DNA of 64,000 nt from assembly GCA_021813945.1 (NCBI GenBank), contig JAKAJD010000001.1, positions 73,744 through 137,743 of the forward strand, in the 5' to 3' direction. Both the position numbers and the translations under genes were made by a program. The notes under the pieces are model-generated. The model did no database searches. It was not told the DNA's origin and worked only from the letters and a program-made list of their open reading frames with translations. The DNA is from a bacterium. Lineage in GTDB: Bacteria > Patescibacteriota > Microgenomatia > Curtissbacterales > GWA2-41-24. Shown piece after piece: positions 1 through 64,000 of this stretch; positions within the stretch are counted from its first letter, which is position 1; the number at the start of each line of letters is the position of its first letter.

Positions 1-90
1 TCACGAAAACGTATCAATAACTAGATTTTTAGGGATTGCAATTATGCTTGTTGGCATATTCGTGGTAGCCCGTTCTTAACAAACCCCTTT

Positions 91-1014
91 ATGGATAAAG
101 TTCTCATAACAGGTGGATCTGGGTTTATAGGTTCTAATCTAGCCAATTATTTGTATGACCTTGGAACAAAAGTTTATGTAATAGACGATTTATCCAAAGG
201 GAAAAAAGAATATTTAAAAAAAGGTATTCAATTAGAAGTAACAGACATCGCTTCAAACAAAGCAATCGACTTTATCAAGAAGGTTAAACCAGAATTCATT
301 GTCCACTTAGCTGCGCAATCGAATCAAGAAATATCATTTAAGAATCCGAAAGCTGATTTAGAAAAAAACTTCTTTCCCATTGCAAAAATCACTGAGGTGG
401 CTTCTCAAATCAAAGTCAAAAAATTTGTTTTTTCCTCCTCGGCAGCAATTTATGCAGAAACAGAAAATGTTCCGATAGACGAGTTGTCGAAAAAAGAGCC
501 AACATCCCCCTACGGGGTCAGTAAGCTTTGCTCGGAATATTATCTTAACTTTGCGGGCAAACACTATAACTTGCCATATATTACTCTAAGATTTTCAAAT
601 GTTTACGGAGAAAATCAAGATTCGACCGCAGAAGGAGGTGTGGTTGCAATTTTTATCCTAAAAGCCATAAAAGGTGAAAAAATAACAATTTTCGGCAGTG
701 GTGAGCAAACCAGGGATTTTATATATGTAAAAGACGTCATCGATCTAATATATAGGTCTATGAATTCTCAACTTAAGGGGGAATTTAACGTCGGAACATC
801 CAGGGAGACATCTATTAATACATTATCAAATCTTATATTAAAAATTACGAATAAAAAACTTTCTGTTCAGTACGAAAAAAATCGGAACTTTGGCGTAAAG
901 CGAAACGCCCTTTCCAATCAAAAAATCTATCGGCATCTAAATTGGAAGCCTAAAATCTCCCTAGAGACTGGTTTAAATTTAACGGCAAATTTTTTTAAGG
1001 TTAGATCATCGTGA
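91..1014 (+). CDS. NAD-dependent nucleotide-sugar epimerase/dehydratase (extended SDR, GalE-like)
   Basis: N-terminal Rossmann motif VLITGGSGFIGSNL and catalytic YxxxK (PYGVSKLCSE). Length 307 aa. ATG at 91. Confidence 0.8.
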   Translation: MDKVLITGGSGFIGSNLANYLYDLGTKVYVIDDLSKGKKEYLKKGIQLEVTDIASNKAIDFIKKVKPEFIVHLAAQSNQEISFKNPKADLEKNFFPIAKITEVASQIKVKKFVFSSSAAIYAETENVPIDELSKKEPTSPYGVSKLCSEYYLNFAGKHYNLPYITLRFSNVYGENQDSTAEGGVVAIFILKAIKGEKITIFGSGEQTRDFIYVKDVIDLIYRSMNSQLKGEFNVGTSRETSINTLSNLILKITNKKLSVQYEKNRNFGVKRNALSNQKIYRHLNWKPKISLETGLNLTANFFKVRSS

Positions 1015-1700
1015 AGGTTTTAATAATTATTCCCGCCTATAATGAACAAAAATCGATAGGAGATGTCTTAGACCGCCTAATAAAAGTAAGACTAGAAGGT
1101 GCCGAAAGGGAAATTATAGTAGTCAACGATGGTTCTACAGACAGAACTGCCAAGGAGGTATCAAAAAGAAATGTACCAATTCTAAATCATGTAATAAATA
1201 GAGGACTCGGCGGTGCTCTTCAAACAGGGTTTGAATATGCCAGGAGAGTTAAACCTGACTACATAGTGACAATCGACTCAGACGGTCAACACAATCCCCA
1301 AGACATAGAAAAACTGATAAAGCCGCTTTTAGGAGGTCACGCAGACGTTGTTATTGGATCACGTATGCTCCAGAATCAAAAAATGCCATTGGATCGAAAA
1401 ATAATAAATCACCTTGCAAATATAGTTACATTTTTGCTTTGGTCTATCTGGATAACCGACAGTCAATCCGGCTTAAGGGCTTTCACGATGAAAGCAGTCG
1501 AAAAAATTAACATCAAAACAAACAGGATGGAAGTTTCAAGCGAATTGATAAAGGAAATCGGCAAAAATCACCTAAGGGTGGCGGAAGTACCTATTAGCCC
1601 GATTTACACTACCTACTCTAGGAGCAAAGGGCAAAAAAATGCAAATGCATTAAATATTTTAGTAAAATTACTTATACATAAATTTGCAGACATAAAATGA
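1011..1700 (+). CDS. GT2 glycosyltransferase, short DPM1/GtrB/ArnC-like polyprenyl-phosphate sugar synthase
   Basis: IIPAYNE ... VVNDGSTD ... DSDGQH (DXD) motifs. 229 aa. GTG start overlapping the upstream stop (GTGA). Confidence 0.8.
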   Translation: MKVLIIIPAYNEQKSIGDVLDRLIKVRLEGAEREIIVVNDGSTDRTAKEVSKRNVPILNHVINRGLGGALQTGFEYARRVKPDYIVTIDSDGQHNPQDIEKLIKPLLGGHADVVIGSRMLQNQKMPLDRKIINHLANIVTFLLWSIWITDSQSGLRAFTMKAVEKINIKTNRMEVSSELIKEIGKNHLRVAEVPISPIYTTYSRSKGQKNANALNILVKLLIHKFADIK

Positions 1701-2050
1701 TAATCACAAAGATACTGATCACAGGTTTTGTTATTTTTGCTCTTTCCAGAGTGATACTTCGCTTCAAGGAGGGTAAAATATCATTCGTTGGTTTGCTTGG
1801 TTGGCTTTTGCTTTGGGGAACTATAGAAGTTATTGTATGGGCCCCTAAAATAACAACTGATTTTGCCAAAATATTCGGAATTGGTAGAGGTGTAGACCTT
1901 ATAATCTATGGCTCAATCGTTTCTATTTTCTACCTTATTTTCAGAATTTACGTAAAATTCGAAGACATGGAAAGACAAATTACGGAAGTTGTAAAAGCAA
2001 TTGCTTTAAAAAAGGTATCCAATAAACCTGTCCAAAAATCTTCTAAATGA
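1697..2050 (+). CDS. small 3-TM membrane protein (DUF2304/GtrA-like candidate partner of the preceding GT2)
   Basis: 117 aa with three hydrophobic helices (ILITGFVIFALSRVIL, FVGLLGWLLLWGTIEVIVWA, LIIYGSIVSIFYLIF). ATGA-coupled to the GT2 at 1011. Confidence 0.5.
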   Translation: MIITKILITGFVIFALSRVILRFKEGKISFVGLLGWLLLWGTIEVIVWAPKITTDFAKIFGIGRGVDLIIYGSIVSIFYLIFRIYVKFEDMERQITEVVKAIALKKVSNKPVQKSSK

Positions 2051-3174
2051 AAATTCTGCTAGTTACGGAATTTTTCCCTTCGGGGAATGATTTTAAATTT
2101 TCTGGAGGAGTAGAGGCAAGAACATTTTTTGTGGCCAAGCATCTATCTAAAAAGCATCAGGTTACAATCATAACTAGTCGTCTTTTTGGGACTCCAAAGG
2201 AAGAAATTAGGCTAGGGTTTAAAATAATAAGAGTTGGAAATTCGAGAAAGTACAAAGCCACGACAGGAAGCGTAATTAGTCGGTTAAAGTTTATATACGA
2301 TGTAATTCGAGAAGCCAAAAACAATTCATTTGATATAGTTGAAGGTACAAATTTTATCACGCACTTTATCGCCAAAAGGATATCAGTTCAGCAAAAAATT
2401 CCTGTAGTTTTTTGGTACCCAGATGTATGGGTTGGATCATGGATTAAAAATGCTGGCCTCACAGGAATTTTTGGCGAAATCTTAGAAAGGGTAAATATTT
2501 TATCTCAAGCTGATTGTTACATAGCAATTTCTCAAACAACGGCAAATAAATTAAAAAACAAAGTAAGTAACAAAGTAAATATAATCTACTGTGGTGTTGA
2601 TCAAAATGAATTTGTTGCTAAATACAAAAAGTTTCCTAATCCAACTCTCATTTGTGTTTCAAGACTAGCGAAGTATAAAAACACTAAAACTCTTATCTTT
2701 GCATTTGCATATCTCAGAAAAAAAATCAAAAATCTAAATCTTTTACTCGTAGGAAACGGACCCCAGAAAAAAGCTTTAGTTTCTTTATCTAAAGCTTTAA
2801 ATGTAGAAAACCATGTGAAATTTGTTTCTAACATCCCGAGAAAAGAATTAATCAAACTTTATAAATCGTCGCATGTATTTTCTCTACCGAGCCACGTAGA
2901 AGGTTTTGGAATTGCTACTATAGAAGCAGCTGAATCTGGTCTGCCTTATGTTAACAGTGATATAGAAATTCAACGGGAGATCACACAAAATTCGAAAGGT
3001 GGTTTTTTAGTAAATCCTAACGAACCGCTTATGTTTGCAGAAAAATTTGAAGATTTATTAAATAACAAGACCCTATATTCGAAAAAATCGCAAGAAGCAA
3101 AATTACTAGCCAAAAGTTATAGATGGGATCAAATAGCCAAGCAAACTGAATCAGTTTATAAATCTCTCTTATGA
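2047..3174 (+). CDS. GT-B fold glycosyltransferase (GT4 family)
   Basis: C-terminal EX7E-type motif EGFGIATIEAAESGLPYV. ATGA overlap with the upstream gene. Confidence 0.8.
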   Translation: MKILLVTEFFPSGNDFKFSGGVEARTFFVAKHLSKKHQVTIITSRLFGTPKEEIRLGFKIIRVGNSRKYKATTGSVISRLKFIYDVIREAKNNSFDIVEGTNFITHFIAKRISVQQKIPVVFWYPDVWVGSWIKNAGLTGIFGEILERVNILSQADCYIAISQTTANKLKNKVSNKVNIIYCGVDQNEFVAKYKKFPNPTLICVSRLAKYKNTKTLIFAFAYLRKKIKNLNLLLVGNGPQKKALVSLSKALNVENHVKFVSNIPRKELIKLYKSSHVFSLPSHVEGFGIATIEAAESGLPYVNSDIEIQREITQNSKGGFLVNPNEPLMFAEKFEDLLNNKTLYSKKSQEAKLLAKSYRWDQIAKQTESVYKSLL

Positions 3175-4259
3175 AAATTGCAGTACTTATAGATACGTGG
3201 TTTCCTGCGGTTGGAGGGGGTCAAATAAATGCTTGGGAAATTTCTAGTAGACTCGCTCAAAATGGACAAATTATTGAAATTATTACAAGAAATTGCGGTG
3301 TAGATAATTACAAAGGTTCTAAATATCTGACGATAAGAAAACTTGGCAGATTGTCAAAGCCTACTGATGACATTGCCAGACTGAAATACCTTTTCGAATC
3401 CCTAATCTATTTAATTAAAAATGATTTTGATGTAGTTTTGGCTCATGCATTTTTGCCGGGACTAGTAGCAAAGATCTTTATGATTATCAAAGGGAAACCG
3501 GCGATTTTTATTGTGCATGGTACGTCTATTGATACTAATCTTTTAAAAGGGTTTAAGGCTTGGCTAGAAAAATTTATATCGACCCAGATAAAATATTCTG
3601 CCCAAATAACTGTATCTCGGGATTTTCTGAAAGTAAAAAACGTCAATGACAAGATTGAATATATTCCAAACGGAATAAATCCAATATTTTTTAAACAGCC
3701 AGTCGAGCTTAAAAAACGGGTAAAAAAACAATTACTTTTCGTTGGGCGACTTCACCCTCAAAAAAACCTAATTAACCTTATTGAAGCGATAAAAATCTTA
3801 AAAACAGAAAGCTTTCCTGTTGAACTGTTAATTGTTGGCGACGGCCCCCAAAAACGCCAGATAAAAGAGTTGATCAAAAAATACAATCTTGAAGATTTTG
3901 TAAAACTAGAAGGTCCAAAAACACCTAGTCAGCTTATTAACTACTACCTTGCTTCAACTGCCTTTATTCTGCCCTCGATTTATGAAGGTCAGGCACTAAC
4001 ACTTCTAGAAGCTTGGGCATGCAAATTGCCAGTTATTGTTTCAAAAACTGGCGATAATACTTATTTGGTGAAAGAAGGCAAGAACGGATATTTTATCCAA
4101 AATCAAGACGATCCAATAAGTATCAGCAAAGCTATTAAAAAAGCTTTAAACAATAATGAATTAGGCAAAATTGGCCAAAATGGTTTTCTTGATGTAAAAA
4201 ATTATTTTTCCTGGGATTATTCTGCACAACAAATCATAAAGTTATTAAAAAATTTATAA
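3171..4259 (+). CDS. GT-B fold glycosyltransferase (GT4 family)
   Basis: YEGQALTLLEAWACKLPVIVS motif. ATGA overlap. Confidence 0.8.
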   Translation: MKIAVLIDTWFPAVGGGQINAWEISSRLAQNGQIIEIITRNCGVDNYKGSKYLTIRKLGRLSKPTDDIARLKYLFESLIYLIKNDFDVVLAHAFLPGLVAKIFMIIKGKPAIFIVHGTSIDTNLLKGFKAWLEKFISTQIKYSAQITVSRDFLKVKNVNDKIEYIPNGINPIFFKQPVELKKRVKKQLLFVGRLHPQKNLINLIEAIKILKTESFPVELLIVGDGPQKRQIKELIKKYNLEDFVKLEGPKTPSQLINYYLASTAFILPSIYEGQALTLLEAWACKLPVIVSKTGDNTYLVKEGKNGYFIQNQDDPISISKAIKKALNNNELGKIGQNGFLDVKNYFSWDYSAQQIIKLLKNL

Positions 4260-4261
4260 CT

Positions 4262-5038
4262 ATGGTACAGGCTCCACTAACACCTTCAAGATACGACTCA
4301 ACAGAATTTCTAAAAAAAAGGTTACAACCTATTTTAAAGAGGAATCAAAAAATTATGGATGTTGGTTGTGGTAAATTATTTTTTCTGGATTTTATATTGA
4401 AAACTAAAAAAAAGATAAATTATTTTGGAATAGACATAAGCCCGAAAACAAATATTAAATTCAAAAAAAATATTAAAGGCAAAATAGTAAAAAAAAGCAT
4501 TTTATCTTTTAATTCAAATAAAAAATTCGATTTAATTGTTTGTTTATGGGTATTAGAGCATATCGAGAATGATATGATCGCACAAAAAATAATGATCAAG
4601 CATTTAAAAAGTAACGGTTATCTTATTATCGCAGTGCCGAGCATATGGACCTGGCCTTTTGAGTTCGGCAGACACGGTTTCCATTATTATTCCTTAGAAG
4701 CAATAAAAAAAATTTCCACAAAAGAAGGCCTCGCCATAAAAGAAACATACAGGGCGGGTGGTCTATTTGGCTTACTTTTTACACTGGCATATAATTGGCC
4801 AAGATTTGTCATTTTAGTTGTGTGTTTTCCTGTATATAAATTTCTTTCATCAACAAAAATCATTTCAACTCCTTGGTCAGAATTTTCAAAAAAAGTTATA
4901 GATTCAACCTGGTATAGATATCATAAGAATCCACAATTAGTTAATTTGCATAATCGGATTGTTAAGGCAATTGTTAGACTAGATAATAGGATAAAAATTT
5001 TTCCGCAAAGTTACATTATAATATTCCAGAAGCCATGA
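4262..5038 (+). CDS. class I SAM-dependent methyltransferase with hydrophobic C-terminal segment
   Basis: SAM motif I IMDVGCGKLFF. Acidic post-I motif FDLIVCLWVLEH. C-terminal stretch AGGLFGLLFTLAYNWPRFVILVVCFPVY looks membrane-embedded. Confidence 0.7.
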   Translation: MVQAPLTPSRYDSTEFLKKRLQPILKRNQKIMDVGCGKLFFLDFILKTKKKINYFGIDISPKTNIKFKKNIKGKIVKKSILSFNSNKKFDLIVCLWVLEHIENDMIAQKIMIKHLKSNGYLIIAVPSIWTWPFEFGRHGFHYYSLEAIKKISTKEGLAIKETYRAGGLFGLLFTLAYNWPRFVILVVCFPVYKFLSSTKIISTPWSEFSKKVIDSTWYRYHKNPQLVNLHNRIVKAIVRLDNRIKIFPQSYIIIFQKP

Positions 5039-5838
5039 AAGGACCTAAAATTAGTGTCATTTTGTCAGTTTATAATGGCATGCCCTTTCTAAAATATGCT
5101 GTAGAAAGCATCCTTAAACAAACATATAGCAACTTTGAATTCATTATAGTTAACGACGCATCAAATGACGGAACTTTAAAATATCTCAAGAGCTTAAAAG
5201 ACAAGCGCATCAAAATTATCACTAATCAAAAAAATCTCGGCCTTGCGGCTTCTTTAAACAAAGCACTTTCAATCGCGAAAGGAGAATATATTGCTCGTAT
5301 GGATGCGGATGATATAAGTCTTCCAAACAGGTTTAAAACTCAAGTTGAATATCTACGCGCAAATCCTGAAGTCAGCCTCTGTGGCTGCTGGGTTGATCTT
5401 ATAGACAAGAATGGAAAAGTCATTGGAGAAAAAAGATATCCTGCAAATGACTTAGAATTAAAAAACGCCCTCAAATGGTATCAGCCAATTGTTCACCCAA
5501 CTTTTATGGCAACAAAGAAATTCTATAAAAGTTTAAATGGATATGACACTCAGTTTGATTATGCGGAAGATTATGAACTCTTATCAAGGGCAATCAAAAA
5601 TAATAAATTTGCAAACATCCCATCGAAATTATTTTTATGGAGGCTAGCAAATGATAGGAGATCAAGAAGATATATGAGAAACATAGATATTGCTGACTAT
5701 AAAGTAAAACTTAAAATCCTAAAAGAAAATTACTTTGGAAAATTGTATATCCTATATGTATTTAAAAAATTCATCACAACCTTTTTAATCCCTATTGAGT
5801 TAAAAATGTTTATCGCAAAAAAATTTAAACTTGCGTGA
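5035..5838 (+). CDS. GT2 glycosyltransferase
   Basis: SVILSVYNG ... FIIVNDASNDGT ... ARMDADD motifs. Confidence 0.8.
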   Translation: MKGPKISVILSVYNGMPFLKYAVESILKQTYSNFEFIIVNDASNDGTLKYLKSLKDKRIKIITNQKNLGLAASLNKALSIAKGEYIARMDADDISLPNRFKTQVEYLRANPEVSLCGCWVDLIDKNGKVIGEKRYPANDLELKNALKWYQPIVHPTFMATKKFYKSLNGYDTQFDYAEDYELLSRAIKNNKFANIPSKLFLWRLANDRRSRRYMRNIDIADYKVKLKILKENYFGKLYILYVFKKFITTFLIPIELKMFIAKKFKLA

Positions 5839-7391
5839 AGTCAAAGCTTAAAATTAGAAAAACGCTAGCTCAACATTACGATTTAATCATTGGTTTTCTA
5901 CTTTTCATATCTTACCGGCTTTTTTTCACTTGGATTTTATGGCATGGCCGACATGTTCCACCAGAACCAGACGACTCTTATTATTATCTGGCAAACGCAA
6001 AACATTTTCTAACTATCGACACATTCGAAAGGTTTAGATTGCTACCCTTTTCGCTTTGGTTGAATTTACTGAGCATTTTTACCAAGTTCAATTTAGAAAC
6101 GGCATATCAGTTAAATTTTTATCTTGGGCCAATAATAATGTTTGCGGCGATCTATTATTTTGTCCACGAACTAGAAAATAGCCGCATTATCCGCCTACTT
6201 CTGTTAGTCATAGTTGGGCTGTATTCTGGCAGTGGTGATTATCATGGTTTCTATTGGGTAGTTGAAAGTTTTTATCAGCTTGCAGTCTTTTTTATAATTT
6301 TTGGCATACTGATAAGGGATCAGAAAATAAAAGTACGTTGGTTATTGCCTATCTGCTTCTTGTTTATTTTTATTCATCCAACAAGCGCTTTTTTGTCAGC
6401 AATTTTTATACTTTATCCAATATTCCTTTTCTTGCTGGCAAAAACAGATTCAACGAGAGCTTTTAAAAATTCATTTCTGCTAATCATTAGTTTAGGAATT
6501 CCATTCCTCGTATATTTAATCCTAAGCAAAGCTTACCCAAGTGCAAATAGTCCACAGTCAATAGATATTCAAACTCGTTTAATAAGAGAATTCTTCTTAG
6601 GAAGATTAAGTCCCATTAGTTTTTCCGTAATTTGGCAAAATTATTTTGCAATATTTTTTATAAATATTGGCACAATAGTGATATATTTTGCTATGTTTGC
6701 ATTAGCTTATTATCAAAGAAAATTTAAACTTCTCGCAATATTTTTTTCAATTTCTGTGGTTGTTTTGCTTTCATCGTTTATACCTTATGGCTCAAGGACT
6801 TTAAATTTCCTTTGGCCCACAACATTCTTCTTAATAGCTTATTTTTTAGTAGGAATTTGGAGAGTGCTGGAAAAAACTAATTCTAGATTAAAATTAAGAT
6901 ATCTTACTATGTTACCCGTGGCAGCACTATTTTTTATAGTGACTATATTTAACATAATTTCAGTTTCTGCCGAAAACGGGGCAAAAAACTATAATTGGTA
7001 TAGACCCTGTATAAGTCAAGCTCAAAATTTTAACTTATACTTTACTTCCCACGAATCAATGAATGCCTTTTCGCTTTACCAAGACAGTGAAAAAAATCTG
7101 CATTTTTTATCTATAGAGGCGTTGAATAGCTTGTCAAACTCTGAAAATTTGTTAATAGAAACAAAAAACGAAAACTTAAAACCGCAGCCATTAAACGGAA
7201 TTGAAGAATATTTAACAAGCAGAATCACGCGCAGGAGCGCTCTTGGCAATGTTCAGTATCCACAAAATGCATGGACGACACCAGCAGCGGATCTGGAATC
7301 TATAAAGGAATTCTTAGATAAAAAAAACCTAGAACTTGAAAGCTATCTAGATTGCGGTCACTTTAAAACCTCAATTATCAAAACGTTATGA
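5835..7391 (+). CDS. polytopic membrane protein, putative GT-C glycosyltransferase
   Basis: More than 10 hydrophobic helices. Acidic pair after the first helix (PPEPDDSYYYLANAKHF) as in the first extracytoplasmic loop of ArnT/PMT-type GT-C. Soluble C-terminal ~120 aa. GTG start. Confidence 0.45.
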   Translation: MKSKLKIRKTLAQHYDLIIGFLLFISYRLFFTWILWHGRHVPPEPDDSYYYLANAKHFLTIDTFERFRLLPFSLWLNLLSIFTKFNLETAYQLNFYLGPIIMFAAIYYFVHELENSRIIRLLLLVIVGLYSGSGDYHGFYWVVESFYQLAVFFIIFGILIRDQKIKVRWLLPICFLFIFIHPTSAFLSAIFILYPIFLFLLAKTDSTRAFKNSFLLIISLGIPFLVYLILSKAYPSANSPQSIDIQTRLIREFFLGRLSPISFSVIWQNYFAIFFINIGTIVIYFAMFALAYYQRKFKLLAIFFSISVVVLLSSFIPYGSRTLNFLWPTTFFLIAYFLVGIWRVLEKTNSRLKLRYLTMLPVAALFFIVTIFNIISVSAENGAKNYNWYRPCISQAQNFNLYFTSHESMNAFSLYQDSEKNLHFLSIEALNSLSNSENLLIETKNENLKPQPLNGIEEYLTSRITRRSALGNVQYPQNAWTTPAADLESIKEFLDKKNLELESYLDCGHFKTSIIKTL

Positions 7392-8506
7392 AGATTTGCT
7401 CTCCTCAACTAGGCCTTAACCCTAAATCCAATCTTGGAGGAGAAATTCACGACCATTTTGTTATTCACAACCTTGCAAAAAGAGGTCATAAAATTTTTGT
7501 TTATTTGCCAAAAGGAAGAAACTATCAAAAAAACCCGAACATTATTATAAAACGAGCGCCAATAAAGCACATACCGGCGTTTATATTTAATTTGCTTATA
7601 ATCCCTTATTTATTCAAAGCCTACAAAGAGGAAAAATTCGATATTTTACGTGTTCACAACCCATATTTTGTTGGTTTGGGAGCGATAGTTTTTAAGTTCT
7701 TCTATCCCAATGTGCCTGTCATTGCAACGTATCATCTTGAAGAAAAGTCACCAATATTTACATTAATCAATAAACTAACCATAAATAGGTACGACAAGAT
7801 TATTTGTGTCAGCAATTATTTAAAGAATTGGCTTATGAATGATTACAATGTGGAAAGTAAAAAAATTAGTGTTATATACAATGGAGTAGATCCTAATATA
7901 AGGCCTGCAGCAAAAAATGGGAACTTTCTAAAAAAATATAATCTTGGCGGAAAATTTACGATCCTTTTCATGGGCTTATTAATTCCAAGAAAAAACCCTT
8001 TATTCCTAATTAAAGTTTTCAAGCAACTAAAAAAGAATCACAGAAATGTGTCATTAATGATTTGCGGTTCCGGTCCTTTAAAAAATCAAATACGTGAATT
8101 TATTAAAAAAAATATGCTTACCGATGTGCATTTAATAGATTCCATCTATGGTCAGGAGAAGAAAGAAATTTTTAACCTTTGCGATGTTTTTGCGCTACCC
8201 AGCCTTAACGAAGGTTTCGGACTAGTAGTTGCCGAGGCAATGGCATGTGCCAAACCTGTTGTTGTTGCAGACAATTCATCCCTTGTTGAGTTAGTTACTG
8301 ATGGTAAAGAAGGTTACACCTTAAATTATAATATTAATGCATGGGTTAACAAATTCACATCACTTATAAAAAACAAGGACTTAAGATTGAGCATCGGCCT
8401 GAGTGCTTCGTCTAAGGTCAAAAAGCAATTTAATTGGCAAATATCAACACAAATGTATGAAAGCGTTCTGTTAAGCTTGAAAGATGAGAATCCACCCCAG
8501 AATTAA
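7388..8506 (+). CDS. GT-B fold glycosyltransferase (GT4 family)
   Basis: NEGFGLVVAEAMACAKPVVV motif. Confidence 0.8.
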   Translation: MKICSPQLGLNPKSNLGGEIHDHFVIHNLAKRGHKIFVYLPKGRNYQKNPNIIIKRAPIKHIPAFIFNLLIIPYLFKAYKEEKFDILRVHNPYFVGLGAIVFKFFYPNVPVIATYHLEEKSPIFTLINKLTINRYDKIICVSNYLKNWLMNDYNVESKKISVIYNGVDPNIRPAAKNGNFLKKYNLGGKFTILFMGLLIPRKNPLFLIKVFKQLKKNHRNVSLMICGSGPLKNQIREFIKKNMLTDVHLIDSIYGQEKKEIFNLCDVFALPSLNEGFGLVVAEAMACAKPVVVADNSSLVELVTDGKEGYTLNYNINAWVNKFTSLIKNKDLRLSIGLSASSKVKKQFNWQISTQMYESVLLSLKDENPPQN

Positions 8507-10250
8507 TATCCTAATAGTTGTAGCGTTACTAGTAGGCTTTATTTACTTCTTGCCTCACTTAATTTTTTACAGTTTTAGTTTAAATAGAGGTGTATATTAT
8601 CCACTTAATTTTTCTGAGCTGGCATATGCATCCCAGGTAAAGGAAATAACAGAAGGCCATCTTTCCGTAGGCGACTCTCAAATTTTTGAATATAAAAATA
8701 TCTTTCCGCCCATCTATCCGTATGTACCTATTTTTACACTTGCGGCAATGGCATTATCTTCTGGATCAATTGCAAGTGCTTTCGTTATTAGCGATTTTGT
8801 TTTTCCGGCATTAATATTTTTAATGATTTACTTATTTTCAAAAAAAATAACAAAAAATTCTGAATTTTCAACCTTTAATGGTTTGGCAACAGTATTTTTA
8901 TACTCAATAACTACAAATATTCCTCCCATTACGCCTTACCTCATAAGTCAGTTTTTCAAAAAACTTCTCATTACCGATATAACAATGCCGCTTCAATTTT
9001 CAAGAACACCTAACCCGCAAATCAGTTTCATTTTCCTCTTGATACCATTATTCACTCTGTATTTTTATCTCCTTAGGCCGAGCGTTAGAAAATTAATAAT
9101 AATCACAATATTTGGAGCATTACTATTCAGCACCTACTTTTATCATGCAACCTTTTTTTATTTTACAATGCTTATTATTTTTGTAATTAGCTTATTCAGA
9201 AAGCAGTGGGATCAATCAAAACAGCTTATATTGTGCCTATCTGTTTTAACAGTCATCGCCTTACTTTATAGGCATTTGTCTTCGCAAGCACCCTATTCTT
9301 ATTCACAGATAATGGCAGGGTATTTTAATATAAAATACCCTGACTGGATTTTCAGTTTAAGATACCTTTCTATTTCAATAATCGTCTATTTTCTTGTTAG
9401 AGTTAAAAATGCCTCACTTTTAATATTTGCAACAGCCGTTGTTTTATCATCAATTGTGTGCATGAATTTTCAATTATTTTTTGGCTGGACAATTTCTCCG
9501 GGGCATTGGCCGCAAACAACCATTGAACCGGTTATATTAATTATCTTTCTGATAGCCCTCCATCAATATCTTGTAAACAAAGTATCTCTCGGCAAATTGT
9601 ATGTTATCTTAAGCATTTTAATATTAGCTCACGCTCTTATTTTCCAGCTTAAGTTTGCGGATAAGTTTATAAATAATGTTGTTATTTCCAATGATAAATA
9701 TGCGGCAATTACGTGGCTTAAAAATCATGCAGATAAAAATTCGGTGGTTTTATCACTCGACGTAGAAAAATTTCAGTCCTATATCACTGTGCTAACGAAT
9801 GCAAATAATTTTGTTCCTATTTACTCTTATCATTATGCTTCTTTGGACGAAATATGGATGCGAAATTTATATGCATATAAAATCTATTCGCTTGATATGT
9901 CAAATATAAAATTTGAGAGTTTAAAACCCGCCATTTATTCTTTTGGTGAAGCTTTTAACATAAATAAATATAAACATTACTCTTTAAACGAATACCCTCA
10001 GGAATATATTGCAAAAATGCAAAATTGTTTTCCTAGTATTTGCGCCGGATACTATGTGATTCCCAAAACTATTATGTCCTACTACAAATCGGTTTATCAA
10101 AATTTAAATTTAAGAGATATGCCTTATAAACTGGATTTTGTTGTCTATGGGGATTATGAAAGGAGAATAGGAGCCTCTCCTCCCAAAGGAGATATAGTTT
10201 ACACTTCAGGGGCTACAAGCATTTATAAAATGCCTAGCGATTTGCATTAG
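8484..10250 (+). CDS. large polytopic membrane protein, function unknown (possible GT-C)
   Basis: 588 aa. N-terminal two-thirds is strongly hydrophobic with many predicted TM helices. C-terminal ~170 aa is soluble. No diagnostic motif recognised. Confidence 0.4.
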   Translation: MRIHPRINILIVVALLVGFIYFLPHLIFYSFSLNRGVYYPLNFSELAYASQVKEITEGHLSVGDSQIFEYKNIFPPIYPYVPIFTLAAMALSSGSIASAFVISDFVFPALIFLMIYLFSKKITKNSEFSTFNGLATVFLYSITTNIPPITPYLISQFFKKLLITDITMPLQFSRTPNPQISFIFLLIPLFTLYFYLLRPSVRKLIIITIFGALLFSTYFYHATFFYFTMLIIFVISLFRKQWDQSKQLILCLSVLTVIALLYRHLSSQAPYSYSQIMAGYFNIKYPDWIFSLRYLSISIIVYFLVRVKNASLLIFATAVVLSSIVCMNFQLFFGWTISPGHWPQTTIEPVILIIFLIALHQYLVNKVSLGKLYVILSILILAHALIFQLKFADKFINNVVISNDKYAAITWLKNHADKNSVVLSLDVEKFQSYITVLTNANNFVPIYSYHYASLDEIWMRNLYAYKIYSLDMSNIKFESLKPAIYSFGEAFNINKYKHYSLNEYPQEYIAKMQNCFPSICAGYYVIPKTIMSYYKSVYQNLNLRDMPYKLDFVVYGDYERRIGASPPKGDIVYTSGATSIYKMPSDLH

Positions 10251-10277
10251 ATTTTGCCTGAAGCTATTATCAGTGGA

Positions 10278-11528
10278 ATGAAGGCGCTTTTATTATCCGA
10301 TTATTTTTATCCGTTTACACCAGGTGGTAGTGAATGGAGTGTCTATGAGCTTGCCAAAGCTCTGCAAAAAAACAAAGCTGAGGTTTCGATCGTAACTATA
10401 AATTACGGCTCAAAAAAACTAGAGATATTTGACTCCTTAAAAATTTTTAGAATTCCTTTTTTTAAAAAATTGAAGGAAAGAAGAAGTGTTGTAAACCCGA
10501 TATGGCAAAACAATCCACTTTTCTTTTTGGCTTCGGCCTACTTTATCACTAGAATTGTGCAATCAGAGAAAGCGGATGTTATTAATGTTCATGGGAAGTT
10601 TTTAATCCCTGGCGGGATAATCGCTGGTTGGCTTACAAAAAAACCAGTGATTGTTACGATACGCGACAAACAGCTATTATGTTCAATCGGAAAATGTTTC
10701 TTTGATCCCAAAAGGTATAAAGCCTGCAATTTTTGGGAATACTTGACCTTGGATTTTCCCTGGTTTATTCAAAATTATACTAACAGAAATGTATTTATTT
10801 CAGTATACGTTCTTTGTGGTGTAATATGGTCAAAACTTGCCGGAGAGATAATTAAATTTTTTGCAAAAAAAGCGAGCATTATAACAACAATAAGCAATTC
10901 TCAAAAAAAATATCTAGAGTCTAACGGTTTTGAAAATGTTGAAGTAATTTACAATACAGCAAATTTCGAAAAACCTAATGTTTCTGTTTCCAAGTCTAAA
11001 GCTGTTTTATTTGTTGGGAAGCTTTCGAAAGGGAAAGGAATAGAGTTGCTACTTGATGCAGCTGAAAAACTGCTCAAAAAAAACAAAATTAAATTCATAT
11101 TCGCAGGTTCAGTGCAATCATCAAAGATAAAAAAACGGCTTGAGGAAAGACAACTTAAACCTCACATAGAACTATTGGGGGGGGTAAATTACCGCAATTT
11201 ACCCTCTATTTACAAACGATCTTCTGTCCTTGTTATGCCATCTATTTATCCCGAATCGTTTGGCAGGTCTGCTCTTGAGGCACTTTCTTATGGTACGCCG
11301 GTAGTTGTCACAAATACTGGTGCATTACCGGAAATAGTTGATGACAAGATAACAGGCCGCATTGTAAAAACCGACCCAAAAAGCTTAAAAGAAGCATTAT
11401 TGGATGTGATGAAAAACGAGAATCGCTACAGATCGAATATTGCCACACGCTATAAAAAGCTCAAAAGAAGGTTTATGGAAAATCCTGTTAAAGAATATAT
11501 AAGTGTATACAATAGCCAAATAAAATGA
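10278..11528 (+). CDS. GT-B fold glycosyltransferase (GT4 family)
   Basis: PESFGRSALEALSYGTPVVV motif. The ORF track begins at TTG 10254; the first ATG (MKALLLSDYFYP, a typical GT4 N-terminus) is at 10278. Confidence 0.75.
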   Translation: MKALLLSDYFYPFTPGGSEWSVYELAKALQKNKAEVSIVTINYGSKKLEIFDSLKIFRIPFFKKLKERRSVVNPIWQNNPLFFLASAYFITRIVQSEKADVINVHGKFLIPGGIIAGWLTKKPVIVTIRDKQLLCSIGKCFFDPKRYKACNFWEYLTLDFPWFIQNYTNRNVFISVYVLCGVIWSKLAGEIIKFFAKKASIITTISNSQKKYLESNGFENVEVIYNTANFEKPNVSVSKSKAVLFVGKLSKGKGIELLLDAAEKLLKKNKIKFIFAGSVQSSKIKKRLEERQLKPHIELLGGVNYRNLPSIYKRSSVLVMPSIYPESFGRSALEALSYGTPVVVTNTGALPEIVDDKITGRIVKTDPKSLKEALLDVMKNENRYRSNIATRYKKLKRRFMENPVKEYISVYNSQIK

Positions 11529-12598
11529 ATCTTGGAATATTTCTGGGCATTGGCGAAAGCCTAAAACAAATGGAAAAATCCGGTCAAAAAGATCGGTTCA
11601 TAAGCTTGTATCTTGCGAAATACGCCAAGGATTTTGACAAGGTTTATCTCTTTAGTTATGAAAATGAGTCATGCAGCTTGCCCGCAAATGTCTTCATTGT
11701 CTCAAAGAAGTCATCCATTCACCGCTATCTATACTCGCTTCTTATTCCAATAATCAGTCATAAACAGGTCAACAATTGTGACATTATCCGCGGCTTTGGC
11801 TTAACTAGCGCTGTGCCTGCGCTCCTTACATCAAAACCCTTTATTTTCAATTGGCCATATAACTACATCGAGTTTTTAAAAATCGAAAAGAAATACTTTC
11901 TTATATCAATATATTATGTGCTGGAGAAGATAGCGTTTATGAGAGCAAAAATCGTTTTAGTTGCCACAAAGCAAAAGCTTAACAATCTAACTGGAGACAA
12001 GTTTATTTATTTACCAAATGGGGTTGATTTAGCTGTATTTAAAAGCAAGGGCACATTAGGGAAAGGGATAGTATTTATTGGTCGTCTGGAAAAGCAGAAA
12101 AATCTTATTTTTTTATTAGATGCGGTTTCAAAACTTCCCAGAAAGCTAAGGTTAATAACCTTCTTTGGTTCTGGATCACAAGAGCCAATCCTTAAAGAAT
12201 ATGCAATCCTAAAAAAAGTATCTCTTAATATTCAATCCCCTGTTAACAATGTAGAGTTACCAAGAGTACTCCGAAAATTCTCGATTTTCGCATTACCTTC
12301 TCTTGCTGAAGGTAATCCTAAAGTTCTTTTAGAAGCAATGGCAACGGGCTTGGTTCCGGTAGTGACAAATTTTATTACTGCAAGGGAAGTTGTTAAAAAT
12401 TCTCAAAACGGTTTTATCACAAATTACGAAACCATCGAGTTTTCGAATAAGTTAAAAATGTTATCTGAAAATAGTGAGCTTGGGAAGAAAATGTCCAGAA
12501 ACGCTGTCCGCACAATTTCTGAAAACTTTAACATAGATAAACTTATAGCCAAAGAAGTATCCCTGATAAAAGACGCTGCCTTGGCTAAAATAATATAA
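11525..12598 (+). CDS. GT-B fold glycosyltransferase (GT4-like)
   Basis: AEGNPKVLLEAMATGLVPVV motif. ATGA overlap with the upstream gene. Confidence 0.7.
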   Translation: MNLGIFLGIGESLKQMEKSGQKDRFISLYLAKYAKDFDKVYLFSYENESCSLPANVFIVSKKSSIHRYLYSLLIPIISHKQVNNCDIIRGFGLTSAVPALLTSKPFIFNWPYNYIEFLKIEKKYFLISIYYVLEKIAFMRAKIVLVATKQKLNNLTGDKFIYLPNGVDLAVFKSKGTLGKGIVFIGRLEKQKNLIFLLDAVSKLPRKLRLITFFGSGSQEPILKEYAILKKVSLNIQSPVNNVELPRVLRKFSIFALPSLAEGNPKVLLEAMATGLVPVVTNFITAREVVKNSQNGFITNYETIEFSNKLKMLSENSELGKKMSRNAVRTISENFNIDKLIAKEVSLIKDAALAKII

Positions 12599-12600
12599 TA

Positions 12601-12612
12601 TGCCCTAGGGCA
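12601..12612. repeat. perfect 12-bp palindrome TGCCCTAGGGCA followed by a T-rich tract, 3 nt after the stop of the GT4 gene
   Basis: Read directly. Followed by ACCCATATTTTTGTTT. Could be a weak terminator hairpin or a protein-binding site. Confidence 0.35.
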
Positions 12613-12640
12613 ACCCATATTTTTGTTTCAGCAAATTACT

Positions 12641-12669
12641 TTCACCTCGGATATATAAACTTATATAAT
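12641..12669 (+). promoter_or_regulatory. weak sigma70-like promoter TTCACC-N17-TATAAT, leaderless-like
   Basis: TATAAT at 12664-12669 lies only 7 nt upstream of ATG 12677. Poor -35 (TTCACC at 12641-12646). Confidence 0.3.
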
Positions 12670-12676
12670 TAACTTC

Positions 12677-13537
12677 ATGTATTCAAATCTTTCAGACATA
12701 GAAAAGAAATTGACTGCTCACGTGTCAAAAACATTAGCACTATATACAAAAAGGAGTCCGAGGGAAACAGCTAGCGCCCTTCTTTCCTGGAAAAGAGCAC
12801 AAGATCTTTACGACGAGATGGTAAGCTCTATTGGTCCGTTAAAAGGTAAGAGGCTTCTGGAGATAGGTTGCGGTTATGGCTTGTTTTTAACCATATGTCT
12901 AAATAACGGTGTGAAGGCGGAAGGTATTGAACCGGCAAGCCAAGAATTTTATAAGTTTACATTTAATATTGGCAAAGAAATATTAAAAAGGTCCAGACAC
13001 TCAAAGAGATTAATTAAGAATTCCTGCGGAGAAAAGTTACCGTACAAAAATAGTACATTCAACGCTGTTGTTTCGCTCTATACACTTGAGCACGTTCAAA
13101 ATGTAGAAAAGGTTTTATCTGAGTGTTCTAGAGTTCTTAAAAAAGGTGGTTATTTGTATATCGTGGTTCCAAACTACGGTTCTTTTTGGGAAGGGCATTA
13201 TGGTATACCCTGGATACCTTATCTGCCTAAAAGCATGGCAAGGCTTTATGTAAGATTATATGGAAAGCTACCAAATGCAATTGATGAACTACAATTTGTC
13301 AACCAAATTACTTTAGAGAAAATTTTAAAAAGTAAGCCCGTAAAAGTTAAAACATGGGGGGCAGCCTCTTTTGTAAAACAAGTCCAAGACACCTCTTTAT
13401 CCGGCGGAACTCTTGGCTCTGCAAAAAGAATCCTAGATATTCTTAGGTATTTAGGGATCTTAAAATTTACTGCCCATATGGCTTGCTTTGTGAAAGCTCA
13501 AACACCTATCATTTTGGTTGCCGAAAAAGTATCTTGA
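12677..13537 (+). CDS. class I SAM-dependent methyltransferase
   Basis: Motif I LLEIGCGYGLF. Motif post-II VVSLYTLEHV. Confidence 0.7.
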   Translation: MYSNLSDIEKKLTAHVSKTLALYTKRSPRETASALLSWKRAQDLYDEMVSSIGPLKGKRLLEIGCGYGLFLTICLNNGVKAEGIEPASQEFYKFTFNIGKEILKRSRHSKRLIKNSCGEKLPYKNSTFNAVVSLYTLEHVQNVEKVLSECSRVLKKGGYLYIVVPNYGSFWEGHYGIPWIPYLPKSMARLYVRLYGKLPNAIDELQFVNQITLEKILKSKPVKVKTWGAASFVKQVQDTSLSGGTLGSAKRILDILRYLGILKFTAHMACFVKAQTPIILVAEKVS

Positions 13538-13540
13538 GAA

Positions 13541-14602
13541 ATGACGCTAAACGAGAAGACAAAATCGGTAATATATTTTGGTTCATACGATCCAAATTAC
13601 TCAAGAAACAGAATAATCAGAAAAGGACTAGAGGCGAATGGGGTCAAAGTTTTTACAAATCAAGCCAAAGGTATTATATTCATCCGATATTTTAAGCTTG
13701 TTTTATCCTTCCTCAAAGTGCAAACGAAAATCACTGCAATTATTGTTGGTTTCCCAGGACATTACGATATGCCACTCGCTTTTATACTTGGCAAAATTTT
13801 CAAAAAAAGAGTCTTTTATGATATTTTCGCCTCTACTTACGAGACATACGTTTTAGATCGAAAAGTCGTAAAGGAAAAGTCTTTAAGAGCAAAGTTTTTT
13901 TATTTGCTTGATTGGGTAGGCTTAAAACTAGCAGACTATGTTGTTGTCGACACAAAAGCACATGGCAGATTTTATCAAAAATTATATGGCGTTGATTTCA
14001 AAAAAACAATTCTTGTATATGTCGGTTCAGACACAGACTATTTTTATCCCAGGAAAACCAAAGAAACGACTGATGTACTTTTTTATGGGAGTTATCAACC
14101 CCTGCAAGGAACAGATGTTATCATCAAAGCAGCCGCAATTCTCCCTAACGTAAAATTTAAGATGATAGGAGAGGGACAGGAAAAAGCATTAGCAGAGTCG
14201 TTAGCAAAAAATTTAAAGCTCAAAAATGTTGATTTTGTTGACTGGTTATCATTAAAAAATTTAGCTGTCGAAATACGCAGAGCCAAAATATGCCTCGGAA
14301 TTTTTGGAAACTCCCAAAAAGCCAAAACCGTTATCCCTAACAAAGTTTACGATTATTTAGCTACGGGAAAACCCGTTATCACTGTAGATTCAGTTGCTTC
14401 TAGGGAAATTTTAAAAAATCAAGAAACAGGCACTCTCGTCAAACCTGGAGAAGACGTTGAGCTTGCAAAGCAAATTAACAGATTGATACAAGACTTTAAA
14501 CACGCGAAAATAGCTGCCGCTAAAGGGTATAAACTTTTCACTGAAAAATTCAGGCCAATTTTAGTAACAAGAAATTTAACATCTAAAATTTATGAAGAAT
14601 AA
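13541..14602 (+). CDS. GT-B fold glycosyltransferase (GT4-like, divergent)
   Basis: N-terminal domain VIYFGSYDPNYSRNRI. C-terminal nucleotide-sugar-binding-like segment KVYDYLATGKPVITVDS. Confidence 0.55.
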   Translation: MTLNEKTKSVIYFGSYDPNYSRNRIIRKGLEANGVKVFTNQAKGIIFIRYFKLVLSFLKVQTKITAIIVGFPGHYDMPLAFILGKIFKKRVFYDIFASTYETYVLDRKVVKEKSLRAKFFYLLDWVGLKLADYVVVDTKAHGRFYQKLYGVDFKKTILVYVGSDTDYFYPRKTKETTDVLFYGSYQPLQGTDVIIKAAAILPNVKFKMIGEGQEKALAESLAKNLKLKNVDFVDWLSLKNLAVEIRRAKICLGIFGNSQKAKTVIPNKVYDYLATGKPVITVDSVASREILKNQETGTLVKPGEDVELAKQINRLIQDFKHAKIAAAKGYKLFTEKFRPILVTRNLTSKIYEE

Positions 14603-16046
14603 ATTTTACTGCCTGGTTGCTTTTTCGGTTCTAATAGTTGCTCATATTTTTTTGCTACTAAAAAGCAGTCTATATATCACACCAGAATTAATCTTCCCAG
14701 TGTGGGTTACGTCAAATGCAAAAGTTTTTGTATCAGAGATCCAATCAGTATATCCACCGAGCCTGTTCTATATTGTCAGTTTATTGTATCGATATTCTAA
14801 TAACCTTTTCTTTTCTGTGAACGTTATTCAGCTCTTATTTATTTTAACGATTGATGGCTTGCTATTTAACTATTTAGTAAGAAAATTTAATTTTAAACTT
14901 GCGATTCTGGGTCTTGCATTTTATATCCCCTGGCAAGTTTATTTTAGGGGTAATTATTTATGGTTTGATTTGGCTACAATACCATTCGTTTTATTATCTT
15001 TTCTGTTTTTCGAAAAATACCTAGATCATTATGAAATTAATCAGCTTGCATCTTCCTCTGCGTTTCTTGCACTGGGACTATTATTCAAAAATACAGTTTT
15101 ATGGATTTATATATTATATTTCGTATGGCTTTCTAGTCTCGCGATTACGAAATCAGTTAAATTAAGGTCGTACATTAAGACTTTAATAATCTTATTAATT
15201 CCACTTGTAACTGCCATTGGCATAAATTTTTTAACTGTTCTCGAAAAAACCACTTTTGAATTTGCTTTTTATTGGAATTTTTTAATTCAAAACATAATTT
15301 ATCCTAGAATGCCTACTCTGCAAAGAAGCATAGAAAGTAACTATGCCTTGCCAATGGTTATTATTCTGTCGATAATTATCATTTCGTGTTTAGTTATAGA
15401 AAAATATTCTAAACTGAAAAATGATCAAAAATTATTCATCTATTCATTTTCGTTTGTTTCTCTTGCCAATATATATCCGCGGTGGAGCGATTTTCATGTT
15501 CAACCATTTTTAGTCTTTTTAACAATAGCGGTGATTTATGCAATCTCTTTACTAGACAAACTAACAAAATTTCATAAAAAAACTTTGACACTTATTGGCT
15601 TCGTTATTCTAACGTTGACTGTTTTAATATTTGTCAAAAGAATTAGTGCTGAAAGGACAAATATTAACGTCAACAGAATAGATTATATTTCTGAATACGC
15701 TCCTACAACATTAACAAGCTTAATTAAAGGAAAAGATATTTTCGTAGAAGACTTTTCGCTATACAATGGTGTCAGTACAAATCAAGACATAGACGCATCC
15801 GGGGGCCAAACGTTTAAGCTTGCCATAACTAGCCCAGATAAATTTTTCAAGTTCACAAGTGCACAAGAAACGTTTAATTTTGTTTCAAAAAAAAACCCTC
15901 AGCTTATTATTATTCCTATGCAAGTTCAAGAAAGAGAAATATCAGGAATAAATCTAACCAGCTTTGAAAAATTAATAAAAGACAAATATCGTCTGCAAGC
16001 AAATGTAGCAGGAGTTTACTTTATATACAACCGTGAAACAAATTAA
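14592..16046 (+). CDS. polytopic membrane protein, DUF2029/GT87-like putative GT-C
   Basis: About 10 TM helices. YPP motif after the first helices (EIQSVYPPSLFYIVSLL), shared with 31668-33011 and 45159-46568. Soluble C-terminal ~130 aa. Confidence 0.4.
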   Translation: MKNKFYCLVAFSVLIVAHIFLLLKSSLYITPELIFPVWVTSNAKVFVSEIQSVYPPSLFYIVSLLYRYSNNLFFSVNVIQLLFILTIDGLLFNYLVRKFNFKLAILGLAFYIPWQVYFRGNYLWFDLATIPFVLLSFLFFEKYLDHYEINQLASSSAFLALGLLFKNTVLWIYILYFVWLSSLAITKSVKLRSYIKTLIILLIPLVTAIGINFLTVLEKTTFEFAFYWNFLIQNIIYPRMPTLQRSIESNYALPMVIILSIIIISCLVIEKYSKLKNDQKLFIYSFSFVSLANIYPRWSDFHVQPFLVFLTIAVIYAISLLDKLTKFHKKTLTLIGFVILTLTVLIFVKRISAERTNINVNRIDYISEYAPTTLTSLIKGKDIFVEDFSLYNGVSTNQDIDASGGQTFKLAITSPDKFFKFTSAQETFNFVSKKNPQLIIIPMQVQEREISGINLTSFEKLIKDKYRLQANVAGVYFIYNRETN

Positions 16047-16047
16047 A

Positions 16048-17055
16048 TTAGTAACGAGTCTTTACAGTGTCAACTAGCCTTCTGGCAGTTAATACGCAAG
16101 TGTTAAGCTTTGCAGAAAGTATGGCAAAATACCCGTTTCCATAGTCGATTAAGTCGGTAATTCTTTCGTCCGAGAGCTCGACATCTGGTCGAAGTACTTT
16201 TATAACTCTCAAAGTATCTATTAACTTTGCATTTTTCATCGATGGGATGTATGTCGAATCTTTGTAGTTAGCAGTTTTATCAGAATGGTTTAAAGGGGGA
16301 TATTTTGAAACAGATCTAACTGCCGAGCTTTCAACGTTCCAAAGGAGATGGTATGGAGTTTTACTATAAGGGAGTATTGAATAAAAATTACCATCCATGA
16401 TAGTGACGCCAATCCCGGATAGTTCTTTTGGCAGATTTAAAACTGGAACATTGCATATGTCGTATCGGTATTTTTTAACCGGTAAATTTAGTATTTGGTT
16501 GATTCGATTTAAACTTGAATAGGTGGCATTTACAATTATCTGAAATTTATTCTTATCTTCAATTTGAAATTGCCTGTTTAAAAATACCTTAACCTTTGTT
16601 TTTTTCAATAAGCGTTTTGCAATCAGCTTCATTTTTTCAAGATCTATTATTTGTTCTTTGACGGAAATGCAACCTGAAACTTCTCGAGCATTTAAAATAT
16701 TGTTTGCAGGAAATTTTTCTTCGTGTGGTAAATTTAGCTTTTCGCAAAACTTTATGTATTGCTCAAAACTTACCCTGGAACCGTTTTTACTTATTGCATA
16801 ATAATTTTCTTTAACATCAATTAATGCTTCATCAAAATATTCTTTGAAACTTGGAATTCCCTCCTGACACTGTTTGGCTGTAGCAAGACTGCGAGGATAA
16901 TGATAGCCAAGATGAAACCTATTTTGATTCACGTTTGTTGCCCCCAACATCAAATCTTGATTCTGCTCGATGAGGGTTGTATCAACATTTGCTTTGGCCA
17001 GTTCGATGGCGGTTGTAACCCCGAAAATACCACCACCAACAACGAGAGCTTTCAT
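16048..17055 (-). CDS. FAD-dependent oxidoreductase (DAO-like)
   Basis: N-terminal dinucleotide-binding motif MKALVVGGGIFGVTTAIELA. 335 aa. Confidence 0.6.
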   Translation of the reverse strand: MKALVVGGGIFGVTTAIELAKANVDTTLIEQNQDLMLGATNVNQNRFHLGYHYPRSLATAKQCQEGIPSFKEYFDEALIDVKENYYAISKNGSRVSFEQYIKFCEKLNLPHEEKFPANNILNAREVSGCISVKEQIIDLEKMKLIAKRLLKKTKVKVFLNRQFQIEDKNKFQIIVNATYSSLNRINQILNLPVKKYRYDICNVPVLNLPKELSGIGVTIMDGNFYSILPYSKTPYHLLWNVESSAVRSVSKYPPLNHSDKTANYKDSTYIPSMKNAKLIDTLRVIKVLRPDVELSDERITDLIDYGNGYFAILSAKLNTCVLTARRLVDTVKTRY

Positions 17056-17056
17056 A

Positions 17057-18055
17057 TCAAATATTGAGGTATTTTAACAGGGCCTGAAATCTCTTTAAAT
17101 AGGTATGATCCATTTTGGTCCTTCTCCAGCCAGCCCCGGCAATTTTTTCTCTTGCGAAGTCATTTTTTAGATAAAATTTCGTTTTTTCTATTAATTCCTT
17201 GCTGTTTTCAAAAACTTCAATTTCCTTGCCAGGGTCAAAAAGATTGTAAAGACTTTTTCTTTTGTTGGCCAACAAAAAACCTCCAGCACCTGTCACCTCG
17301 AAAGTTCTAACATTAGTTCCCTCGCTGTAAATATTTTCTACAACGTGGACATTTAGATTAATCTTGGTGACACGAATTATTTTTATCATTTCTTCTACTG
17401 TTATTGGACCACCCTGATAACACTTTGAAAGTGTTGAGTTACGCCATTGTTTACCACCCCATATTTTGAGTCCATATTTTGCAACAGGGGCAATCTTGGC
17501 CTCTCTGTGGGCTTGCCAATTAGCTATAAAGTTAATATTGTACCTTTTATTATTCGGGGCAGCCTTTTGCTCTGGCATTGTACAAAACGGTAAATACAAC
17601 ACATTTCTAAACCCGTTTTTGTGATAAATTTTTGTGCGCCACGCATCCCAATAGACAAAACAATCGTAAGCTTTTATAAAATCAGAATTTTTTCCACTAT
17701 TTGGCAAATGATCAGGATACCAATTGACTGCTAGGATACCCAGCTTTTTAAGTCTTAAAACTGTGTCGAGAAGAATAATTTCGCCTTTAAACGTCATAAA
17801 TAAATCCGGTTTCCACGATTTTGCAACTCTCAAAATCTCACTGTTTGCAATAACCCTTTTTATACTTGGGCGGTCATGACAGGTTAGCTCATCAGTGATC
17901 CTTTTTGGCAAGCGAAAGTAGTTTTTAGCAGCTGCCACAATATCAGTCTTGCGGTAGTCAATATTTCTGACTTCCCAACCAAGCTGCTTAAATGTTAAAA
18001 GCGATGGTTTTAGAAAAGATGAATCGCCTGGGATTGCAAGAAGTATTTTCTTCAT
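17057..18055 (-). CDS. CgeB-like glycosyltransferase (DUF3880 + Glyco_trans_1_2-like C-terminus)
   Basis: C-terminal RTFEVTGAGGFLLANKRKSLYNLFDPGKEIEVFENSKELIEKTKFYLKNDFAREKIAGAG matches the CgeB/Glyco_trans_1_2 pattern. The track start (TTG 18172) overlaps the divergent gene; the first ATG (MKKILLAIPGD) is at 18055. Confidence 0.5.
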   Translation of the reverse strand: MKKILLAIPGDSSFLKPSLLTFKQLGWEVRNIDYRKTDIVAAAKNYFRLPKRITDELTCHDRPSIKRVIANSEILRVAKSWKPDLFMTFKGEIILLDTVLRLKKLGILAVNWYPDHLPNSGKNSDFIKAYDCFVYWDAWRTKIYHKNGFRNVLYLPFCTMPEQKAAPNNKRYNINFIANWQAHREAKIAPVAKYGLKIWGGKQWRNSTLSKCYQGGPITVEEMIKIIRVTKINLNVHVVENIYSEGTNVRTFEVTGAGGFLLANKRKSLYNLFDPGKEIEVFENSKELIEKTKFYLKNDFAREKIAGAGWRRTKMDHTYLKRFQALLKYLNI

Positions 18056-18085
18056 TTGCCTAATTATAGTATCTTTACATATAAG
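18056..18085 (+). promoter_or_regulatory. candidate sigma70-like promoter for the formyltransferase gene (TTGCCT-N18-TATAAG)
   Basis: TTGCCT at 18056-18061, 18-nt spacer, TATAAG at 18080-18085, about 23 nt upstream of ATG 18109. The minus strand of the same 53-bp divergent gap carries a TATAAT 7 nt upstream of ATG 18055. Confidence 0.3.
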
Positions 18086-18108
18086 ATATTGTAAAATATC
18101 GAGAATTA

Positions 18109-19044
18109 ATGGCTGTTTATAAAAAGGTTCAGTACCCCGTAAAAATAATTTTTTTAGGTAGTAGACCCGCAAGTGTTAAAGCTCTTGAAATAATAGAGAG
18201 AAAGATTAAGGATCACAAGAAAAACTGGGTTGATGTGACAGTCGTAACTAGTTCAGATGAGCACCCGCCCGAAAGCGTCGTCAAATGGTGGAATGTAGGA
18301 AACCTTGGAAAAGTCGCAAGTAAAATTGGTTTTAAAACACTGGATTCAATATCAGATTTACCGGCTGATCATTTTGATCTTGGTATAAGCTTTTTTTTTA
18401 CAGATATAATCCCAGAAAGAATGATTAATAATAGTTCACGAGGCATCGTTAATATTCATTTTGGTTACCTGCCAACAAATGGTTACTCCAAAAGTAAAGG
18501 GTCACCCCATAAAAAAGGCGAGCCTTATAGCAGGGGAACATATCGCGGAAGCAATGTGCTAAGTCATGCAATAATCAATAATGAAAAATGGCAAGCAGTG
18601 ACACTTCACTTTATAAGCAAAATAATAGATTTGGGGCCTGTTATAGAGCAAGTGTGGAATCCAATCACGAGCAAAACAACTGCATGGGATTTACAGAAGT
18701 TAAGTGAGGACAAAGCTATAAGTCTTTTAGATAAATACTTTTCTCAATTGGTAGACAATCCAGAGAAAATTAAGACCCTTAAACCCGAGCTGTCAAAATA
18801 TCCGTACTATAATAGATCATTATTGCAGGATGCAAAAATATTGCCTCATAACATTTCAAAAGAAAAATTGAACTTATTTGCTAGAGCAATGTCGTTCCCA
18901 AACACAGAACCACCATATTTTTTGGACAAGAACAGTAAAGGTGAGATAAAAAAAAGCTACGTGATATATAAAAAAAACGAGGGAGTAATTATAATGGAGC
19001 CAACACAAAAAAAATTCATCCAAAAAATTGAAGACATAACATGA
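18109..19044 (+). CDS. sugar/THF N-formyltransferase (Fmt/ArnA-N-like) with catalytic-loop insertion and C-terminal extension
   Basis: N-terminus KIIFLGS. The formyl-transferase catalytic segment is split: NIHFGYLP [22-aa insert TNGYSKSKGSPHKKGEPYSRGT] YRGSNVLSHAIINNE. Then GVTLHF...IDLGPVIEQ (catalytic Asp). About 110 extra aa at the C-terminus. Confidence 0.65.
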   Translation: MAVYKKVQYPVKIIFLGSRPASVKALEIIERKIKDHKKNWVDVTVVTSSDEHPPESVVKWWNVGNLGKVASKIGFKTLDSISDLPADHFDLGISFFFTDIIPERMINNSSRGIVNIHFGYLPTNGYSKSKGSPHKKGEPYSRGTYRGSNVLSHAIINNEKWQAVTLHFISKIIDLGPVIEQVWNPITSKTTAWDLQKLSEDKAISLLDKYFSQLVDNPEKIKTLKPELSKYPYYNRSLLQDAKILPHNISKEKLNLFARAMSFPNTEPPYFLDKNSKGEIKKSYVIYKKNEGVIIMEPTQKKFIQKIEDIT

Positions 19045-19059
19045 AACTATATAAAATAT

Positions 19060-20322
19060 TTAGTTGTTAACATCCGAATTTGTTGAACGTTTTAATAAAT
19101 AAAATTGCGTTGCAGCCTGAAGAGACCTAACTATAACTTTACTAACTACAGCTCCCATCAGTCCAAAAAGTGGAATTAAAATGATAAGGCTGATAACAGT
19201 TATTGCTAGGTAAACAATGTTCATCGCATAAATAGATCGTGTATCCCGCCTCTTAATAAGCCCTAAGCTTAGCAAGTTTCCTGGATAGTAAAGAAGGCTA
19301 AGAGAAAAAATTTGTGAAATAAAAGTCGCAGACGTTGAGTAACCAGGAAAAAGAATTTTAAAAATCACTGGGGCCAGAACAATATACATGCCAACAATCG
19401 CCAAAACTGGTATTTCAAGTTGGACAGATTTTTTCCACAGATCTCCAAAAAGGTTTTTTTCGCTTATTGATGCAATTTTTGGTTGCCCCAAACCTAAAAG
19501 AACTTTAAAAAAAGTATGAATTTGCATAGGTATTAAAATCGCAAAAGCGTAAATTGCATTATTGGTAAATCCTAAAAGTAGAGGTACTAAGAACCTATCC
19601 AAATAATCAGCGGAAATTGTAAAAAATTGTGAAAGACTTAAATGCATGCCTAAACTTGCCATATCTTCGTCCATAATGTTGTTTTCAATGTCCTTATAAG
19701 CAATATAAGCTAATATCATTCCGGCAATTGCTGTTGACCAGGCAGAAAAAAGAGCAACGAGAATTATGCTCGGGAATTTCCACAAGGCAAAAGCAGTTGC
19801 CAAAAGGGAAGAATATTGAAATATGATGGAAAAAATGGCGACCTTTTTAAAATTCTTCTTGCCTGTTAAAAAAGATATGGAAAGACTAGTCGCGCTAGAA
19901 ATAGGAAATGCAAGAGCGCTTACGAATGTCGCTAAACCCAAGCTAGGATTTTGCCTAAAAGAAAAATAAACTGATCCAAAAACCAGCAAAAGAAATCCTA
20001 TCATTGACCATCTAAAAACAGATCGAACGGCGAATTTATAAGTGCCGTCTTTGCCTTCTGCAACCGATTGCGTTAATGCTTGCCCCATGCCTGGGAGCGC
20101 AGTTAAGCTCATGAATCCCAAAGCAGACATTAAAAAAGAAAATTGACCGTAAATATCCTTGGGCCAAATTCTTGCAAATAAAGCGGAAAGAAAGATGCCA
20201 CCGACAAACGAAATTAATGTCGAAAATGCTAACCAAAAACCTCCATGCAAAAAGTAAGGAAGGTCAAGGCCAAATAGATTGGAATACTTATCAACTTGCG
20301 ATTTTAAGAAACTTTTTTCCAT
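19060..20322 (-). CDS. Wzx-like oligosaccharide flippase / polysaccharide biosynthesis protein (MOP superfamily)
   Basis: 420 aa with about 12 predicted TM helices spread over the whole length. No large soluble domain. Confidence 0.55.
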   Translation of the reverse strand: MEKSFLKSQVDKYSNLFGLDLPYFLHGGFWLAFSTLISFVGGIFLSALFARIWPKDIYGQFSFLMSALGFMSLTALPGMGQALTQSVAEGKDGTYKFAVRSVFRWSMIGFLLLVFGSVYFSFRQNPSLGLATFVSALAFPISSATSLSISFLTGKKNFKKVAIFSIIFQYSSLLATAFALWKFPSIILVALFSAWSTAIAGMILAYIAYKDIENNIMDEDMASLGMHLSLSQFFTISADYLDRFLVPLLLGFTNNAIYAFAILIPMQIHTFFKVLLGLGQPKIASISEKNLFGDLWKKSVQLEIPVLAIVGMYIVLAPVIFKILFPGYSTSATFISQIFSLSLLYYPGNLLSLGLIKRRDTRSIYAMNIVYLAITVISLIILIPLFGLMGAVVSKVIVRSLQAATQFYLLKRSTNSDVNN

Positions 20323-21881
20323 ATTGTAATTTTCCCGCCGTCGGGTAATTTTATTTCATTGGGCATTTCTTTCCATGTATTAGAATCTATGTTGTTCAAT
20401 AATGTTTCATTGAAAACATTCAAATCTTTCGGACCTGTAACGCCTCCCGTTTTCATAATCATGTAGTCACCTTTATCAAAAGCGGCTTGAATTTCAAAAT
20501 AATTGGTATTTTTTGGAAAATAAGAAACCGTATGAATCTCAAGAGGCAATTTTGCCAAGAGCGCATAGTATTGTAAGGTATTTATATTATAAGCTTCATT
20601 CTCCGACGCTGAAATAACTATTTTACGTACACCATTCTTATTATCGTTCGAGATATATGTCAGTGTTTCTGAAACTGGCCATTTTTGAGAATTCGATGCC
20701 TTGACGTAGTTTCCAATTTGCTTATCAGCAAGTATTAAGGGTCCAATTGCCAATTCTTTATTAATTAGCTTGGCGGCAAACACCGCAGTATTTAAAAAGA
20801 CAAGAACAGGAAATATCATCGTAAGAACCAATATCACCAATAATCGCTTTGGGAAAAGAATTGTAATCAATCTAGAAATAAAGATTGCAACGACTGGAAG
20901 TAGAGGCAGCATTAAACGGTAGTCTTTATTTGGACCCAAGTAAAAAATAATAAAAGGGATTAAGAACCATCCAAGCAAAGTAGAATTTAGTTTGAGTCTT
21001 TTCCTTTGAAAATAAAACAGAATAATAAGAGTGAGAGATATTACAAACCAATACGCAGACATTCCATAATTTATAAAATCTAAAGCAGAACGGTATAAGT
21101 TACTAGCAGAAAAAGAGGACCCATAGTATAGACTTCCAAGAAGTGAAGTGTCTGTAGATCTTTTAGCTTTCCAAAGAACAGTCAAGATGTTTCTGGCATA
21201 CCAGGGTAGTGTAATTACCAAGGCAGGCACGGAAAAAATTAAAAGGTTTTTTAGATTAAAAATCGCCTTCTTGTTTTTTCTCCATACTTCGTAAATCAGT
21301 ATAGTTGCCGGCCCAGTGATAAAGAGAAAAAAATGAAACTTCATCATCATCCCTAATCCGGAGGTAATTCCCACAAAAAATAAATATTTTTTATTTTTAA
21401 GCTGTTCTGTTTTAAAAGCAAAAAAGATCCAGGCTACTACAAAAGCAGTCAAACCAAATTCAACTAAAAAATAACGAGATAGCCCATAAAAAAGGGGCAT
21501 CGTAGAAATTACAAGGCAAGAAATAAAGGCAGTTCCTTCGTCGAATAGTAAAGAGACGAGCTTAATGAAAAAGACGAAAAACATTAAGGCAAAAACTATA
21601 TTCAGGGTCACTGCAACATGATAACTTGAGCCAAAAATTAAGTATAAGGGAATAGGCAAAATCGTAATAAGCGGAGCTTTCGTTCCTAAAATCGTGGTTG
21701 TTTTCGCCAAAAAACTAAAAATTCCTTGCTCATTTAATGTTTGAAACAACATTTGAGCGCCAGTTAGGTAGTGTGCCTCATCCCAGAAAGGGGGAAGATT
21801 ATTTTTAAAAATCCAAAAGGCAGTAATTGATGTAAAAAGTAAAATCCATAAATAAAAAACAAAACGCCAACGGGAACTCAT
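20304..21881 (-). CDS. GT-C membrane glycosyltransferase, ArnT/PMT_2-like (GT39/GT83-type)
   Basis: N-terminal TM helix followed by PPFWDEAHYLTGAQ (DE motif of the first loop). More than 10 TM helices, then a soluble C-terminal ~150 aa domain. Confidence 0.6.
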   Translation of the reverse strand: MSSRWRFVFYLWILLFTSITAFWIFKNNLPPFWDEAHYLTGAQMLFQTLNEQGIFSFLAKTTTILGTKAPLITILPIPLYLIFGSSYHVAVTLNIVFALMFFVFFIKLVSLLFDEGTAFISCLVISTMPLFYGLSRYFLVEFGLTAFVVAWIFFAFKTEQLKNKKYLFFVGITSGLGMMMKFHFFLFITGPATILIYEVWRKNKKAIFNLKNLLIFSVPALVITLPWYARNILTVLWKAKRSTDTSLLGSLYYGSSFSASNLYRSALDFINYGMSAYWFVISLTLIILFYFQRKRLKLNSTLLGWFLIPFIIFYLGPNKDYRLMLPLLPVVAIFISRLITILFPKRLLVILVLTMIFPVLVFLNTAVFAAKLINKELAIGPLILADKQIGNYVKASNSQKWPVSETLTYISNDNKNGVRKIVISASENEAYNINTLQYYALLAKLPLEIHTVSYFPKNTNYFEIQAAFDKGDYMIMKTGGVTGPKDLNVFNETLLNNIDSNTWKEMPNEIKLPDGGKITIWKKVS

Positions 21882-22573
21882 CGAATCCGCTTATTTGCAA
21901 TCACAACCTCCCGTACGAGGTAATAAATAAATTTAAATCCAGTTGGTATCGCATATGAGGTACTTTGCCCCCCAATTCTATTACCCTCAATAGTTGGTAT
22001 TTCTGCGATTTTAGCGCGAGCCTTAAGGGCTCTGATTGTCATCTGAAACTCTATTGCGAAACCGGATGCATCCAAATTTAATCTTTTAAATAAACTTCTT
22101 TTTATCGCCCTGTAGCCATTTATTGTATCGCTTACTTGCCCTCCCCAAATTAAGCGTACCGCAAGAGAAAATACTATATTGGCCCATGCCCTAAACTTCA
22201 AGACTTTATCATCTTCTTCATTACGAGAATTTTTTTTGAATCTTGAGGCGATAGCCAAATCATTTCCTGCTTTTAACAAATTAATAAGTTTTGGTATGTC
22301 TGCAGGATTTTCATTACCATCTGGACTAAAAAAAACTAAATACTCTCCGTGAGATTTTGCAATAGCAATTTTAAAGGCCTCACCTCGGCCTTGTTTTTTT
22401 TGCTTTACGACTGGAATTTGGTTTTTTTTAAAAAACTCAACGGTTCCATCTGTAGATTTGAAATCCACCGCAAAAAACTCATCGACTGCTTCGAATGGAA
22501 TCTTACGGATAAGTGCCTTGACACCATCGATTTCATTTCTTGTCAAAATTACTAAAGTTGATTTTTGTACCAT
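21878..22573 (-). CDS. GT2 glycosyltransferase, short DPM1-like polyprenyl-phosphate sugar synthase
   Basis: LVILTRNE ... KSTDGT ... SPDGNENP motifs. 231 aa. 4-nt overlap with the downstream GT-C. Confidence 0.7.
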   Translation of the reverse strand: MVQKSTLVILTRNEIDGVKALIRKIPFEAVDEFFAVDFKSTDGTVEFFKKNQIPVVKQKKQGRGEAFKIAIAKSHGEYLVFFSPDGNENPADIPKLINLLKAGNDLAIASRFKKNSRNEEDDKVLKFRAWANIVFSLAVRLIWGGQVSDTINGYRAIKRSLFKRLNLDASGFAIEFQMTIRALKARAKIAEIPTIEGNRIGGQSTSYAIPTGFKFIYYLVREVVIANKRIR

Positions 22574-23517
22574 GAAATTGTCCTTTCCAAACCATCTTCC
22601 AGTTGTATTTGCGCTTTAAAACCGGTTTTTTCAAATGCTTTTTTAGTATCACAATTGCGCCTTGGTTGACCATCAGGTTTAGTAGTATCAAATTTAATCG
22701 TTGCTCTTTTACCAGATATTTTAACTATCATTTTTGCGAGATCCCCAATAGTGATTTCCTCATCTGCCCCGATGTTAACTGGATCTGCAATAGGATATTT
22801 TTCCGTTGTGACAAGAAGACCTTTCGCAAAATCTTCGGCATATAAAAAAGATCTAGTTTGTTTGCCGCTACCCCAAACAATTAACGGGTTTTCACCATCA
22901 AAAACACGTTTTATCATTCCAGGGATAACATGAGATATTTTGGGATCGAAATTGTCCCTTGGACCATATGCATTATAAGGTCTGGCTATTGCAACTTTCA
23001 TACCAAATTCCATTTGATAAAATTTACCAAAGAGCTCGGCCACTCTTTTTGCCCACCCATAGCCCAAATTTGTGGGTTCTGGATCATTCAAAAAACCCTC
23101 ATTTTCAGGCGTGGGTATTGTGCAGTTACGAGGATAAACACATGCAGAGCTTGTAATGAGAAATCTCTCCACCTTATTTCTACGGCCAGCTTCGATCATA
23201 TTTTTCGCAATTGCCACGTTATCACTAAACATCGTCGCTGGGTGATTAAGATTAAACTGAATTCCAGCAACTTTAGATGCCAAGTTAAGAATTACTTCTT
23301 GATTTTTAGATACCTTCATCGCAGCTCCGAAATCAGCAAGATCACATTTGATGACGGAAACCTTATCTTTTAAGTGGTCGATATTTTTTGTATGCCCCGA
23401 ACTCGTACTAACCGTTACCTTTGCATTCGCCTGAACTAAAATTTCCACAACAAAAGAACCTATAAATCCAGCGCCACCTGTTACAAGGACTCTTTTATTT
23501 CTCCAAAAGTTTTGCAT
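22552..23517 (-). CDS. extended SDR, GDP-L-fucose synthase (Fcl/GMER/ColC)-like 3,5-epimerase/4-reductase
   Basis: VLVTGGAGFIGSFVV. YGWAKR (YxxxK). C-terminal KPDGQPRRNCDTKKAFEKTGF resembles the Fcl PDGTPRKLLD signature. Confidence 0.6.
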   Translation of the reverse strand: MQNFWRNKRVLVTGGAGFIGSFVVEILVQANAKVTVSTSSGHTKNIDHLKDKVSVIKCDLADFGAAMKVSKNQEVILNLASKVAGIQFNLNHPATMFSDNVAIAKNMIEAGRRNKVERFLITSSACVYPRNCTIPTPENEGFLNDPEPTNLGYGWAKRVAELFGKFYQMEFGMKVAIARPYNAYGPRDNFDPKISHVIPGMIKRVFDGENPLIVWGSGKQTRSFLYAEDFAKGLLVTTEKYPIADPVNIGADEEITIGDLAKMIVKISGKRATIKFDTTKPDGQPRRNCDTKKAFEKTGFKAQIQLEDGLERTISWYKNQL

Positions 23518-24700
23518 TTTTCAAAAAAATACCAAATAGATCTTGTACATATTTTATATCATCTTGTACTAGGTACGGATGACTACCAATAATAAATCCT
23601 CGATCTTCCAACATTTTTGCAACGGGAAACTTTAAGCTTATATCTCCAAAAACCTTTTTATAAATAGGTTGAGATAAAAGCGGCATGAATAGTCGTGTCT
23701 CTACACCGTGTTCTTCCAAAAATAAAAGAAACTCCTCTTTTTCGATTCGTTTATCTAAAATCACTATTGGATAAAGCATGTAGCAATGCTCTGCATTTTT
23801 TCTGATCTGTGGCAATTGGAAAAAATGCGAATATCGGCTCAAGGCATTTGTTAATGATTTACCAACTTTTTGCCTTTTTTTAATAATAGAATTTTTGTTC
23901 TCCAGCTCAGCCAGACCCAGGGCACCTTCCATCTCAGTTAATCGGAAGCTGTAGCCTATATGCTCAAATTGAAATCTTCTTTCAATAAGAGAGTTTAAGC
24001 GGATCCGGTTATTTGTGTCATCATCTTCAATCTTAAGATAAATATTGTCTCTGCCATGAAACATAAGACTCTTCATCATCACTGCCAATTGTTCATCATT
24101 TGTGGTGACTATTCCCCCCACGCCGGTCACGATAATGTGAGCAACATAAGTGGAAAAAACCGCTATGTCTCCAAAGGATCCAACTGGCTGATCTAGATAA
24201 TTTACAAACATGGCTTCACAGGAATCTTCTATCACTTTCAAATTGTATTTTCTTGCGATTTTCATAATTTTTTGCATCTCTGCGCTTTGGCCAAATAGAT
24301 GAACAGGCATGATAGCTTTAGTTTTTGGTGAAATCTTCTCTTCGATTTTTAATGGATCAATACAATAATATTTCTCTTCAACATCGACAAAGACAGGTTT
24401 CAAATTATTGTGGAGAACTGCATTTGAAGACGCAATGAAGGTCAAAGCCGGGACAATTACTTCATCCCCGTCTTCCCACGAATAAGCTTCCTTCAGTGCA
24501 TGGATTGCAACCTGTAGCGCGCTAGTTCCGCTGTTTGTAACAATTGCATATTTACGGTTATGAAGTCTTGCAAACTCTTTCTCAAATTTTTCGGTAAATG
24601 AGCCGTAAGACAACCTATTATCGTTTAAGGTTTGGAGTACGTATTTTTTTGCTTTTTGGGATATTTTCAAATCGGCGATCGCAATATGCCTTTTTGTCAT
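23495..24700 (-). CDS. DegT/DnrJ/EryC1-family PLP/PMP enzyme with His replacing the Schiff-base Lys; predicted ColD/E1-type nucleotide-sugar 3-dehydratase
   Basis: DegT-fold motifs are present (NSGTSALQVAIHAL, GDEVIVPALTF, TKAIMPVHLFG, VIEDSCEA). The active-site segment reads FSTYVAHIIVTGVGG. The paralogs at 27934 and 34602 have FSFYPTKNLGAFGDGG and FSFHGTKNAASGEGG, so Lys is replaced by His here. Confidence 0.65.
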   Translation of the reverse strand: MTKRHIAIADLKISQKAKKYVLQTLNDNRLSYGSFTEKFEKEFARLHNRKYAIVTNSGTSALQVAIHALKEAYSWEDGDEVIVPALTFIASSNAVLHNNLKPVFVDVEEKYYCIDPLKIEEKISPKTKAIMPVHLFGQSAEMQKIMKIARKYNLKVIEDSCEAMFVNYLDQPVGSFGDIAVFSTYVAHIIVTGVGGIVTTNDEQLAVMMKSLMFHGRDNIYLKIEDDDTNNRIRLNSLIERRFQFEHIGYSFRLTEMEGALGLAELENKNSIIKKRQKVGKSLTNALSRYSHFFQLPQIRKNAEHCYMLYPIVILDKRIEKEEFLLFLEEHGVETRLFMPLLSQPIYKKVFGDISLKFPVAKMLEDRGFIIGSHPYLVQDDIKYVQDLFGIFLKNAKLLEK

Positions 24701-24740
24701 TGCATAACTTTAACAAAAAAGGTCCATTCAGTAAATGTCA

Positions 24741-24769
24741 TTGTCCAAACTAGGTTGAAAGTCTATAAT
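24741..24769 (+). promoter_or_regulatory. sigma70-like promoter TTGTCC-N17-TATAAT, leaderless-like
   Basis: TTGTCC at 24741-24746, exact 17-nt spacer, TATAAT at 24764-24769. Only 10 nt upstream of ATG 24780. Confidence 0.45.
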
Positions 24770-24779
24770 TTACACATTC

Positions 24780-25517
24780 ATGAAGAAACCAGTAGTAGGA
24801 ATTTTGGGAGCAGGTGAGGTTGGACAAACAGTCTCTAAAATTTTCTCAAAAAAATACTCAGTGCTAAAAAAAGATTTGAATTATGACGAACTTAAAAAAT
24901 TCAAAATAGAGGTTTTACATGTTTGCTTACCATATAACAATAAATTCGAAACGATCGTTTTAGCACAAATTAAAAAAAACAAACCGAAACTAGCAATCAT
25001 TCATTCCACCGTTAAACCTGGAACAACTGCTAAAATTTTTAAAAAAGCAAAAATTCCAACTGTTCACTCACCAGTTATGGGTACGCATCCGAATTTAGAA
25101 TCAGACATACTAAAATTTGTAAAAATTATTGGGCCGGAAGATAGAGAGTCGGCAAAACTTGCTGTAAATCATCTCAAAAGTGTTGGAATTAAATCGAGGA
25201 TTTTCAGAAATTCACTAGAGTCTGAAATTGCCAAACTCTTTGACACAACATACTATGGCTGGAATATTATTTTTTCAAAAATAGTTTGGCAAGTATGCAA
25301 AAAGGCAGGTGTAAATTTTGAAAACGTGTACACAAATTTGAATAAAATCTACAATGAAGGTTATCGAGAATCGAAAGAGAATGTAATAAGACCAATACTT
25401 AATTACCAACCAGGGCCAATTGGAGGGCATTGTGTAGTTCCTAACGCTAAACTGCTTCATTCATCGTCACCTAATATAGTCTCAAAAACATTGATTGCTG
25501 AGAATAAAAAATTCTAA
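24780..25517 (+). CDS. NAD(P)-binding Rossmann protein, possibly a truncated UDP-glucose/GDP-mannose dehydrogenase-like enzyme
   Basis: VVGILGAGEVGQTV dinucleotide fold. GPIGGHCVVPNAKLL resembles the GGxCxxKD catalytic-Cys motif of NDP-sugar 6-dehydrogenases. Only 245 aa, so the UDP-binding C-terminal domain is missing. Confidence 0.35.
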   Translation: MKKPVVGILGAGEVGQTVSKIFSKKYSVLKKDLNYDELKKFKIEVLHVCLPYNNKFETIVLAQIKKNKPKLAIIHSTVKPGTTAKIFKKAKIPTVHSPVMGTHPNLESDILKFVKIIGPEDRESAKLAVNHLKSVGIKSRIFRNSLESEIAKLFDTTYYGWNIIFSKIVWQVCKKAGVNFENVYTNLNKIYNEGYRESKENVIRPILNYQPGPIGGHCVVPNAKLLHSSSPNIVSKTLIAENKKF

Positions 25518-25523
25518 AGGGTC

Positions 25524-26099
25524 GTGATAAAAATAAGTGCATTAGAAAAAAAACAAATTGCCGAAGTTGCTAAAATTCACAAAAAAGTGTTATCCGACGG
25601 ATTCGTATCGACATTGTCAGAAAACTTTTTAAATAAGTTTTATCTCGCTTTAACAGAGTCTCCCGATATTTTTACCCTTGTTGCAACACGAAACAAAAAA
25701 ATTCTAGGGTTCGTAAGTTGCACGACAAACGTTAAAAAACTGCCATTTTTCCTTATCAGAAATTTATGGAAAGATATAATCCTAGAAATGCTAAAAAATC
25801 CTTCAGTAATTCTTAAATTTATAGAGTCCATCTTCTATCCAAGTTTTAATGATTCTGCAGTTTCCTGTGAGGCTCTATCAATCGCAGTAATAAATACTGA
25901 AAGAGGCCAGGGAATCGGGAAGAACTTAATTTTAAATGCCAAATCAGAATTTAAAAGAAGAAAATTTGCCGAGTTTCAGCTATCGGTTAGAAGCACCATG
26001 CTAAATGCAAATAATTTCTACCAAAAAATTGGATTATCGAAAATTAAAACTGCAAAATTCTTAGGTGAAGAAATTAATTTTTGGAAAGGTAAGTGTTAA
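25524..26099 (+). CDS. GNAT family N-acetyltransferase
   Basis: Acetyl-CoA-binding motif RGQGIGKNLI. 191 aa. GTG start. Confidence 0.6.
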   Translation: MIKISALEKKQIAEVAKIHKKVLSDGFVSTLSENFLNKFYLALTESPDIFTLVATRNKKILGFVSCTTNVKKLPFFLIRNLWKDIILEMLKNPSVILKFIESIFYPSFNDSAVSCEALSIAVINTERGQGIGKNLILNAKSEFKRRKFAEFQLSVRSTMLNANNFYQKIGLSKIKTAKFLGEEINFWKGKC

Positions 26100-27937
26100 T
26101 AACCCAATCTAAACAGATCTAGCTTAAATTCTCGCTTAGCGCCCAAAAAGCTTCTGGTCAAATCCAAGGTTGTTATGTAGCTAACTTTTGCGTTAACATT
26201 GTCCTCTCTTGGCCAGGCATCCAGTTTGCCGGGAACCGAATCGAAAACTCGGCTAACCAGAAGAAATTTCGGATTGTATTTTTGGTAATTGCTATTAACT
26301 CCGCCAACAAAATTTAAATTTGGAGCCCAATAAATAGGCCAAAAATATGCGTCTATTGAGAGCTCATGGGCGTAAAAGCCTATGACTCCTTGTTTGCCAA
26401 CCAGGCTCCCAAGAGAAGCGGAAGACTCAGCAATATTATATGTAGGCTTATAAACTATCGTTGAAATTCCGACGAGATTAAATAAGATGTTTATACCCAA
26501 AAAAGGCAAAACTAAAATTTTTGTTGATTGGTTCCTATTCAAAAATATATAGAAAATTACAAATAGTACTGCCACAATCGATGACACGACTGCTGTTTTT
26601 GGGCCAGATAGCAGATCAAAAAAATTCAAATATGACCAAAAAGTTCCAACAAAAGAGGCAATCGGCAAAAAGAGTAAAATACTGATGTCAAAAAATATAA
26701 ACTCTTTGATTAACCATTTTTTTCTGAAAGCAATTAGAGCAATAATAACTACTAAAAATAATGAAAGGTATGGAAGCTTTTCTACAATTAATTGGTTGGC
26801 AGTAAGCCTTTTGGCGATGGCCAAAATTACTTTGGCAGATATTAAAGCAATTGGGATGGAAGCAATAATTGCAATGGCAAAATTTAAATTTTTCTTTGCC
26901 CCAGAAAAAAAAGATAAGCTTTTTAGCTGAATTCTGCTCGTTTTAATTTCAAAAACGGTTTGGGAAGCTAGTATTGCAATTGGAATAATCAAACCTAGGA
27001 TTCTAGCGTTTGAAAGGCGAGAAATAAATGGGCCCAAAATTAGAATGCCGCAAAACCAAAGTATTAAAAATTTTCGCTCTGTTGTGCGTGTTCTCTTATC
27101 GGATAAATAATTAATTGCGTTTGCCAGTGCAAGGATAACAAGTGTAAAAAGAAATGGTGAACCCCAAAAGGGGTGAAGAAAGAATCTACCAACATTGCTC
27201 CAAATATCACTTAAAGTCTCAGGGGCGTACCAATTACCGAAAGTTTTATAGATCAGTCCAATTTGTCTTCCCCAAATTGTGTAAAGTGAACCAAAAGTCA
27301 GAAGCACTAGTCCTGAAAATGGGATTAAAAATTTTAATATTTTTTTTACTGTTATGTTTTTATTTCTAATATTGGTAAGAAGGATTAATCCTGCTGAAGG
27401 GAGATAAAGAAAAGAGGTGGTTTTTGATAGGATGCTAAGTGCAAAAGCAGCACCTCCAAGTGCTTCTTTTTTCTCTTTTAACAAAAAGAAAAAACCAACT
27501 GTTGCAAACATAACAGAAAGCGATTCACCAACTGCTAACCGATTATGAAGCAAAAGCAACGTATTTATAGAAACAAGTAAAGCAGAAAGCAAAGCAACTT
27601 TAACTGACATTTTAAGGGCGATTTTGTATGTAAAAAGAACAGTTATTACTCCAGCTAAAGCGCTGATTAGTCTGGCTTGCCAAAAACCTACACCAAAAGC
27701 TAAAAAACTTAAAAGCGCACCGACGCTAAAAAGAGGTGCTGCCGCAAAATCATGATAAAAATCGTCGCGAGCAGTTTGATGAAATAAAGCGAGGTTTCTA
27801 GCGTTGTACAGCCAATAACCCTCATCTCCTACTTGTCCACTATCCAAAAGTATTGAGGGGTCCGATCCCAAAGAATTAAATCGTAAAAACGCCGCAAGTA
27901 TTATTACTAGTACAAAAACTATTTTATGTTTCTTCAC
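26096..27937 (-). CDS. GT-C membrane glycosyltransferase, ArnT/PMT_2-like
   Basis: 613 aa. DSGQVGDEGYWLYNARNLA (DE motif) after the first helix. More than 12 TM helices plus a C-terminal soluble domain. GTG start. Confidence 0.6.
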   Translation of the reverse strand: MKKHKIVFVLVIILAAFLRFNSLGSDPSILLDSGQVGDEGYWLYNARNLALFHQTARDDFYHDFAAAPLFSVGALLSFLAFGVGFWQARLISALAGVITVLFTYKIALKMSVKVALLSALLVSINTLLLLHNRLAVGESLSVMFATVGFFFLLKEKKEALGGAAFALSILSKTTSFLYLPSAGLILLTNIRNKNITVKKILKFLIPFSGLVLLTFGSLYTIWGRQIGLIYKTFGNWYAPETLSDIWSNVGRFFLHPFWGSPFLFTLVILALANAINYLSDKRTRTTERKFLILWFCGILILGPFISRLSNARILGLIIPIAILASQTVFEIKTSRIQLKSLSFFSGAKKNLNFAIAIIASIPIALISAKVILAIAKRLTANQLIVEKLPYLSLFLVVIIALIAFRKKWLIKEFIFFDISILLFLPIASFVGTFWSYLNFFDLLSGPKTAVVSSIVAVLFVIFYIFLNRNQSTKILVLPFLGINILFNLVGISTIVYKPTYNIAESSASLGSLVGKQGVIGFYAHELSIDAYFWPIYWAPNLNFVGGVNSNYQKYNPKFLLVSRVFDSVPGKLDAWPREDNVNAKVSYITTLDLTRSFLGAKREFKLDLFRLGY

Positions 27938-29031
27938 TTTTTTCCAACGAAGAAGTTTTTTACTTGCGAAATAACTTCATCCTGGTCGGTTTCCTTAAGG
28001 CTAGGATAAATGGGAAGACTTAAAATTTTGGCTTGTATTTCTTCGGTGACATCAAGCCGCTCATCTGCGAATTCCTTAAAAGCCGGCTGTCTGTAAGTAG
28101 GGTAGGGGTAATGGATATCAGACCCAACGCCATGTTGTTTGAGGTATTTTTTCAGCCTGTCGCGTTCTTTGGTTGCAATCACAAAAAGATGGTTTGCCGA
28201 TTTTGCTTTTGGGATGATTTTTTGAAATCTTAATTTAAGAGCAGATAATTTGTCTCTATACCGTGCGGCTATTTTCTCTCTCATCGTGTTTTCATCAGAA
28301 AGAACAGACAATTTTACTCTTAAAATCGCAGCTTGAATTTCATCAAGCCTACTGTGAGGGTAAGCACTTACATGCCAAAATCTTTTGGTTTGGCCCCCAT
28401 GTCTTAATATTTTGACCGCCGCAAAAACGCTCTTGTTATTTGTTGTAACCGCACCTCCATCACCAAAAGCGCCTAAATTTTTGGTTGGATAAAAACTAAA
28501 TGCTCCCGCATCACCAAAAGTACCTACCAATTTTTCTTCTATCATTGCACCGTTTGCTTGGCAAGCATCTTCAACAACTTTAATTTTTGCATCTTTCGCG
28601 AAGTCCAAAACCTTTTTCATATCGCATGGATTACCATAAATATGAACCGGCATAATAGCTTTAACTTTCAAATCCATTTTTCTGCTTGCTTCAGCGACAT
28701 CAATAGTCCAGCCATTAGGGTCAATATCGCAAAAAACTGGAATAGCTCCAGCTTCTAAAATCGCAATAATTGTAAAGGGCGAAGTGAATGAGACTGTCAA
28801 AACCTTATCACCTACCCCTATTCCTAGCGCTTTTAGCGAAAGTGTAAGCGAATCGGTTCCGCTGCCAACACCACAAATAAATTTGCTACCGATAAACTCG
28901 CCAAATTCGGATTCAAACTTTTCTAGCTGTTGACTCAAGATGTAAGAATTTGACTTTACAACCTCATCGATTGCCAATCGAATTTTTTTCAATATCTGAG
29001 GATTCGTCGTTAAATCAGTAACAGGAATCAT
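27934..29031 (-). CDS. DegT/DnrJ/EryC1-family PLP-dependent sugar aminotransferase (PglE/PseC-like)
   Basis: GVGSGTDSLTLSLKALG, KAIMPVHIYG and the Lys-containing FSFYPTKNLGAFGDGGAV. The track start is TTG 29070; the first ATG gives the typical N-terminus MIPVTDL at 29031. Confidence 0.85.
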   Translation of the reverse strand: MIPVTDLTTNPQILKKIRLAIDEVVKSNSYILSQQLEKFESEFGEFIGSKFICGVGSGTDSLTLSLKALGIGVGDKVLTVSFTSPFTIIAILEAGAIPVFCDIDPNGWTIDVAEASRKMDLKVKAIMPVHIYGNPCDMKKVLDFAKDAKIKVVEDACQANGAMIEEKLVGTFGDAGAFSFYPTKNLGAFGDGGAVTTNNKSVFAAVKILRHGGQTKRFWHVSAYPHSRLDEIQAAILRVKLSVLSDENTMREKIAARYRDKLSALKLRFQKIIPKAKSANHLFVIATKERDRLKKYLKQHGVGSDIHYPYPTYRQPAFKEFADERLDVTEEIQAKILSLPIYPSLKETDQDEVISQVKNFFVGKK

Positions 29032-29032
29032 A

Positions 29033-30016
29033 TTAGAAATAATATTTCTTGTTTGCCATATAATAGTCAATAGTTTTTTTAATTCCTTCGTTTATATCTG
29101 TTTTTGGTTTCCAGCCGCAAACTTTACCTATTTTTGATATATCGGCAATGTAGTCTCCAACTTCAATTTTTTTTCTATTTTTCGGAAATTCGATTATTCT
29201 GATTTTACCCGAACCCCACACCTTTATTATTGATTGGGTAAAGCCTAAAAGAGAAATTGGCATCCCTCCTAAGTTATAAACTTGTTCATCAGCTTTTTTT
29301 AAGTTACCAGCCTTAAGGCAAGCCAGAACTACATCATCTACGTAATTAACATCCCTAATCTGCTTGCCGCCACCCATGAGCGAGACAGTTTTCCCTTCCA
29401 TGATTTGTCTTATAAACCAATTTAAAACACCTTGTTTAGAGTGTTTCATCTGGTGCCTTGGCCCAAAAGTATTGGTCATTCTAAGTGAGACAACTTGTAT
29501 TCCATAAACTTTTTGATACATAAAATGATATTTCTCTCCGGCTATCGCATCAACACCATTTATGTCGGTCGGCTCTAAGGGGTGGCTTTCATCGACCGGC
29601 AAATAGTGCGCTTTTCCATACTGGTTTCTCGTTCCAGCATAAACAATCTTCACCCCTCTGTTATATTTTTTACAAGCTTCAAGCAAACATAATTGAGCTC
29701 GGCAATTTATATCCAAATCCAAAAAGGGATTTGCCATACTATCCACGTGAGAAAGTGTTCCGGCAAGATTGAAAATAATATCTTTACCCTTAACCGCCCT
29801 TGCAATCTCCTTATCGTTACGTAAGTCGGCAATTTTTAATCTGACAAAGCTTCTAACTGGTTTAATATTAAATTTATTGCCACCCATACCAGGTACTAGT
29901 GAATCATATATTTCAACATTTGCTCCGCGCTCAACGAGTGCAATTGCCAAGTTACTTCCAATAAATCCGAGCCCACCTGTTATGAGTACTCGTTTGTTTT
30001 TGTATAAATTAGTCAT
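29033..30016 (-). CDS. extended SDR nucleotide-sugar epimerase/dehydratase (UXS/ArnA-C-related)
   Basis: VLITGGLGFIGSNLAIAL. YxxxK. LRMTNTFGPR...NWFIRQ resembles the UXS segment RIFNTFGPRM...SNFI. Confidence 0.7.
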   Translation of the reverse strand: MTNLYKNKRVLITGGLGFIGSNLAIALVERGANVEIYDSLVPGMGGNKFNIKPVRSFVRLKIADLRNDKEIARAVKGKDIIFNLAGTLSHVDSMANPFLDLDINCRAQLCLLEACKKYNRGVKIVYAGTRNQYGKAHYLPVDESHPLEPTDINGVDAIAGEKYHFMYQKVYGIQVVSLRMTNTFGPRHQMKHSKQGVLNWFIRQIMEGKTVSLMGGGKQIRDVNYVDDVVLACLKAGNLKKADEQVYNLGGMPISLLGFTQSIIKVWGSGKIRIIEFPKNRKKIEVGDYIADISKIGKVCGWKPKTDINEGIKKTIDYYMANKKYYF

Positions 30017-30740
30017 ATCGTTTTAAAATTATTAAATTCCGCCACAAGTCTATTTGTTCAACAAGTGTCTTAGAAATCCGCCTAAAGTTAAAAAATTGTG
30101 AATGTCCATAAAGCCTAGGATAATGATGCACGCCAACCTCCGAGAATTTAGCACCATGCTTTTGAAGCTTTTTAACCAGTTCGACGCAAATGACTCCACT
30201 ATCGTAATGCAAATTTATCTTATTGAGAGCTTTTCTTCTAATTAGCCTAAAATCGCAGTCTATGTCTCTCACTTTTATGTTAAAAACCAGTCTGGAAAAA
30301 TGATGATAAAGTGTACCTATTACCATTCGGTAAAAAGCGTCATGCCTCTTCAATTTATAGCCTTGAACCACATCAATATTTGAAGTCATTCTTGGAAGCA
30401 ACTTTAAAATTTCTTTTACGTCGTATTGACCGTCACCATCTGTATAGAATACCAACTCTTTAGTTGCATATTTAAAACCTGATTTTAGCGCACCTCCGTA
30501 ACCTCGATTTTTTTTATGAAAGATTAACTTAAGGTTAAAATTTTTTTCTGCCAAATCTCTTAAAATTTTACGACTGTTATCTGTCGAACCGTCATCTACA
30601 ACAATCACTTCCCAATCCCGCGCAACCTTTTTTAAAACCTCACTCGCTTCTACGACGAGCTTACTAATTGAGCTCTCGTCGTTGTAGCAGGGAAAAAATA
30701 CTGAAATCGAAGGTTTCAATTTCAATTCGCTCTCAGCCAT
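30009..30740 (-). CDS. GT2 glycosyltransferase, short DPM1/ArnC-like polyprenyl-phosphate sugar synthase
   Basis: SVFFPCYNDE ... VVDDGSTDNS ... TDGDGQY motifs. The track start is GTG 30788; the first ATG (MAESELK) is at 30740. Confidence 0.75.
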   Translation of the reverse strand: MAESELKLKPSISVFFPCYNDESSISKLVVEASEVLKKVARDWEVIVVDDGSTDNSRKILRDLAEKNFNLKLIFHKKNRGYGGALKSGFKYATKELVFYTDGDGQYDVKEILKLLPRMTSNIDVVQGYKLKRHDAFYRMVIGTLYHHFSRLVFNIKVRDIDCDFRLIRRKALNKINLHYDSGVICVELVKKLQKHGAKFSEVGVHHYPRLYGHSQFFNFRRISKTLVEQIDLWRNLIILKRYD

Positions 30741-31675
30741 AAAATATACCTTTTTAAACCTTCCTTGAGGTCCGTTTCCGGCTTCCACCCTAGTAATCTG
30801 TTTGCTTTTTTAATGTCTGCCCATGTGTTTTCCATATCACCCGCACATTTACTGAGCTTTATTATTTTAGTTTTTTTGCCAGTTACATACTCAATCATTT
30901 TTATGAAATCTGAAATAACAATTGGATGATTATTTCCAAGATTTATCACCTCAAAACCGGATTCTTTTTCTAGCGATAAAACAATACCATTTGTAATATC
31001 ATCAACAAATGTGTAATCTCGACTTGATAATCCATCGCCATACTGTTGTATTGTCTCACCATTAAAGATTTTTTTTGTAAAAATAGCCGGGGCCATGTCT
31101 GGCCGGCTTCTTGGGCCATAAACCGTAAAAAAACGGAGGATTGTGCAGTTAAGGTCGAACGACTTGTGAAACGATTCGACAAAAAATTCAGCAGAGCGCT
31201 TTGATGCTCCATAAGGTGAAATTATTTGATCACAAGGATCACTTTCCGAAAAAGGCAATTGTTTAGAATTGCCATAAACGGAAGAGGAAGAGCCGAAAAT
31301 AAACCTTTTGACTTTATAATCAACGCTGAGCTTTAAAAGATTTACTGTTCCTAAAACATTTACCTTCGCGTATAATTTCGGTTTGTTAATAGACGGTCTA
31401 ACGCCGGCTCTAGCCGCCAAATGGACAATAACATCGATTTTCTCATTTCTAAAAATCCTCTCGAGTTTGTTGAGATTTAATATATCCTCGCGGTACAGCT
31501 TAAAATTGTGTTTTTTTAAAACACTAATAATATTTTCCTCTTTGATTTTAGGGTCGTAATAATCATTGAAATTATCAACACCAATCACGTCATATTTTCG
31601 CAAGAGCAACTTTTCGACCAAGTTAGAACCAATAAACCCGGCAGCGCCTGTAACCAGAATTTTTGATTTAGACAT
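30722..31675 (-). CDS. extended SDR, UDP-glucuronate 4-epimerase-like
   Basis: ILVTGAAGFIGSNLVEKLL...VDNFNDYYD and LRFFTVYGPRSRPDMAPAIF match the UDP-GlcA 4-epimerase signature RFFTVYGPWGRPDMA. Confidence 0.7.
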   Translation of the reverse strand: MSKSKILVTGAAGFIGSNLVEKLLLRKYDVIGVDNFNDYYDPKIKEENIISVLKKHNFKLYREDILNLNKLERIFRNEKIDVIVHLAARAGVRPSINKPKLYAKVNVLGTVNLLKLSVDYKVKRFIFGSSSSVYGNSKQLPFSESDPCDQIISPYGASKRSAEFFVESFHKSFDLNCTILRFFTVYGPRSRPDMAPAIFTKKIFNGETIQQYGDGLSSRDYTFVDDITNGIVLSLEKESGFEVINLGNNHPIVISDFIKMIEYVTGKKTKIIKLSKCAGDMENTWADIKKANRLLGWKPETDLKEGLKRYILWLRAN

Positions 31676-33011
31676 GGATTAATTTTTTGCTACCACTAGC
31701 GGCTATTGCCAAAAGCAATATTTGTGATGCAGTGAAATAGTAATTAGAGTTTCCAATTGGTCCTAAAAAAATTGTGGTTATAAACACAAGACCAATTATT
31801 GTTAACATTTTAGCCAAATTTACTGTCGAAGGAATCAGTAGCCAAAAAACTATAACTGAAATTACAGCTAACAAAGGAAAAACAAACTGGGGTGGGTAAT
31901 AATGAAATTGCCGATCAATAAATGTTGAAAACGTAAGCGAAAATCTCTGGATTTGCGCAAAAGACGCTCCGCCAATGTTGATAGTTACGATGCTTTTATA
32001 AAAAGCTTTCCAGTCGAGTAGGGCAAAAGGCAAATGGAGTGCAAAAAAAGCAAGAATTCCTGCCAACACAATTTTTTTATTGGCAAAATTCTCATTCTTT
32101 AAAAGAAAAAGCAGCGGCAAAGCGTAAAATATCTTAACAGATACTGTTAGGGCTAAGAAAATACCGGACAAAACATATCTGCGGTTTAGAAAAAAAAGAA
32201 TACCCAAAAAAAACAATGAAGTTATTAATACATCGGTAGCAGAAAAAGTTAAAAAAGAAAATTGCCTGGGATTAAAAAGGTAAATTAGCGAAATTATTTG
32301 AGAAATCTCTTGGTCCGACCAAAATCTCATTGAAATTTTATAGAGGGAAATTGCAGCTAGAAAATTGGCAACAATGAGTAGATAGCGTGGCTCGTGAAAT
32401 ATTAAGTCAAATGGCAAAAATAATAAAATTGTTGCTGGTCCGTAAGCAAAATGGCTATATCCAAAATTTTTTACCTCGAACTGAGAATTAGTAGCTGCCG
32501 TTTCATAAGGATTTTGAAGGGACACAAGTCGTAAAGGTCCATATCTTAACACTTGGTAAACGTCAATGTTTGGAACTTTAACTATCCTGATTAGACTAAG
32601 TTGAATAATAAACGAGATCAATAATATCAACAAAAATTTATTTTTCAGAATTTTATATAAGATCGTTTTGTCAGATTTTTTTATGAAATAAAGAAGAATT
32701 AAAATAGGCGCAAGAAACATCGCAAATCGATTAACCCACATTGCCAAACTTAAAAATCCGTTTACATCTTCGACATTTAAAGTGAAGGCAAAAATCGAAA
32801 ACATAAACAAAATGATTATTAAAATAGACTTAAAATCTGCAGTTAATGTTATCCCTATGCTTTTTTTCATAAAGACAATAACTAAAAGCAAAAAGACTGT
32901 AGCAAGCAACAGATAAAAACCGCTTGTTGAAAACCATAGGTTAACACTGTAAATGAATGTTGAGAAGAGAAAAGCTGCAATAAGAAATGTCAGATTAAGT
33001 CTACTTGTCAT
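31668..33011 (-). CDS. polytopic membrane protein, DUF2029/GT87-like putative GT-C
   Basis: 447 aa, about 12 TM helices. LQNPYETAA...FAYGPATILLFLPF segment is similar to the YPP-motif proteins at 14592 and 45159. Confidence 0.4.
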   Translation of the reverse strand: MTSRLNLTFLIAAFLFSTFIYSVNLWFSTSGFYLLLATVFLLLVIVFMKKSIGITLTADFKSILIIILFMFSIFAFTLNVEDVNGFLSLAMWVNRFAMFLAPILILLYFIKKSDKTILYKILKNKFLLILLISFIIQLSLIRIVKVPNIDVYQVLRYGPLRLVSLQNPYETAATNSQFEVKNFGYSHFAYGPATILLFLPFDLIFHEPRYLLIVANFLAAISLYKISMRFWSDQEISQIISLIYLFNPRQFSFLTFSATDVLITSLFFLGILFFLNRRYVLSGIFLALTVSVKIFYALPLLFLLKNENFANKKIVLAGILAFFALHLPFALLDWKAFYKSIVTINIGGASFAQIQRFSLTFSTFIDRQFHYYPPQFVFPLLAVISVIVFWLLIPSTVNLAKMLTIIGLVFITTIFLGPIGNSNYYFTASQILLLAIAASGSKKLIHV

Positions 33012-33649
33012 CTCTTTTGAGCTTTGATTAAAACTTCCATACCTAGATTTGTGTATTTAATACTTAAGATTCTAAAACCTGAAGCCTTAATTTTTTTGGT
33101 TAAATCTTTAGGCTTTAAACAATTTATGTGGCTATGGTTCCATACAGAACCTTTCCATTTTGTCCAGAACCACCAAACTGTTCTAAAAAGCATGCTATCT
33201 GTATCTTGAATAACAATTAAATTACCCTTTCTTTTTAAGACCCTGTTTATCTCTGAAAGAGCTTGATCTGGGTCGTGCAAATGCTCTAGAGTTTCTACTG
33301 CTAGTACTATATCGAAAGAACTTTTCCTAAATGGCAACTTATGAGCATCTCCATGCAGGAAGGTGATATTCTGTTTAGTTTTTATTGCATATTTTATGGC
33401 GTTTGCGTATTTATCGATGCCGGTTATAGCAATTTTCGGGAATAGTTTTTTGATTGCTGCAGCCGTTGTGCCATCAGCGCAACCAATATCAAGAAGCTTA
33501 GTGTGACGATTCTCCAGCAGTTTTGCTAGATTGCTCCATTTATGTTGATGCCAATATTTTTGAAATAAATTGCTTTTCGTCCCACTTTCATAATAATCAG
33601 GTGGAACCTGTTTTAATATTTCTTCAAATTGTGCTGAATCCGGGCTCAT
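33008..33649 (-). CDS. class I SAM-dependent methyltransferase
   Basis: Motif I LLDIGCADGTT. FDIVLAVETLEHL. Confidence 0.7.
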   Translation of the reverse strand: MSPDSAQFEEILKQVPPDYYESGTKSNLFQKYWHQHKWSNLAKLLENRHTKLLDIGCADGTTAAAIKKLFPKIAITGIDKYANAIKYAIKTKQNITFLHGDAHKLPFRKSSFDIVLAVETLEHLHDPDQALSEINRVLKRKGNLIVIQDTDSMLFRTVWWFWTKWKGSVWNHSHINCLKPKDLTKKIKASGFRILSIKYTNLGMEVLIKAQKR

Positions 33650-34605
33650 AAAACCTTTTTAAAATAATTTATCGTCTCCAAGAGGCCTGTCTCAAGGTTA
33701 ACTTTAGGTTGCCAGCCCAAAAGTACCCTTGCTTTTTGAATGTCAGGCTTTCTTTGCTTAGGATCGTCTTGGGGAAGATCGTTATAAGAAATTTCGCTTT
33801 CAGAATTAGTCAGTCTTTTGATTGTTTTTGCAAACTCCAGAATCGTTTTTTCGTCAGGGTTACCAATATTTATTACCTCTCCCTTGGCGCTCTCTGTTTC
33901 CATTGCATTTATTAAGCCTTCGACCTGATCTGAAACGTAGCAAAATGATCGAGTCTGGCTTCCTGAACCATATATGGTCAAAGGCTTGTTTTCCAGAGCT
34001 TCTTTTATAAAATTCACGACAGCCCTGCCCTCATTCACATTCATTCTTGGTCCATAAGTATTAAAAATTCTAACAATTCTTCCATCCATCGCTTTTTCTC
34101 TGACAAACGCGGCCACAATAGTTTCTCCAAATCTCTTAGATTCATCGTAAACTGAGCGTGGTCCGGTTGTAGAAACATTACCCCTGTAATTTTCATCCTG
34201 CGGAGATTTTTCCGGATCGCCATAAATTTCTGAAGTTGAGGCAAATAAAAGCCTTGCACCAGTTTTAAGCGCTAAATCGCACATATTCCAAGTCCCTATA
34301 CTATTTACTTTCATTGTCTCAAACGGATGTGCAATATACGAAACTCTAGAATGCGCATTTGGGTCTGCGGGGGATGCCAAATGGTAGATTTCATCAATTT
34401 TACTAAATTTCCGATTTAAAAAAGGCTGACTGACATCAAAGTTAATAAAATTAAAATTTTTCTTTGAGAGTAAATGAGCAACATTTTTTTCTGTTCCTGA
34501 GATTAAATTATCCAAACAGATTACTGTGTCACCGCGCTCGGTTGCAAAGTCACACAAATGGCTGCCTATAAATCCAGCTCCCCCGGAAATCAGTATTGTT
34601 TTCAT
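33646..34605 (-). CDS. UDP-glucuronate decarboxylase (UXS / ArnA C-terminal domain-like)
   Basis: Matches the UXS family along the whole length: ILISGGAGFIGSHL, DNLISG, YHLASPA, STSEIYGDP, YDESKR, RIFNTYGPRMNVNEGRAVVNFI, GSGSQTRSF, DDPKQRKPDI. Confidence 0.85.
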   Translation of the reverse strand: MKTILISGGAGFIGSHLCDFATERGDTVICLDNLISGTEKNVAHLLSKKNFNFINFDVSQPFLNRKFSKIDEIYHLASPADPNAHSRVSYIAHPFETMKVNSIGTWNMCDLALKTGARLLFASTSEIYGDPEKSPQDENYRGNVSTTGPRSVYDESKRFGETIVAAFVREKAMDGRIVRIFNTYGPRMNVNEGRAVVNFIKEALENKPLTIYGSGSQTRSFCYVSDQVEGLINAMETESAKGEVINIGNPDEKTILEFAKTIKRLTNSESEISYNDLPQDDPKQRKPDIQKARVLLGWQPKVNLETGLLETINYFKKVL

Positions 34606-35735
34606 AATATTTTTCCTAAAACTGCTGCGATGAAATCCATTTCAGATCGCTTTAACCTTGGATGCATTGGTAAACGGATTAAAGTAGAAGCAACCTCTTC
34701 AGTCACAGGTAGCCAGCCGGCTTTATACCCTAACTTTTTTCCCATTACAGACATATGTAGAGGCAAATAATGAAAAGAAGCTTCGACACCATACATTCTT
34801 AATTCAGAAATAACCTTGTCGCGAGAAATTCGAGGAACTCTTATAGCAAAAATATGCCAGTTGGGAGAAGTTCCGTTTGAAACTTGCGGCAAGACTAATT
34901 TTGATGATAGCTTGTTTAATTTTTTGAGTAAATACTCTGCATTCTTTTTTCTAAGATCTGTTATTTTTTCGAGTTTTTTAACTTGTTCTAGCGCAATCGC
35001 GGAAAGAATATCGGAAAGTATTAAACTACGGCCAACATTTACCCAAGAATATTTTCTTCTTTCACCTCTCATAAAAGATGAACGATTCGTACCTTTTTCT
35101 CTGATTATTTCTGCGATTTTAAAAATACTTTTGTCATTAGTTACAAAAGCTCCACCCTCACCGCTAGCAGCGTTCTTAGTTCCATGGAAGGAAAAACAGC
35201 CAATATTCCCCAAAGTACCTAAATTTTTTCCCATAAATTTTGCTCCAAGAGCATGTGCGGCATCTTCAATCACAATTAGATTATTTTTTTGGGCAATTTT
35301 GTCTATACTTTCCATATCACAAGCCATTCCGGCATAATGAACCACCATAATAGCCTTTGTTTTTTTTGTAATTTTCTTTTCTATTTCCAAAGGGTCAATG
35401 TTATAGGTGTTGATATCAATGTCAGCAAAAACCGGCTTCGCACCCGCTAGGATTACTGCGTTTGCACAGGATGAAAAAGTAAAACTTGGCATTATCACTT
35501 CTGCACCTTTTTTAATTGCACATGCACTTGCAAGCTCCAATGCGGCTGTTCCAGAACCGGTCGGTAAGACATATTTTATCCCCAAATCTTTCTCCAGTAA
35601 TTTTGCTAGCTTCTCACTGTAGGATAGATCACCTACCCCCGTACCAGATCTGATAGCATCAATTGCAGCCTTTTCTTCTTCTCGCCCCCAGAAAGTTTTA
35701 TGCAAAGGAATAGTAAATGAATTATTTTTTGACAT
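34602..35735 (-). CDS. DegT-family PLP-dependent aminotransferase, ArnB-like (UDP-4-keto-pentose aminotransferase type)
   Basis: PTGSGTAALELASACAI, KAIMVVHYAG, VIEDAAHALGA, and FSFHGTKNAASGEGG, which is close to the ArnB segment SFHAIKNITCAEGG. Confidence 0.8.
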   Translation of the reverse strand: MSKNNSFTIPLHKTFWGREEEKAAIDAIRSGTGVGDLSYSEKLAKLLEKDLGIKYVLPTGSGTAALELASACAIKKGAEVIMPSFTFSSCANAVILAGAKPVFADIDINTYNIDPLEIEKKITKKTKAIMVVHYAGMACDMESIDKIAQKNNLIVIEDAAHALGAKFMGKNLGTLGNIGCFSFHGTKNAASGEGGAFVTNDKSIFKIAEIIREKGTNRSSFMRGERRKYSWVNVGRSLILSDILSAIALEQVKKLEKITDLRKKNAEYLLKKLNKLSSKLVLPQVSNGTSPNWHIFAIRVPRISRDKVISELRMYGVEASFHYLPLHMSVMGKKLGYKAGWLPVTEEVASTLIRLPMHPRLKRSEMDFIAAVLGKIL

Positions 35736-36441
35736 TGGCTATTTGTTTTTTAAATTCTAATATGCTCCTAATATATCTAATCGTATCCGGCATAATCTTA
35801 ACGGTCGATTTCTTTTCATGCCTCCGAACAAACAAAACTGGAATCTGTGTAATTTTAAGACCCGCTAAATTTGCCCTCGCACAAATTTCAGTGTCCCAAA
35901 ACCAGTGCTTGTCCTTAACTTTTTTGAGAACTGGTAAAATAGTTTTTTTCCTGAAAAACTTATAGCCAGCTTCCGTATCGTCAACTGGAATGTTTAAAAG
36001 CACCTTGATGAGAGCCGCATAAGTATGTGATGCAACAACCCGTGTTAAAGATTTAAAACCTCTCTCGTAATACCTTTTTCCAACCACCATATCGCAGCCA
36101 TTCTCCACCTCTTTGATAAAAAGCGGAATATAACTTGGAGATACCTCACAATCGACGTCTATAAAACCACAAATTGAACCCCGTGACACTTGAATACCGT
36201 CAGTTACTGATTTCCCTCGTCCAAGATTTTTTTTATGAAAAATTACTCGAGAATTTGGAATTTTTTTTAAATTTCTCGCTAACACTTCTCTTGTCTTATC
36301 AGTACTCTTATCTTCTACAAATACAATTTCCCAGTTGCCAGAAAATTGCCTAACTTCGAAAAGAATTTTATTTAAGCTCTCTTCGAAAGTAGAGCCTTCA
36401 TTGTAACAAGCAAGTATTAGTGAATAATCAATTTTTTGCAT
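35722..36441 (-). CDS. GT2 glycosyltransferase, short DPM1/ArnC-like polyprenyl-phosphate sugar synthase
   Basis: LILACYNEG ... VEDKSTDKT ... DVDCE motifs. 239 aa. Confidence 0.75.
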   Translation of the reverse strand: MQKIDYSLILACYNEGSTFEESLNKILFEVRQFSGNWEIVFVEDKSTDKTREVLARNLKKIPNSRVIFHKKNLGRGKSVTDGIQVSRGSICGFIDVDCEVSPSYIPLFIKEVENGCDMVVGKRYYERGFKSLTRVVASHTYAALIKVLLNIPVDDTEAGYKFFRKKTILPVLKKVKDKHWFWDTEICARANLAGLKITQIPVLFVRRHEKKSTVKIMPDTIRYIRSILEFKKQIANVKK

Positions 36442-36450
36442 CGGCTCATT

Positions 36451-37722
36451 TTAAGGCAAATTGTTACAGTTCTCAAATACTGAAAAACAAGTTTTGTAAT
36501 TTTTATCCTTAAACCAAAAACCAATTGCATCACCTTGTCCTAGAGCAATATATGCATCGTAAGAACTCGAAACAGAGTTGTCTGCAAATATAAGGGTAGA
36601 TCCAGACGGCAAATTAGATCTATCTATTTGAGAAATATAATAATATGCCAGATTTGCCCGTTGTGTTACCCAATTATCCTGTTCTATAAGCTGAACACTA
36701 AAAAAAGCAATAAATATAAAAGCCAGTATCATCACAACTGCATATCTTAATTTAACCTTGCTCAAAGTCATTCCGATAAACGAGCCAACTGAAAATATTG
36801 GAATATTAATGTAGTTTGCAGCGAGGTGGGTGGGGATCAATACGAATGGGAACAAGCCTACAATAAATACTGCAAAGAAAAATTTTAGAAGCGTCAAATC
36901 CGTATACTTCTTGAGATTATTTAAGAAAAAAATTGCAATCGCAAAGACCCAAAACAGTAAAATTACTGTAACAAGCTGATCTTTTGAAACTCCAGGGAAG
37001 CCGAATGATCTTAAAATATAATATTTCAAAGCTCCCAAAACAGCAGGTGAGACCATTATTTTATATGAGTCAAAAGTACTTTTTGGGGTAAGGAATATTT
37101 TTGCAATTAGAAAGAAAAAAGAAATTAAAAATAATCCGATATTAGTTTTTAAAATCTTACCCTCTCTTCTTAAAAAATCGAAGACAAGTATAATCACCAA
37201 ACCAACAATCATTGCCTCAGAAGCTAAAATGGAAAGCGTAAAGAAGCACAAAGTCAATCTCTCTTGTTTTTTAAGATGGTAGAAAAAAGAAATAATAAAG
37301 AAGCAAAAGCCAATCGCTGTTGCTCCTCCTGAAATCCAGTAGTAAGTATTAAACTGCGAAGGGTTTACCGCGTAAATTAAAGCCGCAATAAAGGCCCCTA
37401 TCTTAGAAAACCCAAGCGCTTTTAAAGTTTTAAAAATAAAGAAACTGGCGGTCATCTGAATAACAAGCGTTAAGAAGTGATACCAAAAATAGTCCTTCCC
37501 AAAAAGATCCCCGCTTATAAGAAAGTAAAGATTATGAAAGGGCCTCCAGTGTGTAACTTGCGGCGGACCGAAAGCTCTCAGAATATCAAGTATTAGGCCG
37601 TGGCCAGAAAATTGCGAAATTAAAATAAAATCATCCTGAGCAAAAAAAGTGAAAAATCCTGCCCCGAAAACAAAAATAGCGCCTAAAAAAAGAGCTATTA
37701 AAACTAGAGTGTTTATTTTCAC
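36451..37722 (-). CDS. polytopic membrane protein, putative GT-C
   Basis: 423 aa. FFAQDDFILIS acidic pair right after the first helix. About 11 TM helices. The GTG start at 37722 overlaps the divergent ORF, so the start is uncertain. Confidence 0.45.
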   Translation of the reverse strand: MKINTLVLIALFLGAIFVFGAGFFTFFAQDDFILISQFSGHGLILDILRAFGPPQVTHWRPFHNLYFLISGDLFGKDYFWYHFLTLVIQMTASFFIFKTLKALGFSKIGAFIAALIYAVNPSQFNTYYWISGGATAIGFCFFIISFFYHLKKQERLTLCFFTLSILASEAMIVGLVIILVFDFLRREGKILKTNIGLFLISFFFLIAKIFLTPKSTFDSYKIMVSPAVLGALKYYILRSFGFPGVSKDQLVTVILLFWVFAIAIFFLNNLKKYTDLTLLKFFFAVFIVGLFPFVLIPTHLAANYINIPIFSVGSFIGMTLSKVKLRYAVVMILAFIFIAFFSVQLIEQDNWVTQRANLAYYYISQIDRSNLPSGSTLIFADNSVSSSYDAYIALGQGDAIGFWFKDKNYKTCFSVFENCNNLP

Positions 37723-37774
37723 CAGTTTATTCTATCATTGCAAACACAAATCGGCTCCTGATAATATAAAACCC

Positions 37775-39343
37775 GTGTCAGGGCTTACAAAACTTTTGAT
37801 AGCGGCCGCTTTTTTAAACGGCTTATCCTGGATTGTTCTCATACCAATCTGGCAATATCCAGACGAACAATCCCATTTCGCACAAGTTCAAGATATTGCA
37901 GAATTGAAAAACAACCCCAAAACAGGGTTTAACACTTCTTTGGAAATTGCCACTGCCGAAAGATTATTAGGCACAGAACGTGACGGCTTAGGAAATAACC
38001 AGTTTACCTATCAGCCCTATTACCACATCGATTATTCAAACACAAAAGATGGTTTATATGAAAATTTTATTAGCAATCTTCCCAAAGATAGTAGAACATC
38101 CATGGTCAAATGGGAAGCAACCCAAAACCCTCCCCTTTATCATATAATGGCCTCAAATTTCTACAGGCTCACAACAAGAAATAATCTTTTCACAAGGGTC
38201 TATGCTATTAGAATTTTCTCTCTTTTAATTTACCTAGCCTTAATATTAATCTTGACCAATGCTTCTAAATTAATATTTGCTAAAGAAAAAGAGGCTCAAA
38301 CAATTTTGCCAGGGATAATTGCTTTTACGCCAATGCTAGTTTTTTCAACCACGGGCGTCTTGCCTGACCCGCTTACTATCTTTCTTTTTACGGCTATTTT
38401 TACCGTTTGTTTGCACCTTATAAGAACTAAAATATCTCTTTCTCACATAATATTACTTGCAGTTCTCAATACCCTTGGAATTTTCACAAGACAACAGTTT
38501 GAAATAGCAATGCCCATCTCACTGCTTGCTGTAATTTATGGTTTGTATCAGCTAACACCAAAAAGTAAAAAATTAGCCTTTTGGGCTGGCCTTTTTCTTC
38601 TTGCGGCAATTTCCGTTGTTTCAATTAAAATCCATCCAGGTATTTTAACGTTTCCTGAAATAGGAATACCGAATCTAGCCCTCATTTTTACAAGTCAATT
38701 CGTTAGCTACTTGGTATCAAGCCTCAAACATTATTACAGTCAAACATTACCTTGGTACTGGGGCGTTTATAAATGGCTTTCATTTACTATGCCCCATATC
38801 TATTACCAGGTTATAAATCGAATTATTGTGCTAGCTTTGTTTGGTTTACTCATTTTTGCAGTTAAAATTATAAAAAATCGCAAACTTACAAAAACCGCTC
38901 TGCTTCTGATTTTTTTGATTATCTCCTGCTTCCTGTATTTTGCGATATTCCTCTTGTGGGACTTTTATTTTCAAAAACAATACGGGTATTCTTTTGGAGT
39001 TCAAGGTCGATATTTCTTGCCTTTTGTGCTGCCCTTGTCTGCTATTTTATTTTTTGGCCTTAGAGAATTATTTAAGATTTTTCTTAAAAATAATTTGCCA
39101 TATTTTTATTTTACGATTGCCTTTATAATGATCATTTTCAACGATGCTTCCTTAGCATATGTTTCTTCAACTTATTATTTTACTTCGAATATTCATGTTT
39201 TCATTAATCAAGCCAGTCAATACAAACCTGAAATATTTAAGGGCAACACCATAATTATTCTTATTTGTCTTGCCCTGTTGCTTCAAGTCTTATATTTATA
39301 TAAACTTCTAAGATATTCATTTAGCGCAAATGAAAGCAATTGA
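37775..39343 (+). CDS. polytopic membrane protein, putative GT-C
   Basis: WQYPDEQSHFAQ (DE motif) after the first helix. More than 12 TM helices. The track start (GTG 37649) overlaps the divergent gene by 74 nt; in-frame GTG 37775 or TTG 37796 are more plausible. No ATG is available. Confidence 0.4.
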   Translation: MSGLTKLLIAAAFLNGLSWIVLIPIWQYPDEQSHFAQVQDIAELKNNPKTGFNTSLEIATAERLLGTERDGLGNNQFTYQPYYHIDYSNTKDGLYENFISNLPKDSRTSMVKWEATQNPPLYHIMASNFYRLTTRNNLFTRVYAIRIFSLLIYLALILILTNASKLIFAKEKEAQTILPGIIAFTPMLVFSTTGVLPDPLTIFLFTAIFTVCLHLIRTKISLSHIILLAVLNTLGIFTRQQFEIAMPISLLAVIYGLYQLTPKSKKLAFWAGLFLLAAISVVSIKIHPGILTFPEIGIPNLALIFTSQFVSYLVSSLKHYYSQTLPWYWGVYKWLSFTMPHIYYQVINRIIVLALFGLLIFAVKIIKNRKLTKTALLLIFLIISCFLYFAIFLLWDFYFQKQYGYSFGVQGRYFLPFVLPLSAILFFGLRELFKIFLKNNLPYFYFTIAFIMIIFNDASLAYVSSTYYFTSNIHVFINQASQYKPEIFKGNTIIILICLALLLQVLYLYKLLRYSFSANESN

Positions 39344-39884
39344 CGAAACCGGAGCCAAAAAGACAATAAGATTTGTACTCTATGTGTTTTACGAGGTGTT
39401 AATACACAGAATAATTAGCCACCTTTTGTATTTTCCTCAAGTAAGAAAATTTTCTCTTCAAATATTAGGATCCAAAATCGGCAATGATTCAATAATTATG
39501 GACGTCAAATTTTTTAATTGGCACCATACTGGGCCAAAGGGTCTAAAAATTGGCGATAGGTGCTTCATTGGAGATGAGGCGATGTTAGATCTTTATGATA
39601 ATGTGACACTTGAAAACGATGTTACATTAGCTCAGCGAGTCTTAGTATTAACGCATATGAATGTGGGATACAAAAATCATCCATTGCAAAAATACTTCCC
39701 CAAAGTTTCAAAGCCCGTTGTTCTTAAAGAAGGCTGCTTTATAGGAGCATCAGTAACGATATTGCCGGGTGTTACAGTAGGTGAGCGTTCTTTTGTTGCG
39801 GCCGGGTCTATAGTTACATCTAATATTCCCAAAGAAAGCGTTTTTGCAGGTGTGCCTGCTAAGCTGATTCGAAAGATTAAATAA
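39330..39884 (+). CDS. left-handed beta-helix (hexapeptide) sugar O-acetyltransferase
   Basis: Hexapeptide repeats GDRCFIGDEAMLDLYDNVTLENDVTL ... EGCFIGASVTILPGVTVGERSFVAAGSIV. Confidence 0.75.
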   Translation: MKAIDETGAKKTIRFVLYVFYEVLIHRIISHLLYFPQVRKFSLQILGSKIGNDSIIMDVKFFNWHHTGPKGLKIGDRCFIGDEAMLDLYDNVTLENDVTLAQRVLVLTHMNVGYKNHPLQKYFPKVSKPVVLKEGCFIGASVTILPGVTVGERSFVAAGSIVTSNIPKESVFAGVPAKLIRKIK

Positions 39885-40459
39885 TGGCTTCTGACAATTC
39901 ATACTTGTACCATAGGTTAAGATCTTTAATACTGCCTCTTTATCAAATAGATCAAGAGTTGCCTAAAAAAGGCAAAATAACCGAATTAGGCTGTGGCCAG
40001 GGTATCATTTCAAAATACCTCTCAAAGGAAAAAAAAAGAGAAATTACAGGAATCGATATGGATAAAAAAAGAATTCCTAAATTCAGCAATTCAAATCTTA
40101 AATTTAAAGTTGCAGACATCACAAAAATCAAATATCCGAAACAAGACGCATTTGTTATTTCTGATGTTCTCCACCATCTTAGCCATAAAGATCAAAAAAA
40201 TTTATTATCAAATATCTTTAAATCTACCAACAAAAACGGTTTTCTGGTTATCAAAGAAATAGACGCAGAAGATTTTCTTAGAAGTAAACTCTCAAGATTT
40301 TGGGATTTCATTTTTTATCCAAAGGACAGAATCAGTTATCAAAAATCCAGTGAACTTAAAAAATATCTTAGAAAACTTGGCTTCGATGTAAATGTAAAAA
40401 AAGCGTGCCAATTATTTCCGGGTTCGACAATACTTTTTGTTTGCAAGAAGAATGGCTAA
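39884..40459 (+). CDS. class I SAM-dependent methyltransferase
   Basis: Motif I ITELGCGQGII. DAFVISDVLHHL. TAATG coupling to the upstream gene. Confidence 0.65.
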   Translation: MASDNSYLYHRLRSLILPLYQIDQELPKKGKITELGCGQGIISKYLSKEKKREITGIDMDKKRIPKFSNSNLKFKVADITKIKYPKQDAFVISDVLHHLSHKDQKNLLSNIFKSTNKNGFLVIKEIDAEDFLRSKLSRFWDFIFYPKDRISYQKSSELKKYLRKLGFDVNVKKACQLFPGSTILFVCKKNG

Positions 40460-42032
40460 GTTATTCAAGAAATTTTGGCCATTATTTGTAATTATTGCTT
40501 TAGCGATAGTCTTGCGGGTTGTAAAACTTCAGAATCTTTTTTATTTTACTTACGACGAATCAATCCCCGCATTTGTAGGTAGAAGATTAATACTTTGGCA
40601 TCACTTACCCTTAATTGGAGGAGCCACTCCTTTTGGTTTTCATTTGGCCCCCTATTTTTACTGGTTTTTGGCGAGCATACTTTTTTTTGGCAAATTAAAT
40701 CCGATAGCTTGGGGTTATGCCGGGGCTCTCTTATCAACTATCACGACTTATTTAATTTACAGGGTAGGATCAACATTCCAAAATAAAAAACTGGGAATAA
40801 CCGCTGCAATTTTTTGGGCGTTTTCATATCTTGCCAATGTATATGATAGACATCTTTGGGCATTGTATTGGGGACCCCTACTTTCTCTTGTTGTTATCCT
40901 TTGTCTTTACAAATTAATAAAAGGTAAAGAAAATTTCATTTTTGCGCTATCTGCTGCTCTAGTTTGGGGTATAACAACTGATCCTTCCAATCTAATCTTT
41001 GTAATTTTGACCATTATCGTATTTGTTATCTACAAGCTACCTTTAACGAAAAAAACAGTCTTAGCAATAGTCATTTTTTTATTATCGTTTTCTCCTTTGG
41101 TTTATTTTGATCTTCGCCATAACTTTGCAAACACAAAACCTGTATTAAATTTCCTAAAAGCAGGAAAGAACAATCCGGGCTTCACGAGAGCATCGTTCGA
41201 TCAAAATTTCCTATTATTCCCCAGAACTTTTACTCGGCTAATATACAAATTCGGTGACAATGAAATTTCCAAACAATACTCATATTGCAGGGCCTACATA
41301 ACCGAGAAATTTCGTGCGATTCCCGAAGTTTTTGTGTTTTCGTCTTCGGTAATCTTAATCGGATTTACACTCTGGTCTTTTAAAAGGAAAAATCGAAATA
41401 CTTGGCAAGTCGTTGGCATCCTCGTTGTGCTTTATCTCTTCGGTATCCAATTATACGGGACAATTCTAAAAGCTGACATTTTCGAACATTACATAACAGG
41501 ACTTTTTGCCATATTTTTGTTGATATTTGCAAAAATTATTTCCCATCTTCCAAAAAAATCTTGGGTTTTAGCTATCGCATTTTTTATTTTTTTCAATCTT
41601 CAAAAATTGGCTGCAGCGCAAAACGGTTTAGGTTTAACCGAAAAAAAGGCGGCCGTTAACTTTACCTTGAATGAAGTCGGAAACGAACCCTTTTCATTGG
41701 AATCGTTATCAACCTGCTGGAAATATTCAGGCTATCGTTATTTGTTTGCAGCTTTTGGTAGGGAGCCGGTCAAAAGTTATGTTGACCCAAATTTTAGTTA
41801 TCTCTACGGCACAACTGCTGTTTGGGACCATCATCCAAAAACTATCGCGGCTTTCGTAATCCATGATTTTGCTCCAGAGACAGAAGCTTTTTATCAAAAG
41901 TACGCCCTATACAAATCACACGAAATAAAAAGTGCTTTATTTGGGAATCTAGAAGTTATAATAATGGATAATACTTCCGGGTGGTTTGATGAGCCGGTAA
42001 TTAATTCTTTTAGGCAACCCATTCAAAGTTAA
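40452..42032 (+). CDS. GT-C membrane glycosyltransferase, ArnT/PMT_2-like
   Basis: YFTYDESIPAFVGRR (DE motif) after the first helix. About 12 TM helices plus a soluble C-terminal ~140 aa. The track start is TTG 40437; the first ATG (MAKLFKKFWPLF) is at 40452. Confidence 0.5.
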   Translation: MAKLFKKFWPLFVIIALAIVLRVVKLQNLFYFTYDESIPAFVGRRLILWHHLPLIGGATPFGFHLAPYFYWFLASILFFGKLNPIAWGYAGALLSTITTYLIYRVGSTFQNKKLGITAAIFWAFSYLANVYDRHLWALYWGPLLSLVVILCLYKLIKGKENFIFALSAALVWGITTDPSNLIFVILTIIVFVIYKLPLTKKTVLAIVIFLLSFSPLVYFDLRHNFANTKPVLNFLKAGKNNPGFTRASFDQNFLLFPRTFTRLIYKFGDNEISKQYSYCRAYITEKFRAIPEVFVFSSSVILIGFTLWSFKRKNRNTWQVVGILVVLYLFGIQLYGTILKADIFEHYITGLFAIFLLIFAKIISHLPKKSWVLAIAFFIFFNLQKLAAAQNGLGLTEKKAAVNFTLNEVGNEPFSLESLSTCWKYSGYRYLFAAFGREPVKSYVDPNFSYLYGTTAVWDHHPKTIAAFVIHDFAPETEAFYQKYALYKSHEIKSALFGNLEVIIMDNTSGWFDEPVINSFRQPIQS

Positions 42033-43092
42033 AAAATCGCATTAAAAGATAAGATTGAAAAAGCATTGCCAAGAAAATATAGAAATAGAAAAATAGTTTA
42101 CGCTTCGCCAAAAAATCTCCGAATGGAATAAATAATGGAAATGCAGCTAAAATTTCCCTTAAGCCGCCTAAATATGTGCCTGAATAGAGGGGTACTACAA
42201 TCGTCAACAGGCTATAAAGCCAAAGCGGTTTGTTGATTTTTTTGAATCCGACAATTGCCAGAAGCAAAAGAAAAGGTGTAACGCCGACCTGCAAAAGATT
42301 TATTGGCACCGGTTTATATGAACCGAAAACTTGCCCGATTACTACCATGGATTCTTTAAACAATTGTAGAAACGACAAAACGCCTATATGCCGTCCCCAG
42401 CCAGTAGTCTGTGCCGTTGCAAAAAGAGTAATATTCCCGAATGCAAAATAAAGATAAACAGAATAGGCTATGAGACCGATTGCGGAAACAGGCAGTGTCC
42501 ACCAGTATTTTTTTAGGTTTTCTTTACCAGACAAGATCAATTTTAAACCAAGGTAAAGAGTAAGTAGAATTCCTATTGGCCTAGTTGCGCTTGCAAGTGA
42601 CGCAACCAAAGCCCCTTTGGCATATTGCCTCTTTTCAATGAACAGAAGGGATATTGCAGAAAGCGCCAGAAACAATGGCTCTGAAAATGCGCCATTAAGT
42701 AAAGAGCTTGATGGAAAAGCTAAAAATATTAAAATAACCTCCCCCTTTATTTTAGAATAGCCTAAAACAGTGATAAGTCTTTCATACGCCAAAACAAAAA
42801 CAAGCATAAAAAAACCAACAGCTATTTTTGCAACAACCGGATTAGTCCCCAAAATTCTAACTACCAATGGCCACAAAGGAAAAAACGCTGCGCTTTCACC
42901 TCTATATCCATTTTTTGCAATAGCCATATAGTGGGCTGTATCAGCATTCGTAGTCCAAATAAGGGTAAATCTTTGTGTCAGCGTTGCCCAGGAAAGTACC
43001 TGGTTTGGATAAAGCATCGAAGGGAAAATAATTATTTCAAAAATATGAATTGCGACAATCCATCCTACAAAAATCGCAAGTGCCGTTTTCAT
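42010..43092 (-). CDS. PIG-V/GT76-like mannosyltransferase-family membrane protein
   Basis: TNADTAHYMAIAKNGYRGESAAFFPLWPLVV resembles the D-x-x-HY-x-IA-x-x-GY ... FFP motif of the PIG-V family. The track start is TTG 43125; the first ATG (MKTALAIF) is at 43092. Confidence 0.5.
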   Translation of the reverse strand: MKTALAIFVGWIVAIHIFEIIIFPSMLYPNQVLSWATLTQRFTLIWTTNADTAHYMAIAKNGYRGESAAFFPLWPLVVRILGTNPVVAKIAVGFFMLVFVLAYERLITVLGYSKIKGEVILIFLAFPSSSLLNGAFSEPLFLALSAISLLFIEKRQYAKGALVASLASATRPIGILLTLYLGLKLILSGKENLKKYWWTLPVSAIGLIAYSVYLYFAFGNITLFATAQTTGWGRHIGVLSFLQLFKESMVVIGQVFGSYKPVPINLLQVGVTPFLLLLAIVGFKKINKPLWLYSLLTIVVPLYSGTYLGGLREILAAFPLFIPFGDFLAKRKLFFYFYIFLAMLFQSYLLMRFFNFEWVA

Positions 43093-43227
43093 TAACTTAT
43101 TTACCCAACAGTCTACACAAATCAAATCCTCTAAATCAACGATAAGAATTTTAGCTTGTATTAATTAGTTTGGGGAACTTTAAAATAGTAGAAACGCAAA
43201 TTTTTAAATTGTATACTTCTACGTGTA

Positions 43228-44475
43228 ATGGCTTCACATCTAAAGGGACTGATATTTTCAGATACAGGTAAAGATACGCTGATAGTATCCGTGGGTACAT
43301 TAATAAACGTTGTTGCTGGTAGCGCTTTTTTTATCTTGGTGCCGCGCCTATTAGGACCAATAAATTTTGGGATCTTCTCAGCCGTTATTGCAACGGGACT
43401 TTTTCTTTCGGCAATAGCAAATTTTGGTATTGACACTGGTGTTCTGAATTTTGCAAAAAATAGCGCTAAATCTAATGAGGTATTTTCTATTGCAATCAAG
43501 TCGTATATATTTTTAGGAACAATTGCAGCTGTTTTAGGATTTATTTTATCTAAACCTCTTGCAAGCTTCTTGGGTCAGCCGCAAATAGCAACATTATTAA
43601 ATATCGCCTTTCTTTTTACCATTATTTCACTGATCACAAATTTTTACGTCGCCGCACTTCAGTCCAGAAAGGAATTCGTTAAAGCTTCAATTGTAAGTAT
43701 TGCATCCAACATGGCAAGAATTATTATTCTTCTAATCTCCGCCTATTTTTTTGTAGTTGGATTGTATTTTGTAACTATACTTTTTTTCTCTGCAAACATA
43801 ATTTCAATTTTCGCCGGTACCCTCTTTCTGAAGTTTGATTATGTTTCAAAAACAGATTTAAAAATTGCTGCGTTTCACAGATATAATTTTTGGATTGCGC
43901 TTTCTCTTATCGTATCTTCGATACCTTTTGACAATTATTTATTACTAAAACTCTCGGGACCGTTTCAGGCAGGGTTATACGCTGCCTCATTTAAAATTCT
44001 TACATTTGCGTATCAGTTTGGAGGAAATTTTACCAGGGTGCTTGCACCTAGATTGGCCTCGTTCGACTCAAATCAAAAGGCAAAAAGCTTTTCCATTAAA
44101 AGTCTCCCCTTTACATTTGCTGCTGTTCTTGGACTTTTTGTATTGATTTTACTCTCACATCCTCTCACCAAGCTTCTTTTTGGCAAGAGCTTCATTCAAT
44201 CAGGCTCGATAATGCAGGTGCTGGCAGTTGGTTTTATGTTTTTCTTTGCTGCAACAATACCGTCCTCTTTAATCCTCTATTACTTTGGCAAATCTAGTAT
44301 CTCGTTTTTAATTACAGCAATAAGGTACATTACATTTGTAATTCTGCTTATTTTGTTTATCCCAAGGCTTAATGCAACAGGGGCCGCATATGCATTCAGC
44401 CTAAGCGAAGCACTGTCATTTGTTTTGATGACAACATACGTTGTTTTTAAATTCAAAAATGGATACTCCAATTAA
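43228..44475 (+). CDS. Wzx-like oligosaccharide flippase / polysaccharide biosynthesis protein (MOP superfamily)
   Basis: 415 aa with about 12 TM helices throughout. Typical N-terminus GTLINVVAGSAFFILVPRLLGPINFGIFSA. Confidence 0.6.
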   Translation: MASHLKGLIFSDTGKDTLIVSVGTLINVVAGSAFFILVPRLLGPINFGIFSAVIATGLFLSAIANFGIDTGVLNFAKNSAKSNEVFSIAIKSYIFLGTIAAVLGFILSKPLASFLGQPQIATLLNIAFLFTIISLITNFYVAALQSRKEFVKASIVSIASNMARIIILLISAYFFVVGLYFVTILFFSANIISIFAGTLFLKFDYVSKTDLKIAAFHRYNFWIALSLIVSSIPFDNYLLLKLSGPFQAGLYAASFKILTFAYQFGGNFTRVLAPRLASFDSNQKAKSFSIKSLPFTFAAVLGLFVLILLSHPLTKLLFGKSFIQSGSIMQVLAVGFMFFFAATIPSSLILYYFGKSSISFLITAIRYITFVILLILFIPRLNATGAAYAFSLSEALSFVLMTTYVVFKFKNGYSN

Positions 44476-45184
44476 GCTTTCAGTAATTATCCCTTGCTAT
44501 AACGAGAAAGGTAGATTCGTGGAAGGTATAGGGCATCTCTTAAGTTATCTAAATAAACAAAAAAACGGCTGGGAATTAATATTGGTTAATGATGGATCAT
44601 CAGACGAAACGCTGAATCTCATGAAAGAGGTTGTCAACAGAAATGTCAAAATAATTTCTTATGCAAAAAATAAAGGAAAAGGTCATGCGATAAAAATAGG
44701 GGTTGAAAGGGCAAAGGGTGAGATAATTTTATTTTCAGACCTGGACCACTCAGTTCCCATTTCTACGATTGAGTCATTTTACAAATACTTTGAAAAAGGA
44801 TATGACGTTGTCATTGGTTCAAGGAGGGTCAAGGGCTCAAAATTTGTTAAGCACCAACCTCCGCTTCGAGAGAACTTGGGTCGGGGGTTCAGTTTTCTGG
44901 TCAGAATATTAATAGACTGGCAGATTAAAGATGCTACTTGTGGTTTTAAAGCTTTCAAAAAAGAGCCTGCAAAAAAACTTTTTTCAAAAATTTCCATCTA
45001 CGATTGGGCTTTTGACGCTGAACTTTTGTTTTTATGCAAAAAATATGGTTTCAAATATGTTCAAGCCCCTGTTGTCTGGAAAGATGAAAAAGGGTCAAAA
45101 GTTTCTATTGCTCGTGATGTTATTGGATCACTTTTCGGCTTAATAAAAATAAGAATTAATGATATTAATAAAAAGTATTTATAA
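44459..45184 (+). CDS. GT2 glycosyltransferase, short DPM1-like polyprenyl-phosphate sugar synthase
   Basis: SVIIPCYNE ... LVNDGSSDET ... SDLDHS motifs. The track start is TTG 44441; the first ATG is at 44459. Confidence 0.75.
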   Translation: MDTPIKLSVIIPCYNEKGRFVEGIGHLLSYLNKQKNGWELILVNDGSSDETLNLMKEVVNRNVKIISYAKNKGKGHAIKIGVERAKGEIILFSDLDHSVPISTIESFYKYFEKGYDVVIGSRRVKGSKFVKHQPPLRENLGRGFSFLVRILIDWQIKDATCGFKAFKKEPAKKLFSKISIYDWAFDAELLFLCKKYGFKYVQAPVVWKDEKGSKVSIARDVIGSLFGLIKIRINDINKKYL

Positions 45185-46568
45185 ATTTAAAGAAATATTT
45201 TTGCTGCCATTGGTGCTTTTGCATCTTATTTTGCTTATCAATACAAAATTCACTCTTTGGCCAGAAATGGTGGTTTACCCATATCTTGCCAACAACGGCT
45301 TCCGCCTGTATCAAGATATAATAAATCCTTATCCACCAGCTTTCCTTCTTTTTTTAAATATTTTTGGCAAATTTTTTGGTTATTTTCCTCTTCCGTTCCA
45401 ATTATTAACCTGGGTAATCATCGTTTTATGCGATTTTTCAATTTATATTACGGTTCTTAAAATTACCAAAAACTACTATAATGCCGCATTAGCTAGTTTA
45501 TTTTTCGTAATATTTTCTGTTCCTTTTGGGATAAACGGTTTATGGTTTGACCTTGTTCAAACGCCGTTTCTGATTTTTTCTATATATTATTTTTACAAAT
45601 ATTTAAATTTTAAAAAAATCATTGATTTTCAAAAATCATTTTATTTAGTTGTTATCAGTTTTTTTATAAAGCAGCAGGTGCTTTGGATTGTAATATTTTA
45701 TTTGGCTTTTATTATCGTAAAAGAAAAGGCGAGGATATTTAAAATTGCAAAAGATTTACTTTATCCGTTCGGATTGTTTTGTTTTCTTCTTTTAATACAA
45801 TTTGCATATTTTTATAAGCTTGGCACTTTGAAAGATTTTATTTTTTGGACAATTTATCAACCTCTTATATTAGGCTCATCTTTACCGGGATATGTTTTAT
45901 TACCTTCAATAAAACAAATATTAATTGCTCTTATACCTCTTCTATTTGCTTGGTCAATGAATTTATTTTCAAAACCAAAAAATTTAATTCTCATGATCTT
46001 ACCGGTGCCACTCATTTTATTTGCTTTCCCAAGATTTGATTATTTCCATCTTATCTCTTACCTAGCGGGAGTTTCCTTGGTAATCGGCGTAACCTTTAAA
46101 TTTTCAAAGAATTCTCAAATCAAACAACTATTTATACCTTTAGGATTGGCAGCTTTGCTAATTATATTTTCTGTACACTTTTTTAAATCAAATTGGCAGC
46201 AACCAGTACGTTTTTTCGAAAGGGATACTTTGTCTGCTGCTGCTTTTTTAGATACAGTAACTACTAAAGATTCTTTAATTTATATTCAAAACGGTCCAGA
46301 TCAGCTCCTTCCCCTGGCAGATCGTTTACCACCAAAACCTTGGGCTATTCAGTTCCCATGGTATATGGAAATAGGCGATTTACAATCAAGAACGGTTGCT
46401 TCAATCCGTAACAAAAATCCACAATTCGTGGTTTTTAAACCTTATGATCAAAAAGCTAAATACGATCTTGGTTCGTATAGGCCAACGTTAATTGCGAGTT
46501 ATCTGGACGAAAACTATCAAAATTTAATCCAGATCAATAGCACCCTATGGTTAAGAGTAAAAAAATAG
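45159..46568 (+). CDS. polytopic membrane protein, DUF2029/GT87-like putative GT-C
   Basis: LYQDIINPYPPAFLLFL (YPP motif). About 12 TM helices. Soluble C-terminal ~110 aa. Confidence 0.4.
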   Translation: MILIKSIYKFKEIFLLPLVLLHLILLINTKFTLWPEMVVYPYLANNGFRLYQDIINPYPPAFLLFLNIFGKFFGYFPLPFQLLTWVIIVLCDFSIYITVLKITKNYYNAALASLFFVIFSVPFGINGLWFDLVQTPFLIFSIYYFYKYLNFKKIIDFQKSFYLVVISFFIKQQVLWIVIFYLAFIIVKEKARIFKIAKDLLYPFGLFCFLLLIQFAYFYKLGTLKDFIFWTIYQPLILGSSLPGYVLLPSIKQILIALIPLLFAWSMNLFSKPKNLILMILPVPLILFAFPRFDYFHLISYLAGVSLVIGVTFKFSKNSQIKQLFIPLGLAALLIIFSVHFFKSNWQQPVRFFERDTLSAAAFLDTVTTKDSLIYIQNGPDQLLPLADRLPPKPWAIQFPWYMEIGDLQSRTVASIRNKNPQFVVFKPYDQKAKYDLGSYRPTLIASYLDENYQNLIQINSTLWLRVKK

Positions 46569-48484
46569 AAGAGTTACCACAGATCGTACTTCTAGGAGTT
46601 ATCTGCTTGCTCTTTTTGCTACCATTTTTAGCCCATCCAACCTTTTTGTCATTAAAAGACAACGACTTGGGCAGAACCTACATCCCTCTTTACACATCAG
46701 TTAGGAATTCGTTCTTATCCTACAAAAGCATTCCACTTTGGCGAAGCGATCAGATGATGGGGGAATCATTGGTTTCAAACCCTCTGTCAAGCATTTTTTA
46801 TCCTGGCAATATTTTATTTTTAATCTTTTCTGCAAGTTTCGCAGCGGCAGTTTATTATCTTCTACATTTTTTACTAGCAGCTTTTGCAACCTTTTATCTT
46901 GCAAGATCATTTGGTTTTCAAAAGTTACAATCTTTCGCGGCGGCACTTTTTTATGCGTTTTCAACAAAAATGCTTTTGCATGTATCCGCAGGTCACATTA
47001 CTATGGTGGCGGCATTTTCGTATTTCCCACTGATTTTTTTATCGATCCGCCAGCTTTTAAATAAGCCGTCACTTAAGTGGTTGGTCGTGGGATCATTTTC
47101 ATTAGCGTCTGCTTTAATCTTATATGCAACAATTTTTTACTACATTGCCATCTTCTCTTTTGTTTACATAACCTACTTTCTAATCTCTCAAAGGAAACGG
47201 ACAACATCCAAAAAACTCACAAACCACATTAAAATCTTGATAGCACTTGGATTGTTAACATTAGGACTGTCGGCAATCGAATTTATCCCTCAAATCCTTT
47301 TTGGCCCCCAATCAACCAGATCAGCCCTATCCTATCAAGACGTGGCTCTGCCTCTTTTCAACTTTAAACGCTATCTTACAAGTTTGCTGTTTCCTTATTT
47401 AGATTTTAGGAATTTGGATCATGAATCCTTTCTTTATTTGGGTTTCATCCCAATTGTTTTATCCGTATGGGGATTTCTCTCTTTACCTACCAGAAAAAAA
47501 ATCGTTGTGAGTCTCATTGGGTTTCTTACAATCTTATTTACGCTTGGCCAGTCCACGCCTGTTTTTAAAATTGCATATTATATTTTGCCGCTCTTGAAAT
47601 ACAGCCGCATCACGACGAGAATCTGGTTTGCGATTGCCCTGGTTGCAGCGTTACTTTCAGCCTACGCACTTGGAAAAATTAAAAACCAAAAAATTGTTTA
47701 TTTAATTCTCGCACTGTTTTTAATTGAAAATATTTCAATAGGATACGCTAAAATTTTTCAAATATCTGATTTAAAAAATAACAATATTAGCATGTATCAA
47801 TATCTTGCAGCGGACAATGATGTCTTCAGGATCTATTGCACGACATACTGCTTTAATCCGCAGCTGCTTCAAAAATATCATTTGCAAATCCTAAACGGAG
47901 AAAGCCCAATTCAAGACAAAAATTTTGTAACATTTCTTGCCCAGGCGGGCGGCTATTCTTGGGATAAGTTTGCCGTGATTTTTCCGCCTTATCAAATCTG
48001 GCAGGTATCAAACCCACCAATGCCCAGGGCAGATTTATTGGGCTTAGCCAATGTAAAATACATTGCATCGACGTACCCGCTCAACAATAATGGTTTCCAG
48101 CCCCAAAACAAATTCGATGATATTTTCCTTTATAAAAACATGTTCTATAAATCCCGTGCCTACTTCGAAAACTTAGATGCCCCGGTTAATTTAATAAAAT
48201 ATGAGCCAAACCGCATTATTCTTACATTTAAAAGTGCTGATACTCCAAGAAAACTAGTTTTTTCTGAAGATTACGCCCCCGGTTGGATAGCAACTCACAA
48301 CTTTCAAGACTATAAGATGGAGCCTTATCAAGGTACCTTTAGAAGTATAACGGTTCCTCCAGGTATATCATCCATAGAGCAAGAGTACACGCCGCAAGGT
48401 TTTATGGTTGGAAAGATAGCAACAGTAGCAACGATTGTGTTTTTAGTGATTTTCTTCTGGTATACTCGTAAAAAATTAGCATAA
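46547..48484 (+). CDS. YfhO-like large membrane protein (GT-C-type glycosyl transferase family)
   Basis: 645 aa. N-terminal region PLWRSDQMMGESLVSNPLSSIFYPGNILFL resembles the YfhO family pattern. Many TM helices plus a C-terminal soluble domain with a terminal TM anchor. Confidence 0.5.
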   Translation: MVKSKKIEELPQIVLLGVICLLFLLPFLAHPTFLSLKDNDLGRTYIPLYTSVRNSFLSYKSIPLWRSDQMMGESLVSNPLSSIFYPGNILFLIFSASFAAAVYYLLHFLLAAFATFYLARSFGFQKLQSFAAALFYAFSTKMLLHVSAGHITMVAAFSYFPLIFLSIRQLLNKPSLKWLVVGSFSLASALILYATIFYYIAIFSFVYITYFLISQRKRTTSKKLTNHIKILIALGLLTLGLSAIEFIPQILFGPQSTRSALSYQDVALPLFNFKRYLTSLLFPYLDFRNLDHESFLYLGFIPIVLSVWGFLSLPTRKKIVVSLIGFLTILFTLGQSTPVFKIAYYILPLLKYSRITTRIWFAIALVAALLSAYALGKIKNQKIVYLILALFLIENISIGYAKIFQISDLKNNNISMYQYLAADNDVFRIYCTTYCFNPQLLQKYHLQILNGESPIQDKNFVTFLAQAGGYSWDKFAVIFPPYQIWQVSNPPMPRADLLGLANVKYIASTYPLNNNGFQPQNKFDDIFLYKNMFYKSRAYFENLDAPVNLIKYEPNRIILTFKSADTPRKLVFSEDYAPGWIATHNFQDYKMEPYQGTFRSITVPPGISSIEQEYTPQGFMVGKIATVATIVFLVIFFWYTRKKLA

Positions 48485-48534
48485 TGGCAAAAATTTGTTT
48501 TTTAAGTTTTTTAGGCCCGCAGTCCAAAGGATGA
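48484..48534 (+). other. 16-codon mini-ORF (MAKICFLSFLGPQSKG) that duplicates the 5-prime end of the downstream GT4 gene
   Basis: Its ATG overlaps the stop of the YfhO-like gene (TAATG). The first 30 nt are about 22/30 identical to the first 30 nt of the gene at 48557 (MSKIAFLSFY). Its TGA stop lies in the loop of the hairpin at 48519-48541. Confidence 0.4.
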
Positions 48535-48541
48535 GGACTGC
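48519..48541 (+). other. stem-loop (7-bp stem GCAGTCC/GGACTGC, 9-nt loop AAAGGATGA) in the 72-bp gap upstream of the GT4 gene
   Basis: Perfect inverted repeat read directly. Not followed by a U-tract, so it is not a canonical intrinsic terminator. Confidence 0.4.
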
Positions 48542-48556
48542 AAAAACTTTACAAAT

Positions 48557-49624
48557 ATGTCTAAGATTGCATTTTTAAGTTTTTATTCAGGCATTGCGGA
48601 CAGGGGAGTAGAAACGTTTGTCTATGAAATTACAAAAAGGCTTGCAAAAAAACACGTAGTGACAATTTTTCAAGCAGGCCAACTCATTAAAAATCGTGAA
48701 ATCAGAACCTATCAGATTAAAGCTTTTGCCGCCCAGCCAAAATCTTCGAAAGGTATTTTGGGAAAAATTTATTTGGATTGGCAGTCGCTAAAAATTTTAA
48801 TTTTTACATTAAAATCGGTGCCAAAAATTTTAAGCGGAAAATTTGACGTAGTCATTCCCCTAAATGGTGGCTGGCAAGTGGTTCTTTGTAGGCTTATTAC
48901 CAAAATCTCGAGATCAAAAATGTTAATTTCCGGGCATGCCGGAATAGGCTCTGACGATGCCTGGAACATCTTTTTTAGGCCGGACGTTTTCGTAGCCCTG
49001 ACAAATCAAGAAAATGCTTGGGTAAAGCGCATTGCCCCGGAAATGAAAACTACAGTTATCTCAAACGGTGTAGATCTTTCTATTTTTAATCCAGAAGTTA
49101 AACCCAAAAAAATGAATCTCAAAGACCCGATAGTTGTGTGTTGTGCGGCGCTTGTGCCATATAAAAGAGTTGATTTAACTATAAAGGCGGTTGCAAAAAC
49201 TCAAATGAGCCTTTTGGTTATAGGCGACGGACAAGAAAGGGGAAATATAGACTCGCTGGGAAAGCGCCTTCTGAAAGAAAGATACCAGAGAATTGTTGTA
49301 CCCTACCAACAAATGCCCTCTTACTACAAAGCCGGAAAAGTTTTTACATTAGCCTCAAAAACTGAGGCCTTTGGTATAGTCTATGTTGAGGCAATGGCTT
49401 GTAATTTACCAGTTGTTACAACAAGCGACAAATCCAGGCATGAAATAATTGGTGATGCAGGAATTTTAACTAATCCCGAAGACTCTCAAAAGTATGCCCG
49501 CGATTTAGAAATCGCAGCAAAAACAAACTACAGAAACTCCCCCTACAATCAAGCTTTAAAATTTAGTTGGAACAAAACCGCCGAAAAATATTCGGATTTG
49601 ATAAAAGCCCTCAGCTCAAATTAA
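48557..49624 (+). CDS. GT-B fold glycosyltransferase (GT4 family)
   Basis: TEAFGIVYVEAMACNLPVVTT motif. Confidence 0.8.
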   Translation: MSKIAFLSFYSGIADRGVETFVYEITKRLAKKHVVTIFQAGQLIKNREIRTYQIKAFAAQPKSSKGILGKIYLDWQSLKILIFTLKSVPKILSGKFDVVIPLNGGWQVVLCRLITKISRSKMLISGHAGIGSDDAWNIFFRPDVFVALTNQENAWVKRIAPEMKTTVISNGVDLSIFNPEVKPKKMNLKDPIVVCCAALVPYKRVDLTIKAVAKTQMSLLVIGDGQERGNIDSLGKRLLKERYQRIVVPYQQMPSYYKAGKVFTLASKTEAFGIVYVEAMACNLPVVTTSDKSRHEIIGDAGILTNPEDSQKYARDLEIAAKTNYRNSPYNQALKFSWNKTAEKYSDLIKALSSN

Positions 49625-49627
49625 TCT

Positions 49628-50464
49628 ATGAAACCTTTGATTTCTGTTATCATTCCTGCCTACAATGAACAAGATCTGATCGCACAATGTCTTGACTCAA
49701 TCACCAAACAAACGTATAAACCTTTAGAGGTCATTGTTGTTGATGATGGCTCAAACGACAAAACTTTACAAATCGCAAAAGGATTTAAAGTCAAAATCTT
49801 AACCCAAAATCATAAGGGTCCCGGAGTAGCCCGCAATTTAGCAGCATCGATCGCCAACGGTGAAATTCTGGTTTTCGTGGACAGCGATATGACCTTTGAG
49901 AAAGATTTCATTGCGGACCTCGTGGCACCGATCTTAAAAAAAGAGTCAATTGGAACTTTTTCAAAAAATGAAATGAACTCAAACGCAGACAATACTTGGT
50001 CAGCCTGTTGGAATATCAACAGAAATTTGCCTCCGGACAGGCTTATCCCTTTAGATTATCCGCAAAAAGCCCCCGTTTTTAGAGCAATTTTAAAAGCCGA
50101 ATTTGAAAAAGTTGGCGGATTTGAAGTTTCGGGACAGTATACAGACGACTGGTCTCTTTCAAGAAAGTTAAAAGTTGAATCAACTCTTGCAGAAAGAGCA
50201 AAATACTACCACAAAAACCCATCAAGCATTTCCGAAATTTTCAAACAAGCACGCTGGATTGGCAAAAATGAATTTATCGTAGGGTCTCTTGTACGAAAAA
50301 TTAAATCACTTATTTTTTATAGTCTACCCGTCTCTTTAGCAATCGGGGTTTATAAAGCCGCAAAAAGAAAAAATCCTTCCTTTATAATATTCAAAGTTAT
50401 TTACGACTTTGCTGTTTTTATATCTGTTGTTATGTCTTTTTTTAAAGAAGATAAAGCAAAATAA
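49628..50464 (+). CDS. GT2 glycosyltransferase
   Basis: SVIIPAYNEQ ... VVDDGSNDKT ... DSDM motifs. Confidence 0.8.
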   Translation: MKPLISVIIPAYNEQDLIAQCLDSITKQTYKPLEVIVVDDGSNDKTLQIAKGFKVKILTQNHKGPGVARNLAASIANGEILVFVDSDMTFEKDFIADLVAPILKKESIGTFSKNEMNSNADNTWSACWNINRNLPPDRLIPLDYPQKAPVFRAILKAEFEKVGGFEVSGQYTDDWSLSRKLKVESTLAERAKYYHKNPSSISEIFKQARWIGKNEFIVGSLVRKIKSLIFYSLPVSLAIGVYKAAKRKNPSFIIFKVIYDFAVFISVVMSFFKEDKAK

Positions 50465-51897
50465 TGATTTTTTTGATACTTTTTGTTGGGCTTATTCTAA
50501 GACTTATCAGTCTTAACCAAAGCCTTTGGTTAGACGAAGCCATTAATGCAGTTTTCGTAAGGTCTCTCAACCTAAAGTCACTTATTTTCAATTACTCTCT
50601 TTCAGATTTTCATCCTCCTGCGTATCACGTTTTAATGCGCGGATGGATATTATTATTCGGATCTTCGGAAATTGCATTGAGAATGCCTTCAGTGATATTT
50701 GGAGTTGCGTCAATTTACCTAATTTATAAAATTGGAAAAACCCTCTTCGACGAAAAAACAGCGCTTATTGCTGCAACTCTTCTTTCAGTAGCACCACTTC
50801 ACATTTACTATTCTCAAGAGGCTCGGATGTACATGATGGCCTTCTTCTTTATAACTTCATCAGTCTATTTTTTTATCATGATCTTAAAGTTCGACAAGCT
50901 TTTCTATTGGATAGGTTTTATAGTCTCAACAGTACTGTTTCTTTATTCGGATTATTTACCATATCTCATGATTCCAACATATTTGATTTATCTTTTTGTC
51001 TTTAGAAAGAGAATCTCAAAATCGACCGTTAAATCATTTATCCCTGCATTTTTATTAATTTCTATTTTTATCGTCCCATGGTTATTGGTATTTCCAAAAC
51101 AACTGTCAACCGGCCTTTCTGCAGCAGCTGCCTCTCCAAGCTGGTCTCAAGTTGTGGGAGCACCTCAGCTAAAAACTCTTATGGTGACGTTTGTAAAATT
51201 CACAATTGGCAGAATTACAGAGGATAACAAACTCTCCTACGCCTTAATGTTTGCACCCATTGGATTTTTTGTGTCGCTTCTTTTTGCATTTTCAACGCTT
51301 AGAACTTCAAGACTAAGATCGTTTTTATATTTTTGGTTGTTTCTGCCGATTATTATTGCCTTTATCGTTTCTTTTTTCATTCCAATTTTTTCTTACTTTC
51401 GCTTAATTTTCGCACTTGGAGCATTTTATCTAATTTGGGCCTCCGCAATAAATACGGTCAACTGGACTTTACCTACAAGAATCCTTCTTGTTATTGCCAT
51501 TGCCATAAATTTAGGCTCCTCAATAATTTATCTTTTAAACCCAAAGTTTCAAAGAGAGGACTGGAAGAAAGCAGCTGCATACGTTTCCCGAAATGCTGAC
51601 AGAAACTCGATCGTTCTTTTCGAATCAACTTACACTCTTGCACCTTTTGATTATTACAACAGCCTAAATATAGATGCAAAAGGAGCTTTAGACAGTTTCA
51701 GTCCTTCGCCCGAAAAGGTTGCCGAAAATGTCAAAAATTACACACACGGTAAAAGCAAAGTCTTTCTCTTCCAGTATTTGTCACCAATAACAGACCCCAG
51801 GGGATTGGTTTTCGAAAATCTTTCAAAAGCTGGTTACACAAACATTAAAACCGAAGATATAAACGGTGTTGGGTTCATTTACGAATTTGAAAAATGA
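50464..51897 (+). CDS. GT-C membrane glycosyltransferase, ArnT/PMT_2-like
   Basis: SLWLDEAINAVF (DE motif) after the first helix. About 11 TM helices plus a soluble C-terminal ~140 aa. TAATG coupling to the upstream gene. Confidence 0.6.
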   Translation: MIFLILFVGLILRLISLNQSLWLDEAINAVFVRSLNLKSLIFNYSLSDFHPPAYHVLMRGWILLFGSSEIALRMPSVIFGVASIYLIYKIGKTLFDEKTALIAATLLSVAPLHIYYSQEARMYMMAFFFITSSVYFFIMILKFDKLFYWIGFIVSTVLFLYSDYLPYLMIPTYLIYLFVFRKRISKSTVKSFIPAFLLISIFIVPWLLVFPKQLSTGLSAAAASPSWSQVVGAPQLKTLMVTFVKFTIGRITEDNKLSYALMFAPIGFFVSLLFAFSTLRTSRLRSFLYFWLFLPIIIAFIVSFFIPIFSYFRLIFALGAFYLIWASAINTVNWTLPTRILLVIAIAINLGSSIIYLLNPKFQREDWKKAAAYVSRNADRNSIVLFESTYTLAPFDYYNSLNIDAKGALDSFSPSPEKVAENVKNYTHGKSKVFLFQYLSPITDPRGLVFENLSKAGYTNIKTEDINGVGFIYEFEK

Positions 51898-51926
51898 GAA
51901 ACAGTCTTTACGAATTTGAATAATGA
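51878..51926 (+). repeat. tandem 20-bp direct repeat (TTTACGAATTTGAAaAATGA / TTTACGAATTTGAAtAATGA) spanning a gene junction
   Basis: Copy 1 (51878-51897) is the last 20 nt including the TGA stop of the GT-C gene. Copy 2 (51907-51926) contains the ATG (51923) of the next methyltransferase gene. 19/20 identical with a 9-nt spacer. Confidence 0.7.
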
Positions 51927-52666
51927 AAAATATCGTAGTTGATTTTTTTAATAAATTCTATTGGAGGCAACATCCCGAAGCTGCCCTCAGATATTTGCCG
52001 GTCGTATCTCAGATAAGAAAGTCAAAACTTCAGGATTCGAAAATCCTAGAAATAGGCTCCGGCTCGCTTGGTATCTCACCATATCTCAAAAAGAAAATCG
52101 ACGCCATTGACGTTGATTTTTCGGGTCCCCAAACTGATTTAATAACTAAAGTTAAGGGAGAAGCGTGGAATTTACCTTTTAGAAAAAATGCGTACGATGT
52201 TTCAATTTCTGTCGACGTTTTAGAACACATCCCACCAAATTTAAGGGAACAAACCATTTACGAAATGTTAAGAGTTACAAAACAACTGGCAATTGTAGTT
52301 GTTCCAAGCGGTGACGATTCCGAAAAACAAGACAAAAAACTTCAAGCCAAATGGAACCACATCTTCAAAGAGAAAAACCAGTTTTTAGAAGAACATGTCA
52401 AAAACGGCCTGCCAACATCGGAAGAAATTTTGGTCTACGTCGATAAATCACTTCGCAAACTCAAAAAAACTGCAAGAACAAAATCCTACGCAAATTTAAA
52501 CTTAACAGTCAGAAGTATTCTGATGAATACCTGGATTACAAAGAACAAATTTAAGTACTACCTTTACCTTAAAGGCTATTTACTTCTTATTCCAATTTTA
52601 AAGTTCTGCAACTTCGGGAAAACTTACAGAAGGGTCTTTGTGATAGAATTTGGATCGTCCAAATAG
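51923..52666 (+). CDS. class I SAM-dependent methyltransferase
   Basis: Motif I ILEIGSGSLGIS. YDVSISVDVLEHI. Confidence 0.65.
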   Translation: MKNIVVDFFNKFYWRQHPEAALRYLPVVSQIRKSKLQDSKILEIGSGSLGISPYLKKKIDAIDVDFSGPQTDLITKVKGEAWNLPFRKNAYDVSISVDVLEHIPPNLREQTIYEMLRVTKQLAIVVVPSGDDSEKQDKKLQAKWNHIFKEKNQFLEEHVKNGLPTSEEILVYVDKSLRKLKKTARTKSYANLNLTVRSILMNTWITKNKFKYYLYLKGYLLLIPILKFCNFGKTYRRVFVIEFGSSK

Positions 52667-52667
52667 T

Positions 52668-53888
52668 ATGAAGATTGCAATCGATATTTCACAGATTGTT
52701 TACGGAACAGGAGTCTCACGTTATAGTGAAAATTTGGTCAAAGCCCTACTGCAAGTAGATAACAAAAACCAGTACATCCTCCTTGCTTCCTCCTTAAGAA
52801 GCTACGGTAAGCTTGCCGCGTTCAAGGAAGAGCTCGAAAATTATCCGAATGTTGAGTTTAAATTCTCCAAATTGCCGCCTTCGATTTTGGAATTTTTATG
52901 GAACCGCCTCCACACATACCCTATTGAAAAAATGGTTGGTCCTGTGGATATTTTTCACTCTTCGGACTGGCTAGAGCCTCCGGTTATGTCAAAGGCTACC
53001 AAAAAGGTAACAACTGTCCACGACATGATTTCTTACTTATTCCCGTCATCCATGCATCCAAAAATCATTTCAAACCAAAAAAGAAGAATGGCACTTGTTA
53101 AAAAAGAATCCGATGCAATCATTGCCGATTCCAAAACTACAAAAGATGATGTGGTAAAGTTTTTAGAAATTCCCGAAGAAAAAGTAAAAGTAATTCCTCT
53201 TGCAGCGTCGGAAGATTTTAAACCTCAAAACGATGAATTTGTGGAAAATACCATGGCAAAATATAAGCTAAAAAAACCTTATATTCTTTCCGTTGCTACC
53301 CAGGAACCTCGAAAAAACCTTCAAAAATTGCTTGACGCTTTTGAGCAAGTTCTAAAAGTCAAACCCGATGCAAACTTGGTTTTAGTAGGAAAATATGGGT
53401 GGGGAGGCGGTTTGCATACTCCGGGAAATGTCATTTGGACAAATTATGTTCCCGAAGAAGACCTCGTCAATTTATATTCCGGCTGCCAGGTTTTTGTTTA
53501 TCCATCCCTATACGAGGGTTTCGGTTTGCCGATTTTAGAAGCCATGGCCTGCGGTGCACCGGTTATTACCTCCAATAACTCGTCTATGGAGGAAGTTGGC
53601 AAAAACGCAGCCATTTTAGTTGACCCAAGAAACGAAAAACAAATAGCAAAAGCAATTGAATTTGTCCTTAACCTCAATGGCGAAAATTACGAAAAAATGA
53701 AACATGCTAGTATCAGTCGCGCAAAAGAATATTCATGGGAAAAAACTGCCAAAGATACCTTAAAATTATATGAAGATTTAGTGAAGGAATCAGAAACTCA
53801 GGATGATCTAGTATATGACCATCAGAATAATCGATACAATCCAGATGAACAAGAAGAAATTTCTCCGGACAATTCCTCAATCGAGTAA
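52668..53888 (+). CDS. GT-B fold glycosyltransferase (GT4 family, mannosyltransferase-like)
   Basis: YEGFGLPILEAMACGAPVITSNNSSMEEV. The track start is TTG 52650; the first ATG (MKIAIDIS, a typical GT4 N-terminus) is at 52668, right after the upstream TAG. Confidence 0.8.
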   Translation: MKIAIDISQIVYGTGVSRYSENLVKALLQVDNKNQYILLASSLRSYGKLAAFKEELENYPNVEFKFSKLPPSILEFLWNRLHTYPIEKMVGPVDIFHSSDWLEPPVMSKATKKVTTVHDMISYLFPSSMHPKIISNQKRRMALVKKESDAIIADSKTTKDDVVKFLEIPEEKVKVIPLAASEDFKPQNDEFVENTMAKYKLKKPYILSVATQEPRKNLQKLLDAFEQVLKVKPDANLVLVGKYGWGGGLHTPGNVIWTNYVPEEDLVNLYSGCQVFVYPSLYEGFGLPILEAMACGAPVITSNNSSMEEVGKNAAILVDPRNEKQIAKAIEFVLNLNGENYEKMKHASISRAKEYSWEKTAKDTLKLYEDLVKESETQDDLVYDHQNNRYNPDEQEEISPDNSSIE

Positions 53889-53897
53889 AATAAAAGT

Positions 53898-54986
53898 ATG
53901 CTAATCGGCATCGACGGAAACGAGGCAAATGTAAAAAACCGCGTCGGTTCGGGCGTCTACGCGTTCGAACTTCTCAAAGAGTTTTCCAAAAACAAAACCC
54001 ACAATTTTACTGTTTATTTAAAAGAAAATCCTGAGCCCGATCTACCGAAAGAGTCAGAAAACTTTCATTATCTAGTATTCGGTCCGAGAAAACTTTGGAC
54101 TAGGTTTGCCCTACCTGTAAAACTGACTTTTGGCCCGGAAATCGATATTTTTTTCTCCATGGGACATTACGGTCCTTATTTTTCAAAAGTCCCTTACGCT
54201 GTCACTATTTTCGATTTGTCGTACCTCCATTTTCCGAAACTTTTTAAACAAGACGATCTATATCAACTAACTAACTGGTCAAAACGGTCAATCCTAAAAT
54301 CCAAACATATTTTTGCTATATCCGAGTCAACTAAGTCAGACATCATCAAAAATTACGGTGTCGATCCTTCCAAAATCATAGTTACTTATATGGGTTATGA
54401 TCAAAGCTTTAAACCTCAGCCAAAATTGGCAATCAATAAAGTCAAAAACAAATACAAAATAGAGCGGGATTACATAATCTTTATCGGAACCCTTCAGCCG
54501 CGCAAGAACATCGAAAAACTGATCGAGGCTTTCTCGGCATTAGACGCCGGAAGTTTGAATTTGGTAATTGTCGGTAAAAAAGGCTGGCTTTACGATTCCA
54601 TATTTCAAAAGGTCAAGGATAACGAATTGGAATCAAAGGTCATTTTTACAGACTTCGTGCCATCAAGTGATCTACCGACCCTGATTTCAGGCTCAAAAGC
54701 ATACGTTCTGCCTTCCCTTTGGGAAGGTTTCGGCATTCCGGTTATCGAAGCACAAGCTTGTGGTGTGCCTGTTGTCGTTTCGAATACCTCATCGCTTCCG
54801 GAAGTAGTAGGAGAAAGCGGAATTCTTATCAATCCCGAAAACATTGATTCAATCGCAGACGGCATCAAAAAGGCACTAGATGAAAAAACAAGCTCAGCCC
54901 TTGCCAAAAAAGGCTTCGAAAACATCGAGCGGTTCTCCTGGCAAAAATGCGCCCAGCAGACACTCAGGGTATTAGAAGGCCTGTAG
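53898..54986 (+). CDS. GT-B fold glycosyltransferase (GT4 family), tandem paralog of the previous gene
   Basis: WEGFGIPVIEAQACGVPVVVSNTSSLPEVV. Confidence 0.8.
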   Translation: MLIGIDGNEANVKNRVGSGVYAFELLKEFSKNKTHNFTVYLKENPEPDLPKESENFHYLVFGPRKLWTRFALPVKLTFGPEIDIFFSMGHYGPYFSKVPYAVTIFDLSYLHFPKLFKQDDLYQLTNWSKRSILKSKHIFAISESTKSDIIKNYGVDPSKIIVTYMGYDQSFKPQPKLAINKVKNKYKIERDYIIFIGTLQPRKNIEKLIEAFSALDAGSLNLVIVGKKGWLYDSIFQKVKDNELESKVIFTDFVPSSDLPTLISGSKAYVLPSLWEGFGIPVIEAQACGVPVVVSNTSSLPEVVGESGILINPENIDSIADGIKKALDEKTSSALAKKGFENIERFSWQKCAQQTLRVLEGL

Positions 54987-54998
54987 TCTGCGTGAAAA

Positions 54999-55027
54999 TT
55001 GATCGTACGACCAACCCATAGTATAAT
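54999..55027 (+). promoter_or_regulatory. sigma70-like promoter TTGATC-N17-TATAAT
   Basis: TTGATC at 54999-55004, exact 17-nt spacer, TATAAT at 55022-55027. 37 nt upstream of ATG 55065, in a 78-bp intergenic gap. Confidence 0.45.
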
Positions 55028-55064
55028 TAACCAATAAAGCTGTGTTTTGCTTTATACTTAAGAT

Positions 55065-55661
55065 ATGAAGGACCGCATGGGTAAAGAATTATCCGGTGGG
55101 GAAGTGGTATCAAAAGGCTTAAACCGCATTAAGTGGATCTGGCTGGATTTAGTGCTTTTTAAGCTCAATCTCGTTTCTGCAATAATCCCTTTTCATTCTG
55201 TCCGAAAATTCGTTTTTCGCCTCTTCGGTTTAAAAATAGGCAAAAATTCATTTATCCATATGCGCACCCGCTTTTTTAATCCCGCCGGGATATCAATCGG
55301 TGTTGGATCAATCGTAGGGGATGCCTGTTTTCTAGACGGCCGCGCTCGCCTCACAATAGGGAATAACGTGGATATAGCAACAGGCGTCATGGTCTACAAC
55401 AGCGAACACGACATTCATTCCGAAAATTTTGCCCCGATTGATGGAGAAGTGGAAATAGGGGACTACGTCTTTATCGGCCCCCGCGCCATTATCCTGCCGG
55501 GAGTTAAAATCGGTAAAGGCGCAGTTGTAGCAGCCGGCGCAGTTGTCACATCAAGCGTCAAAGATTTCGAAATAGTTGGTGGAGTTCCAGCTAAAGTCAT
55601 CGGTGAACGCAAAGCCAAAGACCTTCACTATAAACTCGGCCGCGCCAGACTTTTCCAGTAA
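55065..55661 (+). CDS. left-handed beta-helix (hexapeptide) sugar O-acetyltransferase (WcaF/Mac-like)
   Basis: Hexapeptide repeats ISIGVGSIVGDACFLDGRARLTIGNNVDIATGVMVYN ... IGDYVFIGPRAIILPGVKIGKGAVVAAGAVV. Confidence 0.75.
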   Translation: MKDRMGKELSGGEVVSKGLNRIKWIWLDLVLFKLNLVSAIIPFHSVRKFVFRLFGLKIGKNSFIHMRTRFFNPAGISIGVGSIVGDACFLDGRARLTIGNNVDIATGVMVYNSEHDIHSENFAPIDGEVEIGDYVFIGPRAIILPGVKIGKGAVVAAGAVVTSSVKDFEIVGGVPAKVIGERKAKDLHYKLGRARLFQ

Positions 55662-55664
55662 ATT

Positions 55665-56555
55665 ATGGATCTTTCCGTAATAATCGTTAATTGGAATACC
55701 AAAAAACTTCTCGATGATTGTTTATCATCCATCTACAAATTCACTCGGGGTATCAAGTTTGAGGTGATAGTAATGGACAACGCTTCAGAAGACGGCAGCA
55801 CGCAAATGGTTGAAAAAAAATTTCCGCAAGTTAAGCTCATCAAAAACAAAGATAATATCGGTTTCACCAAAGCAAACAATCAAGGTATAAAAGTCGCGAA
55901 AGGGGACAGCATATTCCTTTTAAACTCCGATACGTATCTCATTGAAAACTCGCTCAAAAAACTTGTCGAAAAATCACAAACTGAGAATCCAAAAGTTGTT
56001 TTGGCTCCCCTGCTTCTAAACGAAAACCGCTCAATTCAACAATCCGTCGGCTTTTTCCCAAATCTCCCCCAAATTTTTTTCTGGATGAGCTTTATTGACG
56101 ATCTGCCGTTCGGTCAGTTTCTCAAACCGTATCATGAGGACCATGACACTTTTTACCAAAAAGAACAGGAAGTAGACTGGGCGACCGGTGCAGCAATCCT
56201 GGTTCCAAAAGAAGCAATAAAAAAGGCAGGCCCACTTGATGAAAAAATTTTTATGTACGGCGAAGATGTTGAATGGTGTTACCGGCTTAAAAAATTTGGG
56301 TATAAGATGCTTTTCTCACCGACAACGAAAATTGTCCACATTGGCAGGGGCTCATCCAAAAAAATACCCACGCGAGCTTTTATCGGTGAGTACCAAGGAG
56401 TCAAGTATTTTTATCAGAAATACAAAAGCTTTTTGGCTTTGCAAATTGCACGCATCTTCCTTAAAATAGGAGCATTACTACGCGTCGTTATATTTTCAAT
56501 TCTAGGCAGAAAGGAGCTTGCCCAAAGCTATGTCGAAGCTTTTAAAGTGGCTTGA
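55665..56555 (+). CDS. GT2 glycosyltransferase (WbbL/RfbF-like)
   Basis: SVIIVNWNT ... VMDNASEDGS ... NSDT motifs. Confidence 0.8.
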   Translation: MDLSVIIVNWNTKKLLDDCLSSIYKFTRGIKFEVIVMDNASEDGSTQMVEKKFPQVKLIKNKDNIGFTKANNQGIKVAKGDSIFLLNSDTYLIENSLKKLVEKSQTENPKVVLAPLLLNENRSIQQSVGFFPNLPQIFFWMSFIDDLPFGQFLKPYHEDHDTFYQKEQEVDWATGAAILVPKEAIKKAGPLDEKIFMYGEDVEWCYRLKKFGYKMLFSPTTKIVHIGRGSSKKIPTRAFIGEYQGVKYFYQKYKSFLALQIARIFLKIGALLRVVIFSILGRKELAQSYVEAFKVA

Positions 56556-58092
56556 CGACCACATACTTGAATACCTGAGCTTTGCGCTTTTAATTTTTAT
56601 CCCCTTATACCCGAAACTCCCTCTTGCCGATCTCATTCGAGGGTACATTGTGCGTTTGAGGTTAGACGATATTTTAGTTGCTTTTGCATTTGCTATTTGG
56701 ATAATTTGGCTTTTGAGGAAAAAAGTTTCTCTTAAAGGAAATCCTCTCTTTGTACCGATGGCTATTTACATCATTGTCGGTTTTATATCTTCACTTTCTG
56801 CAATTTTTATAACCAAAACTGTGCCCTTTCAGCTGATCCATATGGAAAAGCTGTTTTTAAACTACGGACGAAGAATCGAATATTTTTCCGTTTTTTTCGT
56901 TTTCTTTTCTTCCATAAAATCACTCGAGCAAATTAAAAAATATGTATATGTCGCAGCTGTAGTCTTGCTTTTGGTTTCGATTTACGGATTTGGTCAAAAA
57001 TATCTTTACTGGCCTGCTTTTTCAACCATGAATAGGGAATTTTCCAAAGGTATCGTTCTTTATCTAACGCCTCACGCCAGGGTCCTTTCAACTTTCGGAG
57101 GCCATTATGACCTTGCCGCATATTTAGTCGTAGTTTTAACACTTTTTATTCCACTCATTTTCGTAGTCAAAAAAATCTGGGTAAAATTCGCTCTAGCTTT
57201 AATTTCATTTTCCGGTTTTTGGCTTTTGATACTAACCGTTTCAAGGACTTCGTTTCTTGCTTACCTTGCATCAATTACAATTGCCTTTCTTATTCTTGCG
57301 ACGAAAAAAAGCTGGAAGTGGTCACTTATTCATTGGATTGTCGTAATCTTTATTTCGCTTGGAATTATGCTTTCATTTGGAGATTTGTCGCAACGTTTCT
57401 CACACGTCTTAAAATTGGATGCCATTAAAAACACGGCACTTTCTCCTATCAAAAAAGAATTGCCTTCCGGCAAAAATGTAGCTTTTCTAGATATTGGCTC
57501 AAATTCCGACATGCCACCAACCACAGTTAAACCGGGGTCAACACCGCAACCTGGGCAAAAACCATCCGATGTTTACAAAGAAGTTCCTCTCTACGGTACT
57601 CAATCTGGAACATATGCTGCAATTCCGAGGGTTTATTCTCAAAATGCGGTTTCTTATGACCTTTCAACCGGAATCCGCCTTGACTATACATGGCCTCATG
57701 CCATTGCCGGTTTTGAGAAAAATCCGCTTCTAGGCTCCGGCTATTCAACGCTTCAAAAAAGTAATATTGAAACTTTCACAGAAGCCGAATCTACCGATAA
57801 TGATTTCCTGAGAGCACTGGGTGAAACGGGCCTTTTGGGCTTTCTTAGCTTCTTTGGAATCATTGCCCTGGTTTGCTATTTGGGACTTCGGGATTTTGGC
57901 AAAATCGACAATCTCTTTTATGCAACCATAGTTGCCGCTATTTCTGCAGGGATTATTGGCCTTCTTGTAAACGGTATTCTAATTGATGTTTTTGAAGCCT
58001 CAAAAGTGGCTTATATTTTGTGGATTATGGCGGCTATATTGCTAGCAACTGTTAAGTTGGCCACACGCCAGCCTAAAACGTCCAAAACGTGA
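56530..58092 (+). CDS. O-antigen ligase/polymerase-family (Wzy_C-like) membrane protein
   Basis: Many TM helices. TVSRTSFLAYLASI (the SR..L motif of Wzy_C). A large loop ends in NPLLGSGYST...DNDFLRALGETGLLGFL, which resembles the NPLFGxGxG...HNxYLqxlxExGxxG pattern of O-antigen ligases. AAGGAG lies 13 nt upstream of ATG 56530; the track start is TTG 56518. Confidence 0.55.
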   Translation: MSKLLKWLDDHILEYLSFALLIFIPLYPKLPLADLIRGYIVRLRLDDILVAFAFAIWIIWLLRKKVSLKGNPLFVPMAIYIIVGFISSLSAIFITKTVPFQLIHMEKLFLNYGRRIEYFSVFFVFFSSIKSLEQIKKYVYVAAVVLLLVSIYGFGQKYLYWPAFSTMNREFSKGIVLYLTPHARVLSTFGGHYDLAAYLVVVLTLFIPLIFVVKKIWVKFALALISFSGFWLLILTVSRTSFLAYLASITIAFLILATKKSWKWSLIHWIVVIFISLGIMLSFGDLSQRFSHVLKLDAIKNTALSPIKKELPSGKNVAFLDIGSNSDMPPTTVKPGSTPQPGQKPSDVYKEVPLYGTQSGTYAAIPRVYSQNAVSYDLSTGIRLDYTWPHAIAGFEKNPLLGSGYSTLQKSNIETFTEAESTDNDFLRALGETGLLGFLSFFGIIALVCYLGLRDFGKIDNLFYATIVAAISAGIIGLLVNGILIDVFEASKVAYILWIMAAILLATVKLATRQPKTSKT

Positions 58093-59528
58093 AGAAGTTT
58101 GAAATTATCCTTTTGATTTTTATTTTATCGATTGCTTTTGCAGTCAGGTTATATAAAATTAACCGGCCAATTGCCGATTGGCATTCTTGGCGTCAGGCAG
58201 ACACCGCTGCTGTTTCCCGCAACTTCATAAAGGAGGGCTTCAACCCTTTGATCCCAACATATGATGACATGTCCTCTCAAACAAATGGTCTCGATAATCC
58301 CAACCGCTATCGCTTTGTGGAATTCCCAATCTATAACATTTTGATTGCTGCGGTCTGGTCGGTGACAGGGATAAACGTAACCTACGCCAGGCTAGTAACA
58401 GTAGTAATCACGCTTTTGTCTACTGGCCTTCTCTATCTTTTAGTTCGAAAATTCTCAGGAGTTATGGTTGCTGCGCTCTCTTCTTTTTTCTTTGCCACAA
58501 TTCCCTATAACGTTTTCTACTCATCCACAATTCTTCCTGCACCTCTTATGGTTATGTCAGTTTTGGCTTTGTATCTTTCATTTTCTAACTGGCTGGAAAA
58601 CGAAAAAAGCTTTCTCTGGGCAGCACTTTCCGTAATCTTCGCCAACGTCGCAATTTTGGTTTGGCCGATTGCCCTTTTTTTCATGTTGCCTATTATCTAC
58701 TTAACTTTTCAGAAGCATGAATTTGGAGCTATCAAAAAGCTTAATCTCTGGCTTTTTGCAATTTTGTCTTTGCTGCCATTTCTTTTCTGGAGAGCCTGGA
58801 TGACCAAATTCCCTGCCGGTATTCCAAGCTGGCAATTTTTAATAAATGAAGGCAACATCCGTTTTAAAGGCGCATTTTTTAGATGGTTAATTGCCGAAAG
58901 GTTTGGAAATTTAATCTTAACCGTTGGAGGCTTCTCTCTCTTTATTTTGGGTTTAGTTAGAAAACCAGAGACCAAAGAAAAGTTTTTTTACTACAGTTGG
59001 CTAGCCTCTGTCGCTTTTTATTTCACCGTTTTCGCGTCCGGAAATGTCAGGCACGACTATTATCAAATTCCTACTGTTCCAATTCTTGCAATTTTTATGG
59101 CTCTTGGCGTCAAGTTTTTGGTGGAAAAACCGAAAGAGTATTTCAACAAATACGTTGGAATCTTAGCCGCTGTAGTTTTGGTGCTTTTTATGTATGCATT
59201 CGGCTTTTACGAGGTACAAGGTCATTATTGGATCAACCGCCCTCAAATAATAGAAGCCGGTCAGGCTGCCGATCGTATTTTGCCCAAAAATGCGACCGTG
59301 ATTGCTCCCTATAACGGCGATACCGCCTTTCTTTATCAAACGAACCGCCACGGTTACCCGGTCGTAGACAGATCACTTTCAGATTTTGTGAAAAATGGAA
59401 CAGATTACCTAGTGTCCGTTGATGTTGCAGACGCCGGAATTGCCAACCTTGCCAAAAACTGCCGAACTCTAGAAAAAACTTCAGACTATGTAATCATTCA
59501 GTTAAGCCTTGATTGTGTTGGTAAGTAG
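58089..59528 (+). CDS. GT-C membrane glycosyltransferase, ArnT/PMT_2-like
   Basis: HSWRQADTAAVSRNF after the first helix. About 11 TM helices plus a soluble C-terminal ~110 aa. GTGA-coupled start. Confidence 0.5.
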   Translation: MKKFEIILLIFILSIAFAVRLYKINRPIADWHSWRQADTAAVSRNFIKEGFNPLIPTYDDMSSQTNGLDNPNRYRFVEFPIYNILIAAVWSVTGINVTYARLVTVVITLLSTGLLYLLVRKFSGVMVAALSSFFFATIPYNVFYSSTILPAPLMVMSVLALYLSFSNWLENEKSFLWAALSVIFANVAILVWPIALFFMLPIIYLTFQKHEFGAIKKLNLWLFAILSLLPFLFWRAWMTKFPAGIPSWQFLINEGNIRFKGAFFRWLIAERFGNLILTVGGFSLFILGLVRKPETKEKFFYYSWLASVAFYFTVFASGNVRHDYYQIPTVPILAIFMALGVKFLVEKPKEYFNKYVGILAAVVLVLFMYAFGFYEVQGHYWINRPQIIEAGQAADRILPKNATVIAPYNGDTAFLYQTNRHGYPVVDRSLSDFVKNGTDYLVSVDVADAGIANLAKNCRTLEKTSDYVIIQLSLDCVGK

Positions 59529-59530
59529 AA

Positions 59531-60724
59531 ATGAAAGTTTTAATGATTACACCATACTTGCCATACCCCCTGGTTTCCGGCGGTCAAATTAGAACCTACA
59601 ACCTTCTCAAAAACCTTTCTCAAAAACACGAAATAACACTTGCTTCCTTTATCCGCGACCCGCAAGAAGAAAATTACCTCAAGGAGCTAAAACCTTATTG
59701 CAAAAAGGTAATCCTTTTCAAAAGAAGAAAAGCTTGGTCGCCCTTAAATATCATGCTTTCAGCGGTAACTCCTTATCCTTTTTTAGTCAGTATTTATTAC
59801 GGAATCTCCGTCAAGAACCAAATCCAAAAGGAGCTGGAAACACAAAACTATGATCTCATCCACGCCGAAACTTTCTATGTCATGCCAAATATTCCCAAAA
59901 CTAAAGTACCCATTCTTCTTGTGGAACAAGTAATCGAGTATCTTGTTTATCAAAGGTTTGTCGAAAGCCTTCCAAAATATGCTGCCCCCCTAAAACTGCC
60001 GCTTATGTTTGATGTCGCCAAAATAAAAATCTGGGAAAGAACCTATTGGAAAAAAGCCAAACGCCTTGCGGCAATGTCCGAAGAGGACAAGAAATTTATT
60101 CTCAATTTCGACAAAAGCCTAGAAGTAGATGTTGTTGCAAACGGTGTTGACGTCGATTTCTTCACGAAAACCAAAAAAGAAAAAACAAAATACCCAACCG
60201 TTCTTTTTGTGGGTAATTTTAAGTGGCTTCCAAACAGGGATGCTACAAAGTTTTTGGTAGAAGAAATTTGGCCCAAAATTTTAGAAAAAATGCCAGATGC
60301 CCGGCTTTGGATAGTGGGCCGCAATCCACCAAAAGATATCCTTGCCTACTCAAATGAAAATATCAACGTGGATCAAAATGTAGAAGATATAAGAGCAGCT
60401 TACGGAGCCAGTGATGTTCTTTTGGCACCGATTCGAAACGGCCGGGGGACAAAATACAAAATTTTGGAGGCTATGGCAACCAAAACCCCAATTGTTGGAA
60501 CTCGCCTAGCTATAGAAGGCATCAATGTCGAAAATGGCAGGGAAGCTTACGTTGCGTCAAGTGCTGAAGATTTAGCGCAAAAAACGGTGGAGGTTTTGAA
60601 AAATCCTCAAATTGGCAAAAAGCTGGCAGAAAATGCCTATAGCCTCGTTGCCAAAGACTACAACTGGCCAAAGATTTCGGCAAAACTCGATGAGGTATAT
60701 AGAAAAGTTGGTCAAAACCTATGA
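59531..60724 (+). CDS. GT-B fold glycosyltransferase (GT4-like)
   Basis: C-terminal GTKYKILEAMATKTPIVGT. VLFVGNFKWLPNRDA. Confidence 0.7.
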   Translation: MKVLMITPYLPYPLVSGGQIRTYNLLKNLSQKHEITLASFIRDPQEENYLKELKPYCKKVILFKRRKAWSPLNIMLSAVTPYPFLVSIYYGISVKNQIQKELETQNYDLIHAETFYVMPNIPKTKVPILLVEQVIEYLVYQRFVESLPKYAAPLKLPLMFDVAKIKIWERTYWKKAKRLAAMSEEDKKFILNFDKSLEVDVVANGVDVDFFTKTKKEKTKYPTVLFVGNFKWLPNRDATKFLVEEIWPKILEKMPDARLWIVGRNPPKDILAYSNENINVDQNVEDIRAAYGASDVLLAPIRNGRGTKYKILEAMATKTPIVGTRLAIEGINVENGREAYVASSAEDLAQKTVEVLKNPQIGKKLAENAYSLVAKDYNWPKISAKLDEVYRKVGQNL

Positions 60725-61611
60725 AACTCTCAATCGTTATAGTTTCGTATAACACAAAGGAATTGCTGGAAGACTGTCTAAAGTCCATCCAGAATGCAAT
60801 TGGTAAAATCGAAACCGAAACATTTGTGGTTGACAACAACTCTGAAGATGGAACCCAAAAAGAAGTTAAGAAAAACTTTCCATGGGTAAAGTTAATTGCC
60901 AACAACCAAAATCTCGGTTTTTCCAAAGCCAATAACGTCGCTCTAAAAATTGTAAAAGGAGAATATGTCCTAATCCTTAACCCGGATACCGTACTTCAAA
61001 AAGATACGCTATCAAAAATGGCTGATTTCATGGATCAAAATCCGGATATTTCTATGGCAACCTGCAAAGTTGAACTTAAAAGCGGAAAACTGGATTTGGA
61101 CGCCCGGCGCCGCTTTCCAACACCCTGGCGCTCATTTTGCCACTTTTCCCACATTTCAAAGATTTTCAAAAATGTGAATTTTTTTAGCGAATATTACATG
61201 GACGATATCCCCGAAGATCAACAGCATGAGGTTGACGCTTGCGCCGGGGCCTTTATGTTTATCCGATCAAAAGATCTAAAAAAAGTTGGCTTTTTCGATG
61301 AGGATTTTTTCTTTTACGGTGAAGATTTAGATCTTTGTTACAGGTTTAGGCAGCAAGGTTTAAAAATTATCTATACGCCAATTACTAAAATCATCCACTA
61401 CAAAGGGGCATCGTCCGGCATCAAAAAACATTCAAAACACCTCTCTAAAATTAGTAAAGACTCAAAGGCAAAAGCAATAAAGGAATCTACCCGCGCCATG
61501 GAGCTTTTTTATAACAAACATTACAAATCAAAATACCCATTTTTTGTCACTCGTCCCGTGCTTTTAGCAATAGACACACTCACTCTAATTCGCCTTATGA
61601 GGTTAAAATGA
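60721..61611 (+). CDS. GT2 glycosyltransferase (WbbL/RfbF-like)
   Basis: SIVIVSYNT ... VVDNNSEDGT ... NPDT motifs. ATGA overlap. Confidence 0.8.
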   Translation: MKLSIVIVSYNTKELLEDCLKSIQNAIGKIETETFVVDNNSEDGTQKEVKKNFPWVKLIANNQNLGFSKANNVALKIVKGEYVLILNPDTVLQKDTLSKMADFMDQNPDISMATCKVELKSGKLDLDARRRFPTPWRSFCHFSHISKIFKNVNFFSEYYMDDIPEDQQHEVDACAGAFMFIRSKDLKKVGFFDEDFFFYGEDLDLCYRFRQQGLKIIYTPITKIIHYKGASSGIKKHSKHLSKISKDSKAKAIKESTRAMELFYNKHYKSKYPFFVTRPVLLAIDTLTLIRLMRLK

Positions 61612-62732
61612 AAATCGGTATAGATGCTCGTTTTGTTGGCCCTGAAGGAACAGGCCTTGGCAAATACACCGAAAAGCTTATCGAAAATCTTCAAAAAATC
61701 GACTCCGTTAATGAATATGTCATTTTTCTTAGGCAATCAAACTGGTCTTATCTAAATTTAAAAAATAAAAACTTCCAAAAAAAATTAGCAGATGTACCGT
61801 GGTACTCGGCAGAAGAACAGCTTAAAATGCCGGCAATTTACATGTCCCAAAATTTGGATCTTTTGCATGTTCCCCATTTCAATGTGCCGTTTCTATATCG
61901 AAAAAAATTTATTGTTACAATTCACGATTTAATCCACCACCATTTTTCGCAAGAATCTACAACGACAAGAAATCCGCTTATGTTTAAGATCAAAAGATTG
62001 GGGTATAAATCTACGATTGCAAACGCTATCAAAAGATCCCAAAAAATAATTGTCCCCTCAAACTTCGTCAAAAATGAAATCATATCAACTTTTAAGATCG
62101 ACTCCCAAAAAGTTGTTGTCACTTACGAAGCGGCCGAAGAAGAGTACTTTCAAAAGTCAAAAGTCAAAATTCACTTTTCGCAAGAAAACTTGCTCAAAGC
62201 AAGCAAGTCAAAACATGATCAGCTACTTTACGTCGGAAACGCTTATCCGCACAAGAATCTAAATAAGCTGCTGAACGCTATGATGTTTCTTGATCTAAAA
62301 CTTACGATAGTTTCACCACGAAACGTTTTTTCAAAAAGACTTGAGCATGAAGTTAAAAATCGAAGTCTTGATGAAAAGGTGAAAATTACACCTTACCAAG
62401 AACCTTCAGAACTTGTTAAAATCCTAAGATCGAGCGAGGCATATGTTTTCCCCTCCCTTGCCGAAGGGTTTGGCATACCGGGTCTAAACGCTATGGCAGC
62501 AGGTATTCCAGTCGTCGCCGCCAATATCCCAACACTTAAAGAAATCTATGGCGATGCCGCGGTTTATTTCGATCCCCAAGATGCTAATGACATTGCCGAA
62601 AAAATTAAATCAGTTACATTGTCATCTAAAAAAGCAGAGGACTTAATCAAAAAAGGTTTTTACCAAGCCAAAAAATACTCTTGGCTTAAAATGGCCAAAG
62701 AAACACTTGCTGTCTATAACAGTTTAAAATAA
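61608..62732 (+). CDS. GT-B fold glycosyltransferase (GT4 family)
   Basis: AEGFGIPGLNAMAAGIPVVAANIPTLKEIY. N-terminal MKIGIDARF. Confidence 0.8.
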   Translation: MKIGIDARFVGPEGTGLGKYTEKLIENLQKIDSVNEYVIFLRQSNWSYLNLKNKNFQKKLADVPWYSAEEQLKMPAIYMSQNLDLLHVPHFNVPFLYRKKFIVTIHDLIHHHFSQESTTTRNPLMFKIKRLGYKSTIANAIKRSQKIIVPSNFVKNEIISTFKIDSQKVVVTYEAAEEEYFQKSKVKIHFSQENLLKASKSKHDQLLYVGNAYPHKNLNKLLNAMMFLDLKLTIVSPRNVFSKRLEHEVKNRSLDEKVKITPYQEPSELVKILRSSEAYVFPSLAEGFGIPGLNAMAAGIPVVAANIPTLKEIYGDAAVYFDPQDANDIAEKIKSVTLSSKKAEDLIKKGFYQAKKYSWLKMAKETLAVYNSLK

Positions 62733-62741
62733 AATTGCCAA

Positions 62742-63455
62742 ATGCCAAAAGAAATCTTAATTGCCAAAAACATTACAAGGGAAGGTCCTGGTCTTATAGA
62801 AGAGGTGCTTCAGGAAGAAAGTTTACCTTATCGCATAGTTGATTTAAGCCAGGGTCAAGCAATTACTGCGCAAGACTCTTTTGATATCTTAGTTGTTATG
62901 GGAGGGCCAGATAGTGCAAATGACAAAACGCAAAAGATGCAGGCCGAGATCCAATCTGTTGAAGAAGCAATTAAATCCGGGAAACCATTTCTTGGTGTCT
63001 GTTTGGGCCTGCAGGTTATGGTAAAGGCAATGGGTGGGGAAGTAGTAAAAGGCAGCGCTCCAGAAATCGGTTTTCGAAGTCAATCCGGTGGTTTTAACGC
63101 AATAAATCTGACGATAGATGGAAAAAACGACCCTCTTTTCACCGGGCTTGGCTCAACTTTTCGAGTTTTTCACCTCCATGGGGAAACTGTTAATTTAACG
63201 CCCCAAATGAAACTTTTGGGAACCGGACGCGACGTAGACAATCAAATAGTTAGAGTAGGCACCAAAGCTTACGGAATCCAATGCCATTTTGAGCTCACAG
63301 GCGAAATGTTGGAAACTTGGCTTGCGCAGGATGATGATTTAAAAGCACAAGACCAGGGGCAAATAAGGTCCGATTTTGCAGCCAACCGGGCGAAATATAC
63401 CCAAGTCGGAAAAAAACTTGTCAGAAACTTTTTGGAAATTGCCCAAGCAGCTTGA
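62742..63455 (+). CDS. class I (type 1) glutamine amidotransferase-like protein
   Basis: Nucleophile elbow GVCLGLQVM and His/Glu pair IQCHFE of the GATase1 triad. Confidence 0.65.
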   Translation: MPKEILIAKNITREGPGLIEEVLQEESLPYRIVDLSQGQAITAQDSFDILVVMGGPDSANDKTQKMQAEIQSVEEAIKSGKPFLGVCLGLQVMVKAMGGEVVKGSAPEIGFRSQSGGFNAINLTIDGKNDPLFTGLGSTFRVFHLHGETVNLTPQMKLLGTGRDVDNQIVRVGTKAYGIQCHFELTGEMLETWLAQDDDLKAQDQGQIRSDFAANRAKYTQVGKKLVRNFLEIAQAA

Positions 63456-63459
63456 GTCC

Positions 63460-64000
63460 TTAAACGAATCGCTTTATCCACTTGTAAGTTTCCTCAAATA
63501 ATTTTTCCTCAGTTCCATCCTCATCAAAATTGTGTGTCGCGCCTTCAATAGTGGCCTTATCCTTTGGCTCATTCGCGGCATAAAATAATTCATTTCCGTC
63601 CTCGATCATTTCTCCGGCGCCCGCAATGATTATCTTAATTGGTGCTTTAATTTTTGCAATTAATTTCGTCGGAGCTAGTTTTTTATTGTTTTCTTCATAC
63701 ATTTCTTTTCCAATCGTAAAATCCTCAGCCCAGCCCTCTTGAAGTAAATACTTATCAATCGCCTTTACGTATTTTGCCTTAAGATGAACGTCTTTGTCCC
63801 CCGAAGAATCCCAAAGAATAGCAGCATCAAAATCTTGTTTTTGAGATAGTAAAACCGTTACTCCACCAAAACTATGGCCTGCGACAAATATTTTCTTAAC
63901 TCCTTTTTCCCTAAAATAAGAAATCACTGTATCCAAATCTTTACCTAAAAGTGAAAGAGGGGAGTCGTTCAACTTTCTAGCTCCCTCACGCCAGCTGTAT
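63460..64000 (-). CDS. alpha/beta hydrolase (partial; N-terminus beyond window end)
   Basis: Nucleophile elbow VAGHSFGG (GxSxG). The reading frame stays open to position 64000, so the gene is truncated by the window. Confidence 0.55.
   Translation of the reverse strand, partial: YSWREGARKLNDSPLSLLGKDLDTVISYFREKGVKKIFVAGHSFGGVTVLLSQKQDFDAAILWDSSGDKDVHLKAKYVKAIDKYLLQEGWAEDFTIGKEMYEENNKKLAPTKLIAKIKAPIKIIIAGAGEMIEDGNELFYAANEPKDKATIEGATHNFDEDGTEEKLFEETYKWIKRFV

Follow-up and report, generated by a model that had tools for sequence, protein, structure and literature searches.

A glycan island of a Curtissbacteria-like bacterium that appears to encode several three-component glycosylation cassettes

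Three-component glycosylation systems, in which a lipid carrier serves as intermediary, have been described previously (PMC11127046; PMC8035078). Several members of the UDP-xylose synthase (UXS) family are documented to release an NDP-4-keto-xylose, namely CalS9, AtmS9, EvdS6, RsU4kpxs, and ArnA (PMC10338323). The window analyzed here is a 64-kb stretch of DNA from a Microgenomates (Curtissbacteria-like) CPR bacterium, for which three Arn-like aminosugar modules had been predicted. The nearest relatives of one of its aminotransferases (C_DegT, from cassette C below) reside in Curtissbacteria, Daviesbacteria, and Patescibacteria MAGs (71–85% identity). The host is tiny and uncultured, and has no outer membrane.

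We place a probability of roughly 0.6 on the reading that the block carries several mutually independent cassettes for three-component extracytoplasmic glycosylation, with the mechanism and the assignments to cassettes A, B, and C proposed here. Judging from protein families and folds, cytoplasmic tailoring enzymes would produce an unusual nucleotide sugar. A small GT2 of the same class as ArnC, DPM1, and GtrB, peripheral to the membrane, would move this sugar onto polyprenyl phosphate. The lipid-linked monosaccharide would then be flipped, and a GT-C enzyme would act outside the membrane to join the sugar to an acceptor at the cell surface.

Window ORFs of 120 aa or longer were screened with Pfam and NCBIfam models, and all genes of the original prediction were recovered at the coordinates given, each with the family named for it. 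These are not chance ORFs, because dozens of related contigs carry orthologues. The entire window is one glycan island, which makes the block part of an island of at least 64 kb. Only seven intergenic gaps in the window exceed 60 nt, and the genes of cassettes B and C form a single gapless 11-gene operon running from 37722 to 26096. The window encodes six small GT2s, rather than the three originally counted, and at least ten GT-C-like proteins.

Every cassette pairs a small GT2 that lacks transmembrane (TM) segments with a GT-C membrane transferase, which is the known three-component lipid-carrier design. The best scores of all six small GT2s are to polyprenyl-phosphate glycosyltransferase models (AglJ, PpgS, ArnC, PgfS, and Dol-P hexose transferase), and the PMT_2, GT87, and DUF2142 matches exceed their Pfam cut-offs. 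One difference counts against the model: ArnC and GtrB possess a TM hairpin, whereas the small GT2s here do not. Cassette A includes a gene for a Wzx-like protein; for cassettes B and C no flippase is evident, which likewise counts against the model.

Cassette C lies on the minus strand and begins with a polytopic 423-aa protein (36451..37722, GTG start) that matches no Pfam or NCBIfam model. Its AF2 model (pLDDT 92) retrieves PglB, STT3, ALG12, ArnT (5ezm, TMq 0.59), Pmt4, and AftB with Foldseek. On this structural prediction we report the protein as a new GT-C-fold enzyme outside any Pfam family. About 200 homologues are found, all in Curtissbacteria-like MAGs, and they share an invariant Q29-D30-D31-F32 (QDDF) motif. 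In most relatives its gene stands before those for the GT2 and the DegT enzyme. The adjacent small GT2 (35722..36441; Pfam Glycos_transf_2) is a predicted polyprenyl-phosphate glycosyltransferase with no predicted TM segment. Its AF2 model (pLDDT 90) retrieves nothing but ArnC, Pyrococcus DPMS, and GtrB among the top 20 PDB fold matches (TMq up to 0.82). The predicted structure thus bears out its description as ArnC-like and, with the GT-C nature of the membrane proteins, the proposed logic of lipid-carrier loading followed by GT-C transfer. A second membrane protein of the cassette, at 31668..33011, is a GT87-like GT-C glycosyltransferase (PF09594, 33.2 against a cut-off of 25) with 13 predicted TM-like segments.

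The tailoring genes of cassette C, likewise on the minus strand, include a DegT-family enzyme at 34602..35735 that carries FSFHGTKNAASGEGG and retains the Schiff-base lysine for PLP. Although it had been called ArnB-like, it is a WecE-type sugar 4-aminotransferase: it passes the WecE model NF008687 (397 bits against a cut-off of 375) and fails the ArnB model (208 versus 631), and its best PDB match is WecE (4piw, 259 bits, versus 152 for ArnB). The start of the next gene (33646..34605), encoding a UXS-type UDP-glucuronate decarboxylase, overlaps the aminotransferase stop by 4 nt. This enzyme had been described as UXS/ArnA-C-like, of which the UXS half holds and the ArnA half does not (348 bits, E 4e-103, to human UXS1 versus about 95 to ArnA). 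It retains T-S-E, YxxxK, N, and R, and carries two lineage-specific insertions. A class I SAM methyltransferase follows (33008..33649; Methyltransf_11, 83.7 bits, with generic PDB matches) and may methylate the sugar at N or O; it comes after the UXS gene in about half of the cassette-carrying related loci. The last member is a UDP-GlcA 4-epimerase-like SDR (30722..31675; PDB 5u4q, 226 bits; BcUGAepi 6zl6, 206 bits; MoeE5, 164 bits) with an SSS/YGASK motif. It had been placed in module B, but synteny puts it with cassette C, since it comes after the UXS or methyltransferase gene in 13 loci, including loci without the rest of B.

Comparison with relatives reveals a fixed string: the novel GT-C, the GT2, the WecE-type 4-aminotransferase, UXS, the methyltransferase (in about half of the loci), and the 4-epimerase-like SDR. 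The conserved order of GT-C, GT2, DegT, and UXS is reported here for the first time. The aminotransferase and GT2 genes adjoin in all of about 30 related loci, and in one protein (P0333) a C_DegT-like domain is naturally fused to a GT2 (42% identity over 238 aa), a fusion that is also new. Relatives keep the UXS gene and the 4-aminotransferase gene as a fixed pair with translational coupling. Of the 12 informative loci, those whose UXS orthologue shares 68% identity or more, all 12 have C_DegT directly upstream of UXS, and UXS lies within 6 kb in 10 of 13 C_DegT loci. Against the model, no UXS is nearby in the other three (L007–L009), and the best 150 representatives include no DegT-UXS fusion.

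A divergent plus-strand operon (37649..42032) also belongs to cassette C, which therefore comprises 30722-37722 plus 37649-42032; its synteny with the cassette is kept in more than 15 loci. By Pfam it encodes a DUF2142 membrane protein, a hexapeptide acetyltransferase, a methyltransferase, and a PMT_2-like 531-aa membrane protein that matches PMT2_50464 (E 6e-5). The acetyltransferase scores best with WcaF (87) and WbbJ (67), followed by NeuD/VioB (61), and in one locus (L019) the order is GT2, hexapeptide acetyltransferase, DegT. Regarding candidates for N-acylation in cassette C, this conserved enzyme most resembles O-acetyltransferases, and the GNAT match is generic.

An amino-pentose is a plausible product of cassette C on the basis of these sequences. 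The UXS-type enzyme would supply a UDP-4-keto-pentose from UDP-GlcA, which the aminotransferase would turn into a UDP-4-amino-4-deoxy-pentose, with WecE-type stereochemistry giving the L-arabino configuration. This sugar would be methylated and/or acylated and then loaded onto lipid. Such a route would work like both the Arn (polymyxin-resistance) pathway and the calicheamicin/AT2433 aminopentose route, with non-orthologous enzymes. The Arn reading of cassette C is valid by analogy only. ArnD, ArnE, and ArnF are indeed not recognizable, with no homologue among window ORFs of at least 120 aa. The outcomes that the original prediction had set against an Arn reading are largely those found: the decarboxylase groups with plain UXS enzymes, and the DegT enzyme passes the WecE model and fails that for ArnB. 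In addition, the formyltransferase is unlinked to cassette C.

Two rival explanations bear on this product. The decarboxylase looks like a complete UDP-xylose synthase, given that it matches human UXS1 far better than ArnA and retains all residues linked to the reductive half-reaction (T, N, and R; PMC10338323); the UXS family also holds the documented releasers of the 4-keto sugar, and the gene is coupled to that of a 4-aminotransferase. Equally consistent is a 6-deoxyhexose substrate for the aminotransferase, made by an RmlB encoded elsewhere, as the enzyme passes a curated dTDP-4-amino-4,6-dideoxygalactose transaminase model. No version of cassette C examined includes a 4,6-dehydratase. As a precedent for the amino-pentose route, a Cytophagales locus provides a positional analogue, in which a true WecE is accompanied by a 4,6-dehydratase-like SDR, an ArnC-like GT2, a WecD-like GNAT, a protein resembling ArnF, and a membrane protein.

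Cassette A (19060-24700, minus strand) proved not to be an aminosugar module. Its DegT protein (23495..24700; RfbH, 247 bits) resembles PMP-dependent sugar 3-dehydratases: His188 occupies the position of the Schiff-base lysine, aligns with K186 of GDP-perosamine synthase, and is kept in orthologues. Because the protein contains only three cysteines, an E1-type Fe-S site is unlikely. The adjoining Fcl/ColC-like epimerase-reductase (SDR; 22552..23517) has Fcl as its best model (GDP-L-fucose synthase 7ll6, 177 bits; NF047922, 210, under the cut-off of 500), with the GMER Cys (SSAC) and His (SHV) aligned. Histidine in place of the PLP lysine, together with this reductase, argues for a deoxysugar pathway, and the sequences suggest a colitose-type 3,6-dideoxyhexose, which the two enzymes would make. 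Delivery would fall to a TM-less GT2 (21878..22573; Glycos_transf_2, 58.8 bits; AglJ 107 and Dol-P hexose transferase 46, both under cut-off), a PMT_2 GT-C (20304..21881; PF13231, 41.5 against 26.1; 11 TM-like segments), and a candidate Wzx/MOP-type flippase (19060..20322; Polysacc_synt, 45.9 bits). This five-gene order recurs in three loci (L083, L084, and L094), where the Wzx-like gene keeps its position after the GT-C.

The divergent sugar N-formyltransferase-like protein (18109..19044, plus strand; Formyl_trans_N, a weak 30.6 bits) had been proposed to serve module C. Its gene stands 14.5 kb from cassette C and is linked to cassette A: in two other contigs examined its neighbors are a Glyco_trans_1_2 glycosyltransferase and cassette A, never cassette C, and in one of these contigs a DegT and a GFO oxidoreductase of its own accompany it. 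The protein conserves N115, H117, and D174, carries a 21-aa insertion, has homologues in only 10 clusters, and weakly matches WbkC and WlaRD in PDB. Its ArnA model score is 37 versus 777. A methionyl-tRNA formyltransferase is ruled out (Fmt model, 40 versus 201).

Between cassettes A and B, a conserved plus-strand spacer pair (24780..26099) encodes a 245-aa partial NDP-sugar-dehydrogenase-like protein (UDPG_MGDP_dh, 23.8, sub-threshold) and a GNAT acetyltransferase (34–36 bits). The pair is kept in L084, and the GNAT gene alone in L006, L010, and L099. Cassette B (26096-30788, minus strand) would combine a TM-less GT2 and a PMT_2 GT-C with two tailoring enzymes, an atypical SDR and a DegT that resembles 3-aminotransferases. 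The GT2 (30009..30788; Glycos_transf_2, 102.9 bits) scores 88 with ArnC and 86 with PgfS, both under cut-off. The extended SDR (29033..30016; Epimerase family, 145.8 bits) lacks the YxxxK dyad, with N-GVD-A for Y-xxx-K and GTRNQ for STSE, both kept in four orthologues. The DegT aminotransferase (27934..29070) retains its lysine and is nearest 3-aminotransferases (PDB 7b0d, 323 bits, then QdtB, WlaRG, DesV, and WbpE), and the GT-C (26096..27937; PF13231, 37.6 against 26.1) has 17 TM-like segments.

The modules had been viewed as paralogous, which holds at the superfamily level only. Identities between cassettes are 21–30% for GT2s, 29–34% for DegTs, and 25–32% for SDRs, and BLAST detects no similarity among the GT-Cs, so that the cassettes are neither recent duplicates nor products of in-locus duplication. 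What stands of three Arn-like aminosugar modules is that tailoring enzymes lie next to a GT-C and a GT2 of the polyprenyl-phosphate kind; cassette A appears to be of the deoxysugar type. Bacteria of the Microgenomates CPR lineage are known to have no lipid A, and it would not be the acceptor here. Candidate acceptors for the sugars of these cassettes are polysaccharides, glycolipids, and proteins of the S-layer or of pili.

The open reading frames claimed in the original prediction are all present where it placed them, and they belong to the families it named when compared with Pfam and NCBIfam models. The window has a coding density of 99% and a GC content of ~35%, and it is glycan-related throughout its length. 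Its products include 13 glycosyltransferases of the Glycos_transf_1 family (GT4 type), six small GT2 enzymes that lack TM segments, at least ten polytopic GT-C-like proteins, two Wzx-like proteins, one Wzy_C protein, and several methyltransferases and acetyltransferases. Two large polytopic proteins, encoded at 5835-7391 and 8484-10250, have no family assignment. Only seven intergenic gaps exceed 60 nt. Scans of the window for tRNAs and Rfam families returned neither, and the counts of promoter-like and terminator-like sequences in the window equal the shuffled expectation.

No gaps separate the minus-strand genes between 37722 and 26096, which abut or overlap one another. Thus, the segments termed cassette B (26096-30788) and cassette C (30722-37722) form a single string of 11 genes that resembles a transcription unit. 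A second minus-strand string, from 24700 down to 19060, comprises cassette A and a Wzx-like gene. Between these two strings lie two plus-strand genes (24780-26099), which code for a 245-aa protein (24780-25517) and a GNAT protein (25524-26099). The 245-aa protein matches UDP-Glc/GDP-Man dehydrogenases below threshold and only over their N-terminal and central regions, lacks their C-terminal domain, and does not resemble a frameshifted pseudogene. The pair is kept in L084 (handles of this form denote related loci from other genomes or metagenomes), and homologs of the 245-aa protein also occur in L092 and L094.

Each cassette encodes a GT-C protein alongside a GT2, and the PMT_2, GT87, and DUF2142 matches of these proteins lie above the Pfam cut-offs. 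A small GT2 gene is found beside a PMT_2, YfhO, GT87, or novel GT-C gene six times in the window. Lipid-phosphate sugars are the donors used by the PMT_2, GT87, and YfhO families. Further sets that fall outside the present finding are an SDR with a GT2 (91-1700), a GT2 with a 469-aa membrane protein and YfhO (44441-48484), a GT2 with PMT_2 (49628-51897), and two PMT_2 genes (14592-16046 and 58089-59528).

We read the block as several probable lipid-carrier glycosylation cassettes of the three-component type, a known and widespread design (PMC11127046, PMC8035078). Established examples are GtrA/GtrB/GtrC, CsbB/GtcA/YfhO, GacI/J/L, lactococcal Csd, and the C. youngae pentofuranose system (PMC11127046; reviewed in PMC8035078). 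In those systems a flippase links a polyprenyl-phosphate GT2 to a GT-C, and surface glycans or proteins are decorated on the outer side of the membrane. The cassettes resemble them in the predicted polyprenyl-phosphate GT2, in the GT-C, and in the presence of several systems in parallel within one monoderm cell. In cassette A, as in the orthologous cassettes, a Wzx-like gene comes directly after the GT-C gene, and this Wzx/MOP-type flippase candidate is reminiscent of the MATE-family flippase of the C. youngae system. No dedicated flippase was identified for cassettes B and C. Unlike in the established systems, the GT2s of the window have no C-terminal TM hairpin, no GtrA-type flippase is encoded in the window, one GT-C belongs to a family without a Pfam model, and the host is a CPR bacterium. 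In addition, DegT, SDR, and methyltransferase genes are built into the cassettes, and therefore the donors would be rare sugars rather than Glc, GlcNAc, or Gal.

Exact window proteins are also present on metagenomic contigs of up to ~0.98 Mb. The closest relatives of the cassette C aminotransferase (34602-35735), which share 71%–85% identity with it, come from MAGs of Candidatus Curtissbacteria, Daviesbacteria, and the ‘Patescibacteria group’, which places the source among the Microgenomates CPR bacteria. Six loci with ‘uncultured Gammaproteobacteria bacterium’ titles (L003, L004, L007, L008, L011, and L013) carry the Curtissbacteria-type cassette at 72%–85% identity. The labels on these third-party assemblies look wrong, and we take them to be errors, given that gene content and the remaining best matches point to Curtissbacteria or Patescibacteria. 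To our knowledge, this lineage has no LPS or lipid A synthesis, and the Microgenomates taxonomy together with this absence argues against lipid A as the acceptor. Searches of the literature on CPR envelope glycosylation, and on PDB entries 8VR2/3/5 and 7B0D/7B0M, yielded nothing usable.

Cassette C is the part of the block for which an Arn-like function had been proposed in greatest detail. Its decarboxylase (33646-34605) had been described as UXS/ArnA-C-like. The UXS half of this description holds (348 bits and E 4e-103 to human UXS1), whereas the ArnA half does not, given scores of ~95 bits to ArnA chains in the PDB and 112 bits to the ArnA model NF005998 (cut-off 777). The protein keeps T-S-E, YxxxK, the FNTYGPRM Asn, and the conserved Arg, and these residues, together with high similarity to a characterized enzyme, place it within the UXS family. 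Similarly, the neighboring DegT protein had been called ArnB-like, although it scores 208 bits against NF008658 (cut-off 631) and 152 bits against ArnB in the PDB versus 259 for WecE. This protein passes the curated WecE model NF008687 (397.3 bits, cut-off 375) and retains the PLP lysine, and it is thus predicted from equivalog score and active-site residue to be a WecE-type transaminase. At the level of family membership, a UXS-type decarboxylase and an aminotransferase outside the ArnB group are the two outcomes that the original prediction itself had listed as contrary to it.

The genes for UXS and the aminotransferase overlap by 4 nt. UXS lies within 6 kb of the aminotransferase gene in 10 of 13 informative loci of the genome collection, and a metagenome scan seeded with UXS placed the aminotransferase gene immediately upstream in all 12 informative loci with at least 68% UXS identity. 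We regard the functional coupling of these two enzymes as strong. The aminotransferase and GT2 genes are adjacent in every locus, and one genome carries a natural fusion of the two (P0333, 648 aa, L085:1405-3351), in which a WecE-like aminotransferase (39% identical to that of cassette C) is joined to a small GT2 of the cassette C type (42% identical). A 557-aa protein with no Pfam match is encoded directly after P0333. Among the best 150 representatives, DegT proteins are fused to GT2, GNAT, formyltransferase, sulfotransferase-like, and PglF-like domains, and no DegT-UXS Rosetta-stone fusion was found among them. None of the cassette versions encodes a 4,6-dehydratase.

Compared with human UXS1, the Microgenomates UXS proteins (33646-34605 and those of L003-L017 and L086-L106) have two conserved insertions, one of +4 and one of +5 after the HLASPA motif. 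These were considered as a marker of coupling to DegT and rejected as such. The +5 insertion is a lineage trait because it also occurs in a stand-alone UXS clade (59%–61% identity) with no cassette genes nearby.

The small GT2 of cassette C (35722-36441) had been called ArnC-like, and it resembles ArnC at the level of predicted fold. Its AlphaFold model (pLDDT 90) matches ArnC first, and the first 20 PDB fold matches, which include GtrB, are all polyprenyl-phosphate glycosyltransferases. The fold search gave E 6e-15 and TMq 0.75-0.78 for Salmonella ArnC, and TMq 0.82 for Pyrococcus DPMS. Judged by its modeled fold, this protein is probably a polyprenyl-phosphate GT2 of the GtrB/DPM1/ArnC class. 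The cut-off of the ArnC sequence model NF007986 is missed (53–88 bits, cut-off 529). The best models of the small GT2s of the window are AglJ, PpgS, ArnC, PgfS, and a Dol-P hexose transferase, and none of the six proteins reaches a curated cut-off. For the other five small GT2s, the best models are all polyprenyl-phosphate glycosyltransferases, each below its cut-off, and the same class is predicted for them. None of the six has a TM segment, whereas ArnC and GtrB have a TM hairpin.

The adjacent membrane protein (36451-37722) has no match in Pfam or NCBIfam searches. It has ~200 homologs, essentially all in Curtissbacteria-like bins, and within the family a Q-D-D-F motif that follows the first helix is invariant. 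The fold of its model (pLDDT 92) matches PglB, STT3, ALG12, ArnT, Pmt4, and AftB, and on this structural prediction we assign it as a GT-C enzyme of a family that has no Pfam model. Public gene calls shorten the protein to 334 aa by using an internal start codon. The 423-aa reading frame with a GTG start is supported by orthologs of ~424 aa and by the fold model. This longer frame overlaps the divergent DUF2142 frame (GTG at 37649) by 74 nt, and one of the two starts may lie further downstream.

Comparison of gene order among relatives redraws the limits of cassette C. In 13 loci, including some that have no other cassette B genes, an SDR gene originally assigned to cassette B (30722-31675) comes after the gene for UXS or that for the methyltransferase. 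Its product resembles UDP-GlcA 4-epimerases (PDB matches to BcUGAepi, 206 bits, and to MoeE5). The divergent plus-strand operon at 37649-42032 is likewise kept alongside cassette C in relatives, and it encodes a DUF2142 protein, a hexapeptide acetyltransferase, a methyltransferase, and a PMT_2-like protein of 531 aa. In a Daviesbacteria locus, the acetyltransferase gene sits between the GT2 and DegT genes. A role for the hexapeptide acetyltransferase as the N-acetylating partner is only partly supported: the synteny is strong, but the family matches are O-acetyltransferase-like (WcaF 87 bits, WbbJ 67, NeuD/VioB 61, with O-acetyltransferases as the best families). The methyltransferase within cassette C (33008-33649) has only generic class I matches in the PDB, with no tie to sugar N,N-dimethyltransferases.

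The formyltransferase gene (18109-19044) had been proposed to supply the other half of a split ArnA. Its product is a divergent member of the Formyl_trans_N family with weak similarity to sugar N-formyltransferases, and it keeps the catalytic Asn, His, and Asp. The view of it as a sugar enzyme stands insofar as it is not Fmt (40 bits, cut-off 201), and its score against the ArnA model is 37 bits (cut-off 777). The family is rare, comprising 10 clusters among 5.8 billion, and has a conserved insertion of ~21 residues between its HFGYLP and YRG motifs. Its proposed membership in the cassette C pathway is not upheld. The gene sits 14.5 kb from cassette C on the opposite strand, and it is absent from the cassette C loci examined, except that L019 has a 30% homolog ~5 kb away. 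Its neighbors are instead a Glyco_trans_1_2 glycosyltransferase and cassette A. L084 has the same arrangement as the window, in which the gene is divergent from that for the glycosyltransferase and near cassette A. In L083, the formyltransferase is part of a string that encodes a GFO/IDH/MocA oxidoreductase, a methyltransferase, the formyltransferase, a DegT of the Lys type, and a Glyco_trans_1_2 glycosyltransferase, with cassette A ~3.7 kb beyond, after a radical-SAM gene.

The three cassettes had also been described as paralogous modules, yet their homology is at the superfamily level only. Pairwise identities are 21%–30% for the GT2s, 29%–34% for the DegT proteins, and 25%–32% for the SDRs, and the GT-C proteins have no BLAST similarity among themselves. 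Every DegT is nearer to its own characterized enzyme than to the neighboring DegTs: GDP-perosamine synthase/E1 for A; 7b0d, QdtB, and WbpE for B; and WecE for C. In-locus duplication is ruled out by these low identities and separate nearest enzymes, and the common architecture reflects one design used repeatedly. Cassettes travel as units among related genomes. For example, in L094 the orthologs of cassette A directly follow cassette C, with identities of 77%–79% for DegT, SDR, and GT2 and 59% for GT-C.

In cassette B, the DegT protein (27934-29070) resembles 3-aminotransferases and keeps the PLP Lys. The SDR encoded next to it (29033-30016, minus strand) has N-GVD-A at the Y-xxx-K site and GTRNQYG in place of STSEVYG, and both changes are kept in L005, L006, L010, and L016. 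From these substitutions, the protein may be catalytically atypical or non-redox.

Cassette A does not fit the proposal of three aminosugar pathways. The position of the Schiff-base Lys (K186 of perosamine synthase) is occupied by His188 in its DegT protein (23495-24700). This His is kept in two orthologs, whereas the DegT proteins of B and C retain Lys. A His for Lys replacement on a DegT fold is characteristic of PMP-dependent 3-dehydratases of the ColD/E1 type. The protein, which has three Cys residues in total, scores 196 bits to perosamine synthase, 185 to E1, and 126 to ColD. The best PDB and NCBIfam matches of the adjacent SDR (22552-23517) are to Fcl (177 bits in the PDB, and 210 bits in NCBIfam against a cut-off of 500), with the GMER Cys and His aligned. 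Because a His-type DegT paired with an Fcl-like SDR corresponds to the ColD plus ColC logic of colitose biosynthesis, we infer that the product of cassette A is a 3,6-dideoxyhexose and not an aminosugar. The likeness is thus to the GDP-L-colitose pathway (Gmd, ColD, ColC), although the product of cassette A would use a lipid-phosphate carrier and a GT-C, a route not known for colitose. No Gmd is encoded in the window. The order DegT, SDR, GT2, PMT_2, and Wzx-like recurs as a five-gene set in L083, L084, and L094.

How closely, then, does cassette C resemble known systems? The Arn system (PmrHFIJKLM), which places L-Ara4N on lipid A, is alike in the proposed order of UDP-GlcA decarboxylation, C4 transamination, transfer by an ArnC-fold GT2, and a GT-C step. 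Unlike Arn, cassette C has a UXS-type decarboxylase, a WecE-type aminotransferase, and no linked formyltransferase. Its GT2 lacks TM helices, its GT-C is not an ArnT ortholog, and it resides in a lineage without lipid A. As had been noted, ArnD and ArnE/F are not recognizable, and none was found among window ORFs of at least 120 aa, although the same tool readily detected an ArnF-like protein in L033. The resemblance to Arn therefore holds only in outline, and no protein of the block belongs to the ArnA-C, ArnB, ArnA-N, ArnD, or ArnE/F families.

A second parallel is offered by the aminopentose branch of calicheamicin and AT2433 biosynthesis (CalS8/S9/S13/S10 and AtmS8/S9/S14/S10), in which a DegT aminotransferase and an N-methyltransferase act after NDP-4-keto-xylose. 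This intermediate is released by a UXS-family decarboxylase of the branch (PMC10338323). Several UXS-family enzymes (CalS9, AtmS9, EvdS6, and RsU4kpxs) release NDP-4-keto-xylose, and sequence does not tell 4-keto releasers from non-releasers in this family (PMC10338323). The enzyme string matches the UXS, DegT, and methyltransferase string of cassette C. Unlike cassette C, these actinomycete pathways feed a Leloir glycosyltransferase acting on a secondary metabolite, with no lipid carrier and no GT-C, and their enzymes are not close relatives (CalS13 scores 70 bits to the cassette C aminotransferase).

The third comparison is with the Fuc4NAc branch of enterobacterial common antigen (RmlB/WecE/WecD), of which WecE is the closest characterized relative of the cassette C aminotransferase. 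Unlike that branch, the cassette C operon has no WecD-like GNAT. An Arn-like cassette of a Cytophagales MAG (L033, 5304-11131) encodes a 4,6-dehydratase-like SDR, a GT2, a WecD-like GNAT, a small ArnF/E-like membrane protein, a 540-aa membrane protein, and a true WecE. The GT2 of L033 is ArnC/PgfS-like and has TM helices, and its WecE scores 590 bits against the WecE model versus 397 for the cassette C enzyme. UXS of the CPR cassette occupies the position of the L033 4,6-dehydratase. Comparable pairs of GT2 and WecE genes occur in many Bacteroidota loci (L023-L079). Cassettes of the L033 type suggest a lipid-phosphate-linked Fuc4NAc decoration in Bacteroidota.

We favor the reading that the product of cassette C is a lipid-linked 4-amino-4-deoxy-pentose. 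An L-arabino configuration would be expected from WecE-type stereochemistry on a 4-keto-pentose, a step that we infer. A bolder reading, to which we give a probability of roughly one in three (0.35), is that Microgenomates, which have no lipid A, built an independent Arn-like route from non-orthologous parts, in which UXS-type decarboxylation and WecE-type transamination are combined with a TM-less ArnC-fold GT2 and a GT-C family not recognized before. By this route, a cationic or N-modified 4-amino-4-deoxy-pentose would be placed on polyprenyl phosphate and then on a surface polymer or protein. A serious rival, although we consider it somewhat unlikely, is that cassette C makes a 4-amino-4,6-dideoxyhexose (Fuc4N/Fuc4NAc type, as in enterobacterial common antigen) from dTDP- or UDP-4-keto-6-deoxyglucose. 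The 4,6-dehydratase would then be encoded elsewhere, with the role of UXS and of the epimerase-like SDR limited to providing other glycosyltransferases of the same glycan with UDP-xylose, UDP-L-arabinose, or UDP-GalA. Such a product accords with a best PDB match to WecE and a score over the WecE equivalog cut-off (397 vs. 375), but the margin is small relative to the 590 of true WecE and is compatible with shifted specificity. In Bacteroidota cassettes, a true WecE does occur together with an ArnC-like GT2, a WecD-like GNAT, and a 4,6-dehydratase-like SDR; L007-L009 have the GT2 and DegT genes without UXS; and among the best 150 representatives WecD-WecE fusions are many whereas UXS fusions are absent. 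The cassette C UXS also has every residue of a complete xylose synthase. However, it is translationally coupled to DegT as a constant neighbor, and no 4,6-dehydratase, RmlA, or RmlB is encoded in the 64-kb island or in ~30 cassette versions.

It is improbable that cassette C and the formyltransferase at 18109-19044 together constitute a complete split-gene Arn pathway to polyprenyl-P-4-formamido-4-deoxy-L-arabinose, with three paralogous copies for three aminosugars, along the lines of the original prediction. The order of chemistry fits (decarboxylase, aminotransferase, ArnC-fold GT2, GT-C), and the formyltransferase, with its Asn, His, and Asp in place, is nearer to sugar N-formyltransferases than to Fmt. 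A Formyl_trans_N-GNAT fusion (442 aa) is also encoded 2.5 kb downstream of the DegT-GT2 fusion in L085. Against this stand the distance and opposite strand of the formyltransferase gene, its absence from every cassette C locus examined apart from the distant L019 homolog, its company of Glyco_trans_1_2 glycosyltransferase and cassette A in L083 and L084, and its own DegT and GFO oxidoreductase in L083. Moreover, the ArnA, ArnB, and ArnC equivalog cut-offs are all missed, the His-type dehydratase leaves cassette A with no aminosugar pathway, and identities of 21%–34% exclude recent duplication. Even less probable is a scheme in which the small GT2s act as conventional Leloir glycosyltransferases on a growing lipid-PP-linked repeat unit, the polytopic membrane proteins serve as its polymerases or ligases, and no polyprenyl-phosphate monosaccharide donors are made. 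The Glycos_transf_1-family, Wzx-like, and Wzy_C proteins of the island are typical of Wzx/Wzy assembly, and the small GT2s are TM-less and fall under every curated equivalog cut-off. Nevertheless, the cassette C GT2 fold matches polyprenyl-phosphate glycosyltransferases before all Leloir GT2s, and the six pairings of small GT2 genes with PMT_2, YfhO, GT87, or novel GT-C genes involve families established as users of lipid-phosphate sugar donors.

If the bolder reading of cassette C is true, it would represent the first Ara4N-type surface modification outside diderm LPS, and a coupled aminotransferase would be withdrawing the 4-keto intermediate from a plain-looking UXS. The UXS and aminotransferase pair could illustrate the diversion of a ‘complete’ xylose synthase toward an amino-pentose. 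What is new here is this possible non-orthologous amino-pentose route in an organism without lipid A, a GT-C family that has no Pfam model, and a natural DegT-GT2 fusion. The enzyme sets on offer include that GT-C family and a possible lipid-phosphate route for a 3,6-dideoxyhexose. Loci of this kind should not be annotated as ‘Arn’ or ‘polymyxin resistance’.

Biochemically, the CPR/Patescibacteria cell envelope is almost entirely uncharacterized, and it mediates episymbiotic attachment to hosts and exposure to phages. The island suggests that these reduced genomes invest heavily in many parallel lipid-carrier systems for rare-sugar decoration, and it provides a first concrete picture of the share of a ~1-Mb genome that is spent on decorating surface glycans.

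Follow-up and report, generated by a model that had tools for sequence, protein, structure and literature searches.

A His-type DegT-family enzyme in a five-gene operon predicted to make and deliver a 3,6-dideoxyhexose

Here we describe a five-gene operon that is most likely a tailoring-and-delivery module for a 3,6-dideoxyhexose. It lies in a 64 kb stretch of DNA (the window) from an uncultured member of the Patescibacteria of groundwater type; the stretch is a glycan island with more than 15 GT4/GT2 Leloir enzymes. Drawing on residue identities, clade membership, conserved gene order and the Gmd linkage of the wider family, we consider it probable that the operon encodes a GDP-3,6-dideoxyhexose (colitose-type) branch, with the sugar loaded on polyprenyl phosphate and delivered outside the membrane. 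If true, a rare 3,6-dideoxy sugar would be made by a new branch of known deoxygenating enzymes and would travel, unusually, on a membrane lipid carrier.

Results

The five genes are all on the minus strand and are joined by overlaps of 4-23 nt from 24700 to 19060, which fits a single operon. They encode a His-type DegT-family protein (His-DegT; 23495..24700, 401 aa; Pfam DegT_DnrJ_EryC1, 326 bits), an Fcl/GMER/ColC-like extended SDR (22552..23517, 321 aa), a short soluble DPM1/AglJ-like GT2 (21878..22573, 231 aa; Pfam Glycos_transf_2, 58.8 bits), a PMT_2/ArnT-like GT-C fold glycosyltransferase (20304..21881, 525 aa) and, as the last gene, a MOP/Wzx-like polysaccharide-biosynthesis membrane protein (19060..20322, 420 aa; Pfam Polysacc_synt, 45.9 bits). 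For the first four, the coordinates of the first-pass annotation were exact in the ORF calls. The SDR is directly downstream of His-DegT in the window and in L001, L002, L006, L086-L089, L128 and L146, and in L008 it is within the same gene block. The trio of His-DegT, SDR and GT2 recurs among MAGs, those of Patescibacteria included, and is often accompanied by a PMT_2 GT-C; in L001, L006, L008, L086, L087, L089, L128 and L146, GT2 orthologs with 49-78% identity follow the His-DegT/SDR pair.

The first-pass annotation had read a His in place of the Schiff-base Lys of His-DegT from an alignment made by eye, and that alignment was not shifted. The active-site string it quoted, FSTYVAHIIVTGVGG, is present in the protein, and the paralog strings FSFYPTKNLGAFGDGG and FSFHGTKNAASGEGG are found in the window paralogs, both of which have Lys in the His188 column. 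A phmmer search of the PDB aligns the query His with His220 of E1 (H in wild-type 3bcx, K in the H220K mutant 3bb8) and with Lys186 of the GDP-perosamine synthase PerA. In the MAFFT alignment, the column of the query His188 also holds His188 of ColD and the Lys residues of the two window paralogs; the ColD reference sequence is 100% identical to 2gms, and 3b8x is the ColD H188N mutant. The His188 codon, CAC (24137-24139, minus strand), is two base changes from any Lys codon. His is kept in all 120 nearest homologs (59-100% identity) within the motif [FY]S[TS]Y[VI]AH..x[TS]GVGG. Family members occur in 78 of 80 metagenome loci, and 78/78 have His, in a set retrieved by a pattern that already specifies the His codon. 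Since all 120 homologs and 78 metagenomic relatives carry it, His188 is not a chance substitution or a sequencing error. Cofactor-binding Asp159 is invariant and Glu162 is kept, as in ColD. The family has GVGG instead of the widely conserved GEGG and Phe instead of the ExxG glycine. An alignment of 33 sequences with 58-80% identity has 65 invariant columns, which indicates strong purifying selection on the enzyme.

The Lys-to-His change is a recognized hallmark of the nucleotide-sugar 3-dehydratases E1, ColD and SpnQ (PMC8987622), as the first-pass annotation had stated for E1/ColD-type enzymes. In a neighbor-joining tree of ColD, E1, three other His clades and this family against 40+ Lys-type sequences, the His-types split from the Lys-type aminotransferases in 98-99 of 100 bootstraps, and in 94 of 100 without the active-site columns. 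Between G216 and G249, 22 His-types have a loop of 25-37 aa, versus a median of 12 aa in 91 Lys-types; in the window protein it is 32 aa. The window protein is a member of the His-type clade, not a mutated aminotransferase. His-DegT scores under every NCBIfam equivalog cutoff, with RfbH/E1 as the best match (247 bits, cutoff 423), and in these sequence comparisons it is a separate deep branch of the His-type clade rather than an ortholog of ColD or E1. The AF2 model (pLDDT 92.4) has TM-scores of 0.83-0.89 to PerA, E1 and ColD. His-DegT is likely a 3-dehydratase. We further predict, with good confidence, a PMP-dependent NDP-4-keto-6-deoxyhexose 3-dehydratase with GDP-4-keto-6-deoxy-D-mannose as substrate.

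His-DegT resembles ColD in having a DegT fold, a His for the Schiff-base Lys, no Fe-S cluster and a long loop after the HG(R/W) motif. The two also share a family-level link to Gmd and an Fcl-like reductase, and E. coli O55 ColC and ColD are encoded by adjacent, overlapping genes, as are the SDR and His-DegT in the window. However, identity to ColD is 25%, the family is a separate clade sister to the ColD and E1 group, and where ColD has Ser-His, MEGG and the ExxG glycine, the family has Ala-His, GVGG and Phe. ColD-type enzymes include those of E. coli O55 and Yersinia and the C. jejuni HS:5/HS:11 C3-dehydratases. The latter are 62-67% identical to ColD (PMC10440746) and therefore fall outside the His-DegT family.

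E1/RfbH/DdhC, a CDP-6-deoxy-L-threo-D-glycero-4-hexulose 3-dehydrase, is 33% identical to His-DegT and has the top query-normalized TM-score (0.89), a similar loop length, and the same Ala-His dipeptide with a Tyr three residues ahead (STYVAH here, SFYPAH in E1). The genomic context of His-DegT nevertheless points to GDP rather than CDP sugars. The E1 loop cysteines (DCYCAPGCDNTC), which we take to be [2Fe-2S] ligands, are absent from His-DegT in the alignment, so its chemistry should be ColD-like; there is also no E3-like reductase nearby. By both sequence and fold, the closest solved structure is Caulobacter PerA, the top PDB match (196.6 bits, 36% identity) and the top Foldseek E-value. PerA has the same presumed substrate and lies next to Gmd, but it carries Lys186, has no long loop and groups with the Lys-types in the tree, and no reductase is required for its amino-sugar product. 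A second His-type DegT (RfbH-like, 346 bits) adjoins the family member in L088, so both cannot be the only 3-dehydratase of one pathway.

The SDR is Fcl/GMER/ColC-like rather than GalE-type, as first annotated: it scores 210 bits to NCBIfam GDP-L-fucose synthase (Fcl), short of the 500-bit cutoff, versus 94 for GalE. Its best PDB matches are GDP-fucose synthases (177 and 149 bits), and it shares 28% identity with E. coli O55 ColC (E 2e-38). The KPDGQPRRNCD signature was found where annotated and corresponds to the C-terminal KPDG(T/Q)PR(K/R) motif of ColC and Fcl. E. coli Fcl (GMER) has five catalytic residues, the Ser/Tyr/Lys triad and the Cys/His epimerization pair, and the SDR keeps them all (equivalents of S107, C109, Y136, K140 and H179, by our own count on the E. 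coli sequence). Like ColC, the SDR is the partner of a His-type DegT. ColC itself, however, is close to Fcl (229-235 bits to Fcl structures). The window SDR instead has an N-terminal Rossmann region (GGAGFIGS) that aligns with GME and UXS, not with Fcl. The end of beta-2 carries Ser/Thr, not Asp, which suggests exchangeable NADPH over tightly bound NAD+. The SDR is likely the NADPH-dependent 4-ketoreductase for the 4-keto-3,6-dideoxy product of His-DegT, and it is probably also a 5-epimerase.

The 64 kb window contains no Gmd, no other SDR with a 4,6-dehydratase signature and no nucleotidyltransferase. Across the family, 19 of the 78 metagenome loci with family members have a Gmd-class gene directly adjacent on the same strand, and it is adjacent in 10 of the 29 whose flanks are covered on both sides; by sequence it is 50-62% identical to Gmd proteins passing the NCBIfam cutoff. 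All three of Gmd, His-DegT and an Fcl-like gene occur together in L112, L113, L121, L140 and L142, and in Gmd-linked clusters His-DegT usually sits between the other two. True Gmd is found near the family member in L007 (473.6 bits) and L087 (491.4 bits; cutoff 415), L010 has a near-cutoff Gmd whose gene overlaps that of His-DegT, and the close relatives L001, L003, L086 and L087 have Gmd-like genes within 10 kb. Because Gmd and Fcl are the ordinary GDP-fucose pair, such clusters are not in themselves proof that the SDR follows the His enzyme in the pathway. ALS-like (YerE-like) and PDH-E1-like TPP enzymes lie near family members in L001, L086, L111 and L113. In yersiniose synthesis a 4-keto-3,6-dideoxy sugar is C-branched, and these neighbors would fit such a step.

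The lipid-carrier genes were annotated as DPM1-like and ArnT/PMT-like, and both descriptions hold. In NCBIfam the GT2 matches AglJ (106.6 bits), Dol-P-hexose transferase (45.9) and PpgS (34.7), all under cutoff. Its sole PDB sequence match is the P. furiosus Dol-P-Man synthase 5mlz (catalytic domain, 24-244), an enzyme type that uses GDP-mannose; the GT2 has SPD in place of the Dol-P-Man synthase DAD, and 0 TM helices are predicted. From its sequence, it is a predicted polyprenyl-phosphate glycosyltransferase. The GT-C passes the PMT_2 cutoff (41.5 bits, cutoff 26.1), has about 10 hydrophobic segments and no PDB sequence match, and carries PPFWDEAHY straight after TM1, where PMT-type enzymes have their loop-1 Asp-Glu. 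It is a predicted extracytoplasmic transferase using a polyprenyl-P-sugar, and PMT_2 genes adjoin the module in L001, L002, L008, L010, L086, L087 and L146. The MOP/Wzx-like protein, with about 7 hydrophobic segments, is a candidate flippase whose gene is at the same position in L001, L002, L086 and L146.

Discussion

In the proposed pathway the activities, nucleotide, stereochemistry, lipid loading and acceptor are all predicted. A GDP-mannose 4,6-dehydratase encoded outside the window would supply GDP-4-keto-6-deoxy-D-mannose. His-DegT with PMP would form a ketimine at C4, where His188, as acid/base, would take the PMP C4' proton and expel the C3 hydroxyl. Hydrolysis of the 3,4-ene intermediate would give GDP-4-keto-3,6-dideoxy-D-mannose, and glutamate would convert PLP back to PMP, as in ColD. 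The SDR would then epimerize C5 via its Cys/His pair and reduce C4 with NADPH, giving a GDP-3,6-dideoxyhexose that would be colitose if the stereochemistry follows ColC. The GT2 would move the sugar from GDP to polyprenyl phosphate, the lipid-linked sugar would be flipped, perhaps by the Wzx-like protein, and the GT-C would add it to an acceptor outside the membrane.

This arrangement resembles three-component periplasmic glycosylation, as in the pentofuranose systems (PMC11127046), in that one operon encodes a GT2-type polyprenyl-P glycosyltransferase, a GT-C and a candidate flippase. GtrA/B/*, ArnC/E/F/T, and Ppm1 or DPMS with PMT were also compared, and the operon shares with the Arn pathway the co-transcription of its nucleotide-sugar tailoring genes. 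Several features set the window operon apart from these systems. Its GT2 lacks a membrane anchor, and its candidate flippase resembles MOP/Wzx proteins, not GtrA or ArnE/F. The host is of Patescibacteria type and has no LPS, and the predicted sugar is a 3,6-dideoxyhexose from a GDP donor, for which we found no precedent in the literature consulted.

That the GT2 loads the dideoxy sugar of the module on polyprenyl-P is favored only slightly. The GDP-3,6-dideoxyhexose could instead be used by cytoplasmic Leloir enzymes, with the operon's GT2 and GT-C carrying mannose or some other common sugar on polyprenyl phosphate. The GDP-mannose-using relative of the GT2, the many Leloir enzymes of the window and the literature consulted, in which we found no lipid-linked dideoxyhexose, would suit this, as would Leloir GT domains fused to or flanking the family in L005, L009, L091 and L157. 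The fusions, to Leloir-type GT2/GT4 domains in other lineages (L009, L091, L157), make the lipid-carrier route at most lineage-specific. We nonetheless regard cytoplasmic use as rather unlikely, since His-DegT, SDR and GT2 stay together with overlapping ORFs in distant MAGs, and in L089 they form a three-gene cassette with no other recognizable GT within 8 kb. Moreover, the window has three parallel DegT, SDR, GT2 and GT-C modules, one of them Arn-like, and each has its own GT2 and GT-C.

The sugar itself could also differ. As a 3-dehydratase or a different PMP-dependent eliminase, His-DegT might act on a UDP-4-keto-pentose or a UDP/dTDP-4-keto-6-deoxyhexose from the window's own SDRs, or the Fcl-like SDR might itself make the 4-keto sugar; the cassette would then be self-sufficient and its sugar 3-deoxy, not 3,6-dideoxy. 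The window does lack Gmd and has epimerase-like SDRs and, in the Arn-like module, a UXS/ArnA-like SDR (33646-34605), the L089 cassette has no dehydratase, and the SDR N-terminus aligns with GME/UXS. These alternatives are improbable given the family's strong Gmd linkage across metagenomes, the Gmd-like genes within 10 kb in close relatives, the retained GMER epimerase/reductase residues and the Ser/Thr at beta-2, with its suggestion of exchangeable NADPH. We give very little credence to the SDR being a plain GDP-L-fucose synthase in a module that delivers L-fucose, with His-DegT acting in a side branch or being a paralog with a regulatory or non-catalytic role. Fcl is the SDR's best family match and Gmd with Fcl is the standard fucose pair, and the catalytic motifs checked do not separate ColC from Fcl, but the His enzyme is strongly conserved, has intact cofactor-binding residues, is translationally coupled to the SDR and usually lies between Gmd and the Fcl-like gene in Gmd-linked clusters.

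Beside the operon, a divergently transcribed gene (24780..25517, plus strand) encodes a 245-aa Rossmann protein that has GILGAGEVG and GGHC motifs and weakly resembles nucleotide-sugar dehydrogenases in their central domain (47.8 bits to NCBIfam NDP-sugar dehydrogenase; cutoff 189.8). A homolog is at the same position in L001, L002, L003, L086, L090 and L146, making it a conserved neighbor whose membership in the module is uncertain.

A His-type active site in a DegT-family protein

The DegT-family protein of 401 aa encoded at 23495-24700 on the minus strand (His-DegT) belongs to the DegT/DnrJ/EryC1 family (Pfam PF01041, 325.8 bits). Its AlphaFold2 model (pLDDT 92.4) gives TM-scores of 0.83-0.89 to ColD, GDP-perosamine synthase (PerA) and E1, and the model confirms the predicted DegT/DnrJ/EryC1 (aspartate-aminotransferase type I) fold. 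Since aminotransferases and dehydratases match this same fold, the structure search does not discriminate between them.

The active site is more informative. The first-pass annotation had read a His in place of the Schiff-base Lys in the segment ...AVFSTYVAHIIVTGVGG..., and this is correct. In a phmmer search against all PDB sequences, the query His pairs with His220 of E1 and, in GDP-perosamine synthase, with Lys186; wild-type E1 (3bcx) reads sfypaHh here and the H220K mutant (3bb8) has K. MAFFT placed His188 of the query, His188 of ColD, His220 of E1, Lys186 of PerA and the Lys of both Lys-type DegT paralogs of the window in a single column. The ColD reference sequence is 100% identical to PDB 2gms, and PDB 3b8x flags its His188 as the mutated residue. 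The H220K change in E1 and, reportedly, the S187N/H188K double change in ColD (structure 3gr9) confer aminotransferase activity. The His188 codon of the query is CAC (24137-24139), and every Lys codon is two changes away. The columns and the codon establish that the alignment is unshifted; with the motif conserved in the closest relatives, they rule out both a shifted alignment and a sequencing error. What chiefly sets the 3-dehydratases E1, ColD and SpnQ apart from aminotransferases is this Lys-to-His replacement (PMC8987622).

His-DegT also has an invariant E158-D159 and an E162, matching EDNCE of ColD. We take D159 to be the Asp at the pyridine nitrogen and E162 the acidic residue three positions later, both with roles in PMP binding. 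The cysteines in the E1 loop DCYCAPGCDNTC are presumably its [2Fe-2S] ligands. The aligned loop of His-DegT contains no Cys, and the sole conserved Cys is C161. E1 and SpnQ depend on Fe-S clusters and reductases to renew their cofactor, and ColD needs no reductase for this (PMC8987622). The absence of E1-type Fe-S cysteines from His-DegT points to ColD-type, glutamate-driven turnover. An E1-type mechanism was rejected, as there are no Cys ligands and no E3-like reductase; the only nearby flavoprotein is a DAO-type oxidoreductase (16048-17055). The best NCBIfam model for His-DegT is that of E1 (RfbH), at 247.1 bits and below its cutoff of 423, and pairwise identity is 36% to PerA, 33% to E1 and 25% to ColD. 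His-DegT is thus without equivalog-level similarity to any characterised 3-dehydratase.

A deep branch of predicted His-type dehydratases

Annotations of the nearest database proteins go no further than "DegT... aminotransferase" or "perosamine synthetase", and where a taxon is named it is mostly Curtissbacteria, Woesebacteria, the Microgenomates group or Patescibacteria. Each of the 120 matches listed (59-100% identity) contains the motif [FY]S[TS]Y[VI]AH..x[TS]GVGG. Specific to the family are the changes from GEGG to GVGG and, in ED..E.xG, from Gly to Phe. A hand-made, back-translated signature scanned over metagenome contigs matched at least 120 stretches, and 78 of the 80 loci retrieved with it contain a family member (43-76% identity). 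Generic DegT patterns scanned over genome contigs performed far worse, with family members in just 6 of 80 loci. The signature extends beyond Patescibacteria to metagenome-assembled genomes (MAGs) labelled Gammaproteobacteria, Pseudomonadales, Dehalococcoidia, Peribacteria and "Woesearchaeota". For one contig labelled Candidatus Woesearchaeota archaeon (L008), a MurJ lipid II flippase (232 bits) lies by the block of His-DegT, SDR, GT2 and PMT_2 genes, which makes the archaeal bin label doubtful.

We built a neighbor-joining tree, the only tree method used, from 113 sequences: the family, ColD, E1, PerA, both window paralogs, four other His-type and about 90 Lys-type proteins, the latter two groups being genes from the fetched loci. 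Every His-type sequence falls on one side, with the all-His split in 98-99 of 100 bootstraps and still in 94 of 100 when the active-site columns are left out. The family is monophyletic (100/100) and sister to the clade of ColD and E1 (100/100). Independent support for the His-type grouping comes from the loop between G216 and G249, which is 25-37 residues long in all 22 His-type proteins and has a median of 12 in 91 Lys-type proteins. Judged by sequence, the window protein is an uncharacterised deep branch of the predicted His-type dehydratase clade, and ColD-like, Fe-S-free chemistry would be expected for the family. The 3,6-dideoxyheptose C3-dehydratases of C. jejuni, 62-67% identical to ColD (PMC10440746), were considered as characterised family members and excluded, being ColD orthologs; the same paper reports a mass shift from 616.08 to 600.08 for the heptose reaction.

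The family defines a third, deep branch of His-type dehydratases, recognizable by the simple signature STY[VI]AH..x[TS]GVGG, that occurs in uncultured Patescibacteria, in Chloroflexota, in MAGs of Proteobacteria and in others and that annotation pipelines call by the two names of its closest matches. Authentic ColD is itself named merely "DegT/DnrJ/EryC1/StrS family aminotransferase" in RefSeq/PGAP, and ColC "GDP-L-fucose synthase family protein" (E. coli locus L211), indicating that current annotation does not separate His-type dehydratases from aminotransferases.

Some relatives are natural fusions, of GT2, methyltransferase and His-DegT (~865 aa) or of His-DegT and GT4 (801 aa); these genes lie at L091 490-3087, L157 857-3445 and L009 9971-12376. 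Another His-type DegT clade, likewise uncharacterised, carries the motif SFYGSH..(A/C)(A/G)G(N/G)G, is RfbH-like (346 bits) and has none of the E1 cysteines; it was seen at L088 6703-9203, L030, L062 and L113 8778-9526. Thiamine-diphosphate enzymes (acetolactate synthase (ALS)-like, PDH-E1 alpha/beta-like and split transketolase) also cluster with family members, at L001 15662-21206, L086 13650-17203, L113 7031-8788, L111 8658-10704 and L005 13471-15200. If they act like YerE or AviB, a 4-keto-3,6-dideoxy sugar could gain a two-carbon branch from them. The window has no such extension.

The adjacent SDR

Directly downstream lies an SDR of 321 aa (22552-23517, minus strand). Among NCBIfam models it scores best with Fcl, GDP-L-fucose synthase (210.3 bits), ahead of LegB (137.4), RmlB (125) and GalE (94), and the Fcl score is below the curated equivalog cutoff of 500 bits. 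Against the PDB, Fcl structures score 177 and 149 bits, GME 136 and UXS 125. The protein is an extended SDR with a Ser/Tyr/Lys triad and a Cys/His epimerisation pair: the equivalents of Ser107, Cys109, Tyr136, Lys140 and His179 of E. coli GMER are all kept, and its TSSACVYP, YGWAK and ISHVIP correspond to GSSCIYP, YAIAK and NSHVIP of Fcl and also align with ColC. The N-terminal 60-70 residues do not align with Fcl; there, a GGAGFIGS N-terminus aligns with GME and UXS.

For a ColC reference, a back-translated query located colD in the E. coli O55:H7 genome, and the neighboring gene was read (L211 5081-7167, equal to 2553701-2555787 of strain CB9615, NC_013941.1). The ColC and ColD genes sit side by side and overlap, like the SDR and His-DegT genes of the window. 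ColC is closely related to Fcl, scoring 229-235 bits with Fcl structures, and shares 28% identity and the same motifs with the window SDR (E 2e-38). Given best scores with Fcl and the ColC motifs but a different N-terminus, the SDR is Fcl/ColC-like and an ortholog of neither. Its Fcl/ColC-like assignment in the first-pass annotation holds against GalE on the NCBIfam and PDB scores. The same arrangement, with the SDR directly downstream of His-DegT, recurs in nine loci (L001, L002, L006, L086, L087, L088, L089, L128 and L146), and in L008 the SDR belongs to the same gene block as His-DegT. A dehydratase would release a keto product, for which a reductase partner is sensible; the product of an aminotransferase would need none.

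The operon and its proposed lipid-carrier arm

Five minus-strand ORFs overlap by 4-23 nt (23495-24700, 22552-23517, 21878-22573, 20304-21881 and 19060-20322) and so form one operon, which ends with a Wzx-like protein (19060-20322, 420 aa). The first-pass annotation had placed the His-DegT and SDR genes in an operon with a DPM1-like GT2 and a PMT-type GT-C, and the family assignments agree on both counts. The GT2 (21878-22573, 231 aa) matches the Pfam GT2 family (58.8 bits), and the families it matches best are without exception those of polyprenyl-phosphate glycosyltransferases, namely AglJ (106.6 bits), Dol-P-hexose transferase and PpgS, the NCBIfam matches being below cutoff. In the PDB it matches one protein, the Dol-P-Man synthase of P. 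furiosus (DPMS, 5mlz), which depends on GDP-mannose, and the match covers the catalytic domain. SPD in the GT2 is aligned at the DAD of DPMS, and no TM helices are predicted; anchor-less DPM1-type enzymes exist. The GT-C (20304-21881, 525 aa) scores 41.5 bits with PMT_2, above the cutoff of 26.1, has about 10 hydrophobic segments, and carries FWDEAHY at residues 32-38, right after the first helix, as the acidic DE/D motif of the first extracytoplasmic loop. By sequence it has no match in the PDB.

Orthologs of the GT2 (49-78% identity) follow the His-DegT/SDR pair in eight loci (L001, L006, L008, L086, L087, L089, L128 and L146), with PMT_2 genes adjoining the GT2 in most of them. L089 is a near-bare three-gene cassette, followed by one intervening gene and then two unannotated polytopic membrane proteins. 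The logic of a private GT2 and GT-C is that of the known three-component glycosylation scheme (PMC11127046). No paper in the literature searched ties colitose to undecaprenyl phosphate or to a GT-C.

Probable substrate and linkage to Gmd

The suggestion of gmd-type and nucleotidyltransferase partners found no support inside the window and did find it, for Gmd, elsewhere. Neither Gmd, nor another SDR bearing a 4,6-dehydratase signature, nor a nucleotidyltransferase is encoded in the window; gmd, manC, rfbF and rfbG are all missing among its ORFs of at least 100 aa that do not overlap a longer ORF, and motif inspection found only UXS/ArnA-like and epimerase-like SDRs. For the 975,962-bp source contig, homolog searches were seeded with a true Gmd and with SDR335, a Gmd-like SDR from near family members, and the best 120 of each were saturated at no less than 65-70% identity.

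In 19 of the 78 metagenome loci, the family member has as its immediate same-strand neighbor a gene that shares 50-62% identity with bona fide Gmd; by chance, adjacency to one given gene family would be well under one in 78 loci. Where at least 700 nt were available on both sides (29 loci), Gmd is adjacent in 10, and a Gmd-class or Gmd-like (SDR335-type) gene lies within 5 kb in 13. Gmd, His-DegT and an Fcl-like gene occur together in five loci (L112, L113, L121, L140 and L142). Near the family gene, Gmd scores above the NCBIfam cutoff in L007 (473.6 bits) and L087 (491.4 bits), and in L010 a 391-bit Gmd overlaps it. On the closest long contigs (L001, L086 and L003), a Gmd-like SDR, annotated at source as GDP-mannose 4,6-dehydratase, directly follows the Wzx-like gene. 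Taken over all its loci, the family shows tight linkage to GDP-mannose 4,6-dehydratase. This linkage, with PerA as the nearest solved relative, points to GDP-4-keto-6-deoxy-D-mannose, the substrate of ColD. In L088 a family member lies beside a GDP-glycero-manno-heptose pathway; a DegT of the SFYGSH clade adjoins that member, which weakens the locus as strong support, and it cannot count as clean support.

Several observations bear against a simple dideoxy-sugar account. Gmd and Fcl are also the ordinary fucose pair, so that their co-occurrence fits fucose as well. The GVGG and Phe changes of His-DegT and the SPD in place of DAD in the GT2 likewise cut against it. As for the lipid-carrier arm, the coupling of the window GT2 to a dideoxy sugar is an inference, and in other lineages Leloir-type GT domains flank the family members or are fused to them (L005, L009, L091 and L157).

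The alignment columns, the SDR scores and the Gmd linkage elsewhere nevertheless support the overall interpretation first proposed, with its His observation confirmed. The reading we regard as fairly probable is that His-DegT, of a new clade, would act as a PMP-dependent, ColD-like 3-dehydratase free of Fe-S, and that the Fcl/ColC-like SDR would serve as epimerase-reductase, the two together yielding a GDP-3,6-dideoxyhexose. In this Microgenomates-type lineage the DPM1-like GT2 then probably charges the dideoxy sugar onto polyprenyl phosphate, and the PMT_2 GT-C probably delivers the lipid-linked sugar. A broader version is more tentative: the deep 3-dehydratase branch would be widespread in Patescibacteria and other uncultured lineages, and in Microgenomates-type bacteria GDP-3,6-dideoxyhexose might pass to a three-component system of anchor-less DPM1-like GT2, flippase and PMT_2 GT-C, so that a colitose-like sugar carried on polyprenyl phosphate would be attached beyond the membrane of an LPS-less cell.

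3,6-Dideoxyhexoses are familiar chiefly from the O-antigens of Gram-negative pathogens, in which they are immunodominant; ColD- or E1-type enzymes make them and cytoplasmic Leloir transferases add them. If true, the route proposed here would be the first to use a dideoxyhexose donor linked to a lipid monophosphate. Should the operon logic hold, tiny-genome bacteria would coat their surface with a lipid-carried dideoxy sugar via a GT-C, widening both the donor range of three-component glycosylation and the distribution of dideoxy sugars. The enzymes are testable, and a soluble GT2 that may load a rare sugar on polyprenyl phosphate could be of use in glyco-engineering.

The surrounding glycan island

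The window (GC ~35%) is one long glycan-biosynthesis island, and Rfam and tRNA scans of it found nothing. Across positions 1-64000 it encodes about 17 GT4/GT2 genes, two Wzx-like genes, a Wzy_C protein, several methyltransferases and two hexapeptide acyltransferases, together with at least seven GT-C-type membrane proteins: PMT_2 at 20304, 26096, 50464 and 58089, GT87-like at 31668, YfhO at 46547 and DUF2142 at 37649. Two further modules of DegT, SDR, short GT2 and GT-C lie on the minus strand at 26096-30788 and 31668-36441, both with a Lys-type DegT. The former combines an ArnC-like GT2 with a PMT_2 GT-C. The latter is Arn-like, with a WecE-like Lys-type DegT (397 bits, above the cutoff of 375), a UXS/ArnA-like SDR (STSEIYGDP, YDESKR), a methyltransferase and a GT87-like GT-C. 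Three parallel modules suggest a common rule, in which a nucleotide sugar is tailored, loaded by a private GT2 and transferred by a private GT-C. This pairing appears to be the design rule of the island, which seems to be built from repeated Arn-like cassettes.

Other genes of the island are less typical. The SDR at 29033-30016 (minus strand, 327 aa, Epimerase Pfam 145.8 bits) lacks a recognisable catalytic YxxxK where one would be expected (...PTDINGVDAIAGEKYHF...) and may be an atypical or non-redox SDR. Just beyond the Wzx-like gene of the operon, a formyltransferase-like protein (18109-19044, plus strand; Formyl_trans_N 30.6 bits) could provide an ArnA-N-like activity for the Arn-like amino-sugar modules. 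On the other side, 24780-25517 (plus strand) encodes a 245-aa Rossmann protein with GILGAGEVG, a GGHC motif resembling the catalytic-Cys motif of UDP-glucose/GDP-mannose dehydrogenases, and no C-terminal dehydrogenase domain. A homolog is divergent beside His-DegT in L001, L002, L003, L086, L090 and L146.
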